Source of the DNA: a virus
Length of the DNA: 51,840 bases
Reading direction: 5' to 3' (one strand)
Virus record (IMG/VR): IMGVR_UViG_3300041809_000571
Location: 1 to 51,840 of that record
Shown: positions 1 through 51,840 of the stretch, piece after piece
Layout of the letters: each line of letters opens with the position of its first letter
Position numbering within the stretch: the first letter of the stretch is position 1
The notes under the pieces: generated by a model
Seen by the model: only the letters and a program-made list of their open reading frames with translations
Told to the model about the DNA's origin: nothing
Databases searched by the model: none
Program-made: the position numbers and the translations under genes

Positions 1-30
1 GTCAAGGTTCCTGCCGGTAAGGTGGAAGGC

Positions 31-222
31 ATGGCGATTATCTCCGCCGCAGCGGCAGAGCAGGTCGCCAAGGATGTCATGGAGAATCTCCCCCACATTC
101 CCTTGCCGCAAGAAGACGTTCCCACTGAAAAGACGTTCAAGCGCCGTAAGCGGGTGGAGGCGACCCCCGCCGATGAGGCCCCGCCGCAGGAAGCTGCGGA
201 AAGCCAGCTTTCCCCCTCTTAA
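31..222 (+). CDS. hypothetical protein (frame open from window start; may be C-terminal part of a longer upstream gene)
   Basis: ATG at 31 preceded by AAGGTGGAAGG SD; same frame is open back to nt 1 so the true start may lie outside the window. Confidence 0.4.
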   Translation: MAIISAAAAEQVAKDVMENLPHIPLPQEDVPTEKTFKRRKRVEATPADEAPPQEAAESQLSPS

Positions 223-234
223 TTGAGGGAGTCT

Positions 235-1434
235 ATGGCTTTAGCGCAAGTGCAAAAACTCGCACCAGACTGGACCCCAGACTTCCAGCAGATGCTCAGC
301 CGGATGATTTTGGGGGGATATAATCCATGGCAAGTCAAACAAGGCACATGGATTAGCATCCCCATATCCCTCACCTCTCCACCTTTCACCAAGGTAGCTA
401 TTTCCCTCCCGGAACTCATCCGGCAAACCAATGCTTTTTCCGTCAAGCGCCGGGCCGGGTGCGAGGCCAAGCTCATCAGTTCCAAACCCAAGGAGCTTTA
501 CCTTGCCTACAAGGTCACCTGCCACGAGAATTACTCCGACCCCAAGGGACACGATGTGCAAGTCCAGTTCGATTTGAGTCAGGTGGAGAAGACGCAGGAT
601 GCAAGGCAGATTGATGTGCGGGTCTCCTGCTCCTGCCCAGCGTTCCTGTATTGGGGCGCACAATGGAATCTCCACCAGCGGGACGGCCTGCACGGTGAGG
701 CTAGGCCCCTCCTGCAAGCCCCCACGGAGCGATTAGACCTCCGGGGCAACTTCGTTATCTGCAAGCATGTCAAGACGGTCTTCGAGCGCATCCTGCCCGC
801 TATTCAGCACAACATCCAGAACATTGTGCGCAAGCGGCAGGTGGAGCTTAACAAGAAACGGTTGGAGGAGGAAATCCCAACTGAGAAGGGCAAGCGGCTG
901 GAAGAGCGTCAGGAGGAAATGCGCAAGCGCAAAGAGATTGACCAGATTGTGGAGACCACAGACCCCGACAAGCAGAAGGAGATGATTGACGACCTTCTGG
1001 AGGAAGAGACAGAGAAGCTGGAGAGGGGTAAGGGGAAGCAACCGCCCGCCTTGCCGCCATTGAACAAACCCACGGCTCCCAAGCCCATGGAGCCGAAGCC
1101 GAAGGGACCGGCCCCCAAGCCTCCGCAACCACCCAAGCAGCAGGTAGTTAAACGGGATGAAAAGGCCACAAACGTTGCACCACCGCCTGCCCCCGCTCCT
1201 AAGAAACAGCCGGACCTTAACGACCTCATCAAGCAAGAGGAGAAGAAGCTCCAGCAAAGGAAGAAGCCCAGCCTACCGAGACGGTGGTTAGAGCGGTTGC
1301 AGGAGAAGATACCCGGTGAGTGGTGGAAGAAACTACTCCGCAAGCGCACGAGCTTGGAGATGAGCATGATTGAGAAGTATGCTTCCGAGGAAGGATACGG
1401 GGAGTTTTTGAAGTTCCTTAAGAGTGGGGAATAA
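235..1434 (+). CDS. SWIM-type zinc-finger domain protein with Lys/Glu-rich and Pro-rich (PKPxxP) low-complexity regions
   Basis: CxC...CxH motif (VRVSCSCPAF...ICKHVKTV); SD TGAGGGAG 3 nt before ATG 235; the ORF-track start at 223 is a TTG lying inside the SD. Confidence 0.6.
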   Translation: MALAQVQKLAPDWTPDFQQMLSRMILGGYNPWQVKQGTWISIPISLTSPPFTKVAISLPELIRQTNAFSVKRRAGCEAKLISSKPKELYLAYKVTCHENYSDPKGHDVQVQFDLSQVEKTQDARQIDVRVSCSCPAFLYWGAQWNLHQRDGLHGEARPLLQAPTERLDLRGNFVICKHVKTVFERILPAIQHNIQNIVRKRQVELNKKRLEEEIPTEKGKRLEERQEEMRKRKEIDQIVETTDPDKQKEMIDDLLEEETEKLERGKGKQPPALPPLNKPTAPKPMEPKPKGPAPKPPQPPKQQVVKRDEKATNVAPPPAPAPKKQPDLNDLIKQEEKKLQQRKKPSLPRRWLERLQEKIPGEWWKKLLRKRTSLEMSMIEKYASEEGYGEFLKFLKSGE

Positions 1435-2804
1435 TGCTGACCGCCGTTACCAATGCGCCCTATCCGAACCGCATCCAACTCCTGTTGGGCAACTACATTG
1501 GTCCGCTTATTCGGCCCACCAGTCCTCCCGTAGAGTTTGACCCCACGGTGGATGTGGAGGTTTACGTGGATGGCATACCACTGGTGATTCAAAATGCCTC
1601 TTACGATGCTGTAAACAATCGGTACCTGCTGTTCGCTAACCGGCCATTCAACCTGCAAGGGGTGATACAGGTTGTCCACCACATGCCTAGCCCACCGTTC
1701 CAATTTGGGTTGGGCGTGTTCACCGCACAGAGATTCCGGTACACCTCATCCTACTACAATATGGGTACCGTTCCTCCCACCGCCCTCATTCAAGACTCCG
1801 GGGCGGCATCGCCTGTTTACAGCGTTCGCACACCGTTCCCCGGTTACCCTTGGGTTGGAAACTACACGCTTAACTATTTGTCTCCGAACGGTAGATACTT
1901 GGGACAGATTTTCTACGACTGGCAGGGAGCGGTTGCGGGCAGCCCTAGTCCAGTGGTTTTCTACCTGTGGGATGTCAACACACTTTCTCCCGTGGGGGCT
2001 GACCCCCTTCTCACCGGAGCTACACTGGCGACGATGACACAAGTGACATCGTACACCACCTCTCTCAACGCCATCGCTGACCCCGGTGGTCAAGTTGGCG
2101 TGGCATGGATTCCCGTGAGTGAGCCTTTCGTAGATAACAACGGTACCATATGGTACGTGACGCAGGCGGGAACCACCATATCGTTTTACAGCCTTGCAGT
2201 GGGAGCGGGCGCTCCTACGCTCGTGAACTCTTTCATCTCCGCTGGCTCACCTTGGGATAGCATTTACTCGGGTTGCGTGATAGACCCCACGAATCAGGTT
2301 GTGGCTACCCCGACCAGCATTGCCAACGTGGGTGGGAACTACGAGTACACCAGCGTCAGTCTGCTTCCATTTGGCTCCAATACACCGCTGCAAAACCTGT
2401 CAAGCAGTGATTTATATCATGACACATTCGTAAGTGCCGATTACGTTCAGCCCACCTCTTATGGGGGCAACAATGTAGTCTACTTGGAAAACAACGCTGG
2501 CAACGGGTTAATCGTCGTGGAGTCTGGTGGGGCGATTACAGAGACTCGTTCTTTCCCCTATCCCAGCCCTATTACTGGTGAAGTTGATGGCAACAACAGT
2601 TGTCCTTTCCTCATCGGTAACAAGTGGTACATCGCCGCCGATGGGTTGCTGGGTGGGACGGATGCCGGGGCCATTGAACTGGATGATGACGGCACAACGT
2701 TGACGGTCAACGCCAGTCCCCAGTATGTCGATAGATTGCCAGCCGTCAACATCATGGCTATTCCGGGAGTCGTTTACATGGAGTGGATTGCACCATTGAG
2801 TTAA
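1434..2804 (+). CDS. putative structural / fibre-like protein (Ser/Thr/Gly/Asn-rich, beta-rich)
   Basis: TAATG overlap with the upstream gene; composition typical of phage fibre or receptor-binding proteins. Confidence 0.5.
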   Translation: MLTAVTNAPYPNRIQLLLGNYIGPLIRPTSPPVEFDPTVDVEVYVDGIPLVIQNASYDAVNNRYLLFANRPFNLQGVIQVVHHMPSPPFQFGLGVFTAQRFRYTSSYYNMGTVPPTALIQDSGAASPVYSVRTPFPGYPWVGNYTLNYLSPNGRYLGQIFYDWQGAVAGSPSPVVFYLWDVNTLSPVGADPLLTGATLATMTQVTSYTTSLNAIADPGGQVGVAWIPVSEPFVDNNGTIWYVTQAGTTISFYSLAVGAGAPTLVNSFISAGSPWDSIYSGCVIDPTNQVVATPTSIANVGGNYEYTSVSLLPFGSNTPLQNLSSSDLYHDTFVSADYVQPTSYGGNNVVYLENNAGNGLIVVESGGAITETRSFPYPSPITGEVDGNNSCPFLIGNKWYIAADGLLGGTDAGAIELDDDGTTLTVNASPQYVDRLPAVNIMAIPGVVYMEWIAPLS

Positions 2805-2814
2805 AGAGGATTTA

Positions 2815-4611
2815 ATGCCTTTACAAGCGCCACAAATCGTGCAGGTGGGTTACTCTCGCAATGATGGACCCATAGCGAGTTGGAATACCAGTTTCCCCAA
2901 CACCCCCACTCCCGGTAACACCATGCTGTTCTTTACGGTGGGCAGCGGCAATGGTATTTTCAACGCCATCGGTCCCGGCAATTGGAACTATTTCAACGGA
3001 TTCGGTGAGTCTACCTATGCCGGGGCGGCTTTCACAAGGGTTGCTCAAGCTGGAGATGGCAAGACTTATAACTTTTACATCGGTGGTGATAGTGAAGTTT
3101 ACACCGCTGTACAAGATGGAATTCTGGTGGAGATTACCGGGCAGCCCACTTTGACTTATCACAGTGGACAAGCCAACCCCACTCCCAGCACCACGGGTAC
3201 GATGACGGCGAGTTTCCCCGTCCTCAGTCCCAGCTTGGCTTTAGTGGCGTTCGTGTGGGACCAGCAAGTGACAGGAAGTGGGTTCCTCCCCGCTGGCTAC
3301 ACGCTGCAACATCAGTTTGGGGATTCCACTCACACCGGCAGCCCCGCTAACTATGCCTATGCCGCATTCCTCTCCGCCGCTGGCAGTCCTCCACCTAACA
3401 CGGTCACGGGAACAGCGACATGGGTTTCCACCCCGGCGTGGGTTGCCATCGTAGCAGGACCCGTCGCTTTGCCGTCAGTCATCATATCCTCCAACCCTAA
3501 CCCCTCGGTTGCTTCTACCCCGTTGCTTATCTCCATCAATGCCATAGGAAGCCCCACTCCCATCCCCACAGGGACAGTGACGGTAACGGATACGACCACC
3601 AGCACCGTGCTTGGAAGCGGCCTTCCTCTCGTGAATGGTATAGCCTCCTGTGTAGCAAGTTCACTCACCACAGGCGCTCACAGCATAACGGCTGCTTACA
3701 GTGGAGATGGCACCTACGCTCCCATGTCTTCGACCCTTGAACAACAGGTTGAAAGCGGCTTGGATTTCAACTCTACAACTGCCGTCAGCAGCACTCTCAA
3801 TCCGTCATTTTTTGGGGACAACGTTGAATTCGACATGACAGTTGCTCCCGTTGCCCCCGCAGTCGTGCAATCCTCCAGTAGCAACGGCGGGGGTACAACC
3901 GTCACGGTAACCTTGCCGAATTTCCCCACGATAGGCAACATCATGCTGGCTATCGGAGGAGTGAACCACGGAAACTCCCCCTCCGTCTTACCTGTGGAGT
4001 TTGATTGTCTCGGCAGTTTTTGGAATGGGAATGGCAATGCTACGGTGGGGACGCACATCGTAGAATCGGATGATGGTAAGGTGTGGACTTTCACGAAGCC
4101 GGATAGCAGCGATAACGGCGCAGCCAACGACTACTACATGATTGAACTTGCCGGAACACCCGTCATATGGGCGGCGGCAGGCACCGTGGTCAGCACCTAT
4201 GTCAGCCCCGGAAACAGCCTGCTCACCACTCCGGTTTTGCCCGGAGGTCCGGGACTGGCAATTGTCTGTTTCTTCCGTACCGCAGGCTGGGGTAATTTAA
4301 CCAATTGGTTACCCAGTGGATATGCTAAACCTCTATGGTTGAACGCCGACTCCGCTGCTTACCTTGGCATGGTCCCCAACTCTGCGGTTACGGCGAATAT
4401 CAGTGTGGGTTCAGGCACGGAAGTTCCTTATGTGGTGGTGCAAGTTTTCGGGGGAGCCGGATACCCCTTGGGCAATGTGGTCTTGACTGATGACGTGGGA
4501 AGTTTCTCTCCTCAGACCCTTCCCCTATCAAGTGGAACGGCATCCTATAGCACCACTGCTCTTGCCGTTGACTATCACACCATCACAGCGACGTATGGGG
4601 GAGGTGCCTAA
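2815..4611 (+). CDS. bacterial Ig-like (Big) repeat-containing structural protein, putative tail fibre / decoration
   Basis: repeated HSITAAYSGDGTY / HTITATYGGGA modules; SD AAGAGGA; conserved N-terminal modules (PNTPTPGNTMLFFTVGSGNG, FPTIGNIMLAIGGVNHG). Confidence 0.6.
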   Translation: MPLQAPQIVQVGYSRNDGPIASWNTSFPNTPTPGNTMLFFTVGSGNGIFNAIGPGNWNYFNGFGESTYAGAAFTRVAQAGDGKTYNFYIGGDSEVYTAVQDGILVEITGQPTLTYHSGQANPTPSTTGTMTASFPVLSPSLALVAFVWDQQVTGSGFLPAGYTLQHQFGDSTHTGSPANYAYAAFLSAAGSPPPNTVTGTATWVSTPAWVAIVAGPVALPSVIISSNPNPSVASTPLLISINAIGSPTPIPTGTVTVTDTTTSTVLGSGLPLVNGIASCVASSLTTGAHSITAAYSGDGTYAPMSSTLEQQVESGLDFNSTTAVSSTLNPSFFGDNVEFDMTVAPVAPAVVQSSSSNGGGTTVTVTLPNFPTIGNIMLAIGGVNHGNSPSVLPVEFDCLGSFWNGNGNATVGTHIVESDDGKVWTFTKPDSSDNGAANDYYMIELAGTPVIWAAAGTVVSTYVSPGNSLLTTPVLPGGPGLAIVCFFRTAGWGNLTNWLPSGYAKPLWLNADSAAYLGMVPNSAVTANISVGSGTEVPYVVVQVFGGAGYPLGNVVLTDDVGSFSPQTLPLSSGTASYSTTALAVDYHTITATYGGGA

Positions 4612-5579
4612 TGCCTGCTACCCCAACAATCATGGTCGTCAACACCCCGTCCACTTCCTACTCGGGGCAAACGGTGCAGTTTGTCGTCACGGTAAGCGGC
4701 GGTGCCGGAACGCCCACAGGCACGGTGACCTTCTCATCCAATCTGGATGGGACCATGGGGATAGTGACGCTCGCCAGTGGAGCGGCCCTGTTCACTGACA
4801 GCATTCTTACCATCAACTCCCACACCATCACCGCCACTTACAGCGGGGATGTAAACTACGATTCAGGGGTGCAGACGGTCGGGCAGACCGTGGACCAATA
4901 CTCCTTTGGGAGTTACAGTTTTGCTGGTAGCAGTAATTTTTTGACCCAAAACGTGGAGTCCAAGGCGGTCCCCACCCTCACCCTTCTTAGCACGGAAAAC
5001 CCCTCCCGGTATGGGGATGCGGTCACTTTTAACATCACAGTGACCGGGTCATCCGGGACACCCACGGGAACGATTACGTTGACCGACAGCCTGAGTGGCT
5101 TCCCCCCGCAGACGCTCTCTTTGGTTGCCGGGGCGACCTCTTACGGACCCATCTCCACCCTGTCCACTGCCAGTCACCTCATCACAGCAGCATATAGTGG
5201 GGATACCACCTACAACTCATCAAACACTAACCTCATCCAGCTTGTTTTGAGCCAGAGGGGCACGGAACTGTTTGATTTGCCGGGATTTGCTCTCTTTGCT
5301 TCTTACAGTACTGAGGGAGATACCTCTCTTCCGGCGTGGGCTACTTTTACGGCGGTGCCTTCCACCACCACAGCGGGTACTCCAGTTTACATCCTGTGGA
5401 GCAGTAACAACGTGGTAGCGGTCAGCATTGAGGGCGCTCCCAGCCTGATAAACACCAACGGTTCAGGAATTTACGAATTTACGAGTGGTTTTTCAGTCAG
5501 TACAGTAGTAACTTGCATAGCATATGACTCCTTGGGGAACATCGTAACCACGGAGAATGTGCTAATTACAATCACTTAG
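4611..5579 (+). CDS. bacterial Ig-like repeat-containing structural protein
   Basis: repeats HTITATYSGDVNYDSG / HLITAAYSGDTTYNSS; TAATG coupling with 2815..4611. Confidence 0.6.
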   Translation: MPATPTIMVVNTPSTSYSGQTVQFVVTVSGGAGTPTGTVTFSSNLDGTMGIVTLASGAALFTDSILTINSHTITATYSGDVNYDSGVQTVGQTVDQYSFGSYSFAGSSNFLTQNVESKAVPTLTLLSTENPSRYGDAVTFNITVTGSSGTPTGTITLTDSLSGFPPQTLSLVAGATSYGPISTLSTASHLITAAYSGDTTYNSSNTNLIQLVLSQRGTELFDLPGFALFASYSTEGDTSLPAWATFTAVPSTTTAGTPVYILWSSNNVVAVSIEGAPSLINTNGSGIYEFTSGFSVSTVVTCIAYDSLGNIVTTENVLITIT

Positions 5580-5639
5580 GGTGGTAAAATCCAGCTACGC
5601 CATCCTTTTATAGGGCGACCTCGCCCACAGGAGAAGAAT

Positions 5640-5876
5640 ATGGCAACAAAAATCGCAAAAGTCGATGCCGACGCAATGAACTCCTTGTACGCCGCCGAAC
5701 TCTCCAAGGTTGGTCTTAAGACCGCCGCCGAGGGCGTTGGTGACAATAAGGGTGCCCCCAAGGACCCGCAAGCGTTCGAGGACCATTCCGATTACCTCAA
5801 GACTCTCGAATCCGCAATGAAGGATGACAAGAGCGTTGAGGGCGGAACTGACCCCAACGACAAGGTGCTCGATTAA
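5640..5876 (+). CDS. small acidic hypothetical protein
   Basis: SD CAGGAGAAG 4 nt before ATG; 78 aa. Confidence 0.5.
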   Translation: MATKIAKVDADAMNSLYAAELSKVGLKTAAEGVGDNKGAPKDPQAFEDHSDYLKTLESAMKDDKSVEGGTDPNDKVLD

Positions 5877-5885
5877 GGGGGAAAC

Positions 5886-7463
5886 ATGCTTCCCTGCAAA
5901 GTGGCGGCATCCCGCCTCCTAGCGCCGGGGCGCATCGTCGGTTCTATTGACGGTCAGCCTTGGCTCGTTTTGTCTAGTATCAAGACCAAGGACGGCCTGA
6001 ATTTCAAACTCGCCGACCTCATGGGTAGCCCTGTCTCTACGCCGCCGCACTTCGACCCCATCCCTCTCAGGTTCTCCCGGTTTGCTTCCATGCTGCATCT
6101 TGCCTACAACAAGGACATTGATGCTATGATGAAGGCGCTCATCCGGGACGCACAGCTTCCCGTGGACCAGAGCATGAATTGGGTAAAGTTTCTTTATTCC
6201 ACTCTCGCCAAACAACTACCGACCACAGATGAAGACAAAATAGATGAGGTTCTCCACTTCCTCATCTTCAAGGTTTGGGAGCGGCATATCTTGACGGAGC
6301 AGTTCCCCGGTATCGTGGAAAACTTCACCCAGAAGAATCCCGATTTCGCCAAGCTACCATTGGATAAACAAGTCACTTGGGTTCTCAGGAATTATCTCGT
6401 GGGAGGCAAGGCGGGCTGGCCCGGCAGAAAGCAGGAGGCTATCCGGTACCTTAAGCGCATCATCGAAGGACAGGATATTTCCGCCGACGATGTTGAACAG
6501 GGGATTGGTGAAGACAATGTCGTGTCCATGGAACCTTACACCGCCGAGGGGGAAGAACCGGAAGCTTCTATTCTCGATACCCCTGAGTATGCCACAGGCA
6601 CGCAAGCACAGGAGCAGGTGGAAGAAGACACCGACATGGGTGACTACCGTGCTCCATGGGAACGGCGCACACCGGGCAAGTTCACTGAGCCATTTGGTGA
6701 GTGGCTTGCCAAGAAGTACAGCATCAGCATCGTGGAACAAATACTCCGTATTCTCTCCATCCTTTACAACGACATGAAGACCTACAAGAAGATGCCGAAA
6801 ATAAAGGACGTGGAGGAGGAGTGGCAGGCATTGGAAAAGGAGTATGCGGAGGCTTCCCCGGAAGCAGGTTTAGCTTCTCCGAAACAGCGAAAATTCAAGA
6901 CCCTGTTTGACAAGCTTCCGAGCCTGATATCCGCCTATGTGGGGATACACTATAGAGGGCAGGAAAGTACGCTACCTACGGTGGTAAGGATTCTCAACAA
7001 CATCGGAATTGAGGAGCGCCAGAGAGAGCGGGAAGGCCAAGAAGAAACTGCGAGCGGTGCAACCGCAGTTCCCACGGAAGAGGCGGCAATGCGGTCGCTT
7101 CCCGCCGAGGGTAAGTTCTCCGCCGCCAAGAAACAGTGGGAAACTCCCCGTTGTAAGGCTTGCGGGACCACCAAGGATATCAAGAAGTGCCCCGGTTGCG
7201 AGGACAAGTTTTGTCCCCTCTGTGTGCGGGACCATCATGCTAATCATCCGGGACACGACCTTCTGTTGACAAGTTCAAAGAAGGTGCAGGCAGCTAACCT
7301 ACAACAAGCTCAAATTGACCCGGAAGAACAGGTAGACCTTAAAACTGACCCTTGGGGAGCATTAAGTGAAAGTTTGAGTAATACCCCCGACCAAAAAAAT
7401 ACTCCCTTAAAACATACCGTGATGCCCGAATTGCCCTCGGGACCCTACCATATGGCTCGGTAA
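5886..7463 (+). CDS. hypothetical protein with C-terminal Cys/His zinc-finger (MYND/HIT/B-box-like)
   Basis: SD AAGGGGG; C-terminus CKACGTTKDIKKCPGCEDKFCPLCVRDHHANHPGHD. Confidence 0.55.
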   Translation: MLPCKVAASRLLAPGRIVGSIDGQPWLVLSSIKTKDGLNFKLADLMGSPVSTPPHFDPIPLRFSRFASMLHLAYNKDIDAMMKALIRDAQLPVDQSMNWVKFLYSTLAKQLPTTDEDKIDEVLHFLIFKVWERHILTEQFPGIVENFTQKNPDFAKLPLDKQVTWVLRNYLVGGKAGWPGRKQEAIRYLKRIIEGQDISADDVEQGIGEDNVVSMEPYTAEGEEPEASILDTPEYATGTQAQEQVEEDTDMGDYRAPWERRTPGKFTEPFGEWLAKKYSISIVEQILRILSILYNDMKTYKKMPKIKDVEEEWQALEKEYAEASPEAGLASPKQRKFKTLFDKLPSLISAYVGIHYRGQESTLPTVVRILNNIGIEERQREREGQEETASGATAVPTEEAAMRSLPAEGKFSAAKKQWETPRCKACGTTKDIKKCPGCEDKFCPLCVRDHHANHPGHDLLLTSSKKVQAANLQQAQIDPEEQVDLKTDPWGALSESLSNTPDQKNTPLKHTVMPELPSGPYHMAR

Positions 7464-7518
7464 AGTTTTGAACTATTTAAACCACTTAATGAGAAACCCT
7501 GCGTGGAGAGGGTAGTTT

Positions 7519-8321
7519 ATGTTTATCTATATTATCACAAACACTGAAAACGGGAAAATTTATATTGGCAAACGACCAACCCAACCTTGTATACTTATTT
7601 GAAGAGAAAGCTTGGGGAAGCTCAAAGGGGAAGGCAATCTCATCTTTTTAAAGCGATGAGAAAATATCCCAAAGAGGTATGGGATATTCATTCTCTTATT
7701 TCTTGTCTTACTACTAATTGGCAGCTTAATCTTTGGGAAAAAGCTCTGATATGGGCTTTCAATTCGTGTAATCCTGAAATTGGATATAATATTTGTGAAG
7801 GAGGAGAAGGAGTCACATCGGAAGACCGAAGACGGATGTGGACTAGTTCCGAGTATCGTAATAAGATGAGCAGGATTAGGAAACAATTGTGGGCCGACCC
7901 TGAGTACCGAAACAAAGTGAATAAACTTAGGGAAGAAGCAAAAAATAAACCGGAAGTAAAAGCCAAAATGCTTGAGGGCAGCAGGAAGGCAGCATCCAAC
8001 CCGGAAATTCGTGCTAAGATAAGCGAAGCCACTAAGAAACAATGGGAGGACCCGGAGTTTCGTGCTAAGATTAGTGCCGCTTCCAAGAAGGCCATGTCTA
8101 ATCCTGATAAGCAATTAAAGATGCAAGAGGCTGCTAGAAAAGCACAATCTAACCCAACAAATCGTATGAAACACTTGGAAGGCATAAGAAAAATGTGGGC
8201 TGACCCAGAAAAGCGTAAGAAAATGATTGAGGACAGACGACGGGCCTTGTCCGACCCCAATAGGCAGTTAAAGATGCAAGAAGCCGCCAAAATAGCACGG
8301 TCAAGAATGGTGGCGGCTTAA
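7519..8321 (+). pseudogene. GIY-YIG homing endonuclease with C-terminal NUMOD3 repeats, interrupted by a frameshift near 7570
   Basis: ATG 7519 gives MFIYIITNTENGKIYIGKR (GIY-YIG motif) and stops at 7602. The rest of the GIY-YIG domain (SHLFKAMRKYPKE...NLWEKALIWAFNSCNPEIGYNICEGGEG) plus six NUMOD3-like repeats (NPEIRAKISEA, DPEFRAKISAA, NPDKQLKMQEAA...) lies in the -1 frame, 7587..8321. Region is AT-rich relative to its flanks. Confidence 0.65.
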
Positions 8322-8371
8322 CTATTGGTCTCTTAAGAAGAGAGTAGGTGCGGATTAAGGGGGTTGGACGC

Positions 8372-9448
8372 ATGGAAGTAGTAGGACATGAAATTCCCAA
8401 GGAGAGTAAGCGGATGACCCCCGAGGAAGCCGGGTACATGGAGCTTGCCGGGGCGAAGAAAGAAGGCGACTGTAAAATAGTCGTTGTGCCGGGAGGCGTG
8501 AGCTTCCAGCTTGGGTGTTGCAATGAGTTTGAAGCGTTCGATGACAGCGTGCAGAAGTTCTCCTGTGGGACCTGCGAATATCGTAAAAGCAAGGCTACAG
8601 GAACCTTAGTAGGAGAGGAACCTATGGAAAAGACAAAGACATCAAGGGAAATTTTGCGTGAAAAAGTTGGTGCTCTCGCCGAGAGCAAGCGGGCGAACGT
8701 GTATGCCCGGATGCGGGAAGTTGCCGCCAAGGAGCCGAGGCAGGTTGCCGCCGCACTGGGCGAGCTTGCCGTTTCCTGTGGTGTCATGGCAAGTCAGTTC
8801 TCCGCCATGAAGGACCATCTGGACCTCAACGAGGCCCCCCGGACGGCATCCTTGCAGGCTCGGGTAGCCGCCCGCAAGAAGTTTGCCGCCGAGTTCCGCC
8901 GCCGTGCCACGGATAACCCGGAGCAGATTGCCGATGCGGTGATTCAGCTTTATCACAACATTGACGAAATTGCCGCCGCTATCGAGAGTTTTGCCGAGAA
9001 TATGGGCATTGAGTTGCCCGCACCCGGCGATGAAGCCGGAATCGAAGGACCGGAAGAATTCGGAAACGAAGCTCCTGAGTCTCCCGAAGTTCCCGCCGCC
9101 CCCGAGGGTCTGGAGGAACAGGGTGAGGAGCTTGAGAGTCCCAAGGAAGAAGCCGCCGAGGAAGCCGCAGGTACCGAGGGTACCGAAGCCGACGAAGAGC
9201 AGGACGAGGAGCTTGCCAAGGAAGCAAACGCAGCCGGGGGAGCCGGATTCGTCACCGACCGGGATGAGGAAGGCAAGCCCAAGCCGCCCGAGAAGGTGAA
9301 GAGCAAGGAAGCCACGGGTGGAGCCGGGTTCGTTACTGACCGGGATGACAAGGCGGAACCGAAGCCGGTTGAAAAGGCGGAGATTCCCCGCAGTCAGGGT
9401 GAAGCGGCCATTAAGCAGTCAGCCCGGCGCATCGCCGGTTGGGAATAA
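8372..9448 (+). CDS. acidic Glu-rich protein with tandem GGAGFVTDRD(E/D)..KP repeats
   Basis: ATG 8372 after GGGGG; alternative GTG start at 8348; low-complexity acidic C-terminal half. Confidence 0.5.
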   Translation: MEVVGHEIPKESKRMTPEEAGYMELAGAKKEGDCKIVVVPGGVSFQLGCCNEFEAFDDSVQKFSCGTCEYRKSKATGTLVGEEPMEKTKTSREILREKVGALAESKRANVYARMREVAAKEPRQVAAALGELAVSCGVMASQFSAMKDHLDLNEAPRTASLQARVAARKKFAAEFRRRATDNPEQIADAVIQLYHNIDEIAAAIESFAENMGIELPAPGDEAGIEGPEEFGNEAPESPEVPAAPEGLEEQGEELESPKEEAAEEAAGTEGTEADEEQDEELAKEANAAGGAGFVTDRDEEGKPKPPEKVKSKEATGGAGFVTDRDDKAEPKPVEKAEIPRSQGEAAIKQSARRIAGWE

Positions 9449-9516
9449 GCAACCTATTTCCCGTTAAATCCGTCAAACATACCGAAACCCCGTATTGGGG
9501 TATATGGAGGTGTGCC

Positions 9517-10260
9517 ATGAAGAAGCTTCTTTGCGGTATCGTGGTCCTGTTCCTCAGTCTTTGTGTCCCTGTTTATGCCCAGCACGGCGGAGGGGGTAGG
9601 TCAGCCTCACCCAGCGCCGGTCGAAGCGTAGGAAGCCATTCTAGCGCTCCTGCGGGGCATCCTAGCACAGTTCATAGCAATCAGGTCCGGGGAAACTACC
9701 ACGGCTCCTCTGAACGCCGGGCCGAGGCCAACGGGCAGCGGGCAGCCGGGATGGAACGCAGCCGCCCACCCCTACATATGGCTCCCGAGCATTACAACTC
9801 TTATTTTGGTCATGAACACCCCTTCCGTCCATGGCACTCCCACCCCTACCTTGGCTACTCCGGGTATGGCTGGCATCCCCATTTCTGGTACGGAGGATTT
9901 TATTGGGGTTTCTCTCTCTGGCCTTACGAGGTAGGACCCTACTGGTGGGGCTATGACGACCCCATCTATATCGTGGTGGAGACTGACGGTTGCTACTACG
10001 CCAAAGATGACGAACATCCGAATGACGAGATAAAGCTGACCGAGGCGTCCGTACAGGAGACGGGAACGGTCAAGATTGTGGATAAGGTCAAGGGTGATTC
10101 CATCTACATCGACAAGGCGCTGGCGGGCTACACGGGCGACCTTAAGAGCTTCCGGCTACCGGTCGGGGAACACAGCCTTGAAGTCAAAGGTCAGGGTCCG
10201 TACTTCGGTGAGGATATCATGGTGCTCGCCGACCATGAACTCACTGTACAGGTCCCTTAA
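9517..10260 (+). CDS. secreted protein with N-terminal signal peptide
   Basis: SD GGAGG 6 nt before ATG 9517; MKKLLCGIVVLFLSLCVPVYA signal-peptide-like N-terminus; His/Tyr/Trp-rich. Confidence 0.6.
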   Translation: MKKLLCGIVVLFLSLCVPVYAQHGGGGRSASPSAGRSVGSHSSAPAGHPSTVHSNQVRGNYHGSSERRAEANGQRAAGMERSRPPLHMAPEHYNSYFGHEHPFRPWHSHPYLGYSGYGWHPHFWYGGFYWGFSLWPYEVGPYWWGYDDPIYIVVETDGCYYAKDDEHPNDEIKLTEASVQETGTVKIVDKVKGDSIYIDKALAGYTGDLKSFRLPVGEHSLEVKGQGPYFGEDIMVLADHELTVQVP

Positions 10261-10588
10261 TGTCTAAGAAACCTCCGCAGTCGGCGCAGTACGTTACGGT
10301 GACCGGGTCACCAATGCGGAGGCTTTCCTCCACGCTCAGCATCCGGTTAAGGTCTTCCGGCTTGTAGTTCTTCAACTCCACAGGCCACATGGCGACATCC
10401 AGCTTCATGCACTCTTCGTAGGTGGTGCCAAGGTGAGGCCACAGGCCGAGTTCCAACACCTTAGTCACCGCTTCGTTGTTGCCCTCCACATCCACGATGA
10501 TGCAGCCGAACGCCTGTTGCCCCCGTGGCTTGCTCTTGTCGGCGAAGCTGAGCCATGTACCGATGGTCTGTACCTTCTTTTTTCTCAT
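10241..10588 (-). CDS. hypothetical protein
   Basis: ATG 10588 just after the upstream stop; GAGGTG SD; last gene of operon P1. Confidence 0.5.
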   Translation of the reverse strand: MRKKKVQTIGTWLSFADKSKPRGQQAFGCIIVDVEGNNEAVTKVLELGLWPHLGTTYEECMKLDVAMWPVELKNYKPEDLNRMLSVEESLRIGDPVTVTYCADCGGFLDIKGPVQ

Positions 10589-10590
10589 AG

Positions 10591-11031
10591 TCACCTCACA
10601 GGCCAGACATAGGGAAGATTATCTGGCTCCGTCCAGCCAAACTTACCATACCAATACCGGTTTTTTCGGAGCAGATTGCTGCGGTGCGAGGCATGAAACG
10701 CCTCATCCCTGAACCATGGTGGATACTGCCCATCGTAAATCTCGTCCGGGTAATCCTTGCCACTCTGCCATAGAGATGTTTTGAGCCGTTCCCCGACTTT
10801 GTACCCCCGGATAATCCACTCAAGCTGTATGTGGCTCCAGTATTCGCTGAGCGCCCATCCATACCCCCGCCACATTCGCACGGCGGGATGATTGCGCCAC
10901 GGGGAAACAGAAGCCGGGTCCCGAATGATTTCCCAAATCATCATGCATTCGAGTCGTTGTTTTCCAAGCCGCCTTACGTCAAGACATTGGGCGCTGCGCT
11001 CGAAGTCAGGATAGGGGAGGAACGTCTGCAT
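10591..11031 (-). CDS. hypothetical protein (start MQTFLPYPDFERS...)
   Basis: TGATG overlap with the stop of the radical-SAM gene; Trp-rich. Confidence 0.45.
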   Translation of the reverse strand: MQTFLPYPDFERSAQCLDVRRLGKQRLECMMIWEIIRDPASVSPWRNHPAVRMWRGYGWALSEYWSHIQLEWIIRGYKVGERLKTSLWQSGKDYPDEIYDGQYPPWFRDEAFHASHRSNLLRKNRYWYGKFGWTEPDNLPYVWPVR

Positions 11032-11864
11032 CAATGCTCTTTCTGCCATGCGGCTTCGTTTTCCACCAGCCGTTTCATGGCTTCCTTCTCGCCGCCGCAA
11101 GTCCAGTTGAGCCAGCAGGAACGGCAATTGGGGAGGAACACCTTGCTCATCCGCAGCCGGATTTCTTCCAGTTCCTCGAAGCCCCACCAGAGGTAGCCCA
11201 TGGGCCACGCTCCGAACTCACAGAAGGTGACCCTGCCATCTTCTAATACTGTCATGGATTGGTTTGCCCGGTGAGCGGCACAGAAGGCGGAGAACATGGT
11301 GAGTATGGGGTCACCGAGGTAATTGTCGTAGGCCCGGCCCACGGGAGCGATTGCTCGCTCTTCTTCCTTGGGGTCCTTGGTGGTGGTGAATCCCCAATCT
11401 TCGTTGACCTTGATTTGAGACTGGAGCCACTTCATGGCTTTGTCGCCCACCCCTGCCGGGTGGAAGCGGTCCCGGCTGATGCCGAAGTAGACCGGGAACC
11501 CCTCGCTGGTCAGCTTGCGCACGACACTGAGGAGTTTGGTCCGGGCCTTGGCGTTATTGACCCACCAGCCATTGGTGACGATACGCAGGGTGGTGAAGTG
11601 GAGAGCATCCAGAAGTTCCTCGTAGTTGGGGAGAAGGGTGATTTCACCGCCCATGACATTGAGCCAAGTGACGTGCCCCTCGAAGCAAGACCGGACCTGC
11701 CGGGCGATATCAAGGGACATCGCCTCAGTGCGTTTGGGTCCACACTCGAAACAGCAGTGCTCGCACGTGTAGCAGCACTTGGTGGTCAGGCGGATAGTAA
11801 TGACCCGGCCCTGCGGCGGTTTATCGGGCGAATTTGGCATCGTATGCTGCTTGGACTTTTGCAT
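11031..11864 (-). CDS. radical SAM domain protein
   Basis: CxxxCxxC cluster (TTKCCYTCEHCC), GGE motif (VMGGEITLLP), TNG motif (RIVTNGWW); start could instead be ATG 11840. Confidence 0.7.
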   Translation of the reverse strand: MQKSKQHTMPNSPDKPPQGRVITIRLTTKCCYTCEHCCFECGPKRTEAMSLDIARQVRSCFEGHVTWLNVMGGEITLLPNYEELLDALHFTTLRIVTNGWWVNNAKARTKLLSVVRKLTSEGFPVYFGISRDRFHPAGVGDKAMKWLQSQIKVNEDWGFTTTKDPKEEERAIAPVGRAYDNYLGDPILTMFSAFCAAHRANQSMTVLEDGRVTFCEFGAWPMGYLWWGFEELEEIRLRMSKVFLPNCRSCWLNWTCGGEKEAMKRLVENEAAWQKEH

Positions 11865-12105
11865 ATCTTTTTTCGTTTTCTGCTTTCGTCCACTTCCCCC
11901 GGCGAGGTCCTTCGGAGCAGCGGTGACACATGGGCTTGATTACATCCCAACCTTGGCTGACGAAGTAATCGAGCATCTGCTTCCGGGTGACGGCGGCGAT
12001 GTCATCGTAGTGTCGTTTCCCAATATGCCCCCTTTGGCATTGGATGACGGCGTGCCCGCCCGGTGAATCCCTGTCTGGTACCACCATGAGGTTATCGTTT
12101 TGCAT
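11821..12105 (-). CDS. hypothetical protein (Cys/His-containing)
   Basis: ATG 12105 with AAAGG SD directly after the upstream stop; the ORF-track TTG start at 12123 was rejected. Confidence 0.45.
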   Translation of the reverse strand: MQNDNLMVVPDRDSPGGHAVIQCQRGHIGKRHYDDIAAVTRKQMLDYFVSQGWDVIKPMCHRCSEGPRRGKWTKAENEKRYAKVQAAYDAKFAR

Positions 12106-12106
12106 A

Positions 12107-12325
12107 TCAACCTTTCGGTACAAAGGTAGTGCAGTTTTCCAGTATCTTGATGTGGTTCTTCCCGCCGTGAGCCAGCCAAGCCTCTTTCGCCTCTTCCTCG
12201 GCTTCCTCCATGGTCTGTTTGGACGTTACCAACATCCAGAAGTTTCCGTCAATATGAGCAAAGACCTTGAAGGGACGCTCATACTCACTTTCCTTCCGAG
12301 ATTTCTCCGCATCAGTGATGTCCAT
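12107..12325 (-). CDS. hypothetical small acidic protein
   Basis: SD GGGGGA; TAA-ATG adjacency with the upstream gene. Confidence 0.5.
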   Translation of the reverse strand: MDITDAEKSRKESEYERPFKVFAHIDGNFWMLVTSKQTMEEAEEEAKEAWLAHGGKNHIKILENCTTFVPKG

Positions 12326-12892
12326 TTATCCCCCGTTCCGGGAATCCTCATTCTTCGTGCCGGTGAAGCCGTTCTTCATCCACTCTTCCATGGAGAGCGG
12401 CTTGGGGCCGACCAGCGTGCTGATGGAGGGCATCCCCTCATCGTCTGCCCCGGCTGCGGCTTTGATGTTGTCCAGTTTCGTCTTAAGGCCCTTCAAGCGG
12501 TTCAGGGCGTCCACAACCTGTTCGGCGGGGATGCACACCTGCCGACCCTTGACGGTTTCCACGAGGATGGGATACCGGCGACGATTGGGCATCAGGCCGA
12601 TGATTTTGTACATCTTGCCGTAGACGTTGACCGTCTTGCCAAGGTCGGAGGGGTCCAGACCGTAGAAGTGAGCGGAGCGCTGAAAGTCCACGACTTCTTG
12701 CCGGGTCGCTGCCGTTGCACCATCCTGCACCACGTTGAACTCCACCTTTAAGCGGTAATTGGTCGGAGAGAAGGTGCCGTTGCCTCGCACGAGGCTGAGT
12801 CCGTATTTCTTGGCGACTGGCTCCAGAGCAGCAGAAACTTCCGCTGCAAGAACTCGCAAATTGGTGCGGTCGAAGGTTTTAATCGTTGGCAT
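12326..12892 (-). CDS. hypothetical protein
   Basis: SD AAAAAGGAG; 188 aa. Confidence 0.55.
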   Translation of the reverse strand: MPTIKTFDRTNLRVLAAEVSAALEPVAKKYGLSLVRGNGTFSPTNYRLKVEFNVVQDGATAATRQEVVDFQRSAHFYGLDPSDLGKTVNVYGKMYKIIGLMPNRRRYPILVETVKGRQVCIPAEQVVDALNRLKGLKTKLDNIKAAAGADDEGMPSISTLVGPKPLSMEEWMKNGFTGTKNEDSRNGG

Positions 12893-13031
12893 TGGGTCGC
12901 TCCTTTTTGGGCTTCTCCTGCACCGGGTGAACCTCTTTGGGTTTCCCGCAATGGCAGCACCCCGGACCGGTGTAGGTCGGATGCTCCGTGTAGGGATGAT
13001 TCTCGGGTTTGTAGAAACTTGGGTCGGTCAC
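12879..13031 (-). CDS. small Cys-containing protein (GPGCCHCGKP), GTG start
   Basis: GGAGAG SD then GTG overlapping the upstream TGA (GTGA); 50 aa; not in the ORF track because it is shorter than 60 aa. Confidence 0.3.
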   Translation of the reverse strand: MTDPSFYKPENHPYTEHPTYTGPGCCHCGKPKEVHPVQEKPKKERPNAND

Positions 13032-13462
13032 TGATTCTCTCCGGGATAAGGCGTCATGTGGGACACCTTGTAAGTGTCGGTCAGGGGAACGGTAATGAGC
13101 TTGTTCGCCTCCCGAGCTTCTTTCTCGGCGGCGATACGAGCGATGTTAGCGGCTCTCTCGGCCCGGATGACTTTGGCTTCCTCACGGGTCGCCAGCCGTC
13201 TGCGGTATCCGTCAAAACCGGTGTTCACTGTCTCGGGCTTAGTTTTCTTCCAGCTTCGGATAGTCCGGCTGTAGAACCTCTCCGGGCGGTTGCCGTTCCA
13301 GCTTGCCAGAACGTACTCGGAGTGCATACTGCCCTCTTCCCGAGGGTGGACTTCCACGATGCGCACGGGAAAGATAGCCACGGTGGAGATTGTGGTGTTT
13401 CCCATCTTCTGTCGCTGCACGTTCCAGACAGTCTGTCCGGGCTGGAGATTTTTGATGTTCAT
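13028..13462 (-). CDS. hypothetical protein (first gene of operon P1)
   Basis: ATG 13462 lies 9 nt after the GGGAGG of the promoter cassette; the ORF-track N-terminal extension runs through the promoter. Confidence 0.55.
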   Translation of the reverse strand: MNIKNLQPGQTVWNVQRQKMGNTTISTVAIFPVRIVEVHPREEGSMHSEYVLASWNGNRPERFYSRTIRSWKKTKPETVNTGFDGYRRRLATREEAKVIRAERAANIARIAAEKEAREANKLITVPLTDTYKVSHMTPYPGENQ

Positions 13463-13471
13463 TCGGCAATT

Positions 13472-13495
13472 CCTCCCACTCTCAGTATACCACGG
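13472..13495 (-). promoter_or_regulatory. conserved promoter+SD cassette P1 (ccgTGGTATACTgagagtGGGAGG)
   Basis: extended -10 TGGTATACT, then GGGAGG SD, ATG 9 nt later. Confidence 0.6.
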
Positions 13496-13518
13496 GGGAA
13501 CAGGTTTTGAAATAAAAT

Positions 13519-14247
13519 TTAGGACTTGGCACGAAGAGCCGCCACTTTTTCCAAGGCCAGCCGGGCAATCCGTTCGTTCTCTGCGATGCACTTCTCAGTC
13601 GCTCCGGGGTGTTCCTTGTAGGCGGACGTGGTGCCACGGTTCGTCAGGACGAGGTTCGCCGTTTCCTCAATGGCGTCCAACCAATCGGGCTGGATGTCGT
13701 CCGGGAAGTTAATTAGGTTCGAGTACGGCGCATATGCCGGGTACCAGTTGGTGTAATTTGTGTCTTTCAGCCGCTCGTCAATGTTATCCGGGACGCAGTA
13801 TTCCCACTTTTCATCCTCTGCCATCCGGTCCAACAGGGCCTTATGCTCGGCGGCTCGCTCCGCCTGAATCCGCTCGTACTTTTCCGGGTCCTGCTCCCGG
13901 CGCTTGCGTTCCTCCAAGATGATTTCGTCAATCATGGCGTCCAGCTTGGCATCTTCCTCAATCTCTTTGGGGGTTTGGGGGCGAAATTGAAGTTCCCGTT
14001 CTCGCTCCGCTTCCCATAGGACCTTCCGCTCTTTGTCTTGGCGTCGGCGGTCGAAGATGGCAGCGATGACCTGTGAGGCGGTCAGTCCGGGGGTATCCTC
14101 CCTCCCGCACACGTCCACCAATTGTCCGTCAATCCACTCATACCCGTTTCCGATGGTCATGAACAGGTGGTCTAAGGCGGCGGCACGATTGGGGAAGATG
14201 CAGGAAAAGGCACCACACGATACGAGCAGGGTATCCGCAACATTCAT
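13519..14247 (-). CDS. hypothetical protein
   Basis: ATG 14247 follows cassette P2 (GGAGGaattaccgacATG). Confidence 0.55.
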   Translation of the reverse strand: MNVADTLLVSCGAFSCIFPNRAAALDHLFMTIGNGYEWIDGQLVDVCGREDTPGLTASQVIAAIFDRRRQDKERKVLWEAERERELQFRPQTPKEIEEDAKLDAMIDEIILEERKRREQDPEKYERIQAERAAEHKALLDRMAEDEKWEYCVPDNIDERLKDTNYTNWYPAYAPYSNLINFPDDIQPDWLDAIEETANLVLTNRGTTSAYKEHPGATEKCIAENERIARLALEKVAALRAKS

Positions 14248-14257
14248 GTCGGTAATT

Positions 14258-14280
14258 CCTCCACTATCAGTATACCACGG
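14258..14280 (-). promoter_or_regulatory. conserved promoter+SD cassette P2
   Basis: ccgTGGTATACTgatagtGGAGG. Confidence 0.6.
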
Positions 14281-14297
14281 GATGGGAGTTCTTGAGA

Positions 14298-14783
14298 CTA
14301 TTTTCCATAGGGGGCTTCAACGGCATACCCCGCTGCATTTCGGAGGCCATAAATGCTGCCCCCGAGGGCGAATTCCGCCGCCTCCCGGAGCATCATTGCC
14401 AGCGCCAAGGCTTGCTTGGGGGTAAGGCAGTGGGGAGAGTCCATTTTCACGCACCCACTCAAAGTGTAGGTGTCCCCGATTACCTTGGTGCCGGGGCAGG
14501 CGTGAATGTGGGTGATGACCTCGTGGTCCTTGTAGACCGTACTGGTCAGCCCACCGTTCTCCATGAGCAGCCAGAATATCTCGGCGTCACCCTTGGCGAG
14601 TTCCAGCATCCGAATGCCTTCACGGGCTTCATCCACCGTCTGGAACCAGCAGGCTCCCGGCATGGGATTGATGCCACCCTTGCTGACCCAAAAGCCGTAG
14701 CGGTCTTTCTCAGGCCACGTGGGTTGTTCCCGAGGCCAAATCTTGTATCCGAGGTACTCAACCGTCTGTGTTTCCTTTGGCAT
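14298..14783 (-). CDS. hypothetical protein
   Basis: ATG 14783 preceded by TAGGAGAcgac (upstream stop, then SD). Confidence 0.5.
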   Translation of the reverse strand: MPKETQTVEYLGYKIWPREQPTWPEKDRYGFWVSKGGINPMPGACWFQTVDEAREGIRMLELAKGDAEIFWLLMENGGLTSTVYKDHEVITHIHACPGTKVIGDTYTLSGCVKMDSPHCLTPKQALALAMMLREAAEFALGGSIYGLRNAAGYAVEAPYGK

Positions 14784-14791
14784 GTCGTCTC

Positions 14792-15436
14792 CTACCAGCG
14801 GCGTCTGCGCCGGGGTTTTCGATTGGGGTCCGGGGGTTGCGGGGGCGGTACCGGCTTGAGTTCTTTCAGCACCCACGTGTCCACCCGCTCTTGCTGCCAA
14901 GCGATGTAGCGTTCAAGCTCTTTCTTTTGAAGGGCAAGGTGCCGCTCCACGTACACGGTGTTCTGTTTGGTCATGGTATCGAGGATTTCCTGCTCGCTGT
15001 GGGCGGACCAAGAGCCGAACCGTTCCTTTTTGCCCTCGTAGTTGATGTAGAACAGGTTCCACCAACCCTCTTGACCCTCTTCGAGCCATTCGGGTTTGAC
15101 GAATTCGGCGACGACTTCAACCTCACGCCACACGTAGCCGCTGCGAATCTGGATGCTGCCTTTGCGGTACTCGTGGTACCAGCACTTGTGCTCGGTCGCC
15201 GGGACGAGGGCCTTTTCAATCGCAACCTCAACCATGGCGAGGGTTTCTTTGGCGCTGTCGATGAACTTTTGAATGAGGGAGCAGTCCTGCTCGTAGGGTT
15301 TGTACCCGGCTCCACGGCAGATACCGTTGAAGAAGCCCCAACGGACATCATAACCGTGCAATGATAATACGTCTTTTGGAAGTTTCTGTTCGTTACCGCA
15401 GCACTGGCAGGAACCGACGTGGGTTGCTTTTTTCAA
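14792..15436 (-). CDS. hypothetical protein with basic Pro-rich C-terminus (TTG start)
   Basis: TTG at 15436 is spaced after cassette P3 exactly as the ATG is after P9 (GGGAGGaaacaccTTG). Confidence 0.45.
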   Translation of the reverse strand: MKKATHVGSCQCCGNEQKLPKDVLSLHGYDVRWGFFNGICRGAGYKPYEQDCSLIQKFIDSAKETLAMVEVAIEKALVPATEHKCWYHEYRKGSIQIRSGYVWREVEVVAEFVKPEWLEEGQEGWWNLFYINYEGKKERFGSWSAHSEQEILDTMTKQNTVYVERHLALQKKELERYIAWQQERVDTWVLKELKPVPPPQPPDPNRKPRRRRRW

Positions 15437-15443
15437 GGTGTTT

Positions 15444-15466
15444 CCTCCCACTCTCAGTATACCACG
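15444..15466 (-). promoter_or_regulatory. conserved promoter+SD cassette P3
   Basis: tcgTGGTATACTgagagtGGGAGG. Confidence 0.6.
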
Positions 15467-15487
15467 AGCGGGAGGATTACCAGAGAA

Positions 15488-15727
15488 TTATTTTATCAAT
15501 CTTCGGCCTTCAATCTTCACAACAAAGGGTCCGCACACCGCTACTCCCTTTTTGTTCACCGCCGCCTTCCGAGCCATCCCCCGCAGGTATTCGATGTCGG
15601 CGGAAATGGAGTAGTTGAGTTCTTCCCAATGTTCTCCCGTGTTGGTGGAGCGGGGAACGTCCCTCGGATGGGTCATCCGCCGCATGGCTTGCAGGTTTTC
15701 ATACAGCCGCCACATTTCCCTTGCCAT
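15488..15727 (-). CDS. hypothetical small protein
   Basis: ATG 15727 after GAGGAGGG SD; overlaps the upstream gene by 29 nt. Confidence 0.4.
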   Translation of the reverse strand: MAREMWRLYENLQAMRRMTHPRDVPRSTNTGEHWEELNYSISADIEYLRGMARKAAVNKKGVAVCGPFVVKIEGRRLIK

Positions 15728-15911
15728 CGGTTCCCTCCTCGAAGTTTTTGTCGAAGTAGTTGGCGTTGAGTTCCCGGATGCCACTGTCAACGAATGCGTG
15801 CCATGTGAAACACCCGAATTCCGGGGACTCCAACAGTTGGTGAAGTTTACGGACGCTCTCCCGGACCGCTTGATACCGGGGACCACCTTGGTCAGCCATT
15901 GATTCTGCCAT
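15699..15911 (-). CDS. hypothetical small protein
   Basis: SD GGAGGGAAGG; TGATG coupling with the upstream gene. Confidence 0.45.
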   Translation of the reverse strand: MAESMADQGGPRYQAVRESVRKLHQLLESPEFGCFTWHAFVDSGIRELNANYFDKNFEEGTDGKGNVAAV

Positions 15912-16207
15912 CAGCCTTCCCTCCGTTCCAACCGGGCGAGGCCCTTAGCCACATGCTCGTGGACGAACCGGGCCTTGTCGTCGCTGATTAACATTCCGCC
16001 GTCTGTTCCTCCTACCCGTTCGACCAGCCCGTTGGAGCACACGCTGTACCGGTCGCCCTTCCACGTAAACCGAAGGGAGGCTACCCGGATGTCAAGGTCG
16101 GAGATATGTTTGGCGTGCGGCAAGTTGCTGATGACCGCCTCCAGCAGTTGGACCGGCGAATAACACTTGAACATCCTCATGCCATCAACAACGACTTTGG
16201 TTCCCAT
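15911..16207 (-). CDS. hypothetical protein
   Basis: second ATG of GGAGGaATGATG chosen; TGATG coupling. Confidence 0.45.
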   Translation of the reverse strand: MGTKVVVDGMRMFKCYSPVQLLEAVISNLPHAKHISDLDIRVASLRFTWKGDRYSVCSNGLVERVGGTDGGMLISDDKARFVHEHVAKGLARLERREG

Positions 16208-16494
16208 CATTCCTCCACTGTTGCCGCTACAGGCGGGTCGCCCGCCTCTTCCAGAGTCTCGGGTTTGCCGGTCCATTCCGTCTCGGGCCGGGTACGTCCG
16301 AGGTTCTTGTCAAGCTGAGCCGCCTTGCGGACCCCGCTCTCCATCCGCTTCTTCCAGCCGGGGTGCCGGGCGTAATCCTGTTCCGTCAGGCATTCCTTAC
16401 ATGCCAGAAATCCTTCCCATGCTCCTGGCTTCCCTCGGGCCGTCAAATACTTCCCTTCGCCGGAATGTGGGCATTCCTTCGCAGCAGTCGCCAT
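16207..16494 (-). CDS. hypothetical protein (first gene of operon P4, long leader)
   Basis: GGAGGcagactATG; about 50-nt leader after cassette P4. Confidence 0.5.
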   Translation of the reverse strand: MATAAKECPHSGEGKYLTARGKPGAWEGFLACKECLTEQDYARHPGWKKRMESGVRKAAQLDKNLGRTRPETEWTGKPETLEEAGDPPVAATVEE

Positions 16495-16534
16495 AGTCTG
16501 CCTCCGTTGGATTTAGTAGGGGAGATTTCACCTT

Positions 16535-16557
16535 CTCCCATTATCAGTATACCACGG
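16535..16557 (-). promoter_or_regulatory. conserved promoter cassette P4 (variant)
   Basis: ccgTGGTATACTgataatGGGAGA. Confidence 0.55.
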
Positions 16558-16581
16558 AGAGAGCCAATTACGACGGAATTT

Positions 16582-16872
16582 TTAGAAGCTAAGTTCTTGC
16601 AGCTTCTTGATTTGCTTCCTGAGACTGATAATCTTCTTCACCCGCATGGTGTCCGCCCGGACCTGTGCTTCCGCTAAGGTGCGGTGCCACTCCTTGCCCT
16701 CGCCATGGAAGTTCTGGCTTCCCCAATCCAGCTTGACGCTGACCATCCGCTGACCGGCAGGAACATCCTCAAAGGTCTTGCCCGCAGAGGATAATTCCCA
16801 AGGAACGTATGGCTCCGCCTCCATCTCCTGAATGCCCTCACTGAGGGCATACTTGCTGACAAAGATTTTCAT
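16582..16872 (-). CDS. hypothetical protein
   Basis: ATGA overlap with 16869..17282; GAGAGG SD 9 nt upstream. Confidence 0.45.
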   Translation of the reverse strand: MKIFVSKYALSEGIQEMEAEPYVPWELSSAGKTFEDVPAGQRMVSVKLDWGSQNFHGEGKEWHRTLAEAQVRADTMRVKKIISLRKQIKKLQELSF

Positions 16873-17282
16873 TTCACCCATCCTCTCGCTCGGGCACGTG
16901 CCAGAGCCTCTCGTTGCCGTTTTCTCTCCCGCCACTCCGCCGCTCTCTTGTCGGCCTCCAGATAGGCCGTTCTTTCGTCTGTAACGGCCTTTATGAAGCC
17001 TCGGGGGAAGATAACCCGTACTCGGACGCCGTAAAGCTCCCGGAGCGTCCTGACGGCTCCCTGTAGCTGGTAAACCTGATTCAGCTTCTTGGAGTTCAGG
17101 ACCCGCTTGGGGAGCCGGGGGACGGGCGTGGCTTTGCCCACCACGTCGTCATACTCCCGGAAGGCGTACTCCCACTCCTCCCGTAGCTCCTCTTTGCCCG
17201 GCGTCTTGTCAAACCAGTGATAGCACTCGCTGTGACCCATACGACCGGGGCCATGCTGGCTCGTGAATTTGTACCAAGGCAT
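16869..17282 (-). CDS. hypothetical protein (basic C-terminus)
   Basis: SD GAGGAGG 4 nt before ATG. Confidence 0.5.
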   Translation of the reverse strand: MPWYKFTSQHGPGRMGHSECYHWFDKTPGKEELREEWEYAFREYDDVVGKATPVPRLPKRVLNSKKLNQVYQLQGAVRTLRELYGVRVRVIFPRGFIKAVTDERTAYLEADKRAAEWRERKRQREALARARARGWVK

Positions 17283-17291
17283 AAAGCCTCC

Positions 17292-17585
17292 TCACCATCC
17301 GTTGTAGAAGCGCAGGACGGTTACGTCCTTGGGCAGCTTCTTCAAGTCAACTTCGTAGCCTTGAGCGTCCCCGGTGGAGTTCCGCCACGGCTTGAGGCAA
17401 CCATCCTTGCCTTCGGGCAGGTCCACTTCGACACCCTGTGGGTCCGGCTCTTCTCCCTCGAAGAATTTCTCCACTTCCTTGGGTGGAGCTATCCCGGCCT
17501 CAGCGCACTGACGCCATATGGCGGCGTATTTCTTGAACTTTTCGTCCGGGGGTCGAAAGCCCTGCACTACGGTTGACATGCTCAT
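17292..17585 (-). CDS. hypothetical small acidic protein
   Basis: ORF-track ORF; its start overlaps 17500..17847 by 86 nt. Confidence 0.4.
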   Translation of the reverse strand: MSMSTVVQGFRPPDEKFKKYAAIWRQCAEAGIAPPKEVEKFFEGEEPDPQGVEVDLPEGKDGCLKPWRNSTGDAQGYEVDLKKLPKDVTVLRFYNGW

Positions 17586-17847
17586 GACTTTTCTCCTTGA
17601 GTCGTTTTTCTTCCATTTGCTTGCGCCTGATTCCTTCCCATCCGATGGTCAGGACATCATGCAGAAGGGGACTGACGCCCCCGAACCATTCCTCCTGCGT
17701 AACCTCGGGATGTTCCGCCCGGCTGACCTTGCACACGGGGCAGGTCATCGTCATGTGGCGGACGGCGCATCCCTTGCGCCCCTCGGGGCAAGGCAGGCTC
17801 ACTCTGCACCAGTCATCCGCTCCCCGGCATGGATATTGGCTGCTCAT
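17500..17847 (-). CDS. Cys-rich zinc-binding hypothetical protein
   Basis: ATGA overlap with the ligase stop; CRGADDWCRVSLPCPEGRKGCAVRHMTMTCPVC. Confidence 0.45.
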   Translation of the reverse strand: MSSQYPCRGADDWCRVSLPCPEGRKGCAVRHMTMTCPVCKVSRAEHPEVTQEEWFGGVSPLLHDVLTIGWEGIRRKQMEEKRLKEKSHEHVNRSAGLSTPGRKVQEIRRHMASVR

Positions 17848-18956
17848 TCGTAATCCCTGATGGCAATACCGACCGGGAACCGAGGCCGCTTATCCTGCGT
17901 CCAGTTCTGGTACTGTACGGTCAGTATCTTGCCCTTCCACAGTTCGTGATGCTCGTAGAGTTTCTTGAGATTTTTAAGACTGCCTTTGAGCTTCGCCTTA
18001 AAGGGCAAGCCATCTTTGGTCACACACAGGAACTTGCCGACGTGCCCCATCAAGCGGCCCCGGCCTTCTTCGATGCCGGTAATCGGGAATTCATTCGTCT
18101 CGAAATGCTTGTACTTGAGCAGGTCATATGACCGCTTGTTGACGTACTCGCCGTCCATGTTGCGGAGCATAAGACCTTCGTAGCCTAGCTCCACCATCTT
18201 GTCGTGCCACATGTCCACGTCGGCAGCGCTTTCGATGACGAACGTCATGACCTTAATGAGGGTCGTGCCGTTATCGGGGATGTGGTTCTTAAGCCAGAGG
18301 TCCCGCTCCAAGTTGTTGCCCTTGCCCGGCTTGTCGTAAATATGGTACTGGACAACCTCGTGCCCGGCGACCGGTTCATCCGGGCGGACCAGTTCCACGA
18401 TGTTCTCGAAGTCATCCTTGTAGTCGTGGTTGTAAAGCTCGCCGTCCAGATTGACATCGCCGGAAAACTGCTTGCGCACGGCGGCGATAATGTGAGGCAT
18501 GGACCGGATGGGTTTCCTCGTCCGGGTCCACATGGTAACGCTGTCGCCTTCTTTCAGAATGGTGCAGCGGATACCGTCCAGCTTGGGCTGACCCAAGCAG
18601 GGGAACTTGATTTTGTGTCCGTGCTCGGTGTACTTGTGGGCGAGCATGGGATTGATGCCGCCTTCGATGACTTCATCCAGCACGTCGTTTTGGGCGTCAG
18701 CTTCGCTCTTCACGTAGCCCTTCTTAAGCTGCTTCCGCCACTTGGCCTCTGCCTCAAGCTCCGCCTGCTGGCTGGAGGTTGTGGCGTTCGCTCGCCCGGC
18801 GTTCTTGCCCTTGGTGATGGTGTCGGTGGTGGTCTGTGGGTTGTTGGTGCCTACCTGCCCATAGCGGGTGATGATGGAGCTTCCCTCCACCCATATCTCC
18901 CAATACTGGATGGCTCCAGTGCTGGTTTTCTTGAAAAGCATTGGTAGGTCAATCAT
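17844..18956 (-). CDS. ATP-dependent DNA ligase
   Basis: motif I KLDGIR, motif III LDGELY, motif IV EGLMLR, motif V DLLKYK; SD GAGGAA; ATGA coupling with the upstream gene. Confidence 0.85.
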   Translation of the reverse strand: MIDLPMLFKKTSTGAIQYWEIWVEGSSIITRYGQVGTNNPQTTTDTITKGKNAGRANATTSSQQAELEAEAKWRKQLKKGYVKSEADAQNDVLDEVIEGGINPMLAHKYTEHGHKIKFPCLGQPKLDGIRCTILKEGDSVTMWTRTRKPIRSMPHIIAAVRKQFSGDVNLDGELYNHDYKDDFENIVELVRPDEPVAGHEVVQYHIYDKPGKGNNLERDLWLKNHIPDNGTTLIKVMTFVIESAADVDMWHDKMVELGYEGLMLRNMDGEYVNKRSYDLLKYKHFETNEFPITGIEEGRGRLMGHVGKFLCVTKDGLPFKAKLKGSLKNLKKLYEHHELWKGKILTVQYQNWTQDKRPRFPVGIAIRDYE

Positions 18957-19213
18957 TCAATTTCCTCACCCTCTTCATCGAATTCCGGTTCTTCCGGTTC
19001 CTCTTCGGACTGAGGCCACCCCATGTTAAGCTCTCGCTTCACATAATCTTCCGTGCTGATATTCCACCGTTTACAGACCTCAGCAAGTACGTGGTGGACA
19101 ATCTCACCCCGGTTCCAGCCCAAGGCGGTGCCTCGGAGCACTTCGCTCTTTGCCCAAGCCAAAGCTGCTTTGTTGGCTCGCCTTCGTTTTTCCCGGATGG
19201 TCTTACCTCGCAT
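18953..19213 (-). CDS. hypothetical small basic/acidic protein
   Basis: ATG 19213 after GAGG; the ORF-track N-terminal extension overlaps the upstream gene. Confidence 0.4.
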   Translation of the reverse strand: MRGKTIREKRRRANKAALAWAKSEVLRGTALGWNRGEIVHHVLAEVCKRWNISTEDYVKRELNMGWPQSEEEPEEPEFDEEGEEIE

Positions 19214-19577
19214 GGCGGGCCTCAATTTTCTTGCGAACCTCAGACAAGGGCACCGGAGTCCACCACATGTCCCGTTCGACTTTGAGTCCGGCAGGTCCCC
19301 GGATGCCTTCCAGTTCGCCGAGGGTGACGTAGCCCATTTCCGTCTCTTGCCCTTCCACCAGACCGAAGAACATCCAATCCCTCGGGGTGGGGGTGTGGGC
19401 CGGGTCGGTGCAATCGTACATGCCACACTCGCCGCAAACCTGACTCCCCTCGGTCACATACCAAGTCCAGTTGGACCATGGAGTGAAAAATTTCAAGACC
19501 ACTTTCGGGTCATCGACTTTTTCTTGGGAATACAGGGCGGGCAGGCTCTTTACGATGGCTTTGGTGAGCAGTTTCAT
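19203..19577 (-). CDS. hypothetical protein with FTPWSNWTWYVTEGS motif (DUF2958-like)
   Basis: ATG 19577 directly after cassette P5 (GGAGGGaagaATG). Confidence 0.45.
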   Translation of the reverse strand: MKLLTKAIVKSLPALYSQEKVDDPKVVLKFFTPWSNWTWYVTEGSQVCGECGMYDCTDPAHTPTPRDWMFFGLVEGQETEMGYVTLGELEGIRGPAGLKVERDMWWTPVPLSEVRKKIEARHAR

Positions 19578-19582
19578 TCTTC

Positions 19583-19605
19583 CCTCCACTTACAGTATAC
19601 CACGG
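19583..19605 (-). promoter_or_regulatory. conserved promoter+SD cassette P5
   Basis: ccgTGGTATACTgtaagtGGAGGG. Confidence 0.6.
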
Positions 19606-19617
19606 CAAGGGGAAATT

Positions 19618-19956
19618 TTACGAGATTTCTTTGGGGTCTACCTCAGCCCATCTCATGAGCTTGCGCATGACCGTGGGACTGAACCGCATACAGCCGATGC
19701 GGAGGAACCTTGCTTTCTTACTGTTCCACTCCCACCGGACATACGCCTTCCTGCCAGCCGTCTCCCCCTCCCAATAGGGAAGGTCAACGGTTGTCCCTCC
19801 CCTCAAGAAGTCAAGGAGCGCCCCGCACACGTCGCTTTTGAGTGCCTTATAAGGCGAGACACCTTTGGGTTGTCCCATTTCTTTCATCCACTCTCTGCCC
19901 AAAGTGTAGGCGGTGTAAGTCCCGTCAATGGTGTCGTAAGCTTTTATGGTCTGCAT
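19618..19956 (-). CDS. hypothetical protein
   Basis: SD GAGGGAAA 1 nt before ATG. Confidence 0.5.
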   Translation of the reverse strand: MQTIKAYDTIDGTYTAYTLGREWMKEMGQPKGVSPYKALKSDVCGALLDFLRGGTTVDLPYWEGETAGRKAYVRWEWNSKKARFLRIGCMRFSPTVMRKLMRWAEVDPKEIS

Positions 19957-20219
19957 TTTCCCTCACTCCCGTGCCAAGGGCACTTGGGGTCTACTATCTT
20001 GGGGACCGGTGCTCCGAAGCCGTTGAATATGTCCCCCAACCAGATTGCCCCCATGGAGATGTAATTGCAGAGACATCCCTCGGCAGCAGCATGTTCGTGG
20101 TCAACGACAAACTCCGTACCTGTGAGGTCACCCTTCCACAGGTGGAATTCCAGACGATGATTCACCGTTTTCCTCCCGGCAGGGGCCGGAATACCCGCAG
20201 GTCCGCCCGCCGCACCCAT
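19944..20219 (-). CDS. hypothetical protein; overlaps 20162..20338 in another frame (possible frameshift or fusion)
   Basis: ORF-track ORF; the only in-frame ATG lies inside the upstream small ORF. Confidence 0.35.
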   Translation of the reverse strand: MGAAGGPAGIPAPAGRKTVNHRLEFHLWKGDLTGTEFVVDHEHAAAEGCLCNYISMGAIWLGDIFNGFGAPVPKIVDPKCPWHGSEGKCRP

Positions 20220-20338
20220 CCGCCGCCGAAGGTTTCCCCGGCGACCAGTACGAGCGGGCGTCCCTGCTTGGCATAGATGACCCTCACCCTATACCTCTCA
20301 ATACCGATGCAATGAAGCCTTCCGGTGCGGGTTTTCAT
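20162..20338 (-). CDS. hypothetical small protein (MKTRTGRLHCIGIERYRVRVIYAKQGRPLVLVAGETFGGGW...)
   Basis: ATGA coupling with the zinc-ribbon gene; GGAGG 11 nt upstream; 58 aa. Confidence 0.3.
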   Translation of the reverse strand: MKTRTGRLHCIGIERYRVRVIYAKQGRPLVLVAGETFGGGWVRRADLRVFRPLPGGKR

Positions 20339-20454
20339 TTTTTCTTTGCCTCCACCAGTTTGAGTTTGTAGCTGCCGCAGGAGTCACAGACCCGGAGCAG
20401 CCCTACGTGCTTCATCGCTCCCACGTTGCCGCAGGATTTGCATCGGAAAATCAT
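20335..20454 (-). CDS. zinc-ribbon mini-protein (CxxC...CxxC, 39 aa)
   Basis: MIFRCKSCGNVGAMKHVGLLRVCDSCGSYK; ATGA overlaps at both ends. Confidence 0.35.
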   Translation of the reverse strand: MIFRCKSCGNVGAMKHVGLLRVCDSCGSYKLKLVEAKKK

Positions 20455-20912
20455 TCATCCTCCCCGGTGGGGAATATCTCGGAGAATCCGCAGAGGGAGT
20501 AACCGATGTCCCGGTAGAACTCCTTGTACTCTTCCAGCGAGAATGCGGGGTTGTTTGAAAAGATGCCCCGCTGGAAAGCCACTGTCATGGTGTTGAAGAT
20601 GCCGCCCTCGGGAAGCCGCTTGCACTCATCGGCAACCCAACGAAGCAGCTTGTTCGGGACCCACCGAATGGTGCCATGTTCGTCCCTGTAGATGGGGTGT
20701 TTGGATTCCAACAGCAGGTCGCCGTAATACTCTAGGACTTCGGCGTTGTTGCGCAGCCCGGCGTCGGATTTTTCGTACTCTTCCTTGGCAACGGCTGCAA
20801 GTTTTTCGTAGAGTTTGGTGGGAAGGACAAGCGTGGCTGGCTCTCCGTCAACCATGACCTTGACCGCTGTCCGGCTGGCAGGGGCCTGCTTATGACACAA
20901 TGGGCAACTCAT
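20451..20912 (-). CDS. hypothetical protein
   Basis: ATG 20912 in ATGA overlap with the upstream stop; begins MSCPLCHKQ. Confidence 0.5.
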   Translation of the reverse strand: MSCPLCHKQAPASRTAVKVMVDGEPATLVLPTKLYEKLAAVAKEEYEKSDAGLRNNAEVLEYYGDLLLESKHPIYRDEHGTIRWVPNKLLRWVADECKRLPEGGIFNTMTVAFQRGIFSNNPAFSLEEYKEFYRDIGYSLCGFSEIFPTGEDE

Positions 20913-21103
20913 AGTTCTCTTCCTCCTTGGTCTAAGACTCCCCAACTGGCACCTTGGGGCGTTGTGGGGAATCCGCATTGCTTAAGCTGTTCGGCGACCC
21001 AAGCGGCGATTGCCGGGGTCGATTTCTTGTGCATCTTATCTGCCGCCGTGAAGGCGACTTGAAACATGATGTCGATGAGTTCTTGCTCCCTTGTCTTAGC
21101 CAC
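20909..21103 (-). CDS. hypothetical small protein (GTG start)
   Basis: GGGAGGcgaagaGTG; overlaps the stop of the zinc-ribbon gene. Confidence 0.35.
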   Translation of the reverse strand: MAKTREQELIDIMFQVAFTAADKMHKKSTPAIAAWVAEQLKQCGFPTTPQGASWGVLDQGGREL

Positions 21104-21269
21104 TCTTCGCCTCCCGGAGACGTTTGACTGTCTCCCGGTCATAACACTTGTCCGCTTTGCAGGACGGATTAGGGCACTCCGTGCGTATGTTCAGGCTATG
21201 CCAGTCGTACAATTCTCCGCAAGTTGGACACTCCACGATGCGATATTCCGGCACGGCGTAATCCAGCAC
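21096..21269 (-). CDS. zinc-ribbon mini-protein (CPTCGE...CPNPSCKADKC, 57 aa, GTG start)
   Basis: GGAGGcgttctaGTG; TAGTG overlap with the upstream stop. Confidence 0.35.
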   Translation of the reverse strand: MLDYAVPEYRIVECPTCGELYDWHSLNIRTECPNPSCKADKCYDRETVKRLREAKSG

Positions 21270-21625
21270 TAGAACGCCTCCGAGTCAAGAAAGGTTGGTT
21301 GCGAGGGGCTGGCGGTATTCCCGGACCAGCCAAGAGCGTTGGCAGCAGCGACAATCTTCGGAAAGGACTTGGCGGACCGGCATTTCTTAACCGGGTCCCA
21401 ACGGTGCATCTTGGTCAGGAAGAGGGCACGGTGGTCGGTAAAAACTACCTTGTTGCTGGCAGCATTGTAACCCACCCACCCAATCAGGTTCCAGAAGCAT
21501 CCGTGAGCGCATACGCCGCTTCCCGGCGTCATTTCACGAGTGCAGCCGCACAAGGCGCAGTGGGGACGACCTACCGACCGCTTGCCGACTGCCTTAACCG
21601 TGTAGCGTTGCGATTGGCTCTCCAA
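21269..21625 (-). CDS. Cys-rich hypothetical protein (HCALCGCTREMTPGSGVCAHGC), TTG start after cassette P6
   Basis: cassette P6 lies inside the ORF-track ORF 21269..21844, so the true start must be downstream of it: GGAGGGagccTTG. Confidence 0.4.
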   Translation of the reverse strand: MESQSQRYTVKAVGKRSVGRPHCALCGCTREMTPGSGVCAHGCFWNLIGWVGYNAASNKVVFTDHRALFLTKMHRWDPVKKCRSAKSFPKIVAAANALGWSGNTASPSQPTFLDSEAF

Positions 21626-21630
21626 GGCTC

Positions 21631-21653
21631 CCTCCACTATCAGTATACCACGG
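21631..21653 (-). promoter_or_regulatory. conserved promoter+SD cassette P6
   Basis: ccgTGGTATACTgatagtGGAGGG. Confidence 0.6.
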
Positions 21654-21677
21654 AGCCAAGAAAAATTTCGAGAATTT

Positions 21678-21953
21678 TTAGGGGTACACGGGTTTTCCCG
21701 CCTGTTCGTAGGCTTCCTTGGGGACCACCCTGCCGCCGAAAATCTTACGGTAATCGCAGGCGACCTGCCAAGTGAAGGGTTGCGAGAAGTTTCCGTCCGT
21801 GTACAACACCCGGAACTGTCCGTTTCGCCTGTGCCAGTCAACACAATGCTCGGCGTTAGGGTCGTCCCGCCATGGGTTACCTCCGCCTCGGAGAATACCG
21901 ACCGTTGCCGGAAAGAGAAACAGAACAGCGATAATTGCTAAACCCCACCACAT
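21678..21953 (-). CDS. small membrane/secreted protein (N-terminal hydrophobic helix)
   Basis: AAGGAGGccaaaATG; MWWGLAIIAVLFLFPATVGIL. Confidence 0.5.
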   Translation of the reverse strand: MWWGLAIIAVLFLFPATVGILRGGGNPWRDDPNAEHCVDWHRRNGQFRVLYTDGNFSQPFTWQVACDYRKIFGGRVVPKEAYEQAGKPVYP

Positions 21954-21963
21954 TTTGGCCTCC

Positions 21964-22329
21964 TTATTGCTTGGAAGTCTTGGCGTCGTGTTTCGTCCAA
22001 ACTTCATCCCATGCTTTCGCCCGGCGAACCTCTTCCCGGATGCCTTGGGCGCTGAAATGCTCGATACCCCGGTACTGCCAAGCGTCCCCGAGGGGCAAGT
22101 GAATCAGAACGACCGGACTCATGGAAAAGACCACGTAGAGCGCCTTGCCGTCCGCTACTCCGAAGCTGATGAGTGCGCCCCGCTCTGCGCCGTTGCCATA
22201 CGCCACGCAGTACGCCTTGACCTTCTCAATGTACTCGTTCTCGGTCTTTTGCCACTCGTCCCATTTGAAGTCCTTGTAGTCGAACTGCGGAACGGGAAGC
22301 TCTTTCGGGGGTGCATAAATCTTAGCCAT
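21964..22329 (-). CDS. hypothetical protein
   Basis: GTGGAGGGctttATG. Confidence 0.5.
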   Translation of the reverse strand: MAKIYAPPKELPVPQFDYKDFKWDEWQKTENEYIEKVKAYCVAYGNGAERGALISFGVADGKALYVVFSMSPVVLIHLPLGDAWQYRGIEHFSAQGIREEVRRAKAWDEVWTKHDAKTSKQ

Positions 22330-22362
22330 AAAGCCCTCCACTCAAAATTTTTCGTTCAAAAC

Positions 22363-22611
22363 TTAAGCAGTGACAGGCCGGGCGTAACGGACCGGCTTGA
22401 AGTAGCCCATCTTGTAGCGGCTCCGACTGCGGACATAGACTACTTTCCCGGCCTTTTCCAACCGGTCAAGGGCATTGCGCCATTGGGTTCCAAACCCCCA
22501 ATCGTGGTTCACGGGGTGACCCCCTTTGATGGCGGTGCGCAGGTAACGGAGAACATCCGCTTCGTTCTGACGCATACCCTGTCGAATCTTTGTGTAAGCA
22601 TTAGTGCGCAT
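22363..22611 (-). CDS. hypothetical small basic protein
   Basis: second ATG of the pair ATGATG; GGGGG 4 nt upstream. Confidence 0.45.
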   Translation of the reverse strand: MRTNAYTKIRQGMRQNEADVLRYLRTAIKGGHPVNHDWGFGTQWRNALDRLEKAGKVVYVRSRSRYKMGYFKPVRYARPVTA

Positions 22612-22795
22612 CATTCCCCCTGAAAATGTAGTGAGCTTCGTTGTAGTTCACGATGGAGGCATAGCCATCATCCCACATAATCTGAAAACAGGCCCAATTG
22701 ACGGCAGTTACAACACCCGGCATAACCGGTAGGCCCTCAAGGATATAAGCAACTTTGTCTCCGACCTTTAAGCTGCGTGCCTCGGGTTCCAGCAT
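22601..22795 (-). CDS. hypothetical small protein
   Basis: GTGGAGGtcgcctaATG; 1-nt stop/start overlap with the upstream gene. Confidence 0.45.
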   Translation of the reverse strand: MLEPEARSLKVGDKVAYILEGLPVMPGVVTAVNWACFQIMWDDGYASIVNYNEAHYIFRGNDAH

Positions 22796-23346
22796 TAGGC
22801 GACCTCCACCGCATCCACCGCCAGCGGGTGAACGAAGAACACGAGCTTACGCCGACCGTTGGAGTGGTCGGTGGTCCAGTTCAGTTCTACGCCGGGCAGG
22901 GATTCATGCTTGTAACGATTGGAGAGCTTGCGGTTTTCGGTAATCCACAGGACGAGAAGTTGGTTGACGATTGCCACGATGGCTTTCTTCTCTGCCAGCC
23001 AAATCTGCTGACCGACCATGACCACGTAGAGTTCTGCCTTGCTGACGAGGTCACGTCCGAGTTTGGTTTCGGGGTCGGGAGTGCGGGTGCCGGGCAGGTT
23101 GAAATGACCGCTGAACGGCTCGGCGTAGTCAAACAGGATGTCGGTCCCAGTTTCCCGGAACTTGTACTGCGCCTTGCGCCCGTCCACGACGGCGTCAATC
23201 TTGTCGTGCATATCTTCCTTGGCGGTAACATCGCTGACCGTATGACCAGCCGCTCGCAGCCGGGCGGTGATAACCAACTCACGTTTCTTTCCCTCACGTA
23301 CCCGGTGCTCGTAGTTTTTGTCAGCCAGCATGTATCTTTGAGTCAT
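22795..23346 (-). CDS. hypothetical protein (first gene of operon P7)
   Basis: ATG 23346 follows cassette P7 (GGGAGaacacATG). Confidence 0.55.
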   Translation of the reverse strand: MTQRYMLADKNYEHRVREGKKRELVITARLRAAGHTVSDVTAKEDMHDKIDAVVDGRKAQYKFRETGTDILFDYAEPFSGHFNLPGTRTPDPETKLGRDLVSKAELYVVMVGQQIWLAEKKAIVAIVNQLLVLWITENRKLSNRYKHESLPGVELNWTTDHSNGRRKLVFFVHPLAVDAVEVA

Positions 23347-23350
23347 GTGT

Positions 23351-23374
23351 TCTCCCACTCTCAGTATACCACGG
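23351..23374 (-). promoter_or_regulatory. conserved promoter+SD cassette P7
   Basis: ccgTGGTATACTgagagtGGGAGA. Confidence 0.6.
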
Positions 23375-23551
23375 ACCGAGGGGAAATATAGGAATTTTTA
23401 TGAGTCTGACGAAAACAGCCTTGTTGCATTCCGCTATAGTGGGGGTGTTGTGATATGCATCAAAATCACCCCTGACCAAACGTCAAGTAATTGAAAACAA
23501 AGGTCAAAATGTTTGGCTATTGGATTGCAATATACACTCCCGGAGGAATAT

Positions 23552-23632
23552 ATGGTTGCCATCTTCGTAGCACTCATGTTTATCGGCTGCGTCCTCGTGG
23601 ACTGTTGCCAGCACAAACTGATGAAGCACTAA
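23552..23632 (+). CDS. 26-aa hydrophobic peptide (MVAIFVALMFIGCVLVDCCQHKLMKH)
   Basis: caaTATACActcccGGAGGaatatATG, a cassette-like TATACA+GGAGG context on the + strand inside a 250-nt gap of the minus-strand block; its stop overlaps the stop of 23629..23880. Confidence 0.3.
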   Translation: MVAIFVALMFIGCVLVDCCQHKLMKH

Positions 23633-23880
23633 GCGTTCACCAGTTCACAGTACTTTTTGTCCATCTTCATGTCTTTGGTCTTGGTGACCAGTGACTTGTC
23701 AATCATCTGGATTGACTCCACCACGGTGCCTTCTCCATCCATGTAGGTATCGTCGTCGCCAAAGCGGTTGACCTTGCGACCGATGTACAGGAGCGGGGTT
23801 TCCTTAAGCACTTCCAAGAGCATGGTCTTGGCACGCTTACCCGGCTCCGGGGTGAACCAGAGTTTGAGGTAGTGGGTCAT
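23629..23880 (-). CDS. hypothetical small protein
   Basis: ATGA coupling; GGGGAGAAAGG SD. Confidence 0.45.
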   Translation of the reverse strand: MTHYLKLWFTPEPGKRAKTMLLEVLKETPLLYIGRKVNRFGDDDTYMDGEGTVVESIQMIDKSLVTKTKDMKMDKKYCELVNA

Positions 23881-24134
23881 ACCGAAAACCTTTCTCCCCC
23901 ACGGGGCAGGTCGTTGACCATGAACAGCCGCTCCCGGAGACCTTGGCGCAAGGCGTCCATGACGAAATCGTCCGGCGTGGCGGAGAACCACTTGCAAAGT
24001 TGGTCGTAGCTCATGCCGTTCTTGCGTTTCTTGAGGCGGCGGGCAATCTGCTTCATCAGCCCCTTCAACCCGTCGAAGGTAACCACGGCGGAGTAATCAA
24101 TGTGACGGCTATCGTCAATCATACATGCTCTCAT
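23877..24134 (-). CDS. hypothetical small basic protein
   Basis: AAAGGAcaccATG. Confidence 0.45.
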   Translation of the reverse strand: MRACMIDDSRHIDYSAVVTFDGLKGLMKQIARRLKKRKNGMSYDQLCKWFSATPDDFVMDALRQGLRERLFMVNDLPRGGERFSV

Positions 24135-24143
24135 GGTGTCCTT

Positions 24144-24380
24144 TCAGCCGAGGCGTTTCGCCAGTTCCGTTGCCAGTGTGACGTGGGTGCGACCACGGGC
24201 TAAATCCCCCGTATAGGGTACTGCCGACAGCACCCAATGCAGACCGCCGCCCGAGCCGCCCTCAATGCGGACGCTAAACCCGCCGCCCGGCGAAGAGACG
24301 TAGACGTGGTTATGGGGACATTCCCGAACGAAGTCGAAGCGTTTCAACATGCTCACAAACTGTTCAAGGGTCGTTTTCAT
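24144..24380 (-). CDS. hypothetical small protein (first gene of operon P8)
   Basis: ATG 24380 follows cassette P8 (GAGGAtacctATG). Confidence 0.45.
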   Translation of the reverse strand: MKTTLEQFVSMLKRFDFVRECPHNHVYVSSPGGGFSVRIEGGSGGGLHWVLSAVPYTGDLARGRTHVTLATELAKRLG

Positions 24381-24386
24381 AGGTAT

Positions 24387-24407
24387 CCTCACTTTCAGTA
24401 TACCTCG
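24387..24407 (-). promoter_or_regulatory. conserved promoter cassette P8 (variant cgaGGTATACTgaaagtGAGGA)
   Basis: same architecture; the TG of the extended -10 is replaced by AG. Confidence 0.5.
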
Positions 24408-24428
24408 AAATGGGATGAAATTGCAGGA

Positions 24429-24659
24429 TTATTTGGTCAGGCCCCGGCGATTTTCCGAGTAGCTCGTCAGGTCAAGCTCGCCATGGACCGCAAAGAATTT
24501 CTTCTTTTCCTCCGCCCACCGGTCGGAGTCCATCCACGGTTGCGCCACGAGCGTGGCTCCCTCGCAGGTGTAGCAGGTGTAGCGGGGCCGGGGGTTGAAT
24601 CCCGCCGTGTCGAACTCAATCTCGTGGTCGGTACTGGTCTTGTAAAAGCCCTCTCTCAT
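24429..24659 (-). CDS. hypothetical small protein
   Basis: GGAGGAAATATG; ATGA coupling. Confidence 0.45.
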   Translation of the reverse strand: MREGFYKTSTDHEIEFDTAGFNPRPRYTCYTCEGATLVAQPWMDSDRWAEEKKKFFAVHGELDLTSYSENRRGLTK

Positions 24660-24982
24660 ATTTCCTCCGTGTGACCACAGGTGCGGCATGACCAGCCGTC
24701 ACCCGTGACATCAGAATAGGATTCCATCTTGCCGCCGCAGCCGGGGCAAGGTTTGCTTATGTCCACGCTTTTGTAACGGGGTTCCTTGAAACTTTTGGGG
24801 GGTTTGAGCCGGGCGGTGACCTCAATGTAGAAGTCGCCGGAATCCAGCCCCAAGGCAGCGCCAATCTCTTCGTCCAAGGCCACGTAGGGTTCTTGTGCGG
24901 GTGTGCCCCGAACGTTGATGCCACGCCCACAGGGACGCATGTAGGCATGTCCTACGAACTTGTACCGTCGTCGTTTTGCCAT
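24656..24982 (-). CDS. basic protein with C-terminal zinc ribbon (CPGCGG...CRTCGH)
   Basis: TAATG coupling with the upstream gene. Confidence 0.5.
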   Translation of the reverse strand: MAKRRRYKFVGHAYMRPCGRGINVRGTPAQEPYVALDEEIGAALGLDSGDFYIEVTARLKPPKSFKEPRYKSVDISKPCPGCGGKMESYSDVTGDGWSCRTCGHTEEI

Positions 24983-25209
24983 TATTTGTTTTCTGCCTCG
25001 AACTCAGCAGCCTCCCGACCTTTGTCTTCCGCCTTTTGCAGGCACTCCTTGCACGGGGTGACTAGCAGGGTGCGGCTCAGTATCCCGTAACGGGAGGTTT
25101 CCTCGTACTCAACCTCCAGCTTATCCCCGCACGCATCGCAGGTCATGGTGATGTCAAGCTCCACCTTTTCGACTTCCACTCTTGTGGCTTTGATTGTAAA
25201 CTCCATCAT
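24982..25209 (-). CDS. zinc-ribbon-like small acidic protein (CDAC...CKEC)
   Basis: AGGAGGactgATG. Confidence 0.45.
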   Translation of the reverse strand: MMEFTIKATRVEVEKVELDITMTCDACGDKLEVEYEETSRYGILSRTLLVTPCKECLQKAEDKGREAAEFEAENK

Positions 25210-25505
25210 CAGTCCTCCTGTGCTTTCACAAGCTCCGGGTTTGCCATCTTGGCGAGGGCAATCAGGTCGGCGATATTGACGTTCAATCGGTCTTTGCCCC
25301 GGACGATGTGGATGCCCAAATTCAGATTATTGAGATTGTCCGCCATCTTGGACATGTGGGCAGTGGGGTGGGCGACGGTGGTGTTATCCAGACCCAATCC
25401 ATAGGGAGTGGCATAGACGCCCTGTTCGTCCGGCTCCGCCATGTCAGGGCGGCAACCCTCGGTAATTTTCCGCAGAGCGGTCTGTAAGTCCAGAAGTCGT
25501 CCCAT
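25209..25505 (-). CDS. hypothetical protein
   Basis: GGAGActtATG. Confidence 0.5.
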   Translation of the reverse strand: MGRLLDLQTALRKITEGCRPDMAEPDEQGVYATPYGLGLDNTTVAHPTAHMSKMADNLNNLNLGIHIVRGKDRLNVNIADLIALAKMANPELVKAQED

Positions 25506-25512
25506 AAGTCTC

Positions 25513-25806
25513 CTATCGGTTCAGGTCCGCACCGTTGATGGTCAGGATGTTCCCCATCGGGCGTTTGAAGTTGGGGACGCCGTACTTGTACTTAATACGG
25601 TAAATCGTGCCGTCCGTCAGGTCCACAACGTAGACCCCGCCGCTGCCCTTGTCAAGGCAGATGTATCGTTGCTTGCGCACGAACTTTGTCCGGTAGCAGG
25701 GGCCGTCGTAACCGAGGCATTTGTAAGATGCCTCGAAGGCGGCTCGTCCAGCCTCATGCCACTCGTCAATCACCTGTTGCACACGGGCGTCAGAAACGTC
25801 AATCAT
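25513..25806 (-). CDS. hypothetical protein
   Basis: ATGA coupling with the upstream gene; GGAG 6 nt upstream. Confidence 0.5.
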   Translation of the reverse strand: MIDVSDARVQQVIDEWHEAGRAAFEASYKCLGYDGPCYRTKFVRKQRYICLDKGSGGVYVVDLTDGTIYRIKYKYGVPNFKRPMGNILTINGADLNR

Positions 25807-26024
25807 GCAAGCTCCATTTCATAATCTTCGGGATGGGGAACGGGAGGGCCGCTGTAATAGGGATTGCGGTACCACACGTCCCGGTCAGAAAGAATCCACG
25901 CACGGTCGGGGTGCATGGCACCCACGTTCGTAGCATACTCCCTATCAGCTTCCGCTTGAGTTGCCATGTGGTCGGGCGGGTCAGGCTCAAAATCAAACAT
26001 AGAAGCTTCGGAATCGAATGCCAT
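25803..26024 (-). CDS. hypothetical acidic protein (first gene of operon P9)
   Basis: ATG 26024 follows cassette P9 (GGGAGGaaacaccATG). Confidence 0.5.
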   Translation of the reverse strand: MAFDSEASMFDFEPDPPDHMATQAEADREYATNVGAMHPDRAWILSDRDVWYRNPYYSGPPVPHPEDYEMELA

Positions 26025-26031
26025 GGTGTTT

Positions 26032-26054
26032 CCTCCCACTCTCAGTATACCACG
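26032..26054 (-). promoter_or_regulatory. conserved promoter+SD cassette P9
   Basis: tcgTGGTATACTgagagtGGGAGG. Confidence 0.6.
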
Positions 26055-26109
26055 AGATACACCAAAGTTACATGAATTTTTTTCTATGGAACCCTTATGT
26101 AGGAGAATT

Positions 26110-28149
26110 ATGGCTGGAAGCAGTCGTTTCAAAAAAGGCGGAATGATTGGTAAGCTGGTGTCGGAGCAGATAGCGAATGCTCCCCAACTGCTTAACGCCA
26201 TAGACTTTATTGAGTCCATACAGGGATTCAATGTGGAGTTGTTCCCCATCCAGAGGATGATTGTCAAGGCGATATTCGCCGTTCCCTTCGACTACAAGCC
26301 CAAGCCCGTGCCCATGTTTGACGTGTTCCGGGAGAAGCTCAACCGCATCGTGTCCGAAGAGGAATGCCTCCACATTCTCCACGAAGAGGGCAGATGCAAC
26401 ATCGGCGACTGGCGGGACATCCCCGAGCGGGGATACAATGAAGCCTGCATTATCGCCGGTCGTCGTGGTGGTAAGTCGGAGGTCGTAGCGGCCATTGGGG
26501 GATACAAGCTGTATCTCCTCCTTAACCAGAAATCTCCGCAGGAGTATTTTGGTCTCGTGCCCGGCAGTCCGATAGACTTCACCTTTTTGGCGCAGGACGA
26601 CTCCGGGTCCAACCGCCTCTACAACAAGCTCCGGGAAGGTGTCAACCGGGCACCCTTCTTCGGACCTTACCTCAAAAGCAGCAGCGGGAGCGTTTTGAAG
26701 TTCGTGACGGAGTCGGACCGGGGCAAGCCCGAGGTCACTCCCACGGTCATCTGCGAGTCCCGGCCTTGCACCACCAATGCTACCCGGTCGCCTTCCAACG
26801 TGTTTCTGGCCTTGGACGAGTTCGCCCACTTCCGGTCGGAGGTGGGGAGTACCTCGGATGAGGTCTACGGAGCGGCGAAGCCCTCCACGGCAAACTTCCA
26901 CCACGCCGAGCTTCCCAGTGGCGAATGGATAAGCAAAAAGACCATGCAGTTGCTTCCCCCCGAGGAGTACCGGGAGTTTCAGGACTCGCTTGTTCTCAGC
27001 ATTTCTTCGCCCATGACTCGTGTTGGTAAGATGTACGAGCTTCACAAGTTGGCGTTAGAGAAGGGCAAGGACTCCAACATCTTCACCATGCGGGTTTCCA
27101 CCGCTGAGATGAACCCCGAGATTCTGTCCAAGTTCCTGCACGACGAGTACGAGACCAACTCCCTGACCTTCAAGGCGGAGTATGGCGGGCAGTTCTTGGA
27201 CTCCTCCGAAACCTACGTCACTGAGGCCCAGATTAGGGCTTGTACGGATGTACAATACACGGATGAGCAATTCCCCAAGCCCATCCCCAGCACCGCCCGG
27301 CTGAACCTCGTTCGGTTCCACCCCTCCTGTGTGGGCAGACAATATTTCTGGGGTGTTGACCTTGGTATGATGAAAAACGCAACAGCCGTTGCTATCGGAC
27401 ATTTGGAGCACACGGGCGGTAAGAACCCCATCACCCTCGTTTATGACTACATCGACCGCATGATGGTGGGGGAGAAGTTCGAGGGTCCCGGCGTGGAGAT
27501 GCTCCCCGGAATTGAGAAATACGTCAAGTATCAAGCCCTGCCCTTGGAGGACATCCTCCTGTGGCTCCGGGCGCTCAACCGGGTGATGCCCTGCTACCGG
27601 GGGGTCACTGACCAGCACGGTGGTCAGCAACTCGTCCAATTGCTGGAGATAAACCAAATCTACAACGTGGAGCTTATCAACCTCACCACGGTTATCAATA
27701 GCCAGATGGCGTTCAGCTTAAAAGGCTACATGGATAACAAGCGGTGCCGGTTCCCCTATGTGCCCAAGTTCATGGATGAAATCCGGCTGGTAGAAGCGGA
27801 ATACGTCGGCAAATACCAGATTCGAGTGCAGGCCCCCGAGGAGAAGGGAGCCACGGATGACATGTGCGATGCCGTGGAAGAGGTCGCTTGGGTAGCCCAG
27901 AAGTGGTTGATGGAAGAAGGTGGGCTACGACAGGACCCCGGAGGCACCAGTCTGGCAATGCAGGAACAGTTGATGAAAACCCCTGTTCCTATTATGAACC
28001 TCGATAGTGTGTCTATGACGGAAATCAAGGTCATAGAAAGAATGCGTAAGTTACAGAGTTCATTGATGATGTCCCCCGGAACCTCGGTGGTAAGAAACCC
28101 CTTCCATGTGCGTGGAACTGCCCGTATGGGAGGCCGGGGAAGGAGATAA
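26110..28149 (+). CDS. terL: terminase large subunit
   Basis: Walker A IIAGRRGGKSE, Walker B LALDEF, C-terminal nuclease-sized domain; SD AGGAG; about 680 aa. Confidence 0.8.
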   Translation: MAGSSRFKKGGMIGKLVSEQIANAPQLLNAIDFIESIQGFNVELFPIQRMIVKAIFAVPFDYKPKPVPMFDVFREKLNRIVSEEECLHILHEEGRCNIGDWRDIPERGYNEACIIAGRRGGKSEVVAAIGGYKLYLLLNQKSPQEYFGLVPGSPIDFTFLAQDDSGSNRLYNKLREGVNRAPFFGPYLKSSSGSVLKFVTESDRGKPEVTPTVICESRPCTTNATRSPSNVFLALDEFAHFRSEVGSTSDEVYGAAKPSTANFHHAELPSGEWISKKTMQLLPPEEYREFQDSLVLSISSPMTRVGKMYELHKLALEKGKDSNIFTMRVSTAEMNPEILSKFLHDEYETNSLTFKAEYGGQFLDSSETYVTEAQIRACTDVQYTDEQFPKPIPSTARLNLVRFHPSCVGRQYFWGVDLGMMKNATAVAIGHLEHTGGKNPITLVYDYIDRMMVGEKFEGPGVEMLPGIEKYVKYQALPLEDILLWLRALNRVMPCYRGVTDQHGGQQLVQLLEINQIYNVELINLTTVINSQMAFSLKGYMDNKRCRFPYVPKFMDEIRLVEAEYVGKYQIRVQAPEEKGATDDMCDAVEEVAWVAQKWLMEEGGLRQDPGGTSLAMQEQLMKTPVPIMNLDSVSMTEIKVIERMRKLQSSLMMSPGTSVVRNPFHVRGTARMGGRGRR

Positions 28150-28207
28150 GGAGAAACACGCCACTACCCAACCCATATATGAACTCACTTTGCTTCGAGG
28201 GACTATT

Positions 28208-28663
28208 ATGTTTTTCATCGACCCCACCGCCGCTCAGCTAGGTCCGCTGGATTGGCTTCTGACCTTAGTCAAGAACCTCCATTGGCCGGTTATCGTCGTC
28301 CTCATATGGAAGGGGCGGGGATGGCTTAATAAGCTGGAGAAACAAGGGCAAGACTTGATTGATACCATCAAATCCAGTCACGCCGACCTGCAAATTCATG
28401 CCAAAGAAGTCAAGGAGTTCAAAGATACCTTCGCCACGGTCTCCAAGACGTTGACGGACCAAACAAAAGACATCAAAGACCTTAATGCTAGCGTCCAGCA
28501 GTTCATGGAGCAGGCTAAGCATCAGACCGAAGTTCACACCGAGCAGTTCCGGTTGATACGAGGGATATCCGACCAACAGACCGCCCTCGGCACGAATCAG
28601 ACCAACATCACTAATGGTATGCAGAGGGTGGTTGAACAACTCATATCCCTCGTAAAGGAGTAG
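28208..28663 (+). CDS. membrane-anchored coiled-coil protein
   Basis: GAGGGActattATG; N-terminal hydrophobic helix followed by a heptad-like region. Confidence 0.5.
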   Translation: MFFIDPTAAQLGPLDWLLTLVKNLHWPVIVVLIWKGRGWLNKLEKQGQDLIDTIKSSHADLQIHAKEVKEFKDTFATVSKTLTDQTKDIKDLNASVQQFMEQAKHQTEVHTEQFRLIRGISDQQTALGTNQTNITNGMQRVVEQLISLVKE

Positions 28664-28665
28664 TC

Positions 28666-28917
28666 ATGGAATCGCTGAATACGGACTTTGCCCCGGAGGG
28701 CGTAAAAGAAGAATCCTTTGCCATGGGGGCAGCGGCTACTCCTATCGAGCCGATGACCGCAGTCCCAGTGGTTAATGCCGCACCTTTCGAGACCCTCAAC
28801 CATACCATCGGTGTTTTTGAGAAGCTCTGCGTGACGACCGGAGCGGCAAAGCTAAGGACCAAGTTGCGGATACGAGTGCCCAAACTCCACACCTTGGTTG
28901 GTAAACTCACACTCTAA
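28666..28917 (+). CDS. hypothetical protein
   Basis: AAGGAGtagtcATG. Confidence 0.45.
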   Translation: MESLNTDFAPEGVKEESFAMGAAATPIEPMTAVPVVNAAPFETLNHTIGVFEKLCVTTGAAKLRTKLRIRVPKLHTLVGKLTL

Positions 28918-28952
28918 ATTTGGGCTTTCCCGCCCTTATTAGGGAGAAGACT

Positions 28953-29357
28953 ATGACACCAAAAGACCTACTGATTTTTGATTCCACCGCCGCTGCGGAC
29001 GGAATCTGGTACAAGATTGACAATGTCTCAGCGCTATCCATCCACATTCTCAATCTGGAGGCTAGCTGCGACACGTGGATTGAAGTGTCCAATAACCCCC
29101 TTTGCGATTATCTGCTTTATGGTGCGGCAAGCACCGCCGTGGTGGGTGTGGCAATGACCGGCAACCTCGGCACGGGAGGCAGTCCTTCGCCGCCCTCCAG
29201 TATGGATGAGCAGGATATCAGCTACAGCCTTGATGGCACGCAGTGCATGTGGTCTCCCTCTTGTCTTGTTTGGAAGTATGTCCGGGTGCGCAAGTCGTCC
29301 ACCGGCACTCCCATTGACGAGACCAAGGCTTACCTGTTCGGACAGGTCAACACCTAA
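28953..29357 (+). CDS. hypothetical beta-rich protein
   Basis: AGGGAGAAGactATG; the ORF-track TTG start was rejected. Confidence 0.45.
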   Translation: MTPKDLLIFDSTAAADGIWYKIDNVSALSIHILNLEASCDTWIEVSNNPLCDYLLYGAASTAVVGVAMTGNLGTGGSPSPPSSMDEQDISYSLDGTQCMWSPSCLVWKYVRVRKSSTGTPIDETKAYLFGQVNT

Positions 29358-29519
29358 CCGCAAAATCAGGTGAATATCAGTATCATTGAATAGAGGCTTC
29401 CCGGTCGGGTTTCCGAATGTAGTCAGTATTCGGATTTCGACGCACATAGGGGGACTTTAGCCCTCCTCTGAAACGGGCAAAGAGATGACCCTTGAATGGG
29501 TTCTCGCTCCGTGAGCATG

Positions 29520-29556
29520 GGACGGTGACTGACGACCGGGATTATTGTCACCGTCC
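29520..29556. terminator. 10-bp perfect-stem hairpin (GGACGGTGAC-N17-GTCACCGTCC) in the convergent gap, abutting the stop of the glycosyltransferase fusion gene
   Basis: the two stem arms are exact reverse complements; no U-tract follows on either strand. Confidence 0.35.
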
Positions 29557-31901
29557 TACTTTACCAAGAACAGCACCCGTTTTCCTTCCGGTGTTTCCAC
29601 GATTTCTTCGATGTGTTTCGGTATAATTTTGCTCAACTGCTTGTGGTAGGAAGACCCCAAGGGACACACCGCTGCAACCTTGAATCCCCTTGCCACGGCA
29701 CGGGCGACTTTCGCCCCAAGCAAGGTTCCTCGCCAGTCTTGACTCACTCCGCCCAGTGCTGCCGGTATTGCAATGGGTGTCATGGTTGGCGCTGCCATTA
29801 TTGAACCCGGAGGAGGAAGCCCCTTATTAGATTGAACCGGAGGAGTCAGGGGATGCGTTTGAGGTGAGGGTTTTGTTTGATTGAACCAAGGACGAACCCC
29901 CGTTGCCATTTCGTGGATTTTCCACATATCCTCTGTACTGGTAATTTGGGTCATAGCCTCCATGCTTTTCAGGTCCGAGTGATTCCTCCACTCAAAGATT
30001 ACATATTTGGAAAGCCGTCTGGGGTGTATTCCGGCTTTTCCAAGTACCTGTCCCACCCACCGGTCCTCAGCCCACTCCCCATCAAATTGGGCATTTACTA
30101 GCAATTTCAGGGAACGTTCAGAAAGCCAGTAGGCTCCCCCACTAACATATGGAAACTTCACGGTACCCTTGGGAAAATCAGGAATTCCCATGTTTGGGCA
30201 ACCCGCATCATGGGGAGGCGCATAAATACCCGCAAAGTCATCTGTCACTAATTCAAACTTATTCATGTTCAGATAACTGTCATCATCAGCCTTAACTAAT
30301 CGTTTATATCCATGGTTAAGTGTCCATTGGAAAAGGGCCTTGGATTTTAGAGTAAGAGATAGGTAGTCATCTGGTACTCCTAACCGTTTACCAGTGAATA
30401 CTTCAACGGTGTACCCGGCCTTCCGTGCTAAGGGAATCCAAGTCTTCTCTTGCATAGCTAAACGTGCTCGGTATTTCGGCTCGTCACAGGTGAGTATTCC
30501 AATAAGGGTTTCTTTGATGGGGGTAGGAATTGGGCGGTTATCAACCTCCTTGGGTACTACCCCGTCTATCACCACCAGCCTGTCGTCATCTATGCTTTCA
30601 ACCCGGAACTCTCTCGTCTCGCACTTCCATGGAATCCTAGCGGCTATCTGCTCGGGAGAGAAGACATCTTCGATTATGTAGACCCCGTTGGGTTTCAGGA
30701 TACGGGGAATTAGGACTGAGGCAGTCAGGATTTGATGCTCGGTCTGGTGTGAGCCGTCGTCTATGATGAGGTCGAAACCGGTGCCTAACATCTCGGCAGC
30801 CCGGAGTAACGACCCTTCGTCGCTCTGGTCGCACTGGAAGGACTTAATCCGGCCTTTGTTGATTAGGATGTCCGGCTTGATGTCTAAAGCGTATATTTCT
30901 GCCTGTGGGAAGTACTCTTCCCACATGAACAGGCTGGCTCCTACGATGTAGTCTTTTGGAGCCATGATAGCAGGGTAGCCTATGCCGATTTCCAAGACCT
31001 TCTTGATGTCCCTACCTTCGAGAAGCTCGTGGTAGTAAGGTGTATAGTCATGACGCACCGACACGGTCTTATCGGTCCTCCACTTTTTGGCGAGCTTGCA
31101 AAGACTCGTTTCTACGGGCATTTCCACCTCGTGTCTCCTTTTCAATTGCTCAAATAAACAGGTCGGGTCATACCGCCTGTTAGGGTCAAGCTTACTTCCT
31201 TCGTGCCAGTGAGAGGAGCTTATGTGAGCGGCATACGACTTAGGAGAGATATTCCAAGTCACTCCTCCTTTGACAAAGTGAAACCGAAGTGACGGCGGCA
31301 CGGCATCAAGCACAATGGGGGGTTTTATGTAGCGGGTAAGAGAGAACTCCGGGATAGCCTTCCGAAACATCCATGGGCCTATCACCATCCAATCCTGCGG
31401 GAGCTTCAACTTCGCCGTGTTCATCAGTTCAATGTGGGCGGCGATGTGCTGTAAGATGGGAGCTTGCTTTGGAGCTTTGAAGATACACCCGGTGATGCAC
31501 TTCATGTTGATATCTTCGGGGGCTGACGGCGGTGGGTCGTAAATCGACACGAGGCTGTTGGAATTGGGATTGTACGCCGTGAAAACATATGGGTCGGGAA
31601 AATCAAACGGGCGTAAGCAGACGGTATCCATATCCACGTACCATCCTCCCACGTGACGGATAAGCTGCACACGGAAGTAATCGGAGAAGTGCGACAGGTG
31701 GATGAAGTCTTTCCGGTCTTTGACGAGCGGTATTTCGTGGATGTCGTGAATGATGGTCCCAGCCGGAATCCCCTTTGTAGGCTCCGACGTATAAAGATGG
31801 AACTCGTGCCCATGGTCTTGGAAGGAGCGGATGCATAGCTTTTGAAGGTTATCCAACTTGGGGCCGCACCACACACCATTGATGATTTTATTGTCTGTCA
31901 T
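29556..31901 (-). CDS. tri-domain fusion: GT32-type DxD glycosyltransferase, SAM-dependent methyltransferase and GT31/Fringe-like galactosyltransferase
   Basis: N-terminus KIINGVWCGPK...GGWYVDMDTV (Gly_transf_sug-like); middle VLEIGIGYPA...DLIIDDGSH (class I MTase motifs I and post-I); C-terminus LVKADDDSYLNMN (GT31 DDD). ATG 31901 in ATGA overlap with the GT11 stop. Confidence 0.7.
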   Translation of the reverse strand: MTDNKIINGVWCGPKLDNLQKLCIRSFQDHGHEFHLYTSEPTKGIPAGTIIHDIHEIPLVKDRKDFIHLSHFSDYFRVQLIRHVGGWYVDMDTVCLRPFDFPDPYVFTAYNPNSNSLVSIYDPPPSAPEDINMKCITGCIFKAPKQAPILQHIAAHIELMNTAKLKLPQDWMVIGPWMFRKAIPEFSLTRYIKPPIVLDAVPPSLRFHFVKGGVTWNISPKSYAAHISSSHWHEGSKLDPNRRYDPTCLFEQLKRRHEVEMPVETSLCKLAKKWRTDKTVSVRHDYTPYYHELLEGRDIKKVLEIGIGYPAIMAPKDYIVGASLFMWEEYFPQAEIYALDIKPDILINKGRIKSFQCDQSDEGSLLRAAEMLGTGFDLIIDDGSHQTEHQILTASVLIPRILKPNGVYIIEDVFSPEQIAARIPWKCETREFRVESIDDDRLVVIDGVVPKEVDNRPIPTPIKETLIGILTCDEPKYRARLAMQEKTWIPLARKAGYTVEVFTGKRLGVPDDYLSLTLKSKALFQWTLNHGYKRLVKADDDSYLNMNKFELVTDDFAGIYAPPHDAGCPNMGIPDFPKGTVKFPYVSGGAYWLSERSLKLLVNAQFDGEWAEDRWVGQVLGKAGIHPRRLSKYVIFEWRNHSDLKSMEAMTQITSTEDMWKIHEMATGVRPWFNQTKPSPQTHPLTPPVQSNKGLPPPGSIMAAPTMTPIAIPAALGGVSQDWRGTLLGAKVARAVARGFKVAAVCPLGSSYHKQLSKIIPKHIEEIVETPEGKRVLFLVK

Positions 31902-32701
31902 AACTTTATCCACCTCTGGGGAACAATGTCCGAAGGGTCTTTGGTACACCCGGCAAACCATTTTTTGGGTGCAATCACAATCCTTCCCTCTGGTGAACAC
32001 TCCCCGAACCAAGCTCCCCACCACCCGAAAGAACTATTGGGAAGGATAGCGTGCTTGCAAAGTCCCATGAGGAAAAGGTCTTCGTGTTCTGTGCCTTGAC
32101 CTGTATCCCCACTTCCCATCCGATTGTGCTTTATGACCCGAAGACCTTGGAAGTTTTGCTCACACCACTCCGGGTCGTCGGAGAATATGAAAAACTTAAC
32201 GTTCTCCTTGCGTTCTTGGATGTATGCCAGTGCCACTTTATAATACTCCATCGTCATGTTGCCGTGGTAGGCGGCGACGGTCGGTATTAGGTAGTCCGTC
32301 CTGCGGACATGCATAAAGGCACTATTAGGGCTAGCCAGAATCTCGTGAGCTATCTCTTGCGATTGCTCACTCACCGGGTTTCGCAGGGAAAGCTCCGACC
32401 GGACCAACCTCTCGTCAAAGTACTTTTCTGTCTGCCAGCATCCGATGAAATGCGTGCCATTCGGAAGAGTGTACACATTCTTATCGTAAGTGAAGATTGG
32501 CTCTGCATACACTGGGCCACGAATATCTTTGGTGAAAGTTACCTTGGTGTTGAATACCCCTAGCCCATAGGCACGATGGCATCCAACCCCCAGCCCACTT
32601 GTGTAAAAGAACAACTCCTCTTTACGTGCCTTTGAGACTGACCGACCGAAGGCGTATTGAAACATCTGATTTCCTAAACCGCCCTCTAAACGAACAAGCA
32701 T
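31898..32701 (-). CDS. alpha-1,2-fucosyltransferase (GT11 family)
   Basis: hallmark motif I GGLGNQMFQYA right after the start (MLVRLEGGLGNQMFQYAFG). Confidence 0.8.
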   Translation of the reverse strand: MLVRLEGGLGNQMFQYAFGRSVSKARKEELFFYTSGLGVGCHRAYGLGVFNTKVTFTKDIRGPVYAEPIFTYDKNVYTLPNGTHFIGCWQTEKYFDERLVRSELSLRNPVSEQSQEIAHEILASPNSAFMHVRRTDYLIPTVAAYHGNMTMEYYKVALAYIQERKENVKFFIFSDDPEWCEQNFQGLRVIKHNRMGSGDTGQGTEHEDLFLMGLCKHAILPNSSFGWWGAWFGECSPEGRIVIAPKKWFAGCTKDPSDIVPQRWIKL

Positions 32702-32703
32702 AG

Positions 32704-33405
32704 CTAATTCCCACCCTTCCACTCACCCTGATTGAGTTTTTCTAGGTGTCGTATCTTTGGGACGAAACTCTTCAAATCCCCCGTCATCCAACGCTCTGGT
32801 GACACCAAGTACTTTAGGGCGGGAAAACAATACGCCGGGGATAGGATTCTAGCGGGAGGATTGCTGGCAAGATAGCAGTTTAGGTGGGATTCGTCATGCC
32901 AGATGGCGATAATCCCATTGCTGCTGTCGATATCCACATTTTTTGCCAAGGTTTTACACATCCCCAAGAAAGCTTTGGAGTCACCACCTTGTAAACACCC
33001 TTGGTAGTAATTGGGGGGGTTTCCCTTTACGCACGCCGTAGACTCCGGGTTACGCTCGAAGGTCGTAACATAGCCGGGGTGAAGGACAGCGGTTATGCCG
33101 TCCGAAAAAACTTCTTCCCCCTCAATCTTGCTGCACGCAAGCATGTCGATATCCATGTAGAAAAGTTGGTCGTAACGAGAAAGAGATGTCTCTTGCTCAA
33201 GGATTGCGTGGTAACGCATGAGCGTAGCGTGAGGCCATCCTAAGTGGGCGTGAGGCACCTTTATGGCGTCAAACGAATCTTCGCTGTCCGTAAACAGCAT
33301 CACATCGTGCGGAGGAAAGAACTCATCCAAAGAGTTAATCAGGGGGGAGACATACCGCATATACTGTTCTCCTCCCGTGGCAATCAGCAAAATCGCTGTT
33401 TTCAT
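32704..33405 (-). CDS. GT6-family glycosyltransferase (histo-blood-group A/B transferase-like, bacterial BoGT6a type)
   Basis: N-terminus MKTAILLIATGGEQY and the block IWHDESHLNCYLASNPPARILSPAY, characteristic of the GT6 family; ATGA coupling with the upstream gene. Confidence 0.85.
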   Translation of the reverse strand: MKTAILLIATGGEQYMRYVSPLINSLDEFFPPHDVMLFTDSEDSFDAIKVPHAHLGWPHATLMRYHAILEQETSLSRYDQLFYMDIDMLACSKIEGEEVFSDGITAVLHPGYVTTFERNPESTACVKGNPPNYYQGCLQGGDSKAFLGMCKTLAKNVDIDSSNGIIAIWHDESHLNCYLASNPPARILSPAYCFPALKYLVSPERWMTGDLKSFVPKIRHLEKLNQGEWKGGN

Positions 33406-34622
33406 AGGGTTTTTATCTCCAATCTGCGGTGTGCCCTAGCGATGTCATCCCTAACCTCGAATACCCAGTCAGGATGTGCAGCAAGTATCTGGCTTTTCAT
33501 GCTCTCAATGGTCGGATACCCGTTGTTTCCGTCAAATGCCCGGATATCATCCACAAGGAGGACAATGTCCGACTTACCCCAGCCAAGAATAGCGTCAAGT
33601 TCGCCTTGTGCCGCACTATCAACGCTTCCCCGCACCGTATTGTCTCCAGACCAGTGAGCATCCAGCCAGAAAATGGTGGGTTTGTTCAGGAGTGGAAAAA
33701 TCTTATACAGCACCAAAGCACTATCACCCTGATAAAGATGAATATTTTCTTTGCCGATAAACCGTCCTTGGCAATGCCTGTAAAAGTCCGAGCTTAACTC
33801 AATAGAGTAAGCGTGCTCGAAGAACCCATGGACCTCCGCTAAAGTATCTCCTCCGCAGGTTCCGGTTTCCACAAGAAGCGGGGTTTTGAATTTGAGAGCA
33901 TACTCTACAATAGTCCACTGCTTATAGGCAGGGGGTGGTGATGGGTTATGCCATGCCATGGTTATCTCCTCGATTACAGGGGTTTTCATTACTCTCTCAA
34001 TCTCCGCCCACGGGACCGATGGGAACGAGGGGGATGGTACTCGCTTAACAGCGGCATTAGTCTTGTGAATGGTGGAAACCAATAAGGTCAAGTCAGCAAG
34101 GTCACACCAACGGTCCATGGGAATTTTCCGCATAAAGGCGGTGTCGGCTCCCTGCACAAGATTCTCGAACTTGTTCTTCTCCCAGATGGACCGACGCCAC
34201 GCCGGGGCGGCAAGCCATTTCTGTGGAGTGAGGTTTTTGTAAATAAACCCCTGCTCGGTGCCATGCAGGTAGTAGTAAAGTGTGGTGGTGCCACAGATGT
34301 CATACTGAGGGTCGGTGAGAGGTTGAACCTGCTTGGCTACCCTATTGGAGGCGTAAAAGTCGTCGTCATCCCATACGATGGCGATTTCTCCCGTGGAGTT
34401 CTCCATGCAGATGTTCATGAGTTGCCCGTGACGGAGCTTCTCGCCGGGCAGCCGGACGTATTTGATGCGGGGGTCATTGGGGAGTAGGTCCTTGATGGGG
34501 TCCGTCCCGTTATCAACGATAACCCACTCCAACTCTGGGTGAGTTTGAGACTGGAAACACGAGATACACCGGGGCCAGAACTCCCTGCGGTTGTGCGTCG
34601 GCGTGAGACAAGAAACTAGCAC
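33402..34622 (-). CDS. GT2 glycosyltransferase fused to a C-terminal SAM-dependent methyltransferase-like domain (GTG start)
   Basis: LVSCLTPTHNRREF (GT2 N-terminal motif), VWDDDDFY (DxD); C-terminal LVETGTCGGDT (MTase-like); GGAGAGagaaataGTG with TAGTG overlap. Confidence 0.7.
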   Translation of the reverse strand: MLVSCLTPTHNRREFWPRCISCFQSQTHPELEWVIVDNGTDPIKDLLPNDPRIKYVRLPGEKLRHGQLMNICMENSTGEIAIVWDDDDFYASNRVAKQVQPLTDPQYDICGTTTLYYYLHGTEQGFIYKNLTPQKWLAAPAWRRSIWEKNKFENLVQGADTAFMRKIPMDRWCDLADLTLLVSTIHKTNAAVKRVPSPSFPSVPWAEIERVMKTPVIEEITMAWHNPSPPPAYKQWTIVEYALKFKTPLLVETGTCGGDTLAEVHGFFEHAYSIELSSDFYRHCQGRFIGKENIHLYQGDSALVLYKIFPLLNKPTIFWLDAHWSGDNTVRGSVDSAAQGELDAILGWGKSDIVLLVDDIRAFDGNNGYPTIESMKSQILAAHPDWVFEVRDDIARAHRRLEIKTL

Positions 34623-35053
34623 TATTTCTCTCTCCGTTCCCGGCGCTTAAGTTCAAACCTCCGCAGGTAGTCCACCGCCGCTTGTAGGATGATTTGGTTG
34701 TCCCGAAAAGAAGCTAGCCCCCAGTCGCAACGGGTGCAAAGCAGTCCTCGGACTTCCCTCGTCGCCGGGTCTCGGTCGATATGGGAAGATGACCGGTCCA
34801 TACTGGGGATGGGGTCATGGCAGACCGCACAGGCCCGGTGGAGTTTCTCCCAGAGAACGACTATCTCCGCATCCGACATGCCGTTCTGGTACTTGCGCAC
34901 ATGCGGGGTGTTCTGTTCCTTAAAACAGAGCTTACACCGGCTACGTTTGCCACTGGGCTGGGACTTGCAGTTGCCAAAGTTATCCAGCGGCAGCCACGCT
35001 TTGCAGCCGGGGCACCACTTCTCTTTGTCATTGAACATCCTGTGTCTGCCCAT
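34622..35053 (-). CDS. Endonuclease VII-like (HNH) nuclease with N-terminal Cys cluster
   Basis: CAVCHDP...SHIDRDPATREVRGLLCTRCDWGL matches the Endo VII H-N-H core. Start is uncertain (ATG 35053, 35038 or 35110); the region upstream of 35053 is AT-rich and looks intergenic. Confidence 0.6.
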   Translation of the reverse strand: MGRHRMFNDKEKWCPGCKAWLPLDNFGNCKSQPSGKRSRCKLCFKEQNTPHVRKYQNGMSDAEIVVLWEKLHRACAVCHDPIPSMDRSSSHIDRDPATREVRGLLCTRCDWGLASFRDNQIILQAAVDYLRRFELKRRERREK

Positions 35054-35184
35054 AAGTGCCCTGTATTTAACCCCTTTGAATTTATCTCCAATTAGGGGTC
35101 CATAGTTCATTTCTTTGATTTTAAGAGTTTTTCGACTATCAACCTCACTATTGAGGCGTCCAAATCGGACACAGGAGAGATAAC

Positions 35185-35973
35185 ATGTCAAGACTATCGA
35201 CTACTCAGATTCTTCAAAACACCAAGAACTACACCGTGTACCCCACGGTTCCCCTTGCGTTGACCCTACCCGCTGTCACTACGGCAAATGACTTGCTCGT
35301 TTGTCTCGTGTTTGCACAAAGGTCTTCGTATGGATTCAACACCGACAACCTGACGGCGGAAACCGTCGCCCCGGTTGTTTCCGACGACAAGAACAACACT
35401 TGGACTCTACGACAGAGCCTAATCAACCTGTATCAGGAACTTTCCGCATCTCCGCCACAATCACCGCCTGTTATCTCCCCTGACGCCTCTTGGAATTTCC
35501 CGAGCGTGTATCTTTTCACCGCTCCGGTCAGTGTCGCCAACGGGCAGAATGTGTACGTCACTGACGCCGGATTGGGCGACTATGTGGCTTCCCCGCCCAT
35601 CGTTTCCCCGCCCATCGCTTTGGGTCGTCCCGTGTTTGACGGCGGTATCAAGGCCCTGTTGTTTGAAGTCCAAGGCCCCAGCACCGATACCGTGGACACT
35701 TCCGGCAAGACCACAGGCGGTCAGACGGCTCTCGGCTATCACCTGATTACCCCCGGTGGAACCAACCGGCTGGTTATCGAGGCTGGTGTGCTCATCGACA
35801 GTTCCGCTCTCGGCTTGGGCACAGGAGCGACGTATCAGCACTCCGCCGCTTACCCGGCTGGAAGCTCCTACTACTTGGTGCAGTCCACCACCCAGACGAC
35901 CGCCGTTGCGTCGGCTGGATTCTCCAACCCCGTGAACTATGCGGGCGGCGTCATCGCCATTGCAATTGTGTAA
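35185..35973 (+). CDS. putative structural/fibre-like protein (Thr/Ser/Gly-rich)
   Basis: GGAGAGataacATG; N-terminal module resembles those of the 2815..4611 protein. Confidence 0.5.
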   Translation: MSRLSTTQILQNTKNYTVYPTVPLALTLPAVTTANDLLVCLVFAQRSSYGFNTDNLTAETVAPVVSDDKNNTWTLRQSLINLYQELSASPPQSPPVISPDASWNFPSVYLFTAPVSVANGQNVYVTDAGLGDYVASPPIVSPPIALGRPVFDGGIKALLFEVQGPSTDTVDTSGKTTGGQTALGYHLITPGGTNRLVIEAGVLIDSSALGLGTGATYQHSAAYPAGSSYYLVQSTTQTTAVASAGFSNPVNYAGGVIAIAIV

Positions 35974-36007
35974 GTTGCTCATCCACCATGTGTGGAAGGA
36001 GTACCGG

Positions 36008-36047
36008 ACCCGAGGGGCACTACGCATCCCCTCGGGTTCAGCCTTTT
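36008..36047 (+). terminator. rho-independent terminator candidate
   Basis: ACCCGAGGGG-N10-CCCCTCGGGT stem, then tcagcCTTTT, 35 nt after the stop of 35185..35973. Confidence 0.5.
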
Positions 36048-36220
36048 AAGCGGCCATTCTTTTTCCCAGAAACTCAGTATTTATATGCATGATACTTTTA
36101 GACACACTTCCCCTACTCCCCCAATACTCCATTTTTTCCATATTTTATGTGAATTTCTTCAATTCCTCTGGTAAGACCGGTGCGGCAGCCGGGAAAGCGG
36201 TCATATGACCGGGAGAAAAA

Positions 36221-36952
36221 ATGGAATCCACGCCTTACATGAACTCGGTGACCTCCGCCCGAGCCATGCTTCTAACTGAGGAAGAATCACTGGAGGGCGG
36301 CACGACTATCAGCTTGGAGACCCAATCGGACCTCCAAGAGGATGACGTTTTTACCTACATTCAGGAGAACTTCCCCAACTTCCTGAAAATGCTAAAGTAC
36401 CTTAGCCAAGAGGACCAAGATATGTTGTTGAGTTATTACCTACTTGGTAAGACTCAGACCACCTTGGCTACCATCTTCAAATCCACCCAGACGGTGTGTT
36501 CCTTCCGCATCCGCATGGCAATCAAAGTCATCGGGGCGTTCCTTCTCTTCGGCGAGCCAACTGCCGAGATACTGGCGGAGATACTTTCTAGCGCCGGGCT
36601 GGAGGACAGCCTCAAGGGCGGGTTGAGCAAGGCAGTCATTGAGTATGCCAAGTGCCGGTCGTTCCAGCAGGTCGCCGAGACTTTGGGCCTACACCGCCCT
36701 GACGTGCGTCGGGCGATGAGCCGGGCGGCTAGGACCCTCCTGAACTCCAAAGACAGCCGGGAGGCGGCAATGGCGGCTTGGATACATAGTCTGGTGGACA
36801 AATCCAACCCCGTGGGACCGGGATACAGCAAAAGGAAGCTTTTGAAGGAGGGTCACATCTTCAAGCAGGATGGGGAACTCCTCGGCAACTTCCGAGTCAA
36901 TATCGAGGACCCGGAGTTTGACCAACTGTTCGTATCGAGAGCAAATCGCTAG
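36221..36952 (+). CDS. protein with two sigma-70 region-4-like HTH domains (putative transcription factor)
   Basis: DMLLSYYLLGKTQTTLATIFKSTQTVCSFRIRMAIKVI and AVIEYAKCRSFQQVAETLGLHRPDVRRAMSRAARTL resemble sigma region 4.2; SD GGGAGaaaaaATG. Confidence 0.5.
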   Translation: MESTPYMNSVTSARAMLLTEEESLEGGTTISLETQSDLQEDDVFTYIQENFPNFLKMLKYLSQEDQDMLLSYYLLGKTQTTLATIFKSTQTVCSFRIRMAIKVIGAFLLFGEPTAEILAEILSSAGLEDSLKGGLSKAVIEYAKCRSFQQVAETLGLHRPDVRRAMSRAARTLLNSKDSREAAMAAWIHSLVDKSNPVGPGYSKRKLLKEGHIFKQDGELLGNFRVNIEDPEFDQLFVSRANR

Positions 36953-36960
36953 GAGGAATC

Positions 36961-37149
36961 ATGAAGAATTGGAAGACGAAGAAGGCCGATGGGAAGACAT
37001 TCAGTACGTTCCGGGTGAATATCGGGGGGCACCATGTCCTCGTGGACTGCGTGCGGATGAAGCAGGCGAAGGACTATGTCCGCAAGCAGTTCCCCGAGTT
37101 TATTCGTAATCACGGCAATAACTCCTTCACCATCAAGAGGGTGAAGTGA
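36961..37149 (+). CDS. hypothetical small basic protein
   Basis: AGGAGGAATCATG. Confidence 0.45.
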   Translation: MKNWKTKKADGKTFSTFRVNIGGHHVLVDCVRMKQAKDYVRKQFPEFIRNHGNNSFTIKRVK

Positions 37150-37973
37150 ATCTAACCCATGGTAGCCTGTTTTCCGGCATCGGAATGATGGACTACGGGT
37201 TGGAGTTGGCGGGATGGAAAACAGTTTGGCAGGTGGAGAATAACGAGTACTGCCAAGCTCTGCTCCGAGAGCATTGGCCGGTTACGCAAAAGTTCAGCGA
37301 TGTGAGGTCTTGTGGACGACACAATCTCGAACCTGTCACCCTTATCAGCGGAGGATTTCCTTGCCAGAATATCTCCGAAGCTGGAAAACTGGAAGGACTC
37401 GGAACTCCCGATAGCCCCACCGACCGCAGCGGCCTTTGGTTCCATTTCCGTCGCATCATCCATGAACTCAGACCTGCTTGGGTTCTGGTTGAGAACGTGG
37501 TTAGGCTCATGCTTAGAGACGATGGGGATACCGTCCTCGCCGATTTGGAAGCGGAGGGTTACGAAAGGGTGCCGCTCGTGGTGGGAGCTTCGGATTGCGG
37601 AGCACCACATAAGAGGCAACGGGTCTTTGTGCTTGCCCACCGCCACGACCCCGACAGCGATTATGTTCCCGCTCCCGGAGTGGAGGCCGCAAGACTTTTT
37701 CCAACTCAAATCCGGGAGATTGCGGAAGCGCAGCGAAGATGGGCACGAGCGAAGCATGAATTGGGCACAAGAACTTGCGGTGAGGGCGGTGATTCAGAAT
37801 CCTGCGCTCGAACCTACCATGGAATTGTGCGAAGATTTTTTGGGAATTCCACGTGGCTGGAGCAGACTCACGCCCTCGGGAACACAATCGTACCTGTCAT
37901 CCCGTGCCTTATCGGAGGCTACGTTGCGGCGGCGGAGAAGGAAATGGAAAGTCGAAACCTCAGTCCCCGATGA
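37146..37973 (+). CDS. DNA (cytosine-5)-methyltransferase
   Basis: motif I LFSGIGMMDYG, motif IV GGFPCQ, motif VI VLVENV, motif VIII KRQRVFV; GTG start in GTGA overlap with the upstream gene. Confidence 0.85.
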   Translation: MNLTHGSLFSGIGMMDYGLELAGWKTVWQVENNEYCQALLREHWPVTQKFSDVRSCGRHNLEPVTLISGGFPCQNISEAGKLEGLGTPDSPTDRSGLWFHFRRIIHELRPAWVLVENVVRLMLRDDGDTVLADLEAEGYERVPLVVGASDCGAPHKRQRVFVLAHRHDPDSDYVPAPGVEAARLFPTQIREIAEAQRRWARAKHELGTRTCGEGGDSESCARTYHGIVRRFFGNSTWLEQTHALGNTIVPVIPCLIGGYVAAAEKEMESRNLSPR

Positions 37974-38433
37974 CGACGGGGAATAAGGCCCGGACTCGCA
38001 TCTCCACGTACCCCATGAAATGGCTTGACACCGACTGCCCCGGCATCCGGGGAGGGGCGGTGATGTACATTTCGATAATGTCTTCAAACTTCTCTTCCCT
38101 GAACATCAAGAAGTTGGCGATGATTTCCTGCGTCCAATCGTCAAGGGAGTCATTCAACGGCTCATAACCAAACTCCTTGGCGACCATGGCGGTAGCTTCC
38201 CGGATTTTGTTGGGGTACATGTTCAAAAACTCGGTGAGATTGTAAGGCAGGATGAATCCCGGAACCGCTTCCGGCTCCCATGCGACCTTGAGCGCAGCGA
38301 GAAACTTGTCGTCCGCTGCCGTCAACTGAATCTCTGGAGGAGCAATCGGTAACCCCCGGCGCTCCATTATCTGGTATTCCTTCGCTAGAATTTTGGCTTT
38401 GAGCCGGACTACGGGGTCCTGTTCGTTGGTCAT
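37960..38433 (-). CDS. hypothetical protein (driven by cassette P10)
   Basis: GGAGGGatatATG; converges on the methyltransferase gene. Confidence 0.5.
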   Translation of the reverse strand: MTNEQDPVVRLKAKILAKEYQIMERRGLPIAPPEIQLTAADDKFLAALKVAWEPEAVPGFILPYNLTEFLNMYPNKIREATAMVAKEFGYEPLNDSLDDWTQEIIANFLMFREEKFEDIIEMYITAPPRMPGQSVSSHFMGYVEMRVRALFPVVIGD

Positions 38434-38437
38434 ATAT

Positions 38438-38460
38438 CCCTCCACTCTCAGTATACCTCA
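38438..38460 (-). promoter_or_regulatory. conserved promoter cassette P10 (tgaGGTATACTgagagtGGAGGG)
   Basis: paired divergently with P11. Confidence 0.55.
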
Positions 38461-38493
38461 CTCCCCACAATTTTATGAGGATTTTTTTACCGG

Positions 38494-38515
38494 CGTGGTA
38501 TACTGTAAGTGGAGG
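38494..38515 (+). promoter_or_regulatory. conserved promoter+SD cassette P11 (plus strand)
   Basis: gcgTGGTATACTgtaagtGGAGGcaccATG. Confidence 0.6.
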
Positions 38516-38519
38516 CACC

Positions 38520-38873
38520 ATGCCTGCTCAAGTCCGCACGTGTATCAAGTGCTATCGTGATTTTGTCTTGCTCCCCGGCAAGCCGGGGTTATCAACCCAT
38601 TGTCCCAACTGCTCGGAAGAGACTACCGAGATGAAGATGGCAAAGGTCGCTTGGGACGGAAAACACACGCAAATCATTGAAATCACGGACAATCGAAAAG
38701 AGGCTGAGCGTTTTAATAAAGCGCAGAACCGTGGCTCCTTCGGTCCACTGGCGACCTTCGGCGGTAAAGGCGAGGGGGCGGTGGGGAAGGAATCGGGTAA
38801 AATCGGCACAGGAGCGGAGCTTGGGGCGGTGTATCACTCTCCCCTGCGGGAGAAGCATTCACTTAAACGTTGA
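38520..38873 (+). CDS. zinc-ribbon protein (CIKCYRDF...HCPNCSEE)
   Basis: ATG 4 nt after the cassette SD. Confidence 0.55.
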   Translation: MPAQVRTCIKCYRDFVLLPGKPGLSTHCPNCSEETTEMKMAKVAWDGKHTQIIEITDNRKEAERFNKAQNRGSFGPLATFGGKGEGAVGKESGKIGTGAELGAVYHSPLREKHSLKR

Positions 38874-38880
38874 GGTGTGT

Positions 38881-39669
38881 ATGAAAGTAGAAACTCGGTT
38901 GAAAAAGGCGGACTTATCCCTCTATGACAGGCTGCTCGTGGAGGATGCCTTAGACCCCAATCAAAGCCACTCCCTGCCGCCAAACCGGCGTTGGGTGCCC
39001 ACCTTGGAATGGTATGACCGGGCACCGGGCGGGGCGGTCAATCCCCCTGAACCGGTGGAGAAGCCTGAGAGGGTCCGGCTAAGAGACAAGGACGTTCCCC
39101 AAGATAAAGTGGACCTCACTGTTTTTCTCTTGAAAAGCAGTACTTTATCTTATGGCGAGATTGCCAAGCTTGCCGAACTCAAATGGAATAGCACGGTGCA
39201 GCAAATCGCCAAGAAGTACAAATTACGGAGCTACGCAGTGGTCACCCCCGTCAATCGCCAACAGTACAAGGAGTCCTGTAGTTTTACTCCCCTCCAGAAA
39301 GAACAATTTGAATACAGACGGATTCTGGCGGAGGTTCTCAGGCGGAACCCCGAAGCCTCTTACCAAGAGGTTGCTGACTCTTTGAACATAAGTGTTTCGA
39401 TGGTTTTCAAAGCAGCGGAGGAGTTTGGGGTGGAGACCCGCAGGCACCGGGGCCGTCCCAATATGGGTAAAGGTGACCGCAGGGGGTTGCATTACCGGGC
39501 ACGCCGCTGTTGGGTCCAGAATTGTCTGGTGCGTCGGAAGAAGGGGCTTGCTCCCCTACCCAAGGAAGTCTTCATGGCTGACTTTTATGAGAGGCATGGA
39601 GGAACCTCCGCAGCGGTTGAAGGTCCGGTAGCGCCCATCCCTTGTCCACAGGATTGGGGAGAGGTCTAG
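38881..39669 (+). CDS. DNA-binding protein with two predicted HTH segments and an RGRP AT-hook-like motif
   Basis: GAGGtgtgtATG; LSYGEIAKLAELKWNSTVQQIAKKY and SYQEVADSLNISVSMVFKAAEEFG. Confidence 0.5.
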   Translation: MKVETRLKKADLSLYDRLLVEDALDPNQSHSLPPNRRWVPTLEWYDRAPGGAVNPPEPVEKPERVRLRDKDVPQDKVDLTVFLLKSSTLSYGEIAKLAELKWNSTVQQIAKKYKLRSYAVVTPVNRQQYKESCSFTPLQKEQFEYRRILAEVLRRNPEASYQEVADSLNISVSMVFKAAEEFGVETRRHRGRPNMGKGDRRGLHYRARRCWVQNCLVRRKKGLAPLPKEVFMADFYERHGGTSAAVEGPVAPIPCPQDWGEV

Positions 39670-39670
39670 C

Positions 39671-40180
39671 ATGAAAAAGATGGTCTGGCGGATTGGGACT
39701 CTCGATTTTCACCCTCGGGTATTAAACCAAGACTACCCGCCTATTCGTCTTTACCTTAGTGTTACGAACCACCCTCTTCCCAAGCGTAAGCACAACATGA
39801 GGCGCTTTGTAAGAGTGAAGGTTACTCTCCCGGAGTATTGTCTCCCTACCTCACTCCGCAAGCCCGATTTGATAACCTTGCGTAATGCGGTAGCGGCGGG
39901 TAAGCTGCCCCTGTCTGCTGCTATTGGGGTAATCAAGTCTTGGGGGGTGAGCAAGGACACAGCAGAGTTCATGGAGGAACAGGTCATCCCCGAGAGAAGC
40001 ACATCCTTTACTCCTCCTAACCATCGACCACATGACTTGGATTATTACGACAAAAAAGATTACACAGTCGAATCCCAAAAGGGTCCGTTCAACTTTGAGT
40101 ATTATGATGCCATGAATGACTTCTCAACTACCCCCGACGAAACGCAGGGTAGCCCGCCGCAGATGCCCGGCGTAGCATAG
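39671..40180 (+). CDS. hypothetical protein
   Basis: GGGAGAGGtctagcATG. Confidence 0.5.
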   Translation: MKKMVWRIGTLDFHPRVLNQDYPPIRLYLSVTNHPLPKRKHNMRRFVRVKVTLPEYCLPTSLRKPDLITLRNAVAAGKLPLSAAIGVIKSWGVSKDTAEFMEEQVIPERSTSFTPPNHRPHDLDYYDKKDYTVESQKGPFNFEYYDAMNDFSTTPDETQGSPPQMPGVA

Positions 40181-40433
40181 GGCTGAGACTGTAGGGAAGC
40201 ATGGACCGGCGCACACCGGAGTCTTTCTGTGGTTCTACCTCGGGTTTGTAGTCGAAGTCCGCAGGCTCGTGGGGATGCATATCCAACCACTCCGCCACGA
40301 CACTCCAAACTTCATCGTCAGAATCGAGGACATCCAAGGTAAGTAGGGGATTCTCTCCGAAGTCTTCCGATTGAAACTCCCGCCACGGAAGTTCTCCCGC
40401 AATCTTCATTCCCCCTCGGGTCAAGAAAACCAT
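40128..40433 (-). CDS. hypothetical acidic protein
   Basis: 1-nt stop/start overlap with the Endo VII gene; its 3' end overlaps 39671..40180 by 53 nt. Confidence 0.4.
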   Translation of the reverse strand: MVFLTRGGMKIAGELPWREFQSEDFGENPLLTLDVLDSDDEVWSVVAEWLDMHPHEPADFDYKPEVEPQKDSGVRRSMLPYSLSPMLRRASAAGYPAFRRG

Positions 40434-41008
40434 TACGCCTCCTTAACATTTATAGCAAGAGTGGTTTTGTTATGATATTTATCAAGATAGGTTTTGGCGG
40501 CTTCATAACGCATATGATTTGCTTCTAAGAGACCCACTAAAAAATTGCAAGCAGCGCACAGAAGTCCACGATTTTCTCCAGTAAGATGGTCGTGGTCTAC
40601 CATAAAGGGCAGGTTATTTTTTCCATCCCTAGTTTTTCCATTATCAGAAACCCCACAAATGGCACATTTTCCGTTTTGCTTGACTAATAAAGCAGCATAT
40701 TCCTCTAATGTCATTTTGTATTTTCTGAGCAAGTGTCGTGCTCTTGCGATAGATTGATATGCCTTAAGCTTTTCAGGATTGACAGCTATCTCTGTCTTGA
40801 AATAACAATTCCCACAGATTCCTCCCCCTTCTAGTTTCTTTCGCTTTTTGCAAAGAGAACAAATACCATGGCGTTTATCAGCCCTACAAGCCTTACATTT
40901 CCTACTCCAATAAATCCGCACTTCACCGGAAACGAGAGCACAAGGACGACGAGAAAAGTTATTTTCTAGGTCTAATTCTTTTTGACATTTCAAACAAGTC
41001 TTAAGCAT
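40433..41008 (-). CDS. Endonuclease VII-like (HNH) nuclease, AT-rich free-standing gene (putative homing endonuclease)
   Basis: CAICGVSDNG...MVDHDHLTGENRGLLCAACNFLVGLL; N-terminal CxxC pairs; clearly lower GC than the flanking genes. Confidence 0.65.
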   Translation of the reverse strand: MLKTCLKCQKELDLENNFSRRPCALVSGEVRIYWSRKCKACRADKRHGICSLCKKRKKLEGGGICGNCYFKTEIAVNPEKLKAYQSIARARHLLRKYKMTLEEYAALLVKQNGKCAICGVSDNGKTRDGKNNLPFMVDHDHLTGENRGLLCAACNFLVGLLEANHMRYEAAKTYLDKYHNKTTLAINVKEA

Positions 41009-42857
41009 TAGAATCCCTAGTACCAGTTACGAAACGATACTTAAGAAGTAATGACTCGGAATCGAGGGTCTCCGCCCGGACAAAGACTTCATACACAAAT
41101 CCCCCGCCCGGCGAACTGCACCAGACGGCGGCTTGCGCCCAAGCGTCATTGATGGCCTCTTGGATTTCCGAATCGGTCAGCTTCTCCACGAGTGCCTTGA
41201 CCCGGCTGCCGGTGATGTTCAGGGTGGTGCTGCCTCCCTGCAACTGCTGTTGCTCCATCTGGTCCAACTGGACTTCACCGATGCCCGGAATCTTGTCCAG
41301 AGGCGGTCGGCTAGTCAGCTTGTAGGCGGAGATGAAAGCTGCTGCGAGTTCCGCCACTACATGCTTGAGGAAGGTGCTGAACTTCTCCTTATCCTGCATC
41401 GTGCCTGCGGTCTTCATCAGACCGGCAAGGACGGTAAGAGCATCAGGTCCGCCGCCGTACTGGCTGCCGAACTCTTGAGAGAATCCCTCACCCTTGATAT
41501 CGTTCTCACTGAGTAAGGGGTTGATTCCCTCGTCTCCTGCCTTGGGGAAATCCTCCATCTCGTTATGCCGCCTGATTTCATCCGGGGTGGTCTGTTGTTG
41601 TCCCTCGGGAATTTGCGGTTTGTAGTCCAGCCCCAGTCCCGCCGCTCCAGCCGGGGAAGTGCTGACATAAGAAACCTTGGTCAGGTTATCAAAAGTGTTG
41701 TCCAAAGCAGCGGTGAGGAAGCCGGGTCCCTCGGGTTCATTGCCGTGGAAGGACGGGGCATCCAAGGTGTTCCCCGCAATGTCGGCGTCCATGGGGGCGT
41801 TTGTGGCGTTCGGGTAATCCACTATCTCATGCTGGATTTCAGGGTAGAATTCCCGGAGCGCTTGACCGGGGAAGAAGAAATTGAAGCCCGCTTTCTTATC
41901 CGGGGCCTTCCAGTTTTCGGTCTCTCCGCATCCGCAGCTTTCTCCCTTTCGTACCACCTCATGGCACTTGGGGCAGGTAACGGAGGCCGCTTCCTTGACG
42001 GGAGCGCCGAGGGCCTTGGCGGTTACGATGTTCTCAGGTTTGGCTCCATCCACATAGCTGATGCCGGACGTAATTGGCTCCGCCTTGAAGTCGTTACCCC
42101 ACTTCGTTGCCGCCTTGACGACGAAGCTTCCCGCCTGCTTGGCATTGGCAAAGTCTGAGGTATATTTCTTACCCTTCAACGTGTACTTGACTTCCATTCT
42201 AGCCTCCTTGGACTTCTTTGGCGTATAGCCGTTACAACCGCAAAGGTCACAGTACCCTTTTTCATCATGGTCATCCCGGTTGTGGCTGCATACGCAGACA
42301 TCACCTTTGTGGTCGTCGTATGCTCCTCGGATACCCATGGCTTTCAGCCCCTCGGTGATATCCGGGGGAAGTTCCTGCTCTCGTGTTCTGCCCATAAGAC
42401 TGTCCTGATAACCCTGCTCAAGCTCAGCTTCATCCATGTAAAAGGAAGCTATTTCCTTCCAGTTTGGTTCTACCCACTCCCTCGGACCCCCACCACTCAT
42501 GCCGGGGTCGGCCTTCATCAGGTCGATTATCTCAGCGAAAATATCCGCTGCCCGGTTGCCGGTCGGTTCCGGCGTCTTACCCTCTATCTGGCGAGCCTCG
42601 AACTCTCCCCGCTCCTGTAAAGCTTCAGCGTCTTCTTCATCCCATTGCTGCTTGACTTGATTCCGATATTTCCTGAAAGTCTGGGCGAATTGGTTAGCCA
42701 AGGTATCGAGGTTGAAATTTCCCTTACCACGCTGCTGGAGTGCCTGCAACGCCATGGTCTGGGCTTTCTTATGGTCCCGCTGGTCGTTGGAGATGTAACT
42801 GTAGACAACCATCGTCTGCCAGTCGGTCCAACCCTCCACCTCGGCTCGCTTACGCAT
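41001..42857 (-). CDS. large hypothetical protein (618 aa) with two Cys clusters
   Basis: CVCSHNRDDHDEKGYCDLCGC and CPKCHEVVRKGESCGCGE; coupled to the stop of the 1604-aa gene. Confidence 0.55.
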   Translation of the reverse strand: MRKRAEVEGWTDWQTMVVYSYISNDQRDHKKAQTMALQALQQRGKGNFNLDTLANQFAQTFRKYRNQVKQQWDEEDAEALQERGEFEARQIEGKTPEPTGNRAADIFAEIIDLMKADPGMSGGGPREWVEPNWKEIASFYMDEAELEQGYQDSLMGRTREQELPPDITEGLKAMGIRGAYDDHKGDVCVCSHNRDDHDEKGYCDLCGCNGYTPKKSKEARMEVKYTLKGKKYTSDFANAKQAGSFVVKAATKWGNDFKAEPITSGISYVDGAKPENIVTAKALGAPVKEAASVTCPKCHEVVRKGESCGCGETENWKAPDKKAGFNFFFPGQALREFYPEIQHEIVDYPNATNAPMDADIAGNTLDAPSFHGNEPEGPGFLTAALDNTFDNLTKVSYVSTSPAGAAGLGLDYKPQIPEGQQQTTPDEIRRHNEMEDFPKAGDEGINPLLSENDIKGEGFSQEFGSQYGGGPDALTVLAGLMKTAGTMQDKEKFSTFLKHVVAELAAAFISAYKLTSRPPLDKIPGIGEVQLDQMEQQQLQGGSTTLNITGSRVKALVEKLTDSEIQEAINDAWAQAAVWCSSPGGGFVYEVFVRAETLDSESLLLKYRFVTGTRDSNA

Positions 42858-45800
42858 TACATTCCCCTTGTTTTTCTCTCGGGCTGCACCGGAATGTCAG
42901 CCGGGGTAGTCCTGCTCTTCATCTCCCGCTTGCCGGGAAGTTCCCCCTCCACCGCCATGTTGACGTTCTCACCCTCTTCGATTTCATCCGCCACGGCGTT
43001 TAGAAACCAACGCATGTGCTTCACGTTGTCTACAATTTGACCAACATTGGCGGCGACATCGTAGATGATTTCATCATCGTTGTCGATGAGCCACTGGGCC
43101 TTTTCCAAAGCTTCGGGGGAAGCGGCGGTCTTACCCGCCTGTTTAGGTTCATTGTTCAGCCCGCCCTCACCCGCCTGATAGCTCTCATGCGGCTCTTCCT
43201 TGCTGTTGGCTACTTCGGGAAGATTGGCTCCAAGGTCGGCAAGGTCACCGATGTAGCCGACTTCCACCGCCTCGTCAAGGTCATCGCCGAGGGGTGCGCA
43301 CGCCTGCTTCTCAAGCTCCCGAGCATCAGTGGTCTTGGTAGCGTCCGGGTTGTCAGCCAACTGGTCCTTGGACTGACCCTTGACTGCCGCCCGAGCCTTT
43401 TCGATATCCGGGGCAACCGATTGATCCGCCTGCTTGGCTAGTTCAATGGGCTGCTTGGTCTCCTTGTAGGTGGGGTCATTGGATACCCCAATGGTCTCCT
43501 TTGCCCCGTGGGTAAGCTCGGACTTGGCTTTACTGATGTCGGGGGTCACCGATTGGTCAGCATTCTTGGTTTTGGCGCTGGTCAGTTTTCCCCACGACTC
43601 GGAAGGAGCCGAATTCAGGCTTCGGTCATTCACCCCTTCGGATTCAATGGCTCGATTGAGTTTCTCCACTTCCCGCATGAGGGTAGTCTTCCTCGCCGGG
43701 GTAGCGGTGGATAGAGCGGAGTAGAGCTTATCCCGCTGGTCCATCAAGTTACCGGCGCTGCCAAGGTCGGCTTTCTTCTTGTCTTTCGCCAACCGGGGAA
43801 CCCCACCATGGTCCGGTGAGGTCTTCTGGTCAGCAAGCTCGCAGACTTCGGTGGTCTTGGTAGCAACCTCGGGTCCACCTTCGCTCTTCTCCTGTGAGAG
43901 GTCAGCTTTGCTCTCGCCCTCAATGGCCGCTTTGGCCTCGGAGATGTCCGGTTCAACGGATTGGTCGGCGACCTTGGTTACTTCCAAAGAAGCCCACCGG
44001 CTCCGCATACTATCCTTGAGGCCGTTCCATGCGGCGTCGATAACACCGTAGAAGTCGTCCCCATCCTCACCATCCAGCTTGTGCTGGCGGCGGTTGTGAC
44101 GGAGAGCCGATTCCCGTTGAGCCGACGCTTGCTTGAACTTGGTGGAAGCAACAATGACATCTTCCTCCTCATCCGGCGCACGCATAAGCTCTTCGGCAAT
44201 CAGTTCGGCTGCGTCAACAGAGGCCGTCTTTTTCGTGGCGTTCTTTTGGTCCTTGGGACGCCGCATTTCGGAGACCTCCTGCGCTGTACCGGACCTCCAT
44301 CCGCACGGGCAGAAGTACTGCTCGTCTTCGGGCTTTGCCTTGCGGGCAGTTCCCTTGCACATGGGGCAGTGCATCTGGGCTTCGGCGGTCTTCGCAACCT
44401 TAACGGGACGCTTGACTCCGCCCACGATGCTGATGCTGGCGATACCCTCCGCCGCACCTACTGCTTTTTCCTTAGTGGCGTGAACTCCCCGGATTTGGCT
44501 GCCATCAAGGATTAACCACCCTTCCGTGATTTTTCCCAGTGAGTCCTTGACCTTCCCGTACTTTACTACCAGTGGGTCTAAGGAGGCTGTAACCTTCTTC
44601 TCCTTGTCGGTCTTGGGGTCCATGGCTCCTTCCCCGCCCCGTTCGTTGGCGGGGTTGTCTGCCGTGTCCGCCTGCACCCGCTTCTTGATGGGTGTGGCTC
44701 CGGGCTTGACCGGTGTGGCGGCGGTCTTGGGGTTCTTCCATACCGCTACCGGGTTGGTGTAGATGCCGTCGTTCAGATAGATGGCGGCATCAGTGGGGAC
44801 CATGGGTCCAAGATGTTCATTGGCTCCGCCCGGCTGGGTACTCTTAATGAAGGAGTCAATGTAACGAGCAAGACTTTCGGGTGAAGGCCGACCCATTCCC
44901 GGCACCTGTCCATGTCCACCGACATTCCATGCCGAGTCGGTAATGTGGTATCCCGGCACGTGCATCCGCAGAACAAACTTGGGGGTGGAAGAACGCCCGG
45001 CTGCCTTGGGCTGATTCTTGATGAAGTAGCGCTCCAATCCACCGGATGCCAGCCAGTTCCGCTCATCGCTTCGGGCGGGACGCCAGTTGTTCTTGACTTC
45101 CTCGTACATCTGGTCGGAAGTAAGCGGCTTTCCTTGGAAGATGAAAATCACGTCCGCACCGGGACCATCTCCCCGGATGTAGGTGGGGATTTTAAGGTCG
45201 GTGAGGAAGGGGTGGTTCTCCTTGGTGTAGCGGAAACCCTTCTCCATCAACTTCTTTTCAATGGGAGAGAGCGGCTTCTCGGCGGCGGTCTTCTTTTCGT
45301 CCTTCTCTTCCTTCTTACCGCCGATGTCGCCCTTCTTCTTGCAGAAACCACACTCGCATCCTTCCGGGTGAACTCCGTAGGCTTTCTTGGCTCCACTGTG
45401 GGCGTGCATGTCCTGCAAGTGCTGCTTGGCGGCTTCCTCGGAGCCGTGGCTGGAAATGATGTGGTCATCCTCGTGGGACTTCACGCACCACTCCGCCAAC
45501 TCTCCCTTGGAGTTCTTGTGACCGGGGCAGTGGGAAACGTAGGCAACCTTTTTCAAAGCGGCGGACTTTGCCATAACCTCGGGGTGGTACTGCTGCACGT
45601 GAGAAAGTAGGTTTCTGTCGAATTCCTGAATTTTGAAAGAAGCCATAGGGTCATCATCCGCAGGTCCCACGATTTCCTGTCCACAGTGTTTGCAAGTCAT
45701 GGAGTGACGCTCGGGATTGTGTTCAAACTCCCAAAGCCAATCCATCTGTCCCGCTGTCTTTCCTTCGGGTGCCATCTCGGGAGTCTTACCCCGAGTGTTG

Positions 45801-47671
45801 GCTTTCTCGGCATCCGTCTTAGGATGAATGGGATTCTTTCCCCCCGCTTCATTAGACGGGTTGTCGGCGGTGTCAGCCTTCTTCTTGCTGCCGATGTGCC
45901 CGGCAATCTCTCCGGGGTACCCCGCTTCATTGGAGTCGGGGCGTCCTTCCCCGTGAGCAGCCTCATACTGGTAAATCATGCCATCATCACCGATGTAAAG
46001 AGTGGCTTCACCGAAAACCTTGGAGGCTTTGGTGAGTTCATCCCCCGTTATGGGATAGTCACCATCCCAAAATCCGGCTCCGTGCCCATTGCGGGTTAGC
46101 CAGAAGTCATGAGCAACCTGTGGGAAAGATGCCCCATCCTCGGTCACCGCCCGGTTGATGAGTTGCTGATTGTTGTTCTGAAACGCCCCACAGTCCTTCC
46201 GCATTGCCTCAACGGTCTCGGGAGCAAGGTCTTGCGGCCCGTAGTTCTTGTCCATAGGCTCGCCGCCCTGCGGGGTGCTCTCATCGTTGCTGGACCATAG
46301 TGCGGTTTCGATGTAGGAATCCAAGAAGGAGTCCCCCGTGCGTGCCCGCTTGCGGGCGTAGCCCAACTTGGAGGCTATCGCCATTTCAGGCGGGTGCATC
46401 ATGGGAGCCGCTTCCTCCGCCCCGGCTTCCTCAATCTCGTATCCTCCCCGGCTGAGACCGATGCCATTGGCTTGGTCATCCATAATCCAATCCAGAGCCT
46501 CATTCATGCTGAATGGACCGGCCTTGATTTGACCGTCCTGCTTGACTACCACACTTCCGTCTTGTGGCTCAGGATGCCCCGGAAAATCCGCCTTCTTGGA
46601 ACCGTCCTTCTCCTTGAACATCCGGCTGCGGTATTCCGGCGTCCACTCCAGTTCATCCTCGGGGACGGTTTCAACGCCGTCCAACATGGTACCGACGTAA
46701 TCCATTTGTCCCTGCATCTCTTCGTTGCTCATCGGCGTGCTGGGCATGGGTTTGACGGTATAAGGACCCTCTTTGTAGTCGGCCTTCTTGGTCCCGGTGC
46801 CATCATCCGACTTGGGAACTTCTGCTCCCACGGCGGGCTTCTTATAGTCCTTGTCAGCGACATCTTCCGGTGCTTTGGTCTTGGTCAAAGCTCCGCCGAG
46901 GGCATCCTCCAGTGCTTGGAAGGCGTCCATCTCCGCAGGCTCAAGCTGTTCCTTGGCGATGGCGTCCGCCGTCTTGGCGGTGAGGAAAATGCGCTTCTTG
47001 CTGCTTGCCGCCTTGAGCAGTTCCGGGTAGGCCCGGAAGGGACTTTCTGTAATGGCCGGGTAGGTCAGCTTCGGTGTGATGTCGGTGACATCCAGCTTCC
47101 ACGTGTCCGCCGTGGTCATCAAAGCATCGAACCCACTGGAGACCGCAGGGTTGTAATAGACGCAGAATACCAAGTGACGGAGGAGGTTGCGGAGCTTCTC
47201 TTCGTCATCGGTAAACTGGAAGGCCACATACTCCCGGATTCCCACCCAGTTGGGGGCAAAGAGGATAAGGGATACTTCCTTGCCATCCTCGGTGGTGAAT
47301 GCCTTCTCTTTGAGGGAGGTGAGATGAGCTTTGACATCTTCCTCTTCATCGAATTCACTGCCGGTCTGCATGGCGATAAGGTCCGCCGCTTCGCTGCCGA
47401 GATTGAGCAACTTCACCACTGTCCCGTAAAGAAGGGCAATGGGGAAATCCTTGGGCTTGTTGCAGATGGAGGCAGGGACGATGAAGATTCTTCCGATGCT
47501 GATGTTCTGCCGGAAACCAAGGTAGAAGACTTCGAGGCTCTTCACCTCACCGGAAGATTTGGCTTCACCTTCACCCTTGATGACCGCTTCGGTGACCTTC
47601 TGGAGCAGCGGCTCACTGATGGTGAATGACTGGTAAGACTTTCCCGCAATTGAATTTCCGCTAACAGGCAT
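42857..47671 (-). CDS. giant hypothetical protein (1604 aa) with internal repeats and Cys clusters; candidate virion-internal/ejection protein
   Basis: single uninterrupted ORF; repeats ADQSV(E/T/A)PDI(S/E)xAK x3 and ADTADNP(S/A)NExGG..PKTD(A/K)EK x2. Confidence 0.6.
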   Translation of the reverse strand: MPVSGNSIAGKSYQSFTISEPLLQKVTEAVIKGEGEAKSSGEVKSLEVFYLGFRQNISIGRIFIVPASICNKPKDFPIALLYGTVVKLLNLGSEAADLIAMQTGSEFDEEEDVKAHLTSLKEKAFTTEDGKEVSLILFAPNWVGIREYVAFQFTDDEEKLRNLLRHLVFCVYYNPAVSSGFDALMTTADTWKLDVTDITPKLTYPAITESPFRAYPELLKAASSKKRIFLTAKTADAIAKEQLEPAEMDAFQALEDALGGALTKTKAPEDVADKDYKKPAVGAEVPKSDDGTGTKKADYKEGPYTVKPMPSTPMSNEEMQGQMDYVGTMLDGVETVPEDELEWTPEYRSRMFKEKDGSKKADFPGHPEPQDGSVVVKQDGQIKAGPFSMNEALDWIMDDQANGIGLSRGGYEIEEAGAEEAAPMMHPPEMAIASKLGYARKRARTGDSFLDSYIETALWSSNDESTPQGGEPMDKNYGPQDLAPETVEAMRKDCGAFQNNNQQLINRAVTEDGASFPQVAHDFWLTRNGHGAGFWDGDYPITGDELTKASKVFGEATLYIGDDGMIYQYEAAHGEGRPDSNEAGYPGEIAGHIGSKKKADTADNPSNEAGGKNPIHPKTDAEKANTRGKTPEMAPEGKTAGQMDWLWEFEHNPERHSMTCKHCGQEIVGPADDDPMASFKIQEFDRNLLSHVQQYHPEVMAKSAALKKVAYVSHCPGHKNSKGELAEWCVKSHEDDHIISSHGSEEAAKQHLQDMHAHSGAKKAYGVHPEGCECGFCKKKGDIGGKKEEKDEKKTAAEKPLSPIEKKLMEKGFRYTKENHPFLTDLKIPTYIRGDGPGADVIFIFQGKPLTSDQMYEEVKNNWRPARSDERNWLASGGLERYFIKNQPKAAGRSSTPKFVLRMHVPGYHITDSAWNVGGHGQVPGMGRPSPESLARYIDSFIKSTQPGGANEHLGPMVPTDAAIYLNDGIYTNPVAVWKNPKTAATPVKPGATPIKKRVQADTADNPANERGGEGAMDPKTDKEKKVTASLDPLVVKYGKVKDSLGKITEGWLILDGSQIRGVHATKEKAVGAAEGIASISIVGGVKRPVKVAKTAEAQMHCPMCKGTARKAKPEDEQYFCPCGWRSGTAQEVSEMRRPKDQKNATKKTASVDAAELIAEELMRAPDEEEDVIVASTKFKQASAQRESALRHNRRQHKLDGEDGDDFYGVIDAAWNGLKDSMRSRWASLEVTKVADQSVEPDISEAKAAIEGESKADLSQEKSEGGPEVATKTTEVCELADQKTSPDHGGVPRLAKDKKKADLGSAGNLMDQRDKLYSALSTATPARKTTLMREVEKLNRAIESEGVNDRSLNSAPSESWGKLTSAKTKNADQSVTPDISKAKSELTHGAKETIGVSNDPTYKETKQPIELAKQADQSVAPDIEKARAAVKGQSKDQLADNPDATKTTDARELEKQACAPLGDDLDEAVEVGYIGDLADLGANLPEVANSKEEPHESYQAGEGGLNNEPKQAGKTAASPEALEKAQWLIDNDDEIIYDVAANVGQIVDNVKHMRWFLNAVADEIEEGENVNMAVEGELPGKREMKSRTTPADIPVQPERKTRGM

Positions 47672-47672
47672 G

Positions 47673-48293
47673 TTACTTCCTCCTCAGATTACCTAGCTGC
47701 TGAATATCCCTGCGAAGGGCAGGCTCTTTCAGTTCCGAGATATCCCGGAAGTTCTTCATGACGCCGTTCCGGGCTTCCTCATGTACACCGGCTGCCTTCA
47801 TGGCATCGGTAAACCAAGCCAGCAAGGTTGCAGTATAAAACTTCACCTTATCCCCGTCGAAGTTGAAGATGTCCCGCTTGCTGAGAGCCTCGGTGTCCAT
47901 GATAGACGCCCGCTCTTCCTTGAGACCCTTGACCGCTTCCGTGTAAGTCCGTAGCTTCCACGACTCACTCATAGTGGCATCGTTACGAAGCTTGACCAGC
48001 CCGGCGCTGACATCGTGAATGACCTGTGTGATTAACCGGCAGGTCTCGGAAGGGTCAGCTTCGGGGTCCCGGAGCATGTCCCGGACCTTATCCATCAAGG
48101 TCATATCTTCTGGTGTCTTGGCGCTTTCCACAATTTGACCATTAGACAAGACCTTGACATCCAAGGATACGGGGGCTTTGAAGTTTCCGGCCTCATCGAA
48201 ATCAATGGGCTTTACTTCCGCCGTGGCTTCCACCTTGGCTTCCACTGGTTCCTGTGGTTTTTCCATCTCCGGTACTGTTCCCAACTCTTCCAT
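47673..48293 (-). CDS. hypothetical acidic protein
   Basis: ORF adjacent to and coupled with its flanking genes. Confidence 0.5.
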   Translation of the reverse strand: MEELGTVPEMEKPQEPVEAKVEATAEVKPIDFDEAGNFKAPVSLDVKVLSNGQIVESAKTPEDMTLMDKVRDMLRDPEADPSETCRLITQVIHDVSAGLVKLRNDATMSESWKLRTYTEAVKGLKEERASIMDTEALSKRDIFNFDGDKVKFYTATLLAWFTDAMKAAGVHEEARNGVMKNFRDISELKEPALRRDIQQLGNLRRK

Positions 48294-49936
48294 TAGATAT
48301 CTCCTGCTGTGGGCACATTGCCCATCTCTACATCAAGTCGCTCAGGGGTGTTGTATTCGATGTCCCCCACCTCGCTACGGGAAGTCAGGTCGTACTCTTC
48401 CATAAGCTTTTTGGCATCGGTGGGAGCCTTACCCGAGGCTACCTTTCCCGTTTTTTCCATACCGGGGAAGGATACCAAGGTTCCGCCCGTCAACCCGCAG
48501 TGCATATCTTGCCGGTAGACGCAATCGGCGCACTTGATTGCCCCGATGATGGCGTTGTTGACTGCAAGCTTCTGTTTAAGGAGTTTGCAGTCGATTTGAG
48601 AAAGGGCAATCTTGAGGCCCTTGGCCTTAAGAGAGGCGACGAATTCCTTGATTGCTCTCCCGGCGTGTACCGACCCTATCTTATTGATACCATGCTGGTA
48701 GATGGACTCAAGGGACTTTCCTCCCTTGTGCATCTTTTCAATGGTAGCGACAGTGAATGGAGCGGAGGCTGTCTTGTGCTGTTCTTCCCTCTCCACCCGT
48801 AAGCTCTCTATGGTCTTTGCCGAGGTCTTCTGAACCTGACGGTTGGCAAAGTGCTTGGGTTCTACCCGCATACCATCCCGGTTGGCAAGAGCGACCAAAG
48901 CCGCTTTCTTGGACCCGGCTGGCACGCCTGCGGTCAGCCGGTTGACAACCGTGACAAGCTCCTTGGCATTTGCTACCACGGGTAGATGGTAGAGGTTGCA
49001 AGTCTTGGCCTTAAAGAAAGCGCAGCCCTCGCACCCGGCTACCTTCTTCACGGAGGCGGCACGGGGCTTGATTCCTGCGGCTTTCCAAGCGTTGAACTGC
49101 CGGACGCAGTCGGCGGAGGTTACCGGTCGGGACCCCTGCTTGGGGATGGTGAACACCGGCTTGGAGCATTCCGGGCAGAGCGCTACGGCGTCCCGGAACT
49201 TCGGCTTGACTTCCTTGTTGCAGTGACGGCAGAAGTTCTTCTTTTCCGAGGCGATGACTTGGTTGCTCTTCTCGTAGGCCGGGCTTTCCATGTCCATCTG
49301 GGAGTTGGGGAGGAAACCCTCGGAGGAGCCGGGTTCCATGTAAGCAAGACCCAGTACCCCGGCGTTATTGTTCAGATAGGACATCCCCATGTTGTCCTTT
49401 TTGTCCAGAAGTTCGATTTCAGCGACCTTCTGAACGAGGGCGGCAACCCGTGCGGGCGGCGTTCCTTGATTGAGGAGCTTCTTCACATAGGCAAGGATTT
49501 CGGCGTCAGACCGGTTACGGTTGGCGACCCCCTCCCGTCCATGCTCATCCTTGGAGGTCGCTTCACTGTGGGCCTTCTCGAAGTCCATGGTGATTTCATC
49601 GAATAGGGATTCATCGCTGCCCCGTTCATTCTTGTAGTCCTCGGCATGAGTGGCGAGCCGGGTCCTTCCCGTTTGTCCGGCACCCAGCCGGGGGAGGGCC
49701 GCTTCCTTCTCTGCCATACGGTTGAGGAGCGTGGCGGACTTAGAGTCGGACGGAAGTTCGGTATGCTTGGACTCCCCGGCGAGGTCGTCAAGGAAACTCT
49801 CATCAACGTACTGCTGGGTACGGTCCTCTTGCTCCTCGCCAGACTTTACGGCGTCCTTGAGACCGACCAAATCCCAGTCGGGTTTCCGGTCTTCCAAGAA
49901 TTCATCAATGATTGACGAGTAGATTTTCTCTGCCAT
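48293..49936 (-). CDS. large hypothetical protein (547 aa) with three Cys clusters
   Basis: AAAGGGGctgaaaATG; CRHCNKEVKPKFRDAVALCPECSKP, CEGCAFFKAKTC, CADCVYRQDMHC. Confidence 0.55.
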   Translation of the reverse strand: MAEKIYSSIIDEFLEDRKPDWDLVGLKDAVKSGEEQEDRTQQYVDESFLDDLAGESKHTELPSDSKSATLLNRMAEKEAALPRLGAGQTGRTRLATHAEDYKNERGSDESLFDEITMDFEKAHSEATSKDEHGREGVANRNRSDAEILAYVKKLLNQGTPPARVAALVQKVAEIELLDKKDNMGMSYLNNNAGVLGLAYMEPGSSEGFLPNSQMDMESPAYEKSNQVIASEKKNFCRHCNKEVKPKFRDAVALCPECSKPVFTIPKQGSRPVTSADCVRQFNAWKAAGIKPRAASVKKVAGCEGCAFFKAKTCNLYHLPVVANAKELVTVVNRLTAGVPAGSKKAALVALANRDGMRVEPKHFANRQVQKTSAKTIESLRVEREEQHKTASAPFTVATIEKMHKGGKSLESIYQHGINKIGSVHAGRAIKEFVASLKAKGLKIALSQIDCKLLKQKLAVNNAIIGAIKCADCVYRQDMHCGLTGGTLVSFPGMEKTGKVASGKAPTDAKKLMEEYDLTSRSEVGDIEYNTPERLDVEMGNVPTAGDI

Positions 49937-49952
49937 TTTCAGCCCCTTTTCC

Positions 49953-50249
49953 TTAGAACGTGAGGTCCCCGAGGATGTCTTCAAGGAAACCAGCCGGATT
50001 GTCTTCCGGTGCAGCCGGGAGATGGTCACCGTTATCAACCTCATCTCCTACCAGCCGAACAATTTTGTTGCCCCGTATCTGCCAGAAGTCCTTGCTGCTT
50101 TCGCAGATGAACGTGTTCCCAGCACAGCGGGAAAGCCCGAGAGAGGCAGCTTTACGCAACAACTCCCTCGGGATTCCCGAGGAGGGTAGAAAGTTGAAAA
50201 GCCTTGATGTTTCTAGCCCAAAGGGCACTTGCATCCGCAGCTTACCCAT
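49953..50249 (-). CDS. hypothetical small protein
   Basis: GGAGAGtgtcATG. Confidence 0.45.
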   Translation of the reverse strand: MGKLRMQVPFGLETSRLFNFLPSSGIPRELLRKAASLGLSRCAGNTFICESSKDFWQIRGNKIVRLVGDEVDNGDHLPAAPEDNPAGFLEDILGDLTF

Positions 50250-50306
50250 GACACTCTCCTATTAGATGGGGTAGGTAGTTAAAATTTCGGTTTTTTACCC
50301 CAATTT

Positions 50307-50329
50307 CGAGGTATACTGTAAGTGGGAAG
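50307..50329 (+). promoter_or_regulatory. conserved promoter cassette P12 (plus strand, cgaGGTATACTgtaagtGGGAAG)
   Basis: same variant as P8. Confidence 0.5.
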
Positions 50330-50494
50330 ATGTTTTTCCGGGCTGCTCGGCAGTCCGTGGAAAGGAGGGTGAAACTTTATGCGCCTCTGATGCGTCTAAG
50401 GAATTGCCGATTTTTCCATGATTTCTCTGGTATTATTATTAGCCGGGAGTGTCTTTATTCCCCGGTATCCACTATTAGCTCGGGAGGATTGAGT

Positions 50495-51235
50495 ATGGAA
50501 ATTACTCGCAAGGGTCCACCTATCATTAGGCTTGTTCCCGAGGAGTACCCGCCTGAAATCAATGAGTTGCTCTCGCTTCTAGCTCCCTTTTTGATGAAGC
50601 TTAAGCAGCAGCTTAAAGATGAAGTCAAGGCCGAGGTTCTCAACGAATTGACCGGTTTGGTTAAAACCTCCACACCGGCCATTATATCCGATTGGCATTT
50701 TGGACCCATTGTGGAGGAAGTTGTACCCACCCAACCTGTTGTTCTTCCGGGCATTGTGCCTATACAGATTCCCGAGGCAGCACCAGCCGTTCCGCCTGCC
50801 CCAACCCCGGAGCCGGTAATCGAAGTTACTCCTGAACCGGTGATAGAGGTTCCCCCTGAACCAGTGGTGGTCCCGGAGCCGGTGGAAGAAACCGTCCCCG
50901 AGCCGCCGCCTGCTCCATGGACTCAGCCGGGTGACCCACCGCCGCCACAACCACCGCCTGAGAAACCCAAGCGGGGTAGGAAACCCACGAAAGTCAAAGT
51001 GCCTAAGCTGCCCCGGAAGGGTGGTCGTCCAGCGACCTACAAGAGCGATACGGAGAGCGCTCATTACAAGTGCCGTAAGTCGTGGGCGCAGGCAAATCTT
51101 CTGCGCAAGAACAAGGGGCTTCCTCCTATTCCCAAAGCGGAGTTTGAAGCCGCCTATTACCTCAAGCATCCTCCAGAGACGGGACAGGTTCCCAAGACGG
51201 AACCGGTCGCACCCGCTCCTCTGGAGGATGGCTAA
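50495..51235 (+). CDS. Pro-rich protein with PEPV(I/V)EV tandem repeats and AT-hook-like motifs (KRGRKPTK, RKGGRPA)
   Basis: GGGAGGattgagtATG; in frame with an upstream open stretch from 50330, so the start is uncertain. Confidence 0.5.
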   Translation: MEITRKGPPIIRLVPEEYPPEINELLSLLAPFLMKLKQQLKDEVKAEVLNELTGLVKTSTPAIISDWHFGPIVEEVVPTQPVVLPGIVPIQIPEAAPAVPPAPTPEPVIEVTPEPVIEVPPEPVVVPEPVEETVPEPPPAPWTQPGDPPPPQPPPEKPKRGRKPTKVKVPKLPRKGGRPATYKSDTESAHYKCRKSWAQANLLRKNKGLPPIPKAEFEAAYYLKHPPETGQVPKTEPVAPAPLEDG

Positions 51236-51279
51236 TTACCTTAAAACAAGAGACTTAGGGTAAAATCAAACAAGCTCCA

Positions 51280-51840
51280 ATGAAGGTTGTTTTTGCTCCC
51301 ACCGTACCTCCCCCCGAGGGAGCGGTGGTAGCCACTCAAGACGGGTATACGGGGGACATCATTTACATCGCCAAAGACGGGCATTACATCGGGGATGACG
51401 GTTTCGTAGTTCCCAAGAACTTTGTGGAGTTCTACGAGCGGTTCCCGACCATGGTTCGCAATTGGGTCAAGAAGCGCCTGTCCACTCAGCCGGACAATGA
51501 GGTAGAGGATTGGACACAGGACCTTCTTATCCACCTACAATCTCTTCCTGACGAATCCAAGCACCGGGATGCGGGCAAGACAGACCTTGTGCAGGTGTTC
51601 GACCCCTTCCGTCAGTACGGGGCGAGCGAGCGCCGGTTCCGTCACTTCCTAAACGTGTGTCTCATGCGGAAGTTTCTCACAGTGGGAAGCAAACTCTCCC
51701 GCAATCCCTTGAGCCGCATGGATAACGTGTCTTTGTCGGCGGCGGAACAGGACGAATTCATCATGCAGTCGGGTGGTGTGGACGAGTATGTCTACAAGAA
51801 TTCCACCGAGCTTTCCTTGGGCACCGATAAGGAAGCCAAA
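51280..51840 (+). CDS. hypothetical protein, partial (runs off the window end)
   Basis: ATG 51280, open to the end of the window; segment FRHFLNVCLMRKFLTVGSKLSRNPL weakly resembles sigma region 2. Confidence 0.45.
   Translation, partial: MKVVFAPTVPPPEGAVVATQDGYTGDIIYIAKDGHYIGDDGFVVPKNFVEFYERFPTMVRNWVKKRLSTQPDNEVEDWTQDLLIHLQSLPDESKHRDAGKTDLVQVFDPFRQYGASERRFRHFLNVCLMRKFLTVGSKLSRNPLSRMDNVSLSAAEQDEFIMQSGGVDEYVYKNSTELSLGTDKEAK

Follow-up and report, generated by a model that had tools for sequence, protein, structure and literature searches.

The window analyzed here, a stretch of 51,840 nucleotides, derives from a jumbo phage and belongs to a contig of 364 kb. Its genes include one for the terminase large subunit (25966-28149), with Ig-like proteins encoded upstream, and an endonuclease VII-like gene (40433-41008). 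At 7519-8321 the window contains a gene for a GIY-YIG homing endonuclease (homing endonuclease gene, HEG) whose coding sequence is distributed over two reading frames; the features of this locus are collected in Table 1. A sequence-only reading had described a GIY-YIG gene split between two frames with a stop at 7602, and both frames were confirmed. ORF A begins with ATG 7519, continues through codons 1-18 (MFIYIITNTENGKIYIGK) and nine out-of-frame codons (RPTQPCILI), and terminates at TGA 7600-7602. The −1 frame is open from 7548, immediately after a TGA at 7545-7547, to TAA 8319-8321, and from 7573 it encodes TTNPTLYTYLKRK..., also given as TTNPTLYTYLKRKLGEAQRGRQSHLF.... Insertion of one A into GGC AAA CGA, where AAA occupies 7570-7572, yields a single ORF of 267 aa, in agreement with the ~265 aa first estimated. 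The low G+C content of the gene was likewise borne out, at 42.1% versus 54.4% for the window. The small hairpin that overlaps the Shine-Dalgarno sequence of the endonuclease might limit HEG translation, sequestration of the Shine-Dalgarno sequence being a known means of limiting translation of T4 HEGs. A promoter scan returned counts at chance level.

Table 1. Features of the endonuclease locus, with positions in the window.
Feature	Positions	Strand	Basis or detail
525-aa ORF: geneA (to 7259, '...HANHPGHD') fused in frame to B-N'	5886..7463	+	ORF reading
Perfect-identity tract with the sister strain, except for a single A	7218..8415	.	1198 bp, 0 substitutions
Low-GC cassette: B-N' segment, stop, endonuclease gene, new Shine-Dalgarno and ATG	7260..8380	+	42.9% G+C
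Small hairpin, 5-bp stem (ACCCT...AGGGT)	7496..7513	+	Consensus scan; overlaps endonuclease Shine-Dalgarno
ORF A, first piece of GIY-YIG gene	7519..7602	+	ORF reading; Shine-Dalgarno GGAGAGGG at 7505-7512
GIY-YIG catalytic domain, residues 1-~97, interrupted by the frameshift	7519..7808	+	Pfam PF01541, profile search, AlphaFold model
A3 run, site of 1-nt deletion	7570..7572	+	Sole sister-strain difference within 7218-8415
Remainder of endonuclease gene, −1 frame, residues 19-267	7573..8321	+	Stop TAA 8319-8321
Nine tandem 17-residue helical repeats, [DN]PExRxK[IM]S......, presumed DNA-binding array	7845..8303	+	AlphaFold model, autocorrelation
B-C, downstream piece of split gene; start 'MEV' joins 'VGHEIPKES...'	8372..9448	+	358 aa in sister strain

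The repaired protein matched the Pfam GIY-YIG family over residues 2-81, a match that spans the frameshift junction, at 27.7 bits (cut-off 22.6), and PHROG 314, 'homing endonuclease', at E=8e-22. Its best full-length relative in the protein database, P0001, shows 48% identity at 97% query coverage, and a further homolog, P0002, was aligned gap-free across the junction (YIGKTTKLELYPYLKRKLAEASRGRQSHLF). A profile built from 56 homologs identified I-TevI in the PDB (1LN0/1MK0) at E=2e-5; a search with the single sequence gave chance matches only, and I-TevI was reached by the profile and fold searches. The AlphaFold model based on these homologs (pLDDT 94.9) comprises an N-terminal beta-beta-alpha-alpha-beta-alpha domain, with strands at residues 2-8, 14-19 and 55-61, followed by ten helices. 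The modelled N-terminal domain resembles the I-TevI catalytic domain (1MK0/1LN0) with a TM score of 0.82-0.84 and an rmsd of 1.7-1.9 Å, and the best fold matches in BFVD were phage GIY-YIG, 'intron-associated' and Seg-like endonucleases.

The two motifs read 'FIY' at residues 2-4 and 'YIG' at residues 15-17, with the tyrosines Tyr4 and Tyr15. Glu74, the counterpart of E75 in I-TevI, was found in 55 of the 56 homologs, and Asn91, the counterpart of N90, in all 56. The catalytic R27 of I-TevI aligns to Thr26, in a column that holds Arg in 40 of the 56 homologs. This arginine is absent from the HEG and from its ten closest homologs (P0001-P0009 and P0036), in which a small residue takes its place. 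Over residues 25-30 (7591-7608), the HEG and its closest homologs show 'L..YL..K' versus the usual 'L..RW..H', and most lack the His as well. Because the canonical catalytic arginine is missing, even the intact 267-aa protein is a putative nuclease.

The C-terminal region of the model consists of repeat units of exactly 17 residues (n=9; lag-17 autocorrelation z=15). The initial description of at least six NUMOD3 repeats was therefore right about the presence of repeats, nine in number, but their assignment to the Pfam NUMOD3 model did not hold: this model (PF07460) found no match at E<=10 in either the whole protein or its C-terminal 170 aa. The same model does match the homologs P0003, P0006, P0008 and P0021 at E=1e-7 to 4e-18, and in the first three of these the NUMOD3 units fall at the position aligned with the HEG repeats. 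NUMOD3 units are helical, about 17-18 residues long, and have E-x-[KR]-x-K-[ILM]-S as their core. When a profile of the HEG unit was compared with the NUMOD3 units of the homologs by hhalign, the P value was 9e-4, but the probability was 9.5%, a weak match. P0021 contains TPEIRAKISEAT adjoining canonical NUMOD3 units. At best, the repeats would represent a diverged NUMOD3-like unit of 17 residues. No tandem repeats were found in the array at the DNA level, indicating that the protein repeats do not result from recent DNA duplications.

An intact allele was found by a pattern search that tolerated either AAA or AAAA. At this position, a sister phage has GGCAAAACG where the window has GGCAAACG; the intact allele thus carries A4, read as GGC AAA ACG (G K T). 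The restoration of one A at 7570-7572, which had been predicted to give a contiguous protein, turned out to have a natural equivalent, since the AAAA allele in IMGVR_UViG_3300009548_000041 encodes exactly the reconstructed 267-aa protein. The sister phage is present in at least seven metagenome contigs, with ~92% nucleotide identity to the window over the block. The intact allele also occurs on JGI contigs from several samples (Ga0208687, Ga0187857, 3300039412 on a 325-kb contig, 3300037843 and 3300038418), and the neighbouring protein P0086 of the sister phage is recorded on nine contigs. The neighbouring 525-aa protein is 88-89% identical between window and sister. In the Phage GenBank collection, megablast of 5500-10500 gave no match, and no annotated relative was found there. 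Comparison with related phages, proposed earlier as a check, thus revealed an in-frame AAAA allele whose sequence is otherwise identical over 7218-8415.

These alleles bear on programmed −1 ribosomal frameshifting, or another form of recoding, by which the split gene would give full-length nuclease at a low, regulated level. The exact conserved YIGKTT protein would be restored solely by slippage at 7570-7572, where the Lys codon AAA lies. The following codon, CGA, is often slowly decoded, and phage HEG cassettes can accompany recoding, as in the case of T4 gene 60 and mobA; both points count for recoding. However, no X_XXY_YYZ heptamer is present in the 7548-7602 overlap or in 7519-7602, and a Lys-tRNA that had moved back by one base would have CAA to pair with. 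Downstream, the 100 nt at 7573-7672 fold at −20.8 kcal/mol (z=−0.49), no better than shuffled sequences, and Rfam showed no frameshift element or intron. Nor is the shift conserved: the identical sister sequence carries a plain in-frame gene, and the homologs from the protein search are single uninterrupted proteins aligned across the junction. Owing to this lack of a slippery heptamer, of downstream structure and of conservation, programmed frameshifting is very unlikely, and this option of the sequence-only reading is essentially refuted. Transcriptional slippage was rejected on account of the length of the A run, merely 3-4 nt.

A real lesion could also be accompanied by expression of the downstream ORF through reinitiation at TTG 7587 or ATG 7656, giving a protein that would bind DNA but not cut it, such as a repressor or a factor protecting the site. 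The 244-aa frame is wholly intact and free of further lesions, and the candidate restart codons overlap or adjoin the stop of ORF A (7600-7602). A lack of further lesions is, however, equally expected from a very recent deletion, a Shine-Dalgarno sequence is absent before both TTG 7587 and ATG 7656, and no sign of selection for the truncated form was seen. Reinitiation is thus regarded as quite unlikely.

Is the missing A a property of the phage or of its assembly? In the case of a sequencing or assembly error, the phage would truly be AAAA and would contain an intact, active HEG. The window is 100% identical to part of ENA ERZ27249816 contig k141_1180871 (364,142 bp), and the Logan assembly of SRR6181340, 100% identical over 15.2 kb, also has AAA. 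Both assemblies, being 100% identical over 15 kb, could share one data set or the same reads, and the lesion, a homopolymer shortened by one base, is the only difference from the intact allele over 1198 bp. The two other contigs of the window strain miss the site: L004, 100% identical to the window, ends at 7545, 25 nt before it, and L011, identical except for four mismatches at its last bases, starts at 7769. Exact look-ups of the truncated products (161, 144, 221 and 244 aa) retrieved only the two known assemblies and a cut sister-strain contig. On the other side, the k141_ contig names point to MEGAHIT and short reads, a run of A3/A4 does not have the length at which Illumina-type data become error-prone, and the same base count was obtained from two different assemblers. 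The long ORFs elsewhere in the window (1604, 822 and 727 aa) are unbroken, so the assembly is not riddled with indels. A homopolymer or sequencing error, listed among the original options, is therefore unlikely, given the agreement of two assemblers and the short A run, and the deletion is presumably real rather than an assembly error.

The two strains are not uniformly similar around the gene. The aligned flanks of the identity tract differ at 285 of 2345 bp (~12%) between window and sister, and the Poisson probability of finding zero substitutions in the 1198-bp tract is ~6e-64. Because the tract is identical while its flanks differ by ~12%, the element was probably transferred laterally in the recent past, and because the A is the only difference within the shared tract, the 1-nt deletion must be younger than this transfer. 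The tract at 7218-8415 points to recent gene conversion or homing in which short stretches of flank were co-converted, a type of footprint described for phage HEGs (PMC2988022). As the HEG lacks the catalytic Arg, the element could instead have been transferred by ordinary recombination or through trans-mobilisation by a neighbouring HEG.

The HEG lies on a cassette whose G+C content contrasts with that of its flanks (42.9% vs 54-59%). Window 7259-8380 takes the place of a 199-nt segment in the relative L034 (ERZ25039540), which lacks the HEG. In L034, geneA is a separate gene of 455 aa ending in '...HANHPGHDGV*', and the next gene (geneB) is a continuous 409-aa ORF, 'MPPALKPG...DPWGLLGEAL...PLRHTVEPEIPGGPYHMVGHEIPKESERMTPEEAG...'. 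Both L034 and a second relative without the HEG, L029, read continuously through the empty site ('...GPYHMVGHEIPKES...' / '...GPYHM|VGHEIPKES...'). The homologous site is thus polymorphic for the presence of the HEG, with the window and the sister phage having it and L034 and L029 lacking it. Since the reading frame is continuous in these HEG-less relatives, the cassette splits a host gene, giving 'genes in pieces'. In the window, geneA runs on in frame into the ~65-aa module that formed the N-terminus of this gene, so that the 525-aa ORF has the tail '...DLKTDPWG...TPLKHTVMPELPSGPYHM', followed by AR and the stop TAA at 7461-7463. The downstream piece, B-C, starts at ATG 8372, separated by N8 from an AAGGGGG Shine-Dalgarno sequence at 8357-8363. 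In the acidic C-terminal region of the B-C gene, window 9206-9405 contains a duplicated 'GGAGFVTDRD..KPKP.EK' segment; the same region is a divergence hot spot relative to the sister strain (39 differences over 200 bp).

The module left upstream, B-N' (7260-7454), has a G+C content of 45.6%, versus 60-66% for the homologous segment in relatives. It is also nearer to the L035 type ('DLKTDPWG') than to the closer relatives L034 and L029 ('DIGQDPWG'). These features suggest that the N-terminal module travelled with the HEG and may have been imported from another lineage. Neither neighbour of the HEG had a protein-family match in Pfam or PHROG. The placement first proposed for the gene, free-standing and between structural genes, therefore stands only in part: the HEG is free-standing, with no intron, but it is sited inside a gene, and its neighbours are without a family match. 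A group I or group II intron was rejected; Rfam on 7000-8800, searched at E<=10, gave only two chance matches (E about 6), and the non-ORF sequence in the insert amounts to only 64 nt and 59 nt. Split inteins were also rejected, as no extra residues are present at the junctions; the upstream piece ends two residues past the junction and the downstream piece starts three residues before it.

A second HEG site is located just upstream, between a 78-aa gene and geneA. In the window this site is empty, a 9-nt spacer at 5877-5885. In the sister strain it is filled by a GIY-YIG gene of classical type, 233 aa long (L028 1201-1902), and in L034 (4254-4991) and L035 (1631-2314) it is occupied by GIY-YIG+NUMOD3 genes of 245 and 227 aa, whose proteins share 42-47% identity with the window HEG over its N-terminal half. 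In L035, a more distant relative, a 229-aa GIY-YIG gene that belongs to the Arg-less subfamily of the HEG additionally separates geneA from geneB (3759-4448), and an HNH endonuclease gene (5073-5588) splits geneB elsewhere than in the window, with the N-terminal module in 4459-5070 and the homolog of B-C residues 75-357 in 5603-6430. Up to three different HEGs occur at the locus in relatives, and the locus is a recurrent HEG target that tolerates fragmentation. The 364-kb contig also carries a 214-aa GIY-YIG gene with the classical 'RW..H', on the minus strand ~2.7 kb before the window start (L002 797-1441), so that the genome has several HEGs. The endonuclease VII-like gene of the window is a 191-aa ORF on the minus strand (Pfam E=9e-18) in a stretch of reduced G+C content (44.8% over 40201-40800); proteins with EndoVII motifs can be homing endonucleases, as in the case of F-CphI (PMC6083498).

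Overall, the locus most probably contains a free-standing GIY-YIG HEG whose low-GC cassette of 1.1 kb recently passed between phage lineages; loss of one A then inactivated the gene, making it a nascent pseudogene. Of the options first put forward, a decaying pseudogene is thus favoured, in the form of a young one with one lesion and an intact allele in the sister. Double-strand-break repair or recombination would have carried a copy of the cassette from one to the other of two diverged lineages, leaving the observed 1198-bp identity tract. In the sampled lineage, one A of the A4 run would then have been deleted, truncating the nuclease after residue 18, ahead of all catalytic residues examined except the two motif tyrosines. 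This deletion would correspond to the 'degeneration' phase of the homing cycle, with presumably no empty target sites left locally. Because the cassette supplies a stop to the upstream piece and a Shine-Dalgarno sequence and ATG to the downstream piece, the phage would live with the gene in pieces, and the split host gene presumably retains its function.

A bolder reading, considered doubtful, is that the GIY-YIG subfamily works without the canonical Arg, that nine NUMOD3-derived helices read DNA, and that a cassette with a recoded target-gene fragment re-partitions a phage protein. If this were true, the array would possibly be a modular recognition domain with one repeat per site, and a 65-aa module that was N-terminal in one gene would now be C-terminal in the neighbouring one.

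Among known systems, co-conversion, the degeneration cycle, defunct HEGs and genes in pieces have all been described in T4-like phages (PMC2988022, PMC2790892, PMC3045599). The window HEG shares with I-TevI and Seg-type HEGs of T4-like phages an N-terminal GIY-YIG domain that spans ~95 residues and adopts the I-TevI fold, the motif tyrosines, Glu74 and Asn91, a modular C-terminal DNA-binding region, low G+C, a presence/absence polymorphism and co-converted flanks (PMC2988022). Unlike I-TevI, however, it has Thr in place of Arg27, it is not located in an intron, and the window copy is frameshifted. Its C-terminus also consists of nine uniform 17-residue helices, whereas that of I-TevI contains a Zn finger, a minor-groove helix and a helix-turn-helix.

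The homing cycle consists of invasion, fixation, degeneration and loss, and defunct HEGs include truncated I-TevIII in the T4 nrdB intron (PMC2790892). Like these, the window HEG is fixed in all sampled close relatives and carries a small inactivating lesion. Unlike these, its decay is at an extremely early stage, with one 1-nt deletion, zero other changes and an intact sister allele still circulating.

The closest precedent for the split gene is the genes-in-pieces nrdA of Aeromonas phage Aeh1, which is split by mobE (Friedrich et al., 2007, as cited in PMC2988022; PMC3045599). In both cases, a coding sequence that relatives have unbroken encloses a free-standing HEG, and the insert brings a stop and a new start. 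In contrast to Aeh1 nrdA, the host gene in the window matches no Pfam or PHROG family, its upstream fragment (~65 aa) continues the preceding gene, and the cassette has its own recoded, low-GC copy of the fragment. The 'fractured genes' with split inteins and a free-standing HEG (PMC2677866) are similar in that a gene is split by an inserted HEG ORF, but intein halves would not fit at the junctions in the window.

As such, the frameshift is ordinary, since decay of a HEG is expected once it is fixed, and 7519-8321 should be annotated as a pseudogene and not as two small ORFs. With its one-base allele pair, sharply bounded conversion tract, empty site and up to three HEGs in relatives, the locus is a clean natural record of how HEGs pass through the homing cycle and break up genes in uncultivated jumbo phages. 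The L034-type 'GV*-B-N' segment would provide a precise DNA target for the Arg-less GIY-YIG subfamily.

What the first reader, a model, noticed from the sequence alone, without database searches (positions are those of the whole stretch)
13472..50329. A 24-nt promoter-plus-Shine-Dalgarno cassette repeated 12 times
The consensus is cCGTGGTATACTGAgAGTGGGAGG.
- Ten minus-strand copies, ending at: 13495, 14280, 15466, 16557, 19605, 21653, 23374, 24407, 26054 and 38460.
- Two plus-strand copies: 38494-38515 and 50307-50329.

Each copy contains an extended -10 element (TGGTATACT; two copies read GAGGTATACT). It is followed 6 nt later by GGGAGG, then a start codon 4-9 nt further on. Transcripts would therefore begin almost at the SD, as near-leaderless mRNAs.

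An AT-rich AAAATT element lies about 25-35 nt upstream of most copies. There is no good -35 hexamer.

The cassettes partition the minus-strand block into nine operons with no intervening terminators.

The 12-nt conservation downstream of the -10 goes beyond what sigma70 needs. This suggests a phage-specific recognition determinant, or a regulator or RNA-processing site.

ORF-finder N-terminal extensions (MEGR..., MGGNT..., MEGY..., MRIPM...) run through the cassettes and are artefacts.
Basis: seen in the sequence. Interest (0 to 1): 0.8.

Follow-up and report, generated by a model that had tools for sequence, protein, structure and literature searches.

The report
Repeated promoter-plus-ribosome-site cassette in jumbo phage
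A huge uncultivated phage from peat soils starts at least twelve of its early-type gene groups with one nearly identical ~50-base signal that reads as a bacterial-type promoter fused to a ribosome-binding site; this is a tidy example of a known kind of phage control element, not a new mechanism.

Summary
GGTATACT occurs exactly 12 times in the window (0.45 expected). A 24-nt matrix scores those 12 sites at 30-39.5 bits and nothing else at 8 bits or more. All 12 lie in the 6% non-coding DNA and point at the next gene.

In register the element runs from -44 to +7: A-tract (-44..-38), AAWWTT (-32..-27), CGTGG-TATACT (TG-type extended -10), G-6, A-3, T-1 G+1 G+2, then GGAGG. There is no -35 hexamer. 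Predicted leaders are 9-15 nt in 10 of 12 copies.

The window is part of a 364-kb phage contig. The closest cultured relative is the acidobacterial jumbo phage Tunturi_5 (TerL 44% identical). Cassettes head operons of small ORFs, DNA ligase and a divergent sigma-like gene; packaging and virion modules lack them. A relative lacks 2.7 kb, with the junction inside the cassette.

Best reading: -35-independent extended -10 promoters fused to Shine-Dalgarno sites. They are probably read by host RNA polymerase and also serve as recombination joints, much like the PeSL cassettes of T4-type phages but without a stem-loop. No RNA structure is supported. Dependence on the phage's own sigma-like protein cannot be excluded. 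No transcription start site has been mapped. Interest is moderate to low.

The parts
13472..13521 (-). Cassette 1: A-tract to Shine-Dalgarno. Core 24-mer 13472-13495, predicted +1 at 13477, start codon ATG at 13462.
14257..14306 (-). Cassette 2: core 14257-14280, predicted +1 at 14262, ATG at 14247 (242-aa gene).
15444..15493 (-). Cassette 3: core 15444-15467, predicted +1 at 15449, TTG at 15436. One of two copies with a strong hairpin (CCTCCC/GGGAGG) enclosing the -10.
16534..16583 (-). Cassette 4: core 16534-16557, predicted +1 at 16539. The called gene starts at 16494, giving a 45-nt leader. GTG at 16531 opens only a 44-codon ORF.
19582..19631 (-). Cassette 5: core 19582-19605, predicted +1 at 19587, ATG at 19577. 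Heads the operon that contains the ATP-dependent DNA ligase (17844-18956).
21630..21679 (-). Cassette 6: core 21630-21653, predicted +1 at 21635, TTG at 21625. Homology to relative L003 breaks at its edge.
23351..23400 (-). Cassette 7: core 23351-23374, predicted +1 at 23356, ATG at 23346. One arm of the deletion joint seen in L003.
24385..24434 (-). Cassette 8: the weakest copy (GAGGTATACTGAAAGTGAGGAT). Predicted +1 at 24390, ATG at 24380.
26032..26081 (-). Cassette 9: core 26032-26055, predicted +1 at 26037, ATG at 26024. Back to back with the terminase gene (26110-28149, + strand). The other arm of the L003 deletion joint.
38438..38487 (-). Cassette 10: the minus member of the divergent pair. 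Predicted +1 at 38443, ATG at 38433.
38467..38516 (+). Cassette 11: the plus member of the divergent pair, sharing its AT blocks with cassette 10. Predicted +1 at 38511, ATG at 38520. Its operon includes a 262-aa protein with two HTH motifs (38881-39669).
50280..50329 (+). Cassette 12: predicted +1 at 50324. ATG at 50330; the public gene call starts at 50495. Heads the operon that contains the sigma-like gene.
51325..51840 (+). Context: 5' part of a gene that runs off the window end (263 aa in L058 10831-11622). It is homologous to Tunturi_5 gp3, annotated 'RNA polymerase sigma factor'. The predicted fold weakly resembles sigma regions 2 and 4. It is the second gene behind cassette 12.

Best explanation
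Each copy is a compact transcription-plus-translation start cassette for a bacterial multisubunit RNA polymerase holoenzyme.

**Proposed mechanism**
- An A-tract at -44..-38 sits where an alpha-CTD/UP contact would be.
- A TG-type extended -10 (CGTGG-TATACT) replaces a -35 hexamer.
- An AG-rich discriminator and a T-1 G+1 G+2 start element fix initiation 7 bp after the -10.
- The RNA therefore begins with the Shine-Dalgarno run (GG(G)AGG) and reaches the start codon after 9-15 nt.
- The most likely reader is the host's primary sigma.
- The cassettes would drive the early or middle, non-structural genes: arrays of small ORFs, DNA ligase, and the phage's own sigma-like gene.
- The units are head-to-tail without terminators.
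- Because the copies are nearly identical, they also act as sites of homologous recombination that add or remove whole operons. That recombination in turn keeps them uniform.

**Status of each step**
- Shown: the repeat, its register, its position and orientation, its gene context, and one cassette-to-cassette deletion joint.
- Inferred: promoter activity, the start site, which sigma reads it, and the temporal class.

**Confidence**
- About 0.85 that these are promoters of a sigma-dependent multisubunit RNA polymerase.
- About 0.55 for the full statement including the host primary sigma.
For: **The repeat itself**
- Twelve of 12 copies are intergenic and co-oriented with the downstream gene, with all-or-none matrix scores.

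**Promoter-like anatomy**
- A profile of 24 distinct copies from this phage and relatives shows T-15 (20/24) plus invariant G-14 and TATACT with A-11/T-7. These three were imposed on the relatives' copies by the search patterns; they are unbiased only in the 14 copies from this phage.
- It also shows G-6 (22/24), A-3, T-1 and G+1 (24/24), G+2 (21/24), purines at +3..+6, and A/T blocks at -44..-38 and -32..-27 in fixed register. The span, -44 to +7, matches an RNA polymerase footprint rather than a short operator. The relatives' copies were retrieved with patterns that fix G-6 and AGTGG, so these downstream counts are unbiased only for the 14 copies from this phage; of the positions above, A-3, T-1 and G+1 are 14/14 there.
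- Published work places the start site 7 bp after the -10. It describes a Y-1R+1Y/R+2 start element that fixes the start site in 86-93% of cases when centred there, and TG/TRTG extended -10 motifs (PMC12641261).

**The same 11-mer acts as an extended -10 elsewhere**
- Among 84 unrelated viral occurrences of CGTGGTATACT, 9 have a 5/6 or better match to TTGACA at 16-18 bp. Control spacings give 1-3.
- A relative with 65% TerL identity has TTGCAA-N18-TGGTATAAT at the orthologous site next to the terminase gene.
- Host-type promoters deduced from the acidobacterial siphovirus Tunturi_4 carry GGTG directly before TAnTAT.

**Gene context**
- Cassettes precede small ORFs, DNA ligase, radical-SAM and HicB-like genes. 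Just outside the window they precede peptide deformylase and PNKP-like genes.
- Terminase, virion-like and glycosyltransferase blocks have none.
- The sigma-like gene lies inside a cassette-headed operon, as expected if host polymerase expresses it first.
- No RNA polymerase subunit is annotated among gp1-gp345 of Tunturi_5. No DxDGD motif occurs in the sequence I could reach.

**Recombination**
- Relative L003 lacks window 23374-26027. The two flanks overlap by 28 nt, which is the cassette itself. Two more homology breaks fall at cassette edges.
Against: - No start site or expression data exist, so promoter activity is inferred from sequence alone.
- The invariance of C-8, G-13 and A-3 exceeds what sigma70-family enzymes are known to require.
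- The cassettes lack the strong TTGACA -35 seen in about 17 promoters of Tunturi_4, a phage of the probable host phylum. No canonical promoter occurs in the ~70 kb I could read of this phage, nor in 300 kb of Tunturi_5.
- Tunturi_5 instead uses its own repeat classes next to start codons, and the clade encodes a conserved sigma-like protein. A phage-specified reader or activator is therefore a live alternative.
- The host is unknown. The 21-nt motif is absent from 185,579 species genomes beyond chance (5 hits in unrelated MAGs; my own rough estimate of chance is about 17).
- Only about 20% of the 364-kb genome could be read.
Confidence: 0.55

Rival explanations
1. The architecture is the same, but the reader is specified by the phage. 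In one version the divergent sigma-like protein (window 51325 onward, a homolog of Tunturi_5 gp3) recognises GGTATACT together with the upstream AAATTC/AAWWTT blocks. In another version a phage activator bound near -30 recruits host polymerase to a promoter without a -35, as in T4 MotA/AsiA middle promoters.
For: - Invariant positions go beyond known sigma70 needs.
- There is no -35 hexamer, whereas host-type promoters in an acidobacterial siphovirus have a strong TTGACA.
- Tunturi_5 has 48 + 23 non-canonical repeats next to start codons and no canonical promoter in 300 kb.
- An AAA(T/G)TC block recurs upstream in this phage, in Tunturi_5 class B and in L085.
- Two HTH proteins with sigma-region-4-like motifs are encoded nearby.
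Against: - The sigma-like gene is itself behind a cassette, so something else must fire the cassette first.
- The sigma-like protein is conserved across the clade, but GGTATACT occurs only in the closest relatives (TerL about 98% identical).
- The -10 region is a textbook TG-TAnnnT, and the same 11-mer pairs with TTGACA in unrelated phages.
Confidence: 0.25
2. The repeat is chiefly a protein-binding operator placed at gene starts, and the promoter resemblance is secondary. The models are the asymmetric 'stoperators' of mycobacteriophage L5 and the start-associated sequences of Cluster K phages. A phage regulator would use it to switch transcription or translation of many operons at once.
For: - The motif is asymmetric, strictly oriented, sits immediately before start codons and includes the Shine-Dalgarno run.
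- It is more invariant than typical promoters.
- It contains the 6-bp palindrome GTATAC.
- HTH proteins are encoded in the same region.
Against: - Conservation spans about 50 bp with A-tracts in RNA polymerase register, not a 13-17 bp site.
- Palindromy does not extend beyond 6 bp (seen directly in the sequence).
- Every element maps onto a known polymerase contact.
- If these are not the promoters, about 16 kb of head-to-tail genes has no other candidate promoter.
Confidence: 0.07
3. The conserved sequence works at the RNA level in read-through transcripts. It could be a processing site, or an anti-Shine-Dalgarno hairpin in which the pyrimidine-rich spacer pairs with GGAGG.
For: - The spacer at -27..-17 is pyrimidine-rich and can pair with GGAGG.
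- Two copies (15463 and L001) form strong hairpins with z about -4.
- In the orthologous pair 21649 / L003-7787, different sequences keep a complement to the region after the Shine-Dalgarno run (pairing read directly from the sequences).
Against: - The mean folding z-score over 23 copies is -0.19.
- Cognate spacer/SD duplexes are only marginally better than non-cognate ones: -7.77 against -7.09 kcal/mol, permutation p about 0.06.
- The most conserved bases (GGTATACT and the A-tract) would lie in loops or outside any helix.
- An A-tract fixed at -44..-38 has no RNA-level rationale.
Confidence: 0.05
4. It is the promoter of a phage-encoded single-subunit (T7-like) or non-canonical RNA polymerase. 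Such promoters are typically about 20-25 bp, highly uniform, and include the first transcribed bases.
For: - The 24-nt core is uniform and ends in GGGAGG/GGGAGA, reminiscent of T7 +1 GGGAGA.
- About 80% of the genome is unread, so a polymerase gene could exist there.
- Several large proteins have no detectable family: 1604, 775, 618 and 583 aa.
Against: - Conserved A/T blocks at -44..-38 and -32..-27 lie outside any single-subunit polymerase footprint.
- The core is a canonical TG-TAnnnT.
- There is no polymerase family hit and no DxDGD motif in the sequence I could reach.
- No RNA polymerase is annotated in the cultured relative.
Confidence: 0.03

Closest known systems
PeSL cassettes (promoter-early stem-loops) of T4-type phages (Arbiol et al. 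2010, PMC2839356; Comeau et al. 2014, PMC4122927)
   Same: - Both are small repeated intergenic cassettes that begin in an AT-rich stretch holding the upstream stop codon, contain a strong sigma70-like promoter, and end with the Shine-Dalgarno site and start codon of the next gene.
- Both are concentrated before small genes of unknown function.
- In both, recombination between copies deletes or inserts whole modules.
   Different: - This element has no -35 hexamer and relies on an extended -10.
- It has no consistent stem-loop or terminator (mean z -0.19; only 2 of 23 copies).
- The Shine-Dalgarno run starts at the predicted +1/+2.
- The phage lineage and probable host phylum are different.
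Extended -10 ('TGn', TRTG / -16 region) promoters that work without a -35 element (general bacterial knowledge; PMC12641261, PMC2613000). Thermus phage P23-45 middle and late promoters are my own recollection and were not checked here.
   Same: TG two bases before TAnnnT, no usable -35, start site 7 bp downstream on a Y-1R+1 step, and an AT-rich upstream region.
   Different: - The uniformity is unusual: 8 invariant bases plus A-3/T-1/G+1 in 14 of 14 copies in this phage.
- The -10 hexamer is TATACT, not TATAAT.
- The host polymerase is unknown and untested.
Start-adjacent promoter-like repeats of Tunturiibacter jumbo phage Tunturi_5. They were found here and are not described in PMC11924767. 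Class B is AAAGTCATCTTTGG-N13-TG-TAGGTTGA-N4+-ATG (23 copies). Class A is G(G/A)GTATTA(G/C) (48 copies).
   Same: - Tunturi_5 is the closest cultured relative (TerL 44% identical).
- Its repeats sit directly before start codons.
- Class B has TG + TAnnnT and an upstream AAA(G/T)TC block, and precedes the same kinds of genes: ATP-dependent DNA ligase, peptide deformylase and small ORFs.
   Different: - The sequences differ (TAGGTT against TATACT), and the TG abuts the hexamer.
- Many class B copies have leaderless geometry (ATG 7 nt after the -10) where this phage has a Shine-Dalgarno leader.
- GGTATACT is absent from Tunturi_5.
Leaderless and '-10 next to the ORF' expression in Deinococcus-Thermus (PMC12340547) and in Thermus phage phiYS40 (Sevostyanova et al. 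2007, own recollection; the paper is not held in the library)
   Same: The -10 element lies within about 20 nt of the start codon, so the transcript has almost no leader.
   Different: - Here a full Shine-Dalgarno run is kept, and it forms the 5' end of the predicted RNA.
- Only copy 50310 approaches a leaderless geometry.
Mycobacteriophage start-associated sequences (Cluster K) and L5 stoperators (own knowledge, not checked here)
   Same: Both are asymmetric, oriented repeats at gene starts. The start-associated sequences include the ribosome-binding site.
   Different: Those are 13-14 bp protein- or ribosome-related sites without a -10 element. This element is about 50 bp with complete promoter anatomy.

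Membership tests
sigma70-family extended -10 promoter | -10 hexamer TAnnnT with A at -11 and T at -7 | tested here: met
   TATACT in 12 of 12 window copies and in 2 of 2 copies just outside the window.
sigma70-family extended -10 promoter | TG at -15/-14, one base before the hexamer | tested here: met
   TGG-TATACT in 9 of 12 copies and AGG-TATACT in 3 of 12. T-15 in 20 of 24 across relatives.
sigma70-family extended -10 promoter | Purine start site about 7 bp after the -10, preceded by a pyrimidine (start element) | tested here: met
   The sequence requirement is met: T-1 G+1 in 14 of 14 copies from this phage, and G+2 in 11 of 12 window copies (21 of 24 across the profile), centred 7 bp after TATACT (PMC12641261). 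The actual start site is not mapped.
sigma70-family extended -10 promoter | Open-complex formation and transcription by RNA polymerase holoenzyme | not testable with these tools
   Needs in-vitro transcription or 5'-end mapping.
sigma70-family extended -10 promoter | Intergenic, upstream of and co-oriented with genes | tested here: met
   Twelve of 12 copies lie in the 6% non-coding DNA and are co-oriented with the next gene.
canonical -35/-10 host promoter | TTGACA-like hexamer 16-18 bp upstream of the -10 | tested here: not met
   The consensus at -35..-30 is tgtaAa. Only 2 of 12 copies reach the scanner's 9-of-12 threshold, and promoter-like hits are not enriched (9 found, 9.0 expected).
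PeSL (T4-type promoter-early stem-loop cassette) | AT-rich stretch with the upstream stop codon, then a promoter, then the Shine-Dalgarno site and start codon of the next gene | tested here: met
   compared with the description in PMC2839356.
PeSL (T4-type promoter-early stem-loop cassette) | Stable stem-loop (terminator or attenuator) within the cassette | tested here: not met
   Mean z -0.19 over 23 copies, with only 2 at z about -4. The duplex permutation test gives p about 0.06. Terminator-like sites are not enriched.
PeSL (T4-type promoter-early stem-loop cassette) | Copies act as recombination joints for gain and loss of modules | tested here: met
   L003 joins the upstream flank of copy 26051 to the downstream flank of copy 23370, with a 28-nt overlap equal to the cassette. 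Further homology breaks fall at 16533 and 21651.
PeSL (T4-type promoter-early stem-loop cassette) | Sigma70 consensus -35 and -10; T4-type myovirus of Gram-negative hosts | tested here: not met
   There is no -35 hexamer. The phage belongs to a different jumbo-phage lineage whose nearest cultured member infects Acidobacteriota.
T7-like single-subunit RNA polymerase promoter | A phage-encoded single-subunit RNA polymerase, and conservation confined to about -17..+6 | tested here: inconclusive
   No polymerase was found in about 70 kb of the 364 kb. Conservation extends to -44, which argues against membership. The rest of the genome is unread.
Structured RNA element or processing site | Conserved secondary structure supported by covariation | tested here: not met

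The most novel reading that the evidence does not exclude
The cassettes are not host-type promoters. They would be the recognition sites of a phage-specified initiation system shared by a clade of soil jumbo phages probably infecting Acidobacteriota. In that system a very divergent sigma-like protein (the Tunturi_5 gp3 family, which has no Pfam match), alone or with the conserved tandem-HTH protein, would read a bipartite signal. The signal would be AAA(T/G)TC about 20-24 bp upstream of a phage-specific -10-like block. Its specificity would co-evolve from phage to phage: GGTATACT here, TAGGTTGA and GGGTATTAG in Tunturi_5. That would explain why these genomes contain no canonical host promoters in the parts I could read.
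Probability: 0.25. Interest if true: 0.55.

Novelty: new variant of a known kind. Interest (0 to 1): 0.33.

Why it matters
**What it gives directly**
- It provides the first usable transcription map for an uncultivated 364-kb soil or peat phage. This comprises 14 predicted start sites, the operon boundaries, corrected start codons, and a clean division between cassette-driven early-type genes and cassette-free packaging and virion modules.

**Wider points**
- PeSL-style modular shuffling at identical promoter cassettes appears to operate outside the T4 group.
- Jumbo phages related to Tunturi_5 carry dense, phage-specific signals next to start codons, together with a divergent sigma-like gene.
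- Nothing about promoters, sigma factors or RNA polymerase is discussed in the paper describing the only cultured relative: those words occur zero times in PMC11924767.
- Tunturi_5 and its host are in culture, so who reads these signals is experimentally testable.

**Practical use**
- The cassette is a candidate compact expression part (promoter plus ribosome-binding site in about 60 bp) for Acidobacteriota, a phylum with few genetic tools.

Tried and rejected
**RNA structure and anti-Shine-Dalgarno pairing**
- I tested it with cognate against non-cognate duplex energies (p about 0.06) and with MFE z-scores (mean -0.19). I rejected it as a general feature.

**Host identification through the motif**
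- One scan of 185,579 species genomes gave only 5 hits in unrelated MAGs, which is chance level, and found no prophage.

**Nucleotide similarity to known phages**
- None found.

**tRNA genes in the window**
- None found.

**The 36221-36952 protein as a sigma factor**
- It has only region-4-like HTH signals below threshold.
- A profile search of the PDB found nothing.
- The structure model is poor (pLDDT 61) and has no significant fold match.
- The protein is conserved in relatives that lack the motif.
- I rejected it as the likely reader.

**A virion or non-canonical RNA polymerase**
- The large proteins have no family hits, and no DxDGD motif occurs in the loci I could reach. This remains inconclusive, because most of the genome is unread.

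**A second, 'late' motif**
- CCCTTATnTAGGAGA occurs upstream of the terminase gene and of 28953, with look-alikes before Tunturi_5 structural genes.
- Regex counts are too small to establish it.

**Motif search in TerL-defined relatives (51-75% identity)**
- The cassette is absent from their terminase neighbourhoods. Repeats seen there were mostly collagen-like coding repeats.

**sigma54 and T4-late (TATAAATA) readings**
- I compared them by eye and they do not fit.

**Searches not used**
- I did not run the metagenome-contig scan or the 1.84-billion-protein search.

Full report
**1. The observation**

The string GGTATACT occurs exactly 12 times in the 51,840-base window, ten on the minus strand and two on the plus strand. 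Dinucleotide-preserving shuffles give a mean of 0.45 and a maximum of 4.

The longer pattern GGTATACT-N5-TGG recovers the same 12 sites.

A position weight matrix built from the 12 copies scores them at 30.1-39.5 bits. No other position on either strand reaches even 8 bits. The element is therefore all-or-none, not the top of a continuum.

With my own gene calls, which agree with public gene calls for the same contig, about 94% of the window is coding. All 12 copies fall entirely in non-coding DNA, and each points towards the adjacent downstream gene.

There are three small corrections:
- Three copies, not two, have GAGG where the others have GTGG.
- Two copies do not have a convincing start codon 4-9 nt after the GGAGG run. 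At 16553 the called gene starts 45 nt after the predicted start site. At 50310, GGGAAG abuts an ATG, and the public call starts at 50495.
- The upstream AT-rich element is two blocks, not one.

**2. Anatomy in register**

I collected 24 distinct copies: 12 from the window, 2 just beyond its right end, and the rest from related viral contigs. I numbered them from the -10 hexamer.

| Position | Content |
|---|---|
| -44..-38 | A-tract, AAAAAWT |
| -32..-27 | AAWWTT |
| -27..-17 | Pyrimidine-rich spacer |
| -17..-13 | C G T G G |
| -12..-7 | TATACT |
| -6 | G |
| -3 | A |
| -1, +1, +2 | T, G, G |
| +3..+6 | Purines, the GGAGG-like run |
| +7 | A |

Some positions were fixed by the search patterns used to find the relatives' copies. 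Within the 14 copies from this phage, which were found with GGTATACT or GTATAC alone, A-3, T-1 and G+1 are unbiased and are 14 of 14.

There is no -35 hexamer. The generic promoter scan finds 9 hits against 9.0 expected in 10-30 kb, and only two cassettes pass it. Terminator-like sites are, if anything, depleted: 14 against 22.5 expected.

Two further copies 8 kb beyond the window keep CGTGGTATACT but read ATAACTGAGGAGA and GTTACTGAGGAGA downstream. The 12-nt downstream conservation is therefore looser than the window alone suggests.

**3. What the window is**

The terminase large subunit at 26110-28149 is recognisable.

Exact-protein look-ups place the window in a 364,142-bp metagenomic contig: ENA ERZ27249816, k141_1180871. 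Window coordinate plus 12276 gives the contig coordinate. Phage genes flank the window on both sides. The same proteins also occur in JGI samples.

There is no nucleotide-level match to deposited phages. The best protein-level match of the terminase among 50,697 phage records is Tunturiibacter phage Tunturi_5. This is a 308.7-kb jumbo myovirus isolated on an acidobacterium from Arctic tundra soil, at 44% identity over 98% of the protein (PMC11924767). The host of the present phage is therefore probably an acidobacterium. That is an inference.

Relatives defined by terminase similarity (51-98% identity) come from contigs of up to 463 kb.

**4. Gene context**

The nine minus-strand cassettes between 13.4 and 26.1 kb cut about 16 kb into nine head-to-tail units. 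These consist mostly of 60-240-codon genes of unknown function, plus an ATP-dependent DNA ligase, a radical-SAM protein and a HicB-like protein.

The divergent pair at 38.4-38.5 kb heads a 157-codon gene on one side. On the other side it heads an operon that includes a protein with two HTH motifs.

The copy at 50310 heads an operon whose second gene (51325 to beyond the window end) is homologous to Tunturi_5 gp3, annotated 'RNA polymerase sigma factor' (tblastn E = 4e-36).

Beyond the window, further copies precede peptide deformylase and a PNKP-like gene.

The following blocks have no cassette:
- the terminase block;
- the large plus-strand block at 0.2-10.3 kb, with Ig-like domain proteins;
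- the 40-50 kb minus block, which includes a 1604-residue protein;
- the glycosyltransferase cluster.

This is the classical split between non-structural (early or middle) genes and structural (late) genes.

**5. Why it reads as a promoter of a bacterial-type polymerase**

T-15 G-14 followed by one base and TAnnnT, with A-11 and T-7, is the extended -10 signature.

T-1 G+1 G+2 lies exactly 7 bp after the hexamer. A recent cross-phylum study places start sites 7 bp after the -10. It defines a 3-bp start element (Y-1 R+1 Y/R+2) that captures the start site in 86-93% of cases when centred there. It also notes TRTG-type extended -10 motifs and AG-rich discriminators in some lineages (PMC12641261).

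From general knowledge, the A-tract at -44..-38 coincides with the proximal UP-element subsite. The conserved span, -44 to +7, is that of a holoenzyme footprint.

Three comparisons support this reading:
- Among 84 unrelated viral occurrences of CGTGGTATACT, nine have a 5/6 or better TTGACA at 16-18 bp. Control spacings give one to three. The same 11-mer therefore serves as the -10 region of canonical promoters elsewhere.
- A relative with 65% terminase identity has TTGCAA-N18-TGGTATAAT at the orthologous position next to the terminase gene.
- The acidobacterial siphovirus Tunturi_4 carries about 17 canonical promoters of the form CTTGACAcc-N11-GGTG-TAnTAT. A G/TG motif just before the -10 is therefore normal for that host group.

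If initiation is at the predicted G, the RNA begins with GG(G)AGG. It reaches the start codon after 9-15 nt in ten of twelve copies. The Shine-Dalgarno site would then be the 5' end of the message. This step is inferred.

**6. Tests of alternative natures**

*RNA structure.* The pyrimidine-rich spacer can pair with GGAGG, and two copies (15463 and one in L001) form strong hairpins around the -10, with z about -4. Over 23 copies, however, the mean z-score is -0.19. Cognate spacer/SD duplexes are only marginally better than non-cognate ones: -7.77 against -7.09 kcal/mol, permutation p about 0.06. There is no general structure.

*Operator.* Only GTATAC is palindromic. The element is long and asymmetric, and every block matches a polymerase contact.

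*Phage RNA polymerase.*
- There are no family hits for the large unknown proteins.
- No DxDGD motif occurs in any locus I could reach.
- No RNA polymerase subunit is annotated among gp1-gp345 of Tunturi_5.
- The upstream A/T blocks lie outside a T7-type footprint.
- Only about 20% of the genome could be read, so this is not closed.

*Host consensus or prophage.* The 21-nt motif is found only five times in 185,579 species genomes, in unrelated MAGs. That is at or below my rough chance estimate of about 17.

**7. Who reads it**

This is the weak point.

- It has two sigma-region-4-like HTH signals below threshold and no region 2.
- A PDB profile search gives nothing.
- The model is poor (pLDDT 61), with only non-significant LuxR/sigma4-type matches.
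- The protein is 56-97% conserved across the clade, including phages without the motif.

*The gp3-like protein, a better candidate phage sigma.*
- Its family has 271 detected members in contigs of up to 1 Mb and no Pfam match.
- Its model is good (pLDDT 80.6).
- Foldseek finds nothing significant, but its top hits are sigmaE and sigmaE region 2 bound to -10 DNA.

*Arguments that the gp3-like protein does not read the cassettes.*
- Its gene lies behind a cassette, so something else must fire the cassette first.
- It is conserved clade-wide, whereas GGTATACT is confined to the closest relatives.

*Arguments against simple host reading.*
- The cassettes lack the strong -35 of Tunturi_4's promoters.
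- No canonical promoter exists in the ~70 kb I could read of this phage, nor in 300 kb of Tunturi_5.
- Tunturi_5 has its own repeats next to start codons.
  - Class B (AAAGTCATCTTTGG-N13-TG-TAGGTTGA, 23 copies) often has the ATG 7 nt after the hexamer. It precedes ligase, deformylase, methyltransferase and small ORFs.
  - Class A (G(G/A)GTATTA(G/C), 48 copies) precedes replication and nucleotide-metabolism genes.
- By gene content and by TG + TAnnnT, the present cassette looks like the counterpart of class B. Both have an AAA(T/G)TC block upstream.

*My estimates.*
- About 0.55 for host primary sigma.
- About 0.25 for a phage-specified sigma or activator.
- The remainder is spread over the other rivals.

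**8. Recombination**

Relative L003 (IMGVR_UViG_3300009548_000041; terminase 98% identical) is collinear with the window but lacks 23374-26027. That segment is the two operons between cassettes 23370 and 26051. The flanking alignments overlap by 28 nt, which is the cassette itself.

The hybrid copy has the upstream flank of 26051 and the downstream flank of 23370. Two more homology breaks sit at cassette edges, at 16533 and 21651. One other deletion (18947-21271) is not cassette-bounded.

Recombination among near-identical copies would also homogenise them. That offers a non-functional explanation for invariance at positions the polymerase does not read.

**9. Comparison with known systems**

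The closest described system is the PeSL cassette of T4-type phages (PMC2839356, PMC4122927). It consists of:
- an AT-rich region holding the upstream stop codon;
- a strong sigma70-like early promoter;
- a stem-loop;
- then the Shine-Dalgarno site and start codon.

PeSLs are concentrated before ORFans, and exchanges between copies shuffle modules.

The present element shares the layout, the gene context and the recombination role. It fails two defining features: it has no -35 hexamer and no consistent stem-loop. It also belongs to another phage lineage. It works like a PeSL but is not one.

It is a member of the broad class of extended -10 promoters by every sequence criterion. Activity is untested.

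**10. Verdict**

This is a real, highly non-random, well-delimited regulatory repeat.
- The suggestion of something beyond a promoter is not needed for the downstream bases, but it remains open with respect to which sigma is used.
- It is a new variant of a known kind. It is useful for annotating and engineering a poorly known phage-host group, and of moderate to low surprise for a specialist.

Noticed in passing
[not shown]
   Followed up: partly
L189, L192-L196 (Tunturiibacter phage Tunturi_5, PP885688.1): The cultured relative has two dense families of promoter-like repeats next to start codons. Neither is mentioned in its description paper. Class A is G(G/A)GTATTA(G/C), 48 copies, often inside an inverted repeat, before replication and nucleotide-metabolism genes. 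Class B is AAAGTCATCTTTGG-N13-TGTAGGTTGA, 23 copies, often with the ATG 7 nt after the hexamer (leaderless geometry). There are no canonical TTGACA-N15-19-TAnnnT sites in 300 kb.
   Followed up: partly
window 26093-26109 and 28934-28952 (+); also about 50045-50075 (-): A possible second, late-type motif, CCCTTATnTAGG(G)AGA, sits immediately before the terminase gene, before the 28953 gene and, more loosely, before the 50044 gene. Similar strings (CCCTTTATAGAAG, CCCTATAGAGAG, CCCTTTGTAGGGGAAG) precede several Tunturi_5 structural genes. The counts are too small to establish it.
   Followed up: partly
L003 7869-10230 / L067 (IMGVR_UViG_3300009548_000041), relative to window 26394-26472: The terminase large-subunit gene of a 98%-identical relative carries an insertion of about 2.4 kb that the window lacks. 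It could be an intein or an intron with a homing endonuclease.
   Followed up: no
window 15436-15500 (-) and L001 about 2640-2720: Two cassette copies, unlike the rest, have perfect 6-8 bp complements (CCTCCC/GGGAGG and TTCCCTCC/GGAGGGAA). These place the -10 in a hairpin loop and would sequester the Shine-Dalgarno site in read-through RNA (z about -4).
   Followed up: yes
window 36221-36952 (+): This is a 243-aa protein with two sigma-region-4/LuxR-like HTH motifs. Some homologs are tagged as antitermination protein Q (PF06530). It is 56-97% conserved across the whole huge-phage clade, more than the terminase, so it is a core regulator of unknown target.
   Followed up: partly
window 36008-36047 (+): A GC-rich hairpin followed by a T-run (CCCGAGGGG-N10-CCCCTCGGG TTCAGCCTTTT) lies after the 35185-35973 gene. 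It is the clearest terminator-like structure seen near the cassette regions.
   Followed up: no
L056 5544-6437 (contig 8054-8947, left of the window): This gene has an Mtd_N (major tropism determinant) domain, a hint of a diversity-generating retroelement target. A GIY-YIG endonuclease gene lies next to it.
   Followed up: no
L190 + L191 (Tunturiibacter phage Tunturi_4, PP885687.1): The heptamer CTAGGAT occurs 93 times in 88 kb on both strands, including inside genes. Roughly 11 would be expected. The same genome has about 17 textbook promoters of the form CTTGACAcc-N11-GGTG-TAnTAT.
   Followed up: no
L073 788 and 6063 (-) (IMGVR_UViG_3300018022_000003; terminase 73% identical, GC 65%): This relative carries two copies of CCCCGCCTGC(C/T)CCGTGTAGGACGGTGTATACTAT. 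The hexamer is again TATACT, but here it is preceded by GGTG as in Tunturi_4 promoters.
   Followed up: no
L079, L081, L085, L086, L088, about 60-100 nt upstream of the gp3-like gene: More distant relatives share ACCGACTCCC, preceded about 22 nt upstream by an AT-rich block (for example TAAAATTCATTTTC), in front of their sigma-like gene. This looks like another clade-specific promoter-like signal.
   Followed up: no
window 29556-34622 (-): A cluster of four glycosyltransferase genes (GT2, GT6, GT11-like, and an 781-aa double-domain enzyme) sits next to an endonuclease VII gene and a C5 DNA methyltransferase gene (37146-37973).
   Followed up: no

What the first reader, a model, noticed from the sequence alone, without database searches (positions are those of the whole stretch)
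29520..35191. Low-GC glycan-modification island with blood-group-type transferases
Five translationally coupled minus-strand genes (ATGA and TAGTG overlaps) sit between the terminase module and the fibre-like/regulatory genes.
- A tri-domain GT32-methyltransferase-GT31 fusion.
- A GT11 alpha-1,2-fucosyltransferase, carrying the hallmark GGLGNQMFQYA.
- A GT6 A/B-transferase-like enzyme, carrying IWHDESHLNCYLASNPPARILSPAY.
- A GT2-methyltransferase fusion.
- An Endonuclease-VII-like nuclease.

The island is visibly more AT-rich than the rest of the phage. It is bounded by a strong hairpin on one side and an AT-rich gap on the other.

Together the enzymes could build a fucosylated, Gal/GalNAc-capped, O-methylated oligosaccharide resembling an H/A/B antigen. 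The product could sit on a virion protein or on the host surface, which would amount to glycan mimicry or lysogenic-conversion-like surface modification.
Basis: partly seen in the sequence, partly recalled or inferred. Interest (0 to 1): 0.85.

Follow-up and report, generated by a model that had tools for sequence, protein, structure and literature searches.

The report
Swappable glycan-building cassette in jumbo phage
A large environmental phage carries a compact operon of seven sugar-adding and sugar-methylating enzyme domains, including blood-group-type transferases. The operon's middle section is swapped for different enzyme sets in closely related phages, so the gene pair is already known but this arrangement looks like a viral "serotype" locus whose target is still unknown.

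Summary
**Observation.** It holds. Five co-directional minus-strand genes lie at 29556-35053.
- An Endo VII-like nuclease.
- A GT2 plus methyltransferase fusion.
- A GT6.
- A GT11.
- A fusion of GT32, a MycE-like sugar O-methyltransferase and GT31.

All family calls pass Pfam thresholds or PDB/profile searches.

**Corrections.**
- The last protein has a fourth part: a proline-rich linker followed by a rare 60-residue C-terminal domain.
- The nuclease is not a glycan enzyme and has backbone-like GC.
- The GC dip is modest (0.50 against 0.54) and is confined to 29785-33985.
- The hairpin belongs to the left flank.

**Already known.** GT11/GT6 pairs occur in many cyanomyoviruses such as P-SSM2 (described 2005-2012). 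"Blood-group-type transferases in a phage" is therefore not new, and vertebrate mimicry has no support.

**New here.**
- In a clade of phages related to Acidobacteriota jumbo phage Tunturi 5, this slot holds a modular cassette.
- A relative with 94-97% identical terminase keeps only two arms: Endo VII plus the GT2 domain, and the C-terminal domain plus the hairpin. Everything between is different.
- Domains are shuffled and fused at their boundaries.

**Reading.** The operon is most likely a soluble assembly line for a fucosylated, alpha-Gal/GalNAc-capped, O-methylated oligosaccharide. The acceptor is unresolved. I favour a virion protein over host envelope glycan.

The parts
34622..35053 (-). 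Endo VII-like (HNH/homing-type) nuclease. First gene of the co-directional run; its stop overlaps the GT2 start (TAGTG). Part of the conserved 5' arm, not a glycan enzyme.
   Evidence: Pfam Endonuclease_7 6.5e-11. phrog_2633 2.3e-25. GC 0.571 and GC3 0.70, like the backbone. Conserved in the same position in L039, L040 and L090, and replaced by a GIY-YIG gene in L037.
33984..34622 (-). GT2 domain (residues 1-213 of the 406-aa protein), with a DDDD motif. Conserved 5' arm of the cassette.
   Evidence: Pfam Glycos_transf_2 1e-18. SpsA 1h7l 1.7e-5. 93% aa and 82% nt identity to L090, ending at window 33986. GC 0.546.
33405..33947 (-). Divergent class I SAM methyltransferase domain fused to the GT2 domain (residues 226-406). 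Motifs ETGTxxG and WLDAH.
   Evidence: Family profile A1 against the PDB: PIMT 1.7e-5, family-3 O-methyltransferases about 4e-4. 7 of 31 family members hit Methyltransf_24. Cyanophage homologues are annotated as methyltransferase. The domain is standalone or fused differently in relatives.
32704..33405 (-). GT6 retaining alpha-1,3-Gal/GalNAc-transferase homologue. Minimal catalytic domain of 233 aa with DXD (DID), WHDESH and donor-site motif YYQGCLQGG.
   Evidence: Pfam GT6 7.6e-21. BoGT6a 4ayj 2e-30 and human GTA/GTB about 5e-17. NCBIfam Gltr_6 3.6e-40, which is below that model's cut-off. phrog_3317 4e-40. Motif comparison.
31898..32701 (-). GT11 alpha-1,2-fucosyltransferase homologue (267 aa). 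Motifs GGLGNQMFQYA and HVRRTDY.
   Evidence: Pfam GT11 1e-22. phrog_2644 1.5e-46 over residues 6-267. Motifs read directly from the sequence.
31107..31901 (-). GT32 domain (residues 1-265 of the 781-aa protein), with DXD motif DMD.
   Evidence: Pfam Gly_transf_sug 1.9e-6, above its cut-off; Caps_synth 1.5e-4, below its cut-off. Homologues also carry Gb3_synth.
30462..31106 (-). MycE/TylE-like sugar O-methyltransferase domain (residues 266-480).
   Evidence: 3ssm 4.7e-19 and 8ia9 4e-16, with IDDGSH and YIIED aligned to the solved enzymes. phrog_21658 2.4e-13. Hits mycobacteriophage methyltransferases that sit next to glycosyltransferases.
29832..30461 (-). GT31 beta-1,3-glycosyltransferase domain (residues 481-690), with a DDD motif.
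   Evidence: Pfam Galactosyl_T 3.3e-8. AF2 pLDDT above 90. Foldseek: B3GNT2 2e-8, B3GalT5 2e-7, B3GalT6.
29559..29831 (-). Proline-rich disordered linker (about residues 691-721) plus a conserved 60-aa C-terminal domain (722-781, alpha-beta-alpha-beta-beta). Proposed docking or tether module. Conserved 3' arm of the cassette.
   Evidence: AF2: linker pLDDT below 50, C-terminal domain 87-93. Only 15 hits among 1.84 billion representative proteins, all C-terminal and all on GT or MT multi-domain proteins. Aligned. Nucleotide homology with L090 resumes at 29784.
29785..33985 (-). Exchangeable interior of the cassette. This is the low-GC stretch.
   Evidence: No nucleotide similarity to L090 or L039 here, although the flanks are 82-91% identical. 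GC 0.497; GC3 per module ranges from 0.44 to 0.64.
29520..29556 (.). Hairpin (GGACGGTGAC, 17-nt loop, GTCACCGTCC) that starts in the stop codon of the last cassette gene.
   Evidence: -24.2 kcal/mol, z = -2.5, no U tract. The region 29363-29558 is conserved next to orf145 in L038, L039 and L090, even where the cassette block is inverted.
35054..35184 (.). AT-rich divergent intergenic region between the cassette and orf262.
   Evidence: GC 0.389. Partly conserved in L039. No sigma-70-like match above the shuffled expectation.
35185..35973 (+). orf262: all-beta protein of unknown function, the conserved divergent neighbour of the cassette. Candidate partner or acceptor, unproven.
28920..29357 (+). 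orf145: small conserved neighbour on the other side of the cassette. It evolves fast: 60-61% identity in relatives whose terminase is 94-98% identical.
   Evidence: No Pfam, PDB or PHROG hit.

Best explanation
The operon is a phage-encoded, soluble, cytoplasmic glycan assembly line of four genes. They carry five glycosyltransferase domains and two SAM-dependent O-methyltransferase domains.

**Inferred order of action**
- The inverting GT2 and GT31 domains lay down a beta-linked backbone, for example Gal/GlcNAc-beta-1,3.
- GT11 adds alpha-1,2-fucose to a galactose, using GDP-Fuc.
- The DXD-type, metal-dependent GT6 caps that fucosylated galactose with an alpha-1,3 hexose. The unusual Gln-Gly-Cys donor-site motif argues for Gal rather than GalNAc.
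- GT32 adds a further alpha-linked sugar.
- The MycE-like and the second methyltransferase domains O-methylate sugars.

**Anchoring and acceptor.** The last enzyme is held by a proline-rich tether and a conserved 60-residue docking domain. I infer this keeps the line on its acceptor. The acceptor is most probably a phage structural protein, by analogy with mycobacteriophage and chlorovirus virion glycosylation.

**Locus behaviour.** The locus is an exchangeable cassette. The conserved arms are Endo VII plus the GT2 domain on one side, and the docking domain plus the hairpin on the other. They flank an interior that recombination replaces module by module, plausibly helped by the flanking homing-type nucleases. 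Related phages therefore carry different glycan "serotypes".

**Shown versus inferred.** Shown: the domain identities, solubility, cassette exchange and conserved arms. Inferred: the linkages, order of action, donor sugars, the tethering role and the acceptor.
For: **Domain identities.**

**Catalytic motifs are intact**
- GT6: DID and WHDESH.
- GT11: HVRRTD.
- Methyltransferase: IDDGSH and IIED, aligned to MycE.

**GT6 and GT11 are functionally coupled**
- They lie together in about 20 of 26 viral loci and 17 of 37 bacterial loci.
- Characterised DXD-type PaGT6 and BoGT6a act only on Fuc-alpha-1,2-Gal acceptors.

**No sign of a membrane-linked pathway**
- No transmembrane segment in any of the four enzymes.
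- No Pfam hit on record that would mark a flippase, polymerase, ligase or priming transferase within about 20 kb either side; many genes there have no hit at all.

**Precedents for soluble viral GT and MT sets that glycosylate virions**
- The middle methyltransferase domain here hits mycobacteriophage methyltransferases that sit next to glycosyltransferases.
- Chlorovirus A064R is a soluble protein of two GT domains and one MT domain that builds the capsid N-glycan. Mutations in it give antigenic variants.

**The docking domain**
- It is rare, always C-terminal, always on glycosyltransferase proteins, and folds confidently behind a disordered linker.
- It is at least as conserved as the catalytic domains: 67% against 48-67% in L040, and 95% in L090.

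**Cassette exchange with breakpoints at domain borders.**
Against: - No acceptor has been identified.
- The neighbours orf262 and orf145 have no recognisable virion fold.
- No capsid gene lies in the window.
- No sugar, linkage or order of action has been assayed. GT-family membership predicts mechanism, not specificity.
- No GDP-fucose synthesis gene lies within reach, so supply must come from the host or from elsewhere on the 364-kb contig, which I could not read.
- Peripheral cytoplasmic transferases also build Und-PP-linked O units (E. coli O86 WbnH/J/K/I). Solubility therefore does not exclude a host-envelope target.
- Authors of the cyanophage genomes favour host-surface modification for the homologous clusters.
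Confidence: 0.4

Rival explanations
1. The enzymes and glycan are the same, but the acceptor is a host envelope glycoconjugate. The soluble enzymes would extend an undecaprenyl-pyrophosphate-linked unit started by the host. The host then flips and ligates it onto LPS or EPS. This changes the infected cell's surface, for superinfection exclusion or to stop progeny from adsorbing to debris.
For: - This is the standing hypothesis for the homologous GT11/GT6-containing clusters of P-SSM2 and other cyanomyoviruses.
- E. coli O86 makes a blood-group-B-like O unit with the same enzyme families acting on Und-PP.
- Bacterial GT6 products are surface antigens.
- Hypervariability is equally expected for a receptor-masking glycan.
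Against: - No priming transferase, flippase, polymerase or ligase is recorded near the cassette. There are no membrane-binding segments, and this GT6 lacks the basic-hydrophobic membrane domain of bacterial GT6.
- Known phage seroconversion systems use membrane proteins. That statement is from my own knowledge of Gtr and Oac systems.
- Seven catalytic domains plus a protein-like docking domain is a heavy investment for a presumably lytic jumbo phage.
- No lysogeny genes were seen in the window.
Confidence: 0.33
2. The cassette glycosylates hypermodified bases in the phage DNA to evade restriction, as T-even phages glucosylate hydroxymethylcytosine.
For: - DNA-modification and repair genes are nearby: a C5 cytosine methyltransferase at 37146-37973, a ligase and a Pyr_excise gene.
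- A relative's locus carries a Mom-like gene.
- One cyanophage paper raises DNA glucosylation as a possible role for its glycosyltransferases.
Against: - GT11, GT6 and GT31 are glycan-extending enzymes whose characterised members need sugar acceptors.
- No hydroxymethylase or base-modifying pathway was seen within reach.
- No DNA glycosyltransferase family matched.
- A methylated, fucosylated oligosaccharide on DNA has no precedent that I know of.
Confidence: 0.03
3. The region is a recently acquired foreign island taken from a bacterial host (a moron), as its low GC suggests.
For: - GC is 0.497 in the interior against 0.544 overall.
- GC3 is 0.44-0.64 in the interior against 0.65-0.77 in backbone genes.
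Against: - The best bacterial GT6 among representative genomes of 185,579 species is only 39% identical, and none is from Acidobacteriota. Phage and metagenome relatives reach 47-62%.
- The same slot is occupied by a cassette in several related phages.
- In relatives, cassette GC stays within about 0.02 of its flanks, from 0.50 to 0.67.
- The dip is better explained by import of the interior from another phage of slightly lower GC.
Confidence: 0.08

Closest known systems
GT11/GT6-containing "LPS" or cell-wall-modification gene clusters of cyanomyoviruses (P-SSM2, P-SSM5, ACG-2014f, Bellamy, DSL-LC02, S-SCSM2R)
   Same: - The phages encode an adjacent or nearby GT11 and a DXD-type minimal GT6, 30-38% identical to the ones here.
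- These sit with GT2 enzymes and methyltransferases, in large myovirus genomes.
- The target is untested.
   Different: - Those clusters are long arrays of single-domain genes with nucleotide-sugar epimerases. Here seven domains are packed into four genes with fusions.
- Here there is a tethered C-terminal domain and conserved recombination arms.
- The host lineage is different (relatives of an Acidobacteriota phage).
- Most cyanophage GT6 have an (A/C)-G-G donor motif, whereas this one has Q-G-C.
Virion glycosylation systems of cluster O (Corndog-like) mycobacteriophages
   Same: - An O-methyltransferase plus tandem soluble glycosyltransferases lies close to packaging and structural genes.
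- The MycE-like domain here hits mycobacteriophage methyltransferases that sit next to glycosyltransferases.
   Different: - Different GT families.
- No GT6 or GT11.
- No multi-domain fusions or docking domain.
- Acceptors are known there (capsid and tail tube) and unknown here.
Chlorovirus PBCV-1 A064R (two GT domains plus one MT domain) and A111/114R (three GT domains)
   Same: - Soluble virus-encoded multi-domain transferases combine GT and methyltransferase activities in one chain to finish a virion glycan.
- Variation in them changes the antigenic type.
   Different: - No sequence relationship.
- Eukaryotic-virus N-glycans.
- The domain order differs.
- No tether domain.
E. coli O86:B7 O-antigen enzymes WbnH/J/K/I, and the Bacteroides ovatus BoGT6a and Parachlamydia PaGT6 systems
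   Same: - The chemistry has the same logic: backbone, then alpha-1,2-Fuc (GT11), then an alpha-1,3-Gal/GalNAc cap (GT6).
- PaGT6 shares the DXD minimal architecture.
   Different: - Those are chromosomal bacterial loci with export machinery.
- BoGT6a is metal-independent (NXN motif) and has a membrane-binding C-terminus.
- Identity to this GT6 is at most 39%.
Bacterial O-antigen and capsule loci as cassette-exchange loci (own knowledge)
   Same: Conserved flanks with a mosaic, compositionally deviant interior of glycosyltransferase genes that differs between close relatives.
   Different: - Here the arms are protein domains: a GT2 domain and a docking domain.
- The locus is in a phage.
- Homing-type nucleases flank it.

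Membership tests
CAZy GT6 (clade 1: minimal, DXD, phage/Parachlamydia type) | Significant match to the GT6 catalytic domain | tested here: met
   Pfam PF03414 74.6 bits against a cut-off of 25. BoGT6a 2e-30 and human GTA/GTB about 5e-17.
CAZy GT6 (clade 1: minimal, DXD, phage/Parachlamydia type) | DXD metal-binding motif (not NXN), and the WHDESH segment that holds the catalytic Glu | tested here: met
   DID aligns with the NAN of BoGT6a, and IWHDESHLN is conserved.
CAZy GT6 (clade 1: minimal, DXD, phage/Parachlamydia type) | No C-terminal basic-hydrophobic membrane-binding domain | tested here: met
   The protein is 233 aa and ends about 37 residues after the catalytic core. Maximum hydropathy is 0.78. 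The clade definition comes from PMC3516806.
CAZy GT6 (clade 1: minimal, DXD, phage/Parachlamydia type) | Alpha-1,3 transfer of Gal or GalNAc to a Fuc-alpha-1,2-Gal acceptor | not testable with these tools
   Only indirect evidence: GT11 is linked, and the donor-site Q-G-C differs from the L-G-G, M-G-A and A-G-G of characterised enzymes.
CAZy GT11 alpha-1,2-fucosyltransferase | Family HMM match over the full length, plus the GGLGNQMFQYA and HxRRxD motifs | tested here: met
   PF01531 81.2 bits against a cut-off of 23.9. phrog_2644 1.5e-46 over residues 6-267. Motifs GGLGNQMFQYA and HVRRTDY read. That these motifs define the family is my own knowledge.
CAZy GT31 (beta-1,3-Gal/GlcNAc transferases, Fringe) | HMM match, DDD motif and GT-A fold closest to GT31 structures | tested here: met
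   PF01762 34 bits against a cut-off of 23. KADDDSY motif. Foldseek top hits are B3GNT2, B3GalT5 and B3GalT6 at 2e-8 to 1e-5.
CAZy GT32 (Och1 / Gb3 synthase type) | Gly_transf_sug region with DXD | tested here: met
   PF04488 28.9 bits against a cut-off of 23. The match is short (residues 64-100) and includes YVDMDT. Homologues also hit Gb3_synth and Caps_synth.
CAZy GT2 | Glycos_transf_2 domain with an acidic DXD-like motif | tested here: met
   PF00535 68.2 bits against a cut-off of 23.3. WDDDDF motif. SpsA 1.7e-5.
MycE/TylE-type metal-dependent sugar O-methyltransferases | Sequence match across the catalytic domain, including the DDGSH and (I/V)ED motifs | tested here: met
   3ssm 4.7e-19 and 8ia9 4e-16. 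IIDDGSH and YIIED align with VIDDGSH and YVIED. That these motifs hold the base and metal ligands is my own knowledge.
MycE/TylE-type metal-dependent sugar O-methyltransferases | N-terminal auxiliary/tetramerisation domain of MycE | tested here: not met
   Only chain residues 185-327 are matched, and a GT32 domain precedes the match. It is a homologue of the catalytic domain, not a full family member.
Class I SAM methyltransferase (C-terminal half of the GT2 protein) | Motif I (Gly-rich loop) and significant profile similarity | tested here: inconclusive
   The sequence alone gives no Pfam or PDB hit. The family profile hits methyltransferases at 1.7e-5, but only over about 55-110 residues. 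7 of 31 family members hit Methyltransf_24. No structure was predicted.
Endonuclease VII (PF02945) / phage homing-type nucleases | Family HMM match | tested here: met
   PF02945 42.4 bits against a cut-off of 23.6. phrog_2633 2.3e-25. Whether it homes or resolves junctions was not testable.
Phage seroconversion systems (GtrABC, Oac; own knowledge of their make-up) | Integral membrane flippase or transferase components | tested here: not met
   No transmembrane segment in the cassette proteins. No such Pfam families recorded in neighbouring genes.
Wzx/Wzy-type O-antigen or capsule locus | Priming transferase, flippase, polymerase or export genes in the locus | tested here: not met
   None among the called genes within about 20 kb either side.
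Phage virion-glycosylation system (mycobacteriophage cluster O type) | Glycans demonstrated on capsid or tail proteins | not testable with these tools
   Only the gene-content analogy is available.

The most novel reading that the evidence does not exclude
This is a phage "serotype locus". A tethered, Lego-like enzyme line coats the virions of a clade of soil jumbo phages with a short glycan whose structure differs between near-identical phages. One allele is an H/B-like, methylated epitope. Whole enzyme modules are swapped between two conserved recombination arms: a GT2 domain and a previously undescribed 60-residue docking domain. The exchange is promoted by the homing-type nucleases parked at the arm. 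The result would be a viral counterpart of bacterial O-antigen diversity.
Probability: 0.3. Interest if true: 0.75.

Novelty: new variant of a known kind. Interest (0 to 1): 0.5.

Why it matters
- **An old open question becomes testable.** Phage glycosyltransferase clusters containing GT11 and GT6 have been known since 2005, but their target has never been shown. This locus is compact: four genes with clear domain borders. Natural "allelic" variants exist in near-isogenic backgrounds, and a dedicated docking domain could be used as bait to find the acceptor.
- **If the acceptor is the virion,** glycan coats would extend from mycobacteriophages and giant algal viruses to jumbo phages of soil bacteria. 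It would also show that phages diversify surface glycans by cassette exchange, as bacteria do.
- **Protein engineering.** The domain-boundary recombination is a natural example of modular shuffling of glycosyltransferases.
- **Enzymology.** The Q-G-C type GT6 is an uncharacterised donor-site variant of the blood-group transferase family.

Tried and rejected
- **DNA search of 29400-35400 against 50,697 phage records.** No match.
- **Close bacterial source for GT6.** None; the best hit is 39% identical.
- **Endo VII absent from L003 and L004?** I first inferred this from the gene calls. tblastn showed it is present, because these are the same phage. The correction is in notebook entry 2.
- **C-terminal domain as an amphipathic membrane helix.** Hydrophobic-moment scan and AF2 give a small globular alpha/beta domain instead.
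- **orf145 and orf262 against the PDB, Pfam and PHROGs.** Nothing.
- **orf243 against the Tunturi 5 sigma factor.** No similarity. There is only a sub-threshold Sigma70_r4_2 hit.
- **Sigma-70 promoter and intrinsic terminator scans.** Counts are at or below the shuffled expectation.
- **GT11 against the PDB.** Only spurious herpesvirus protease hits.
- **Low GC as a general property of such cassettes.** Rejected, because it is not seen in L040.
- **Literature look-up of the sample accessions.** Nothing found.
- **Freeman et al. 2023.** The paper is not held, so I cite it only through papers that describe it.
- **Reading beyond the window.** I could not read further than about 10 kb past the window's start, nor past its far end, on the 364-kb contig (one search failed for one anchor).

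Full report
**1. What is there**

The minus strand between 29556 and 35053 carries five co-directional genes.

| Gene | Coordinates | Size |
|---|---|---|
| Endo VII-like nuclease | 34622-35053 | 143 aa |
| GT2 fusion protein | 33402-34622 | 406 aa |
| GT6 | 32704-33405 | 233 aa |
| GT11 | 31898-32701 | 267 aa |
| Multi-domain protein | 29556-31901 | 781 aa |

- Three junctions overlap: TAGTG, ATGA and ATGA.
- GT6 and GT11 are separated by 2 nt.
- The window is part of a 364,142-bp metagenomic contig. The same cassette recurs at 100% protein identity in three other assemblies.
- The large terminase 1.4 kb away is 44% identical to that of Tunturiibacter phage Tunturi 5, a 309-kb jumbo myovirus of a tundra-soil Acidobacteriota host.

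**2. Domain identities**

- All Pfam matches exceed the curated thresholds: GT32, GT31, GT11, GT6, GT2 and Endonuclease_7.
- **GT6.**
  - Its best match is BoGT6a (2e-30), followed by the human A/B transferases (about 5e-17).
  - It keeps the WHDESH segment and has DID where BoGT6a has NAN.
  - This places it in the minimal, DXD, metal-dependent clade typified by cyanophage P-SSM2 and Parachlamydia PaGT6. PaGT6 transfers GalNAc only to fucosylated acceptors.
  - Its donor-site motif is Y-Y-Q-G-C. Characterised enzymes have L-G-G, M-G-A or A-G-G. The Q-G-C type is shared by its soil relatives and a minority of cyanophage enzymes.
- **GT11.** It carries GGLGNQMFQYA and HVRRTDY.
- **Middle domain of the 781-aa protein.** It is a homologue of the catalytic domain of the macrolide-sugar O-methyltransferases MycE and TylE (4.7e-19), with IDDGSH and IIED aligned.
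- **GT31 domain.** It models at pLDDT above 90 and is closest to B3GNT2, B3GalT5 and B3GalT6.
- **C-terminal half of the GT2 protein.** It is a divergent class I methyltransferase, supported only at profile level.
- None of the four enzymes has a transmembrane segment.

**3. A fourth part of the last protein**

- After a disordered proline-rich linker, residues 722-781 form a confidently predicted alpha-beta-alpha-beta-beta mini-domain.
- A full HMMER scan of 1.84 billion representative proteins found only 15 proteins with this domain.
- In every case it is C-terminal and sits on a glycosyltransferase or methyltransferase multi-domain protein, most often directly after a GT31 domain.
- It is at least as conserved between relatives as the catalytic domains.
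- I read it as a docking or tether module. That reading is an inference.

**4. What is already known**

- Adjacent or nearby GT11 and GT6 genes, with GT2 enzymes and methyltransferases, are annotated in P-SSM2, P-SSM5, the ACG-2014f group, Bellamy, DSL-LC02 and others.
- PHROGs holds phage families for both enzymes.
- Those clusters have been discussed since 2005 as host-surface ("LPS") modifiers, without experimental test.
- GT6 and GT11 lie within 8 kb of each other in about 20 of 26 viral loci and 17 of 37 bacterial loci.
- Blood-group-type transferases in a phage are therefore not new. Nothing here points to vertebrate mimicry.

**5. What the comparison with relatives adds**

*The slot is conserved.* Phages with 73-98% identical terminase carry a glycan cassette in the same position. 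It lies between the small gene orf145 and the divergent pair orf262 and orf243, the latter a sigma-region-4-like regulator. The content differs in each.

| Locus | Cassette content |
|---|---|
| L040 | GT2, GT11, methyltransferase, then GT6 fused to GT31 and the docking domain |
| L045 | Two GT11, methyltransferase, then two GT32 domains fused to the docking domain; no GT6 |
| L037 | GT2, methyltransferase, epimerase, GT2, then GT32 fused to GT2 and the docking domain |
| L090 | GT2 fused to GT11, FkbM-type methyltransferase, a 239-aa protein, then GT31 fused to the docking domain, plus an extra methyltransferase |

*Wider database hits show every kind of fusion of the same modules*:
- GT6 with GT32.
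- GT6 with GT31, GT32 and GT2.
- Methyltransferase with GT6.
- GT11 with methyltransferase.

*Comparison with L090 at the nucleotide level.* L090's terminase is 94-97% identical.
- Identity of 82-91% runs through orf243, orf262, Endo VII and the GT2 domain.
- It stops at 33986, which is the border between the GT2 domain and the methyltransferase domain.
- It resumes at 29784, the start of the docking domain, and continues through the hairpin into orf145 and the terminase.

*Composition matches this map.*
- The 4.2-kb interior (29785-33985) is exactly the low-GC stretch (0.497). The arms are backbone-like at 0.538-0.571, and GC3 differs from module to module.
- In relatives, cassette GC stays within about 0.02 of its flanks, from 0.50 to 0.67.
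- The closest bacterial GT6 is only 39% identical.
- The locus is therefore an exchangeable cassette fed from a phage gene pool, not a recent bacterial import.

*Nucleases at the arm.*
- A homing-type nuclease gene always sits at the 5' arm: Endo VII-like in most, GIY-YIG in L037, and an extra 224-aa ORF with no family hit on record (HNH-like only by my reading of its sequence) in L039 and L090.
- This suggests, but does not show, that nuclease-induced breaks drive the exchange.

*Hairpin.* It is conserved with the orf145 flank even where the cassette block is inverted (L039). It therefore belongs to that flank.

**6. How it most likely works**

Shown:
- Seven intact catalytic domains in four soluble proteins, tightly coupled.
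- Conserved arms and a variable interior.

Inferred from family mechanisms:
- GT2 and GT31 make a beta-linked backbone.
- GT11 fucosylates a galactose.
- GT6 caps it with an alpha-1,3 hexose. Gal is favoured because Cys replaces the Gly that makes room for the N-acetyl group in GalNAc-specific enzymes.
- GT32 adds an alpha-linked sugar.
- Two methyltransferases cap hydroxyl groups.

The acceptor is unresolved.

| Candidate acceptor | Confidence |
|---|---|
| Phage structural protein | 0.40 |
| Host Und-PP-linked envelope glycan | 0.33 |
| Phage DNA | 0.03 |

I favour a structural protein for these reasons:
- The enzymes are soluble.
- No lipid-carrier machinery is recorded nearby.
- The last enzyme carries a protein-like tether.
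- The methyltransferase resembles those beside mycobacteriophage glycosyltransferases.
- Cluster O mycobacteriophages and chlorovirus A064R give direct precedents for soluble viral GT and MT sets that glycosylate virions.

The host-envelope rival remains strong. The same enzyme families build the E. coli O86 O unit on Und-PP, and cyanophage authors favour host-surface modification.

**7. Verdict**

- The mimicry and lysogenic-conversion parts are not supported.
- The feature is a new variant of a known kind.
- Its interest lies in the cassette-exchange architecture, the domain shuffling and the rare docking domain, which make the long-open target question experimentally approachable.

Noticed in passing
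window 25966-28149; L039 544-5190; L045 10079-13186; L090 13167-16436: The large terminase is 727 aa here. In close relatives it is a single longer ORF of 1548, 1035 or 1089 aa, with in-frame inserts of about 1-2.5 kb. These are most likely inteins, and this phage lacks them.
   Followed up: partly
window 40433-41008 (-): A second Endo VII-like gene (phrog_2914 5.9e-25) has GC 0.39. It is the strongest compositional outlier of the window and looks like a recently inserted homing endonuclease between orf618 and orf169.
   Followed up: partly
window 7000-8500: Low-GC patch (0.44-0.46). It contains an ORF (7587-8321) full of roughly 11-residue lysine-rich repeats of the type "NPE..K", with no family assignment.
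   Followed up: no
L039 6400-12982 compared with window 29358-36952: In a relative with 98% identical terminase, the whole block of cassette, orf262 and orf243 is inverted relative to the terminase. An extra 224-aa ORF lies between orf262 and Endo VII. It has no family hit on record and looks HNH-like only by my reading of its sequence.
   Followed up: partly
window 41001-47671 (-); L047-L052: The 1604-aa and 618-aa proteins lie directly upstream of the terminase, on the same strand, in more distant relatives (51-65% terminase identity). Those relatives have no glycan cassette within the flank that was read, which reaches about 10 kb in the longer loci. The backbone has been rearranged here.
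   Followed up: partly
window 1434-5579 (+), and the contig just upstream of the window: Ser/Thr-rich beta proteins. Two carry Big_3_5 Ig-like domains (2815-4611 and 4611-5579), and an Mtd_N-like protein lies upstream. They are probably fibre or decoration proteins and would be natural candidates for glycan acceptors.
   Followed up: no
L040-L043: Relatives that share 73% terminase identity have 65-67% GC against 54% here. This implies hosts of very different composition within one phage clade.
   Followed up: no
window 37146-37973 (+): C5 cytosine DNA methyltransferase (phrog_363 6e-57), two genes beyond the cassette. It is 58% identical in L040 over the part that locus covers (residues 1-148, at the locus end).
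   Followed up: no
L036 7832-13071: A different 102-kb phage contig carries GT31, GT6, GT11, a fusion of GT6, GT32 and GT2, and an NDP-sugar epimerase/dehydratase, next to its endolysin. It has two GT6 paralogues with different donor-site motifs (C-G-G and Q-G-C) in one cassette.
   Followed up: partly

What the first reader, a model, noticed from the sequence alone, without database searches (positions are those of the whole stretch)
29556..31901. 781-aa three-domain fusion: DxD glycosyltransferase + SAM methyltransferase + Fringe-like GT31
A single ORF strings together three catalytic signatures.
- A Gly_transf_sug-like motif, SDYFRVQLIRHVGGWYVDMD.
- Class-I methyltransferase motifs, VLEIGIGYPA...DLIIDDGSH.
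- A GT31-type motif, KADDDSYLNMN.

A two-transferases-plus-methylase polyprotein is unusual. It implies three consecutive decoration steps in one polypeptide, in the order sugar, O-methyl, sugar.
Basis: partly seen in the sequence, partly recalled or inferred. Interest (0 to 1): 0.7.

Follow-up and report, generated by a model that had tools for sequence, protein, structure and literature searches.

The report
Phage three-enzyme glycan-building fusion protein
One 781-residue protein of an uncultured jumbo phage really does join two sugar-adding enzymes and a sugar-methylating enzyme, plus a small unknown end domain, and it sits in a swappable glycan-synthesis gene island; fusions of this kind are already known in giant viruses.

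Summary
An uninterrupted minus-strand ORF (29556-31901, 781 aa) has an identical product on two independent assemblies.

It has four modules, not three:
- a GT32-like DxD glycosyltransferase, aa 1-258;
- a MycE/TylE-type sugar O-methyltransferase, aa 261-447, that keeps the metal and base residues;
- a GT31 glycosyltransferase with a DDD motif, aa 462-636;
- a disordered Pro-rich linker followed by an orphan 60-aa C-terminal domain.

Both catalytic junctions fall exactly on the termini of stand-alone homologues, so this is a true end-to-end gene fusion.

The ORF ends a soluble operon (GT2-X, GT6, GT11, fusion). The operon lies in a 4.2-kb low-GC variable island between endonuclease VII and the terminase block of a jumbo phage. 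The nearest isolate is Tunturiibacter phage Tunturi_5. Relatives carry the same modules split or fused in other ways, and the C-terminal domain always comes last.

Most likely it is part of a cytoplasmic assembly line for a methylated heteroglycan on a phage-chosen acceptor, most plausibly a virion protein. The acceptor and the reaction order are not shown.

PBCV-1 A064R (GT-GT-MT) is a characterised precedent, so the fusion is unusual but not unprecedented. I rate it a new variant of a known kind, of moderate interest.

The parts
29556..31901 (-). Whole ORF, 781 aa plus stop: GT32-like, O-methyltransferase, GT31, linker, C-terminal domain.
   Evidence: An identical product is encoded on two independent contigs.
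31128..31901 (-). Module D1, aa 1-258: GT32-like (Gly_transf_sug) GT-A glycosyltransferase. The DxD motif is D90-M-D92, at 31626-31634.
   Evidence: Pfam PF04488 scores 28.9 bits, above the gathering score of 23. Forty homologous segments were aligned, with D74, R77, D90 and D92 conserved at 90% or more. Core pLDDT is 80-95. A stand-alone 241-aa homologue exists in L004.
31119..31141 (-). D1/D2 seam: a Shine-Dalgarno-like AAGGAG...GAGGTGG followed by the ATG of Met261. This is the retained start signal of the former methyltransferase gene. Glu260 (GAA) occupies the position of the former stop codon.
   Evidence: D1 ends ...LFEQLKRRHEV, compare the P0005 C-terminus ...LFEQLKQKHGVS. M261-PVETSLCKLAKKW matches the N-termini of P0019, P0010 and P0039.
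30561..31121 (-). Module D2, aa 261-447: MycE/TylE/SpnK-type SAM- and metal-dependent sugar O-methyltransferase. Motif I LEIGIG is at aa 303-308, DDGSH at aa 381-385 (30747-30761), and E411-D412 at 30666-30671.
   Evidence: phmmer gives 3ssm E 2.5e-18 and 8ia9 E 2.3e-15. Foldseek gives E 1e-12. It matches phrog_21658 methyltransferase. pLDDT is above 90. Conserved residues are listed. Stand-alone homologues of 183-185 aa exist in L005 and L011.
30519..30560 (-). D2/D3 seam, aa 448-461 (VVPKEVDNRPIPTP). It is followed by Ile462 (ATC) at the position where stand-alone GT31 genes have their start Met.
29994..30518 (-). Module D3, aa 462-636: GT31 (Galactosyl_T, Fringe-like) GT-A glycosyltransferase. 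The DDD motif is at aa 539-541 (30279-30287) and EDRW at aa 612-615.
   Evidence: Pfam PF01762 scores 29.3 bits, above the gathering score of 23. Foldseek finds B3GNT2 and B3GalT6 at E about 1e-7 to 1e-6. pLDDT is 85-98. Stand-alone homologues of 195-228 aa exist.
29739..29993 (-). Pro-rich linker, aa 637-721, mostly predicted disordered. Its length and sequence vary between relatives.
   Evidence: pLDDT is below 50 for aa 637-652 and 673-721, with one moderate-confidence helix at aa 656-667.
29559..29738 (-). C-terminal domain ('tail'), aa 722-781: an alpha-beta-alpha-beta-beta domain, highly conserved, always at the extreme C-terminus of a glycosyltransferase.
31898..32722 (-). Upstream gene: GT11 (alpha-1,2-fucosyltransferase family). 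Its stop overlaps the ATG of the fusion ORF.
   Evidence: Pfam PF01531 E 1e-22. phrog_2644. The ATGA overlap is shown.
32704..33405 (-). GT6 family glycosyltransferase (the ABO / alpha-1,3-Gal(NAc) transferase family).
   Evidence: Pfam PF03414 E 7.6e-21. It is 60% identical to the N-terminal half of the GT6-GT31-tail fusion in L006.
33402..34622 (-). First gene of the operon: a GT2 domain (aa 1-213) fused to an unassigned 180-aa domain. That second domain is a separate gene in relatives.
   Evidence: Pfam PF00535 E 1e-18. The GT2 half is 94% identical to the N-terminal half of the L005 GT2-GT11 fusion. The C-terminal half is 57% identical to a stand-alone 187-aa protein in L006.
29785..33985 (.). 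Variable island. Relatives share about 84% nucleotide identity with the window on both sides but none here. GC is 0.49-0.51 against 0.55-0.56 in the flanks. Both borders lie inside ORFs: in the linker of the fusion protein and at the domain junction of the GT2 protein.

Best explanation
The ORF encodes one soluble, four-module enzyme.

The modules:
- An N-terminal GT32-like DxD glycosyltransferase. CAZy knowledge predicts a retaining, alpha-linking enzyme.
- A minimal MycE/TylE-type Mg2+- and SAM-dependent sugar O-methyltransferase.
- A GT31 glycosyltransferase with a DDD motif. CAZy knowledge predicts an inverting, beta-1,3-type enzyme.
- A flexible Pro-rich tether carrying a 60-aa C-terminal domain of unknown partner.

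Origin: it arose by end-to-end fusion of neighbouring genes.

Context: it is the last cistron of a translationally coupled operon (GT2-X, GT6, GT11, fusion). The operon has no membrane-spanning component, flippase or polymerase. Together these proteins are inferred to build a short, methylated, probably fucose-containing heteroglycan in the cytoplasm of the infected cell.

Proposed working model (inferred):
- The conserved GT2 domain starts the glycan on a conserved acceptor.
- The variable modules extend and cap it.
- The conserved tail docks the last enzyme, or the complex, on a conserved partner.

The acceptor I consider most likely is a virion protein, as in mycobacteriophages and chloroviruses.

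The operon is a swappable island with constant ends. Its content therefore differs between related phages, like a serotype locus.

Shown versus inferred:
- Shown here: the ORF, the modules, the intact motifs, the fusion seams, the island borders and the module shuffling.
- Inferred: catalytic activity, sugar identities, reaction order, the role of the tail, and the acceptor.
For: - **ORF integrity:** an uninterrupted ORF with an identical product on two assemblies.
- **Domain assignments:**
- **Model:** four folded modules separated by low-confidence linkers; the tail model has pLDDT 85.6.
- **D1 and D3 motifs:** the D1 DxD and the D3 DDD and EDRW motifs are conserved at 90% or more among homologues.
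- **D2 catalytic residues:** D382, H385 and D412 align with MycE Asp275, His278 and Asp304. This uses the alignment with a 20-residue tag offset; the residue roles come from PMC9275233.
- **Seams:** both junctions coincide with the termini of stand-alone homologues.
- **Module shuffling:** modules occur separately or in other fusions at the syntenic locus. Tail-bearing proteins include GT32-GT32-GT31, GT11-?-GT31, GT2-GT32-GT31, GT2-GT31, GT32-GT2 and GT32 alone.
- **Solubility:** no predicted transmembrane helix in any of the four proteins.
- **Island borders:** the borders and the lower GC are.
- **Phage identity:** the large terminase is 44% identical over 92% of its length to the 308.7-kb Tunturiibacter phage Tunturi_5.
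- **Mycobacteriophage parallel:** D2 is 31% identical to mycobacteriophage Omega gp17, which lies directly after the major head protein gene and a GT gene.
- **Sugar-nucleotide link:** the L004 cassette carries epimerase/GDP-mannose-dehydratase-type genes on either side of its GT11 gene.
- **Precedent for the virion target:** PMC9614988, and Freeman et al. 2023 as summarised in PMC12619734.
Against: - No acceptor is identified. No capsid gene was recognised next to the cassette; its neighbours are the terminase and three small unknown genes.
- The nearest isolate, Tunturi_5, has no such cassette next to its terminase gene, and its genome gave no tblastn match to this protein. The cassette is therefore accessory.
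- A C5 DNA methyltransferase and two endonuclease VII genes lie nearby, which also fits a DNA-modification role.
- MycE Tyr208 is not clearly conserved.
- D2 aligns only with MycE chain residues 184-327, so the region before it is missing.
- The relative orientation of the domains is not predicted (pTM 0.42).
- The alignment behind the whole-protein model is shallow, 27 sequences.
- A retained Shine-Dalgarno-like site plus ATG at Met261 means a shorter MT-GT31-tail product could also be made.
Confidence: 0.6

Rival explanations
1. The cassette hypermodifies phage DNA. A C5 cytosine methyltransferase and a TET-like oxygenase would make 5hmC, and the glycosyltransferases would then build a methylated oligosaccharide on it to block host nucleases.
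For: - A C5 DNA methylase (PF00145, E 1e-38) lies 2.5 kb from the operon, and endonuclease VII genes flank the region.
- Relatives have two C5 methylases, a weak match to the adenine-methylase family MethyltransfD12, and Vsr at the same place.
- Pyle et al. showed that phage GT-A and GT-B enzymes add mono- to trisaccharides to 5hmC, and found such clusters near structural genes (preprint 10.1101/2023.12.21.572611).
- The tail domain is net basic in its sequence.
Against: - No Tet_JBP or other 2OG-oxygenase domain was found in the ORFs scanned against Pfam.
- The GT6, GT11, GT31 and GT32 families act on glycan acceptors. Five GT domains plus methylation exceed any DNA glycan in that study's abstract.
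- The C5 methylase is separated from the operon by three unrelated genes on the other strand.
- Only 52 kb of the 364-kb genome could be inspected, so a distant oxygenase cannot be excluded.
Confidence: 0.15
2. The enzymes remodel a host cell-envelope glycan (LPS, capsule, EPS or S-layer glycan) during infection, for superinfection exclusion or to prevent progeny being trapped on lysed cells. They would use host lipid carriers and export machinery.
For: - GT2, GT6, GT11, GT31 and GT32 are the families typical of O-antigen and capsule clusters.
- A variable, low-GC island with conserved flanks resembles bacterial serotype loci.
- PHROGs files the GT11 and GT6 homologues under 'moron, auxiliary metabolic gene and host takeover'.
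Against: - The cassette has no initiating phosphoglycosyl transferase, flippase, polymerase or any membrane-spanning protein.
- No relative of the D3-tail unit was found in one genome for each of 185,579 bacterial and archaeal species. The modules therefore circulate among phages, not hosts.
- A conserved tether and docking domain is not a feature of O-antigen GTs (my knowledge).
Confidence: 0.2
3. The long ORF is an artefact or is not used as such. Either three genes were collapsed by a sequencing or assembly error, or the ORF is mainly expressed as separate products from internal starts.
For: - Both junctions are former gene ends.
- A Shine-Dalgarno-like AAGGAG/GAGGTGG and an ATG are retained at Met261.
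- The same modules are separate genes in relatives.
Against: - The same 781-aa product is encoded on two independent assemblies, and the window is 100% identical to one of them across the ORF.
- There is no stop codon or frame change.
- The D2/D3 junction has lost its start codon, ATC at residue 462, so at least MT-GT31-tail is one chain.
- Other long fusions with the same layout exist, for example P0122 (784 aa), P0124 (824 aa) and the 828-aa ORF in L011.
- An additional internal start at Met261 remains possible. It would add a product rather than abolish the fusion.
Confidence: 0.05

Closest known systems
Chlorovirus PBCV-1 A064R (638 aa; D1 beta-L-rhamnosyltransferase, D2 alpha-L-rhamnosyltransferase, D3 2-O-methyltransferase), with A111/114R (three GT domains)
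   Same: A virus-encoded, soluble, single polypeptide with two glycosyltransferase domains and a class I SAM sugar O-methyltransferase. In PBCV-1 it builds and caps the end of the virus's own glycan, and variation in it produces antigenic classes (PMC9614988; PMC7826918). Several giant-virus multidomain GT/MT proteins are among the fold matches.
   Different: - The domain order is GT-MT-GT, not GT-GT-MT.
- The domain families differ: GT32-like, MycE-type MT and GT31 here, against a GT-A domain reported as similar to GT34, a new GT family and another class I MT there.
- The host is a bacterium and the virus a tailed jumbo phage.
- This protein has an extra Pro-rich tether and an orphan C-terminal domain.
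- Activity and acceptor are untested here.
- Homology of the domains to A064R was not shown.
Mycobacteriophage virion glycosylation genes (e.g. Omega gp16 GT / gp17 MT; Freeman et al. 2023)
   Same: Phage-encoded GT and MT genes placed among virion and packaging genes. D2 is a sequence homologue of Omega gp17 (31% identity; fold TM-score normalised to the target 0.74). Omega gp17 follows the major head protein gene and a GT gene. Glycans on capsid and tail-tube C-termini are reported for these phages (as summarised in PMC12619734).
   Different: There the enzymes are separate genes and the cassette is smaller. Here there are five GT domains, one or two MT-like domains, fusions, a tail domain, and a position next to the terminase rather than next to a recognised capsid gene. 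No glycan data exist for this lineage.
MycE / TylE / SpnK / ThnM1 natural-product sugar O-methyltransferases
   Same: Sequence and fold similarity over the catalytic Rossmann domain. The Mg2+ ligands and the catalytic His are conserved, as DDGSH and ED. These enzymes methylate a hydroxyl of a 6-deoxyhexose already attached to its aglycone.
   Different: D2 aligns only with MycE chain residues 184-327, so the N-terminal region of MycE has no counterpart. Tyr208 is not clearly conserved. The substrate here would be a glycan on a macromolecule, not a macrolide.
Phage 5hmC-glycan DNA hypermodification gene clusters (Pyle et al.)
   Same: Phage GT-A enzymes, sometimes several in series, close to a C5 cytosine methyltransferase and sometimes to structural genes.
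   Different: No TET/5mYOX was found in the window. The GT families and the number of steps differ. No DNA-binding feature has been demonstrated.
Bacterial serotype (O-antigen or capsule) loci with blood-group-like GT sets, e.g. E. coli O86 (from my own knowledge, not checked here)
   Same: GT6, GT11 and a beta-1,3-GT occur together, the enzyme families that make H and A/B-type epitopes. The content is variable and lies between conserved flanks.
   Different: There is no Wzx/Wzy/WecA-type membrane machinery. The island borders lie inside coding sequences. The modules are fused. The modules were not found in bacterial genomes.

Membership tests
GT32-like / Pfam Gly_transf_sug (PF04488) | Profile match above the curated threshold | tested here: met
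   28.9 bits against a gathering score of 23, aa 64-100. Relatives also match Gb3_synth PF04572 and Caps_synth PF05704.
GT32-like / Pfam Gly_transf_sug (PF04488) | DxD metal and nucleotide-sugar binding motif | tested here: met
   D90-M-D92, conserved in at least 90% of 40 homologous segments.
GT32-like / Pfam Gly_transf_sug (PF04488) | GT-A fold | tested here: inconclusive
   The model has an alpha/beta core with pLDDT 80-95, but aa 112-129 and 197-261 are poorly modelled. Foldseek finds the DxD GT-A enzymes SetA and YeGT, but its output does not say which part of the query aligned.
GT32-like / Pfam Gly_transf_sug (PF04488) | Retaining transfer of a hexose from a nucleotide sugar | not testable with these tools
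   Needs an enzyme assay.
MycE/TylE-type SAM- and metal-dependent sugar O-methyltransferase | Sequence and fold similarity of the catalytic domain | tested here: met
   phmmer E 2.5e-18 (3ssm) and 2.3e-15 (8ia9). Foldseek E 1e-12.
MycE/TylE-type SAM- and metal-dependent sugar O-methyltransferase | Mg2+ ligands Asp275 and Asp304 and catalytic His278 | tested here: met
   D382, H385 and D412 align with them (alignment, 20-residue tag offset). They are conserved in at least 90% of 56 homologues. The residue roles come from PMC9275233.
MycE/TylE-type SAM- and metal-dependent sugar O-methyltransferase | Active-site Tyr208 | tested here: inconclusive
   It aligns with Ile312 in a loop with indels. 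Tyr309 and Tyr318 lie nearby.
MycE/TylE-type SAM- and metal-dependent sugar O-methyltransferase | N-terminal auxiliary domain of the MycE structural form | tested here: not met
   Only chain residues 184-327 of MycE align. D2 begins at the former gene start, Met261. It is therefore a minimal relative that probably works like MycE, not a member of that structural form.
GT31 / Pfam Galactosyl_T (PF01762) | Profile match above the curated threshold | tested here: met
   29.3 bits against a gathering score of 23, aa 510-629. The relative P0124 also matches Fringe PF02434 weakly, below its gathering score.
GT31 / Pfam Galactosyl_T (PF01762) | DDD (DxD) motif and downstream acidic ED motif | tested here: met
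   D539-D540-D541 and E612-D613-R614-W615, conserved in at least 90% of 28 homologues.
GT31 / Pfam Galactosyl_T (PF01762) | GT-A fold resembling solved GT31 enzymes | tested here: met
   pLDDT 85-98. Foldseek finds B3GNT2 (6wmo, 7jhk) and B3GalT6 (9sp7) at E about 1e-7 to 1e-6.
GT31 / Pfam Galactosyl_T (PF01762) | Inverting beta-1,3 transfer, with a defined donor and acceptor | not testable with these tools
   Needs an enzyme assay.
A064R-type viral multidomain glycan-finishing enzyme | Two GT domains and one sugar methyltransferase domain in one virus-encoded soluble polypeptide | tested here: met
A064R-type viral multidomain glycan-finishing enzyme | Domains homologous to those of A064R | not tested
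   No direct comparison was made. The Pfam and PDB assignments point to different families. A 638-aa unnamed viral protein (M1IF74) is a fold match, but its identity was not checked.
A064R-type viral multidomain glycan-finishing enzyme | Acts on the glycan of the virus's own capsid protein | not testable with these tools
   No isolate and no glycan data.
Phage 5hmC-glycan DNA hypermodification cluster | C5 cytosine methyltransferase in the neighbourhood | tested here: met
   PF00145, E 1.3e-38, at 37146-37973.
Phage 5hmC-glycan DNA hypermodification cluster | 5-methylpyrimidine dioxygenase (TET/JBP-like) in the cluster | tested here: not met
   No Tet_JBP or 2OG-oxygenase match in the window ORFs scanned. 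The rest of the 364-kb genome was not seen.

The most novel reading that the evidence does not exclude
The 4.2-kb island is a phage 'serotype' locus built for combinatorial enzyme assembly. Its borders sit inside coding sequence: after a constant initiating GT2 domain at one end, and before a constant Pro-rich tether and 60-aa docking domain at the other. Recombination between related jumbo phages would then swap whole sets of GT and MT modules and splice them in frame onto the constant parts. The orphan C-terminal domain would dock the last enzyme, or the whole assembly line, onto the virion protein being glycosylated. The result would be variable, methylated, possibly histo-blood-group-like glycan coats on jumbo-phage particles.
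Probability: 0.25. Interest if true: 0.7.

Novelty: new variant of a known kind. Interest (0 to 1): 0.45.

Why it matters
Virus-encoded glycan synthesis is well described for chloroviruses and has recently been shown for mycobacteriophages, but not for jumbo phages of environmental bacteria.

This locus offers three things:
- A compact set of soluble enzymes (five GT domains and one or two MT-like domains) whose products could be reconstituted in vitro.
- Natural 'experiments' in which the same modules are split or fused in different ways. These are useful for asking why glycan enzymes fuse and for engineering multi-step glycosylation catalysts.
- A rare, highly conserved C-terminal domain. 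It is found in only 17 clusters among 1.84 billion representatives and may be a targeting device.

If the acceptor is the virion, the variable island would be a phage analogue of bacterial serotype loci. That has consequences for phage-host recognition and for reading metagenomic 'auxiliary' GT genes.

Tried and rejected
- **First multi-domain alignment (A1).** It was misaligned: the D1 and D2 segments were stacked on D3. Adding query fragments or duplicate copies of the query did not help. A greedy selection of segments that MAFFT places correctly produced A2, which was used for the model.
- **Pfam on D2.** Only sub-threshold methyltransferase hits. The assignment rests on PDB and PHROG matches.
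- **Sequence search of D1 and of D3 plus tail against PDB.** Nothing found.
- **C-terminal half of the GT2 protein.** No Pfam, PHROG or PDB sequence match. It is left unassigned, although its LVETGTCGG motif looks like methyltransferase motif I.
- **Nucleotide search of the operon against 50,697 phage records.** No match.
- **Scan of 185,579 species genomes for D3-tail relatives.** None found.
- **Moraphage jumbo lineage (PMC12619734).** Considered as the source, but not tested. Those genomes reach 307 kb and have predicted Bacteroidota hosts. The terminase here points instead to Tunturiibacter phage Tunturi_5.
- **Freeman et al. 2023.** The paper could not be read because it is not held.
- **Reaction order from domain order.** Rejected as unfounded.


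Full report
**1. The observation**

The minus strand carries an open reading frame from 31901 (ATG) to 29556 (stop). It is 781 codons with no internal stop. The ATG overlaps the stop codon of the upstream gene as ATGA.

The exact protein is encoded on two independent assemblies. One is a 364,142-bp ENA contig and the other a 53-kb Logan contig. The window is 100% identical to the ENA contig across the gene. An assembly or frameshift artefact is therefore very unlikely.

**2. Domain content**

- **D1, sequence level.** Pfam gives Gly_transf_sug at aa 64-100, 28.9 bits against a gathering score of 23.
- **D3, sequence level.** Pfam gives Galactosyl_T at aa 510-629, 29.3 bits against a gathering score of 23.
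- **D2, sequence level.** Pfam methyltransferase hits are all sub-threshold. phmmer against PDB sequences gives MycE (3ssm) at E 2.5e-18. It gives 8ia9 at E 2.3e-15; that entry is called demethylmacrocin O-methyltransferase and SpnK. Both matches cover aa 267-415. PHROGs gives phrog_21658, a methyltransferase.
- **Whole-protein model.** It was built from a hand-checked 27-sequence alignment and has mean pLDDT 74.
  - The folded blocks are aa 1 to about 228 (core pLDDT 80-95), aa 262-447 (above 90), aa 462-636 (85-98) and aa 722-781 (72-91).
  - They are separated by low-confidence segments, and most of aa 637-721 is predicted disordered.
- **Fold matches.** Foldseek against the PDB returns MycE/SpnK at E about 1e-12. 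It also returns the GT31 enzymes B3GNT2 and B3GalT6 (E about 1e-7 to 1e-6) and the DxD GT-A toxins SetA and YeGT (E about 5e-7 to 2e-6).
- **Conserved motifs** (at least 90% conservation among homologues):
  - D1: D90 and D92.
  - D2: E304, G306, D340, D381, D382, G383, H385, E411 and D412.
  - D3: D539-D541 and E612-D613-R614-W615.
- **MycE catalytic residues.** Using the alignment and a 20-residue tag offset, D382, H385 and D412 correspond to MycE Asp275, His278 and Asp304. These are the two Mg2+ ligands and the conserved active-site His (PMC9275233).
  - Tyr208 is not clearly conserved.
  - The region of MycE before chain residue 184 has no counterpart.

All three catalytic modules therefore look intact.

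**3. A fourth module**

The last 60 residues form a confident alpha-beta-alpha-beta-beta domain; a separate model has pLDDT 85.6. It sits behind a Pro-rich linker of variable length and sequence.

It is far more conserved than the enzymes. It is 97% identical to the tail of P0095, while the GT31 part is 52% identical.

A profile search of 1.84 billion representative proteins finds it in only 17 clusters, always at the extreme C-terminus. Every full-length member scanned against Pfam is a glycosyltransferase. The architectures seen are GT32-GT32-GT31, GT11-?-GT31, GT2-GT32-GT31, GT2-GT31, GT32-GT2 and GT32 alone.

**4. The fusion seams**

No homologue covering the whole protein was found among 5.8 billion clustered proteins; the best coverage is 46%. 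Each module recurs with other partners.

- **D1/D2 seam.** D1 ends ...LFEQLKRRHEV, like the C-terminus of P0005 (...LFEQLKQKHGVS). One residue later, M261-PVETSLCKLAKKW matches the N-termini of stand-alone or N-terminal methyltransferase modules such as P0019, P0010 and P0039. A Shine-Dalgarno-like AAGGAG...GAGGTGG precedes ATG261. The old start signals survive, so an additional shorter product is possible.
- **D2/D3 seam.** D2 ends ...DDRLVVIDG, like the C-termini ...DDRLIVIRK. After 14 residues, I462-KETLIGILTC matches the N-termini of stand-alone GT31 proteins (for example MKGEVLIGILSC). The former ATG is now ATC.

The protein is thus an end-to-end fusion of formerly separate genes. It is 'three collapsed genes' in evolutionary history, not in sequencing.

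**5. Genomic context**

The ORF is the last gene of a tightly packed minus-strand operon:
- a GT2 domain plus an unassigned 180-aa domain, 33402-34622;
- GT6, 32704-33405;
- GT11, 31898-32722;
- the fusion ORF.

None of the four proteins has a predicted membrane helix. The operon has no flippase, polymerase or priming transferase.

On one side lies endonuclease VII. On the other lie three small unknown genes and a large terminase. The terminase is 44% identical over 92% of its length to that of Tunturiibacter phage Tunturi_5. That phage is a 308.7-kb jumbo phage of an Acidobacteriota host. No similar cassette lies next to its terminase, and its genome gave no tblastn match to this protein.

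Syntenic loci from related metagenomic contigs of 137-344 kb carry a cassette at the same place with different content:
- **L004:** GT2, LicD/MT, epimerases, GT11, a separate GT32, then GT31-tail, then a second GT31-tail.
- **L005:** a GT2-GT11 fusion, an MT21-like gene, an unknown gene, GT31-tail, then a separate MycE-type methyltransferase.
- **L006-L008:** GT2, GT11, two unknown genes, a GT6-GT31-tail fusion, and a pyruvyl transferase.
- **L011:** GT2, a separate methyltransferase, and a GT11-GT31-GT31-tail fusion of 828 aa.

**6. Island structure**

Nucleotide identity to the closest relatives is about 84% along the backbone. It runs uninterrupted through the terminase block and into the last 230 bp or so of the fusion ORF, the tail-coding part (29554-29784). 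It then vanishes between 29785 and 33985 and resumes at 33986, the GT2 catalytic domain, continuing into endonuclease VII.

The variable segment has GC 0.49-0.51 against 0.55-0.56 in the flanks.

Both borders lie inside coding sequence. One is in the Pro-rich linker, at about aa 706 of the fusion protein. The other is at the domain junction of the GT2 protein, at about aa 212. This explains why modules are so often fused. The constant GT2 head and constant tail flank a region that is exchanged as a block.

**7. What it most likely does**

Established knowledge of the families gives the following expectations:
- GT2, GT11 and GT31 are inverting; GT6 and GT32 are retaining.
- GT11 enzymes use GDP-fucose.
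- MycE-type enzymes methylate a hydroxyl of an attached 6-deoxyhexose through Mg2+ chelation of vicinal hydroxyls.

From this I infer a cytoplasmic assembly line that builds a short, methylated, probably fucose-containing heteroglycan. The fusion protein would contribute two glycosyl transfers and one O-methylation.

The co-occurrence of GT31, GT11 and GT6 recalls the enzymology of H and A/B-type epitopes. This comes from my own knowledge and is a lead only.

The order of steps cannot be inferred from domain order.

For the acceptor I favour a virion protein, for three reasons:
- the operon is entirely soluble;
- D2 is homologous to Omega gp17, which sits directly after the major head protein and a GT gene;
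- there are chlorovirus and mycobacteriophage precedents.

This is inference only. I put it at about 0.4, higher than either alternative target taken alone.

**8. Rivals**

- **DNA glycan hypermodification** is a serious alternative. A C5 cytosine methylase lies 2.5 kb away, and such clusters are known. However, no TET/JBP oxygenase was detected in the window ORFs scanned, and the GT families are glycan-extending ones.
- **Host envelope remodelling** fits the GT families and the serotype-like variability. However, no membrane machinery is present, and the D3-tail unit was not found in 185,579 species genomes.
- **An artefact** is excluded, as described in section 1.

**9. Comparison with what is known, and novelty**

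The closest characterised analogue is PBCV-1 A064R. It is a 638-aa GT-GT-MT enzyme that finishes the capsid N-glycan, and the review describes it as one of the few known enzymes with three transferase domains. Fold search against viral proteins shows many multidomain GT/MT proteins in giant viruses and in uncultured tailed phages.

The principle is therefore known. The new elements are:
- the particular combination and order of domains (GT32-like, MycE-type MT, GT31);
- its occurrence in a jumbo phage of bacteria;
- the orphan tethered C-terminal domain;
- the island architecture with borders inside coding sequence.

I rate it a new variant of a known kind, with moderate interest (0.45).

Noticed in passing
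window 33402-34622 (-): The first gene of the operon is itself a two-domain fusion. The GT2 domain (aa 1-213) is 94% identical to the N-terminal half of a GT2-GT11 fusion in L005. The unassigned 180-aa domain (aa 223-404, with an LVETGTCGG motif resembling methyltransferase motif I) is a stand-alone gene in L006 and L004. That second domain has no Pfam, PHROG or PDB sequence match.
   Followed up: partly
window 29785-33985: This is a variable island. It has no nucleotide similarity to relatives that are about 84% identical on both sides, and its GC is lower. Both borders fall inside ORFs, at the tail linker and at the GT2 domain junction.
   Followed up: yes
window 31898-33405 with 29994-30518: GT11, GT6 and GT31 occur together. 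In animals and in some bacteria these are the enzyme families that make H and A/B-type histo-blood-group epitopes (my own knowledge). A blood-group-like phage glycan is possible but untested.
   Followed up: no
window 38064-39014: A 951-bp segment is present in the window but absent from the otherwise nearly identical 364-kb contig (100% on one side, 99.8% on the other). It overlaps ORFs with HTH and zinc-ribbon-like weak matches. No flanking direct repeat was found. It may be a strain-level indel or a small mobile insertion.
   Followed up: partly
window 35185-35973 (+): A 262-aa Ser/Thr/Pro/Ala/Gly-rich protein with SPP(I/V)xSP repeats. It is conserved at the same position in relatives and has no family match. 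It lies next to the endonuclease VII gene that precedes the glycosylation operon, on the opposite strand. It could be a structural protein or a glycan acceptor.
   Followed up: no
window 28106-29357 (+): Three small genes (about 151-185, 83 and 134-145 aa) lie between the terminase and the cassette. Similar-sized genes hold this position in L005 and L006-L008. They have no function assigned. The last one converges on the tail-bearing GT gene.
   Followed up: no
window 34622-35191 and 40433-41008 (-); 37146-37973 (+): Two endonuclease VII genes and a C5 cytosine DNA methyltransferase surround the cassette. Relatives have two C5 methylases, a weak match to the adenine-methylase family MethyltransfD12, and Vsr at this position.
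   Followed up: partly
window 25966-28149 (+): The large terminase is 44% identical over 92% of its length to Tunturiibacter phage Tunturi_5, a 308.7-kb soil phage with an Acidobacteriota host. This suggests the window comes from a related, larger (364 kb) jumbo phage, possibly of Acidobacteriota.
   Followed up: partly
window 2815-5579 (+); 10591-11208 (-); 11031-11864 (-); 17844-18956 (-); 42857-47671 (-): Other content of the window:
- two proteins with Big_3_5 Ig-like domains;
- a T4 endoV-type pyrimidine-dimer glycosylase;
- a weak radical-SAM match;
- an ATP-dependent DNA ligase;
- a 1604-aa ORF matching only PHROGs of unknown function.
   Followed up: no
L005 10980-11537; L004 11713-12603: In L005 the MycE-type methyltransferase is a separate 185-aa gene placed after the GT31-tail gene. 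L004 carries two consecutive GT31-tail genes. This shows that modules move within the cassette.
   Followed up: yes
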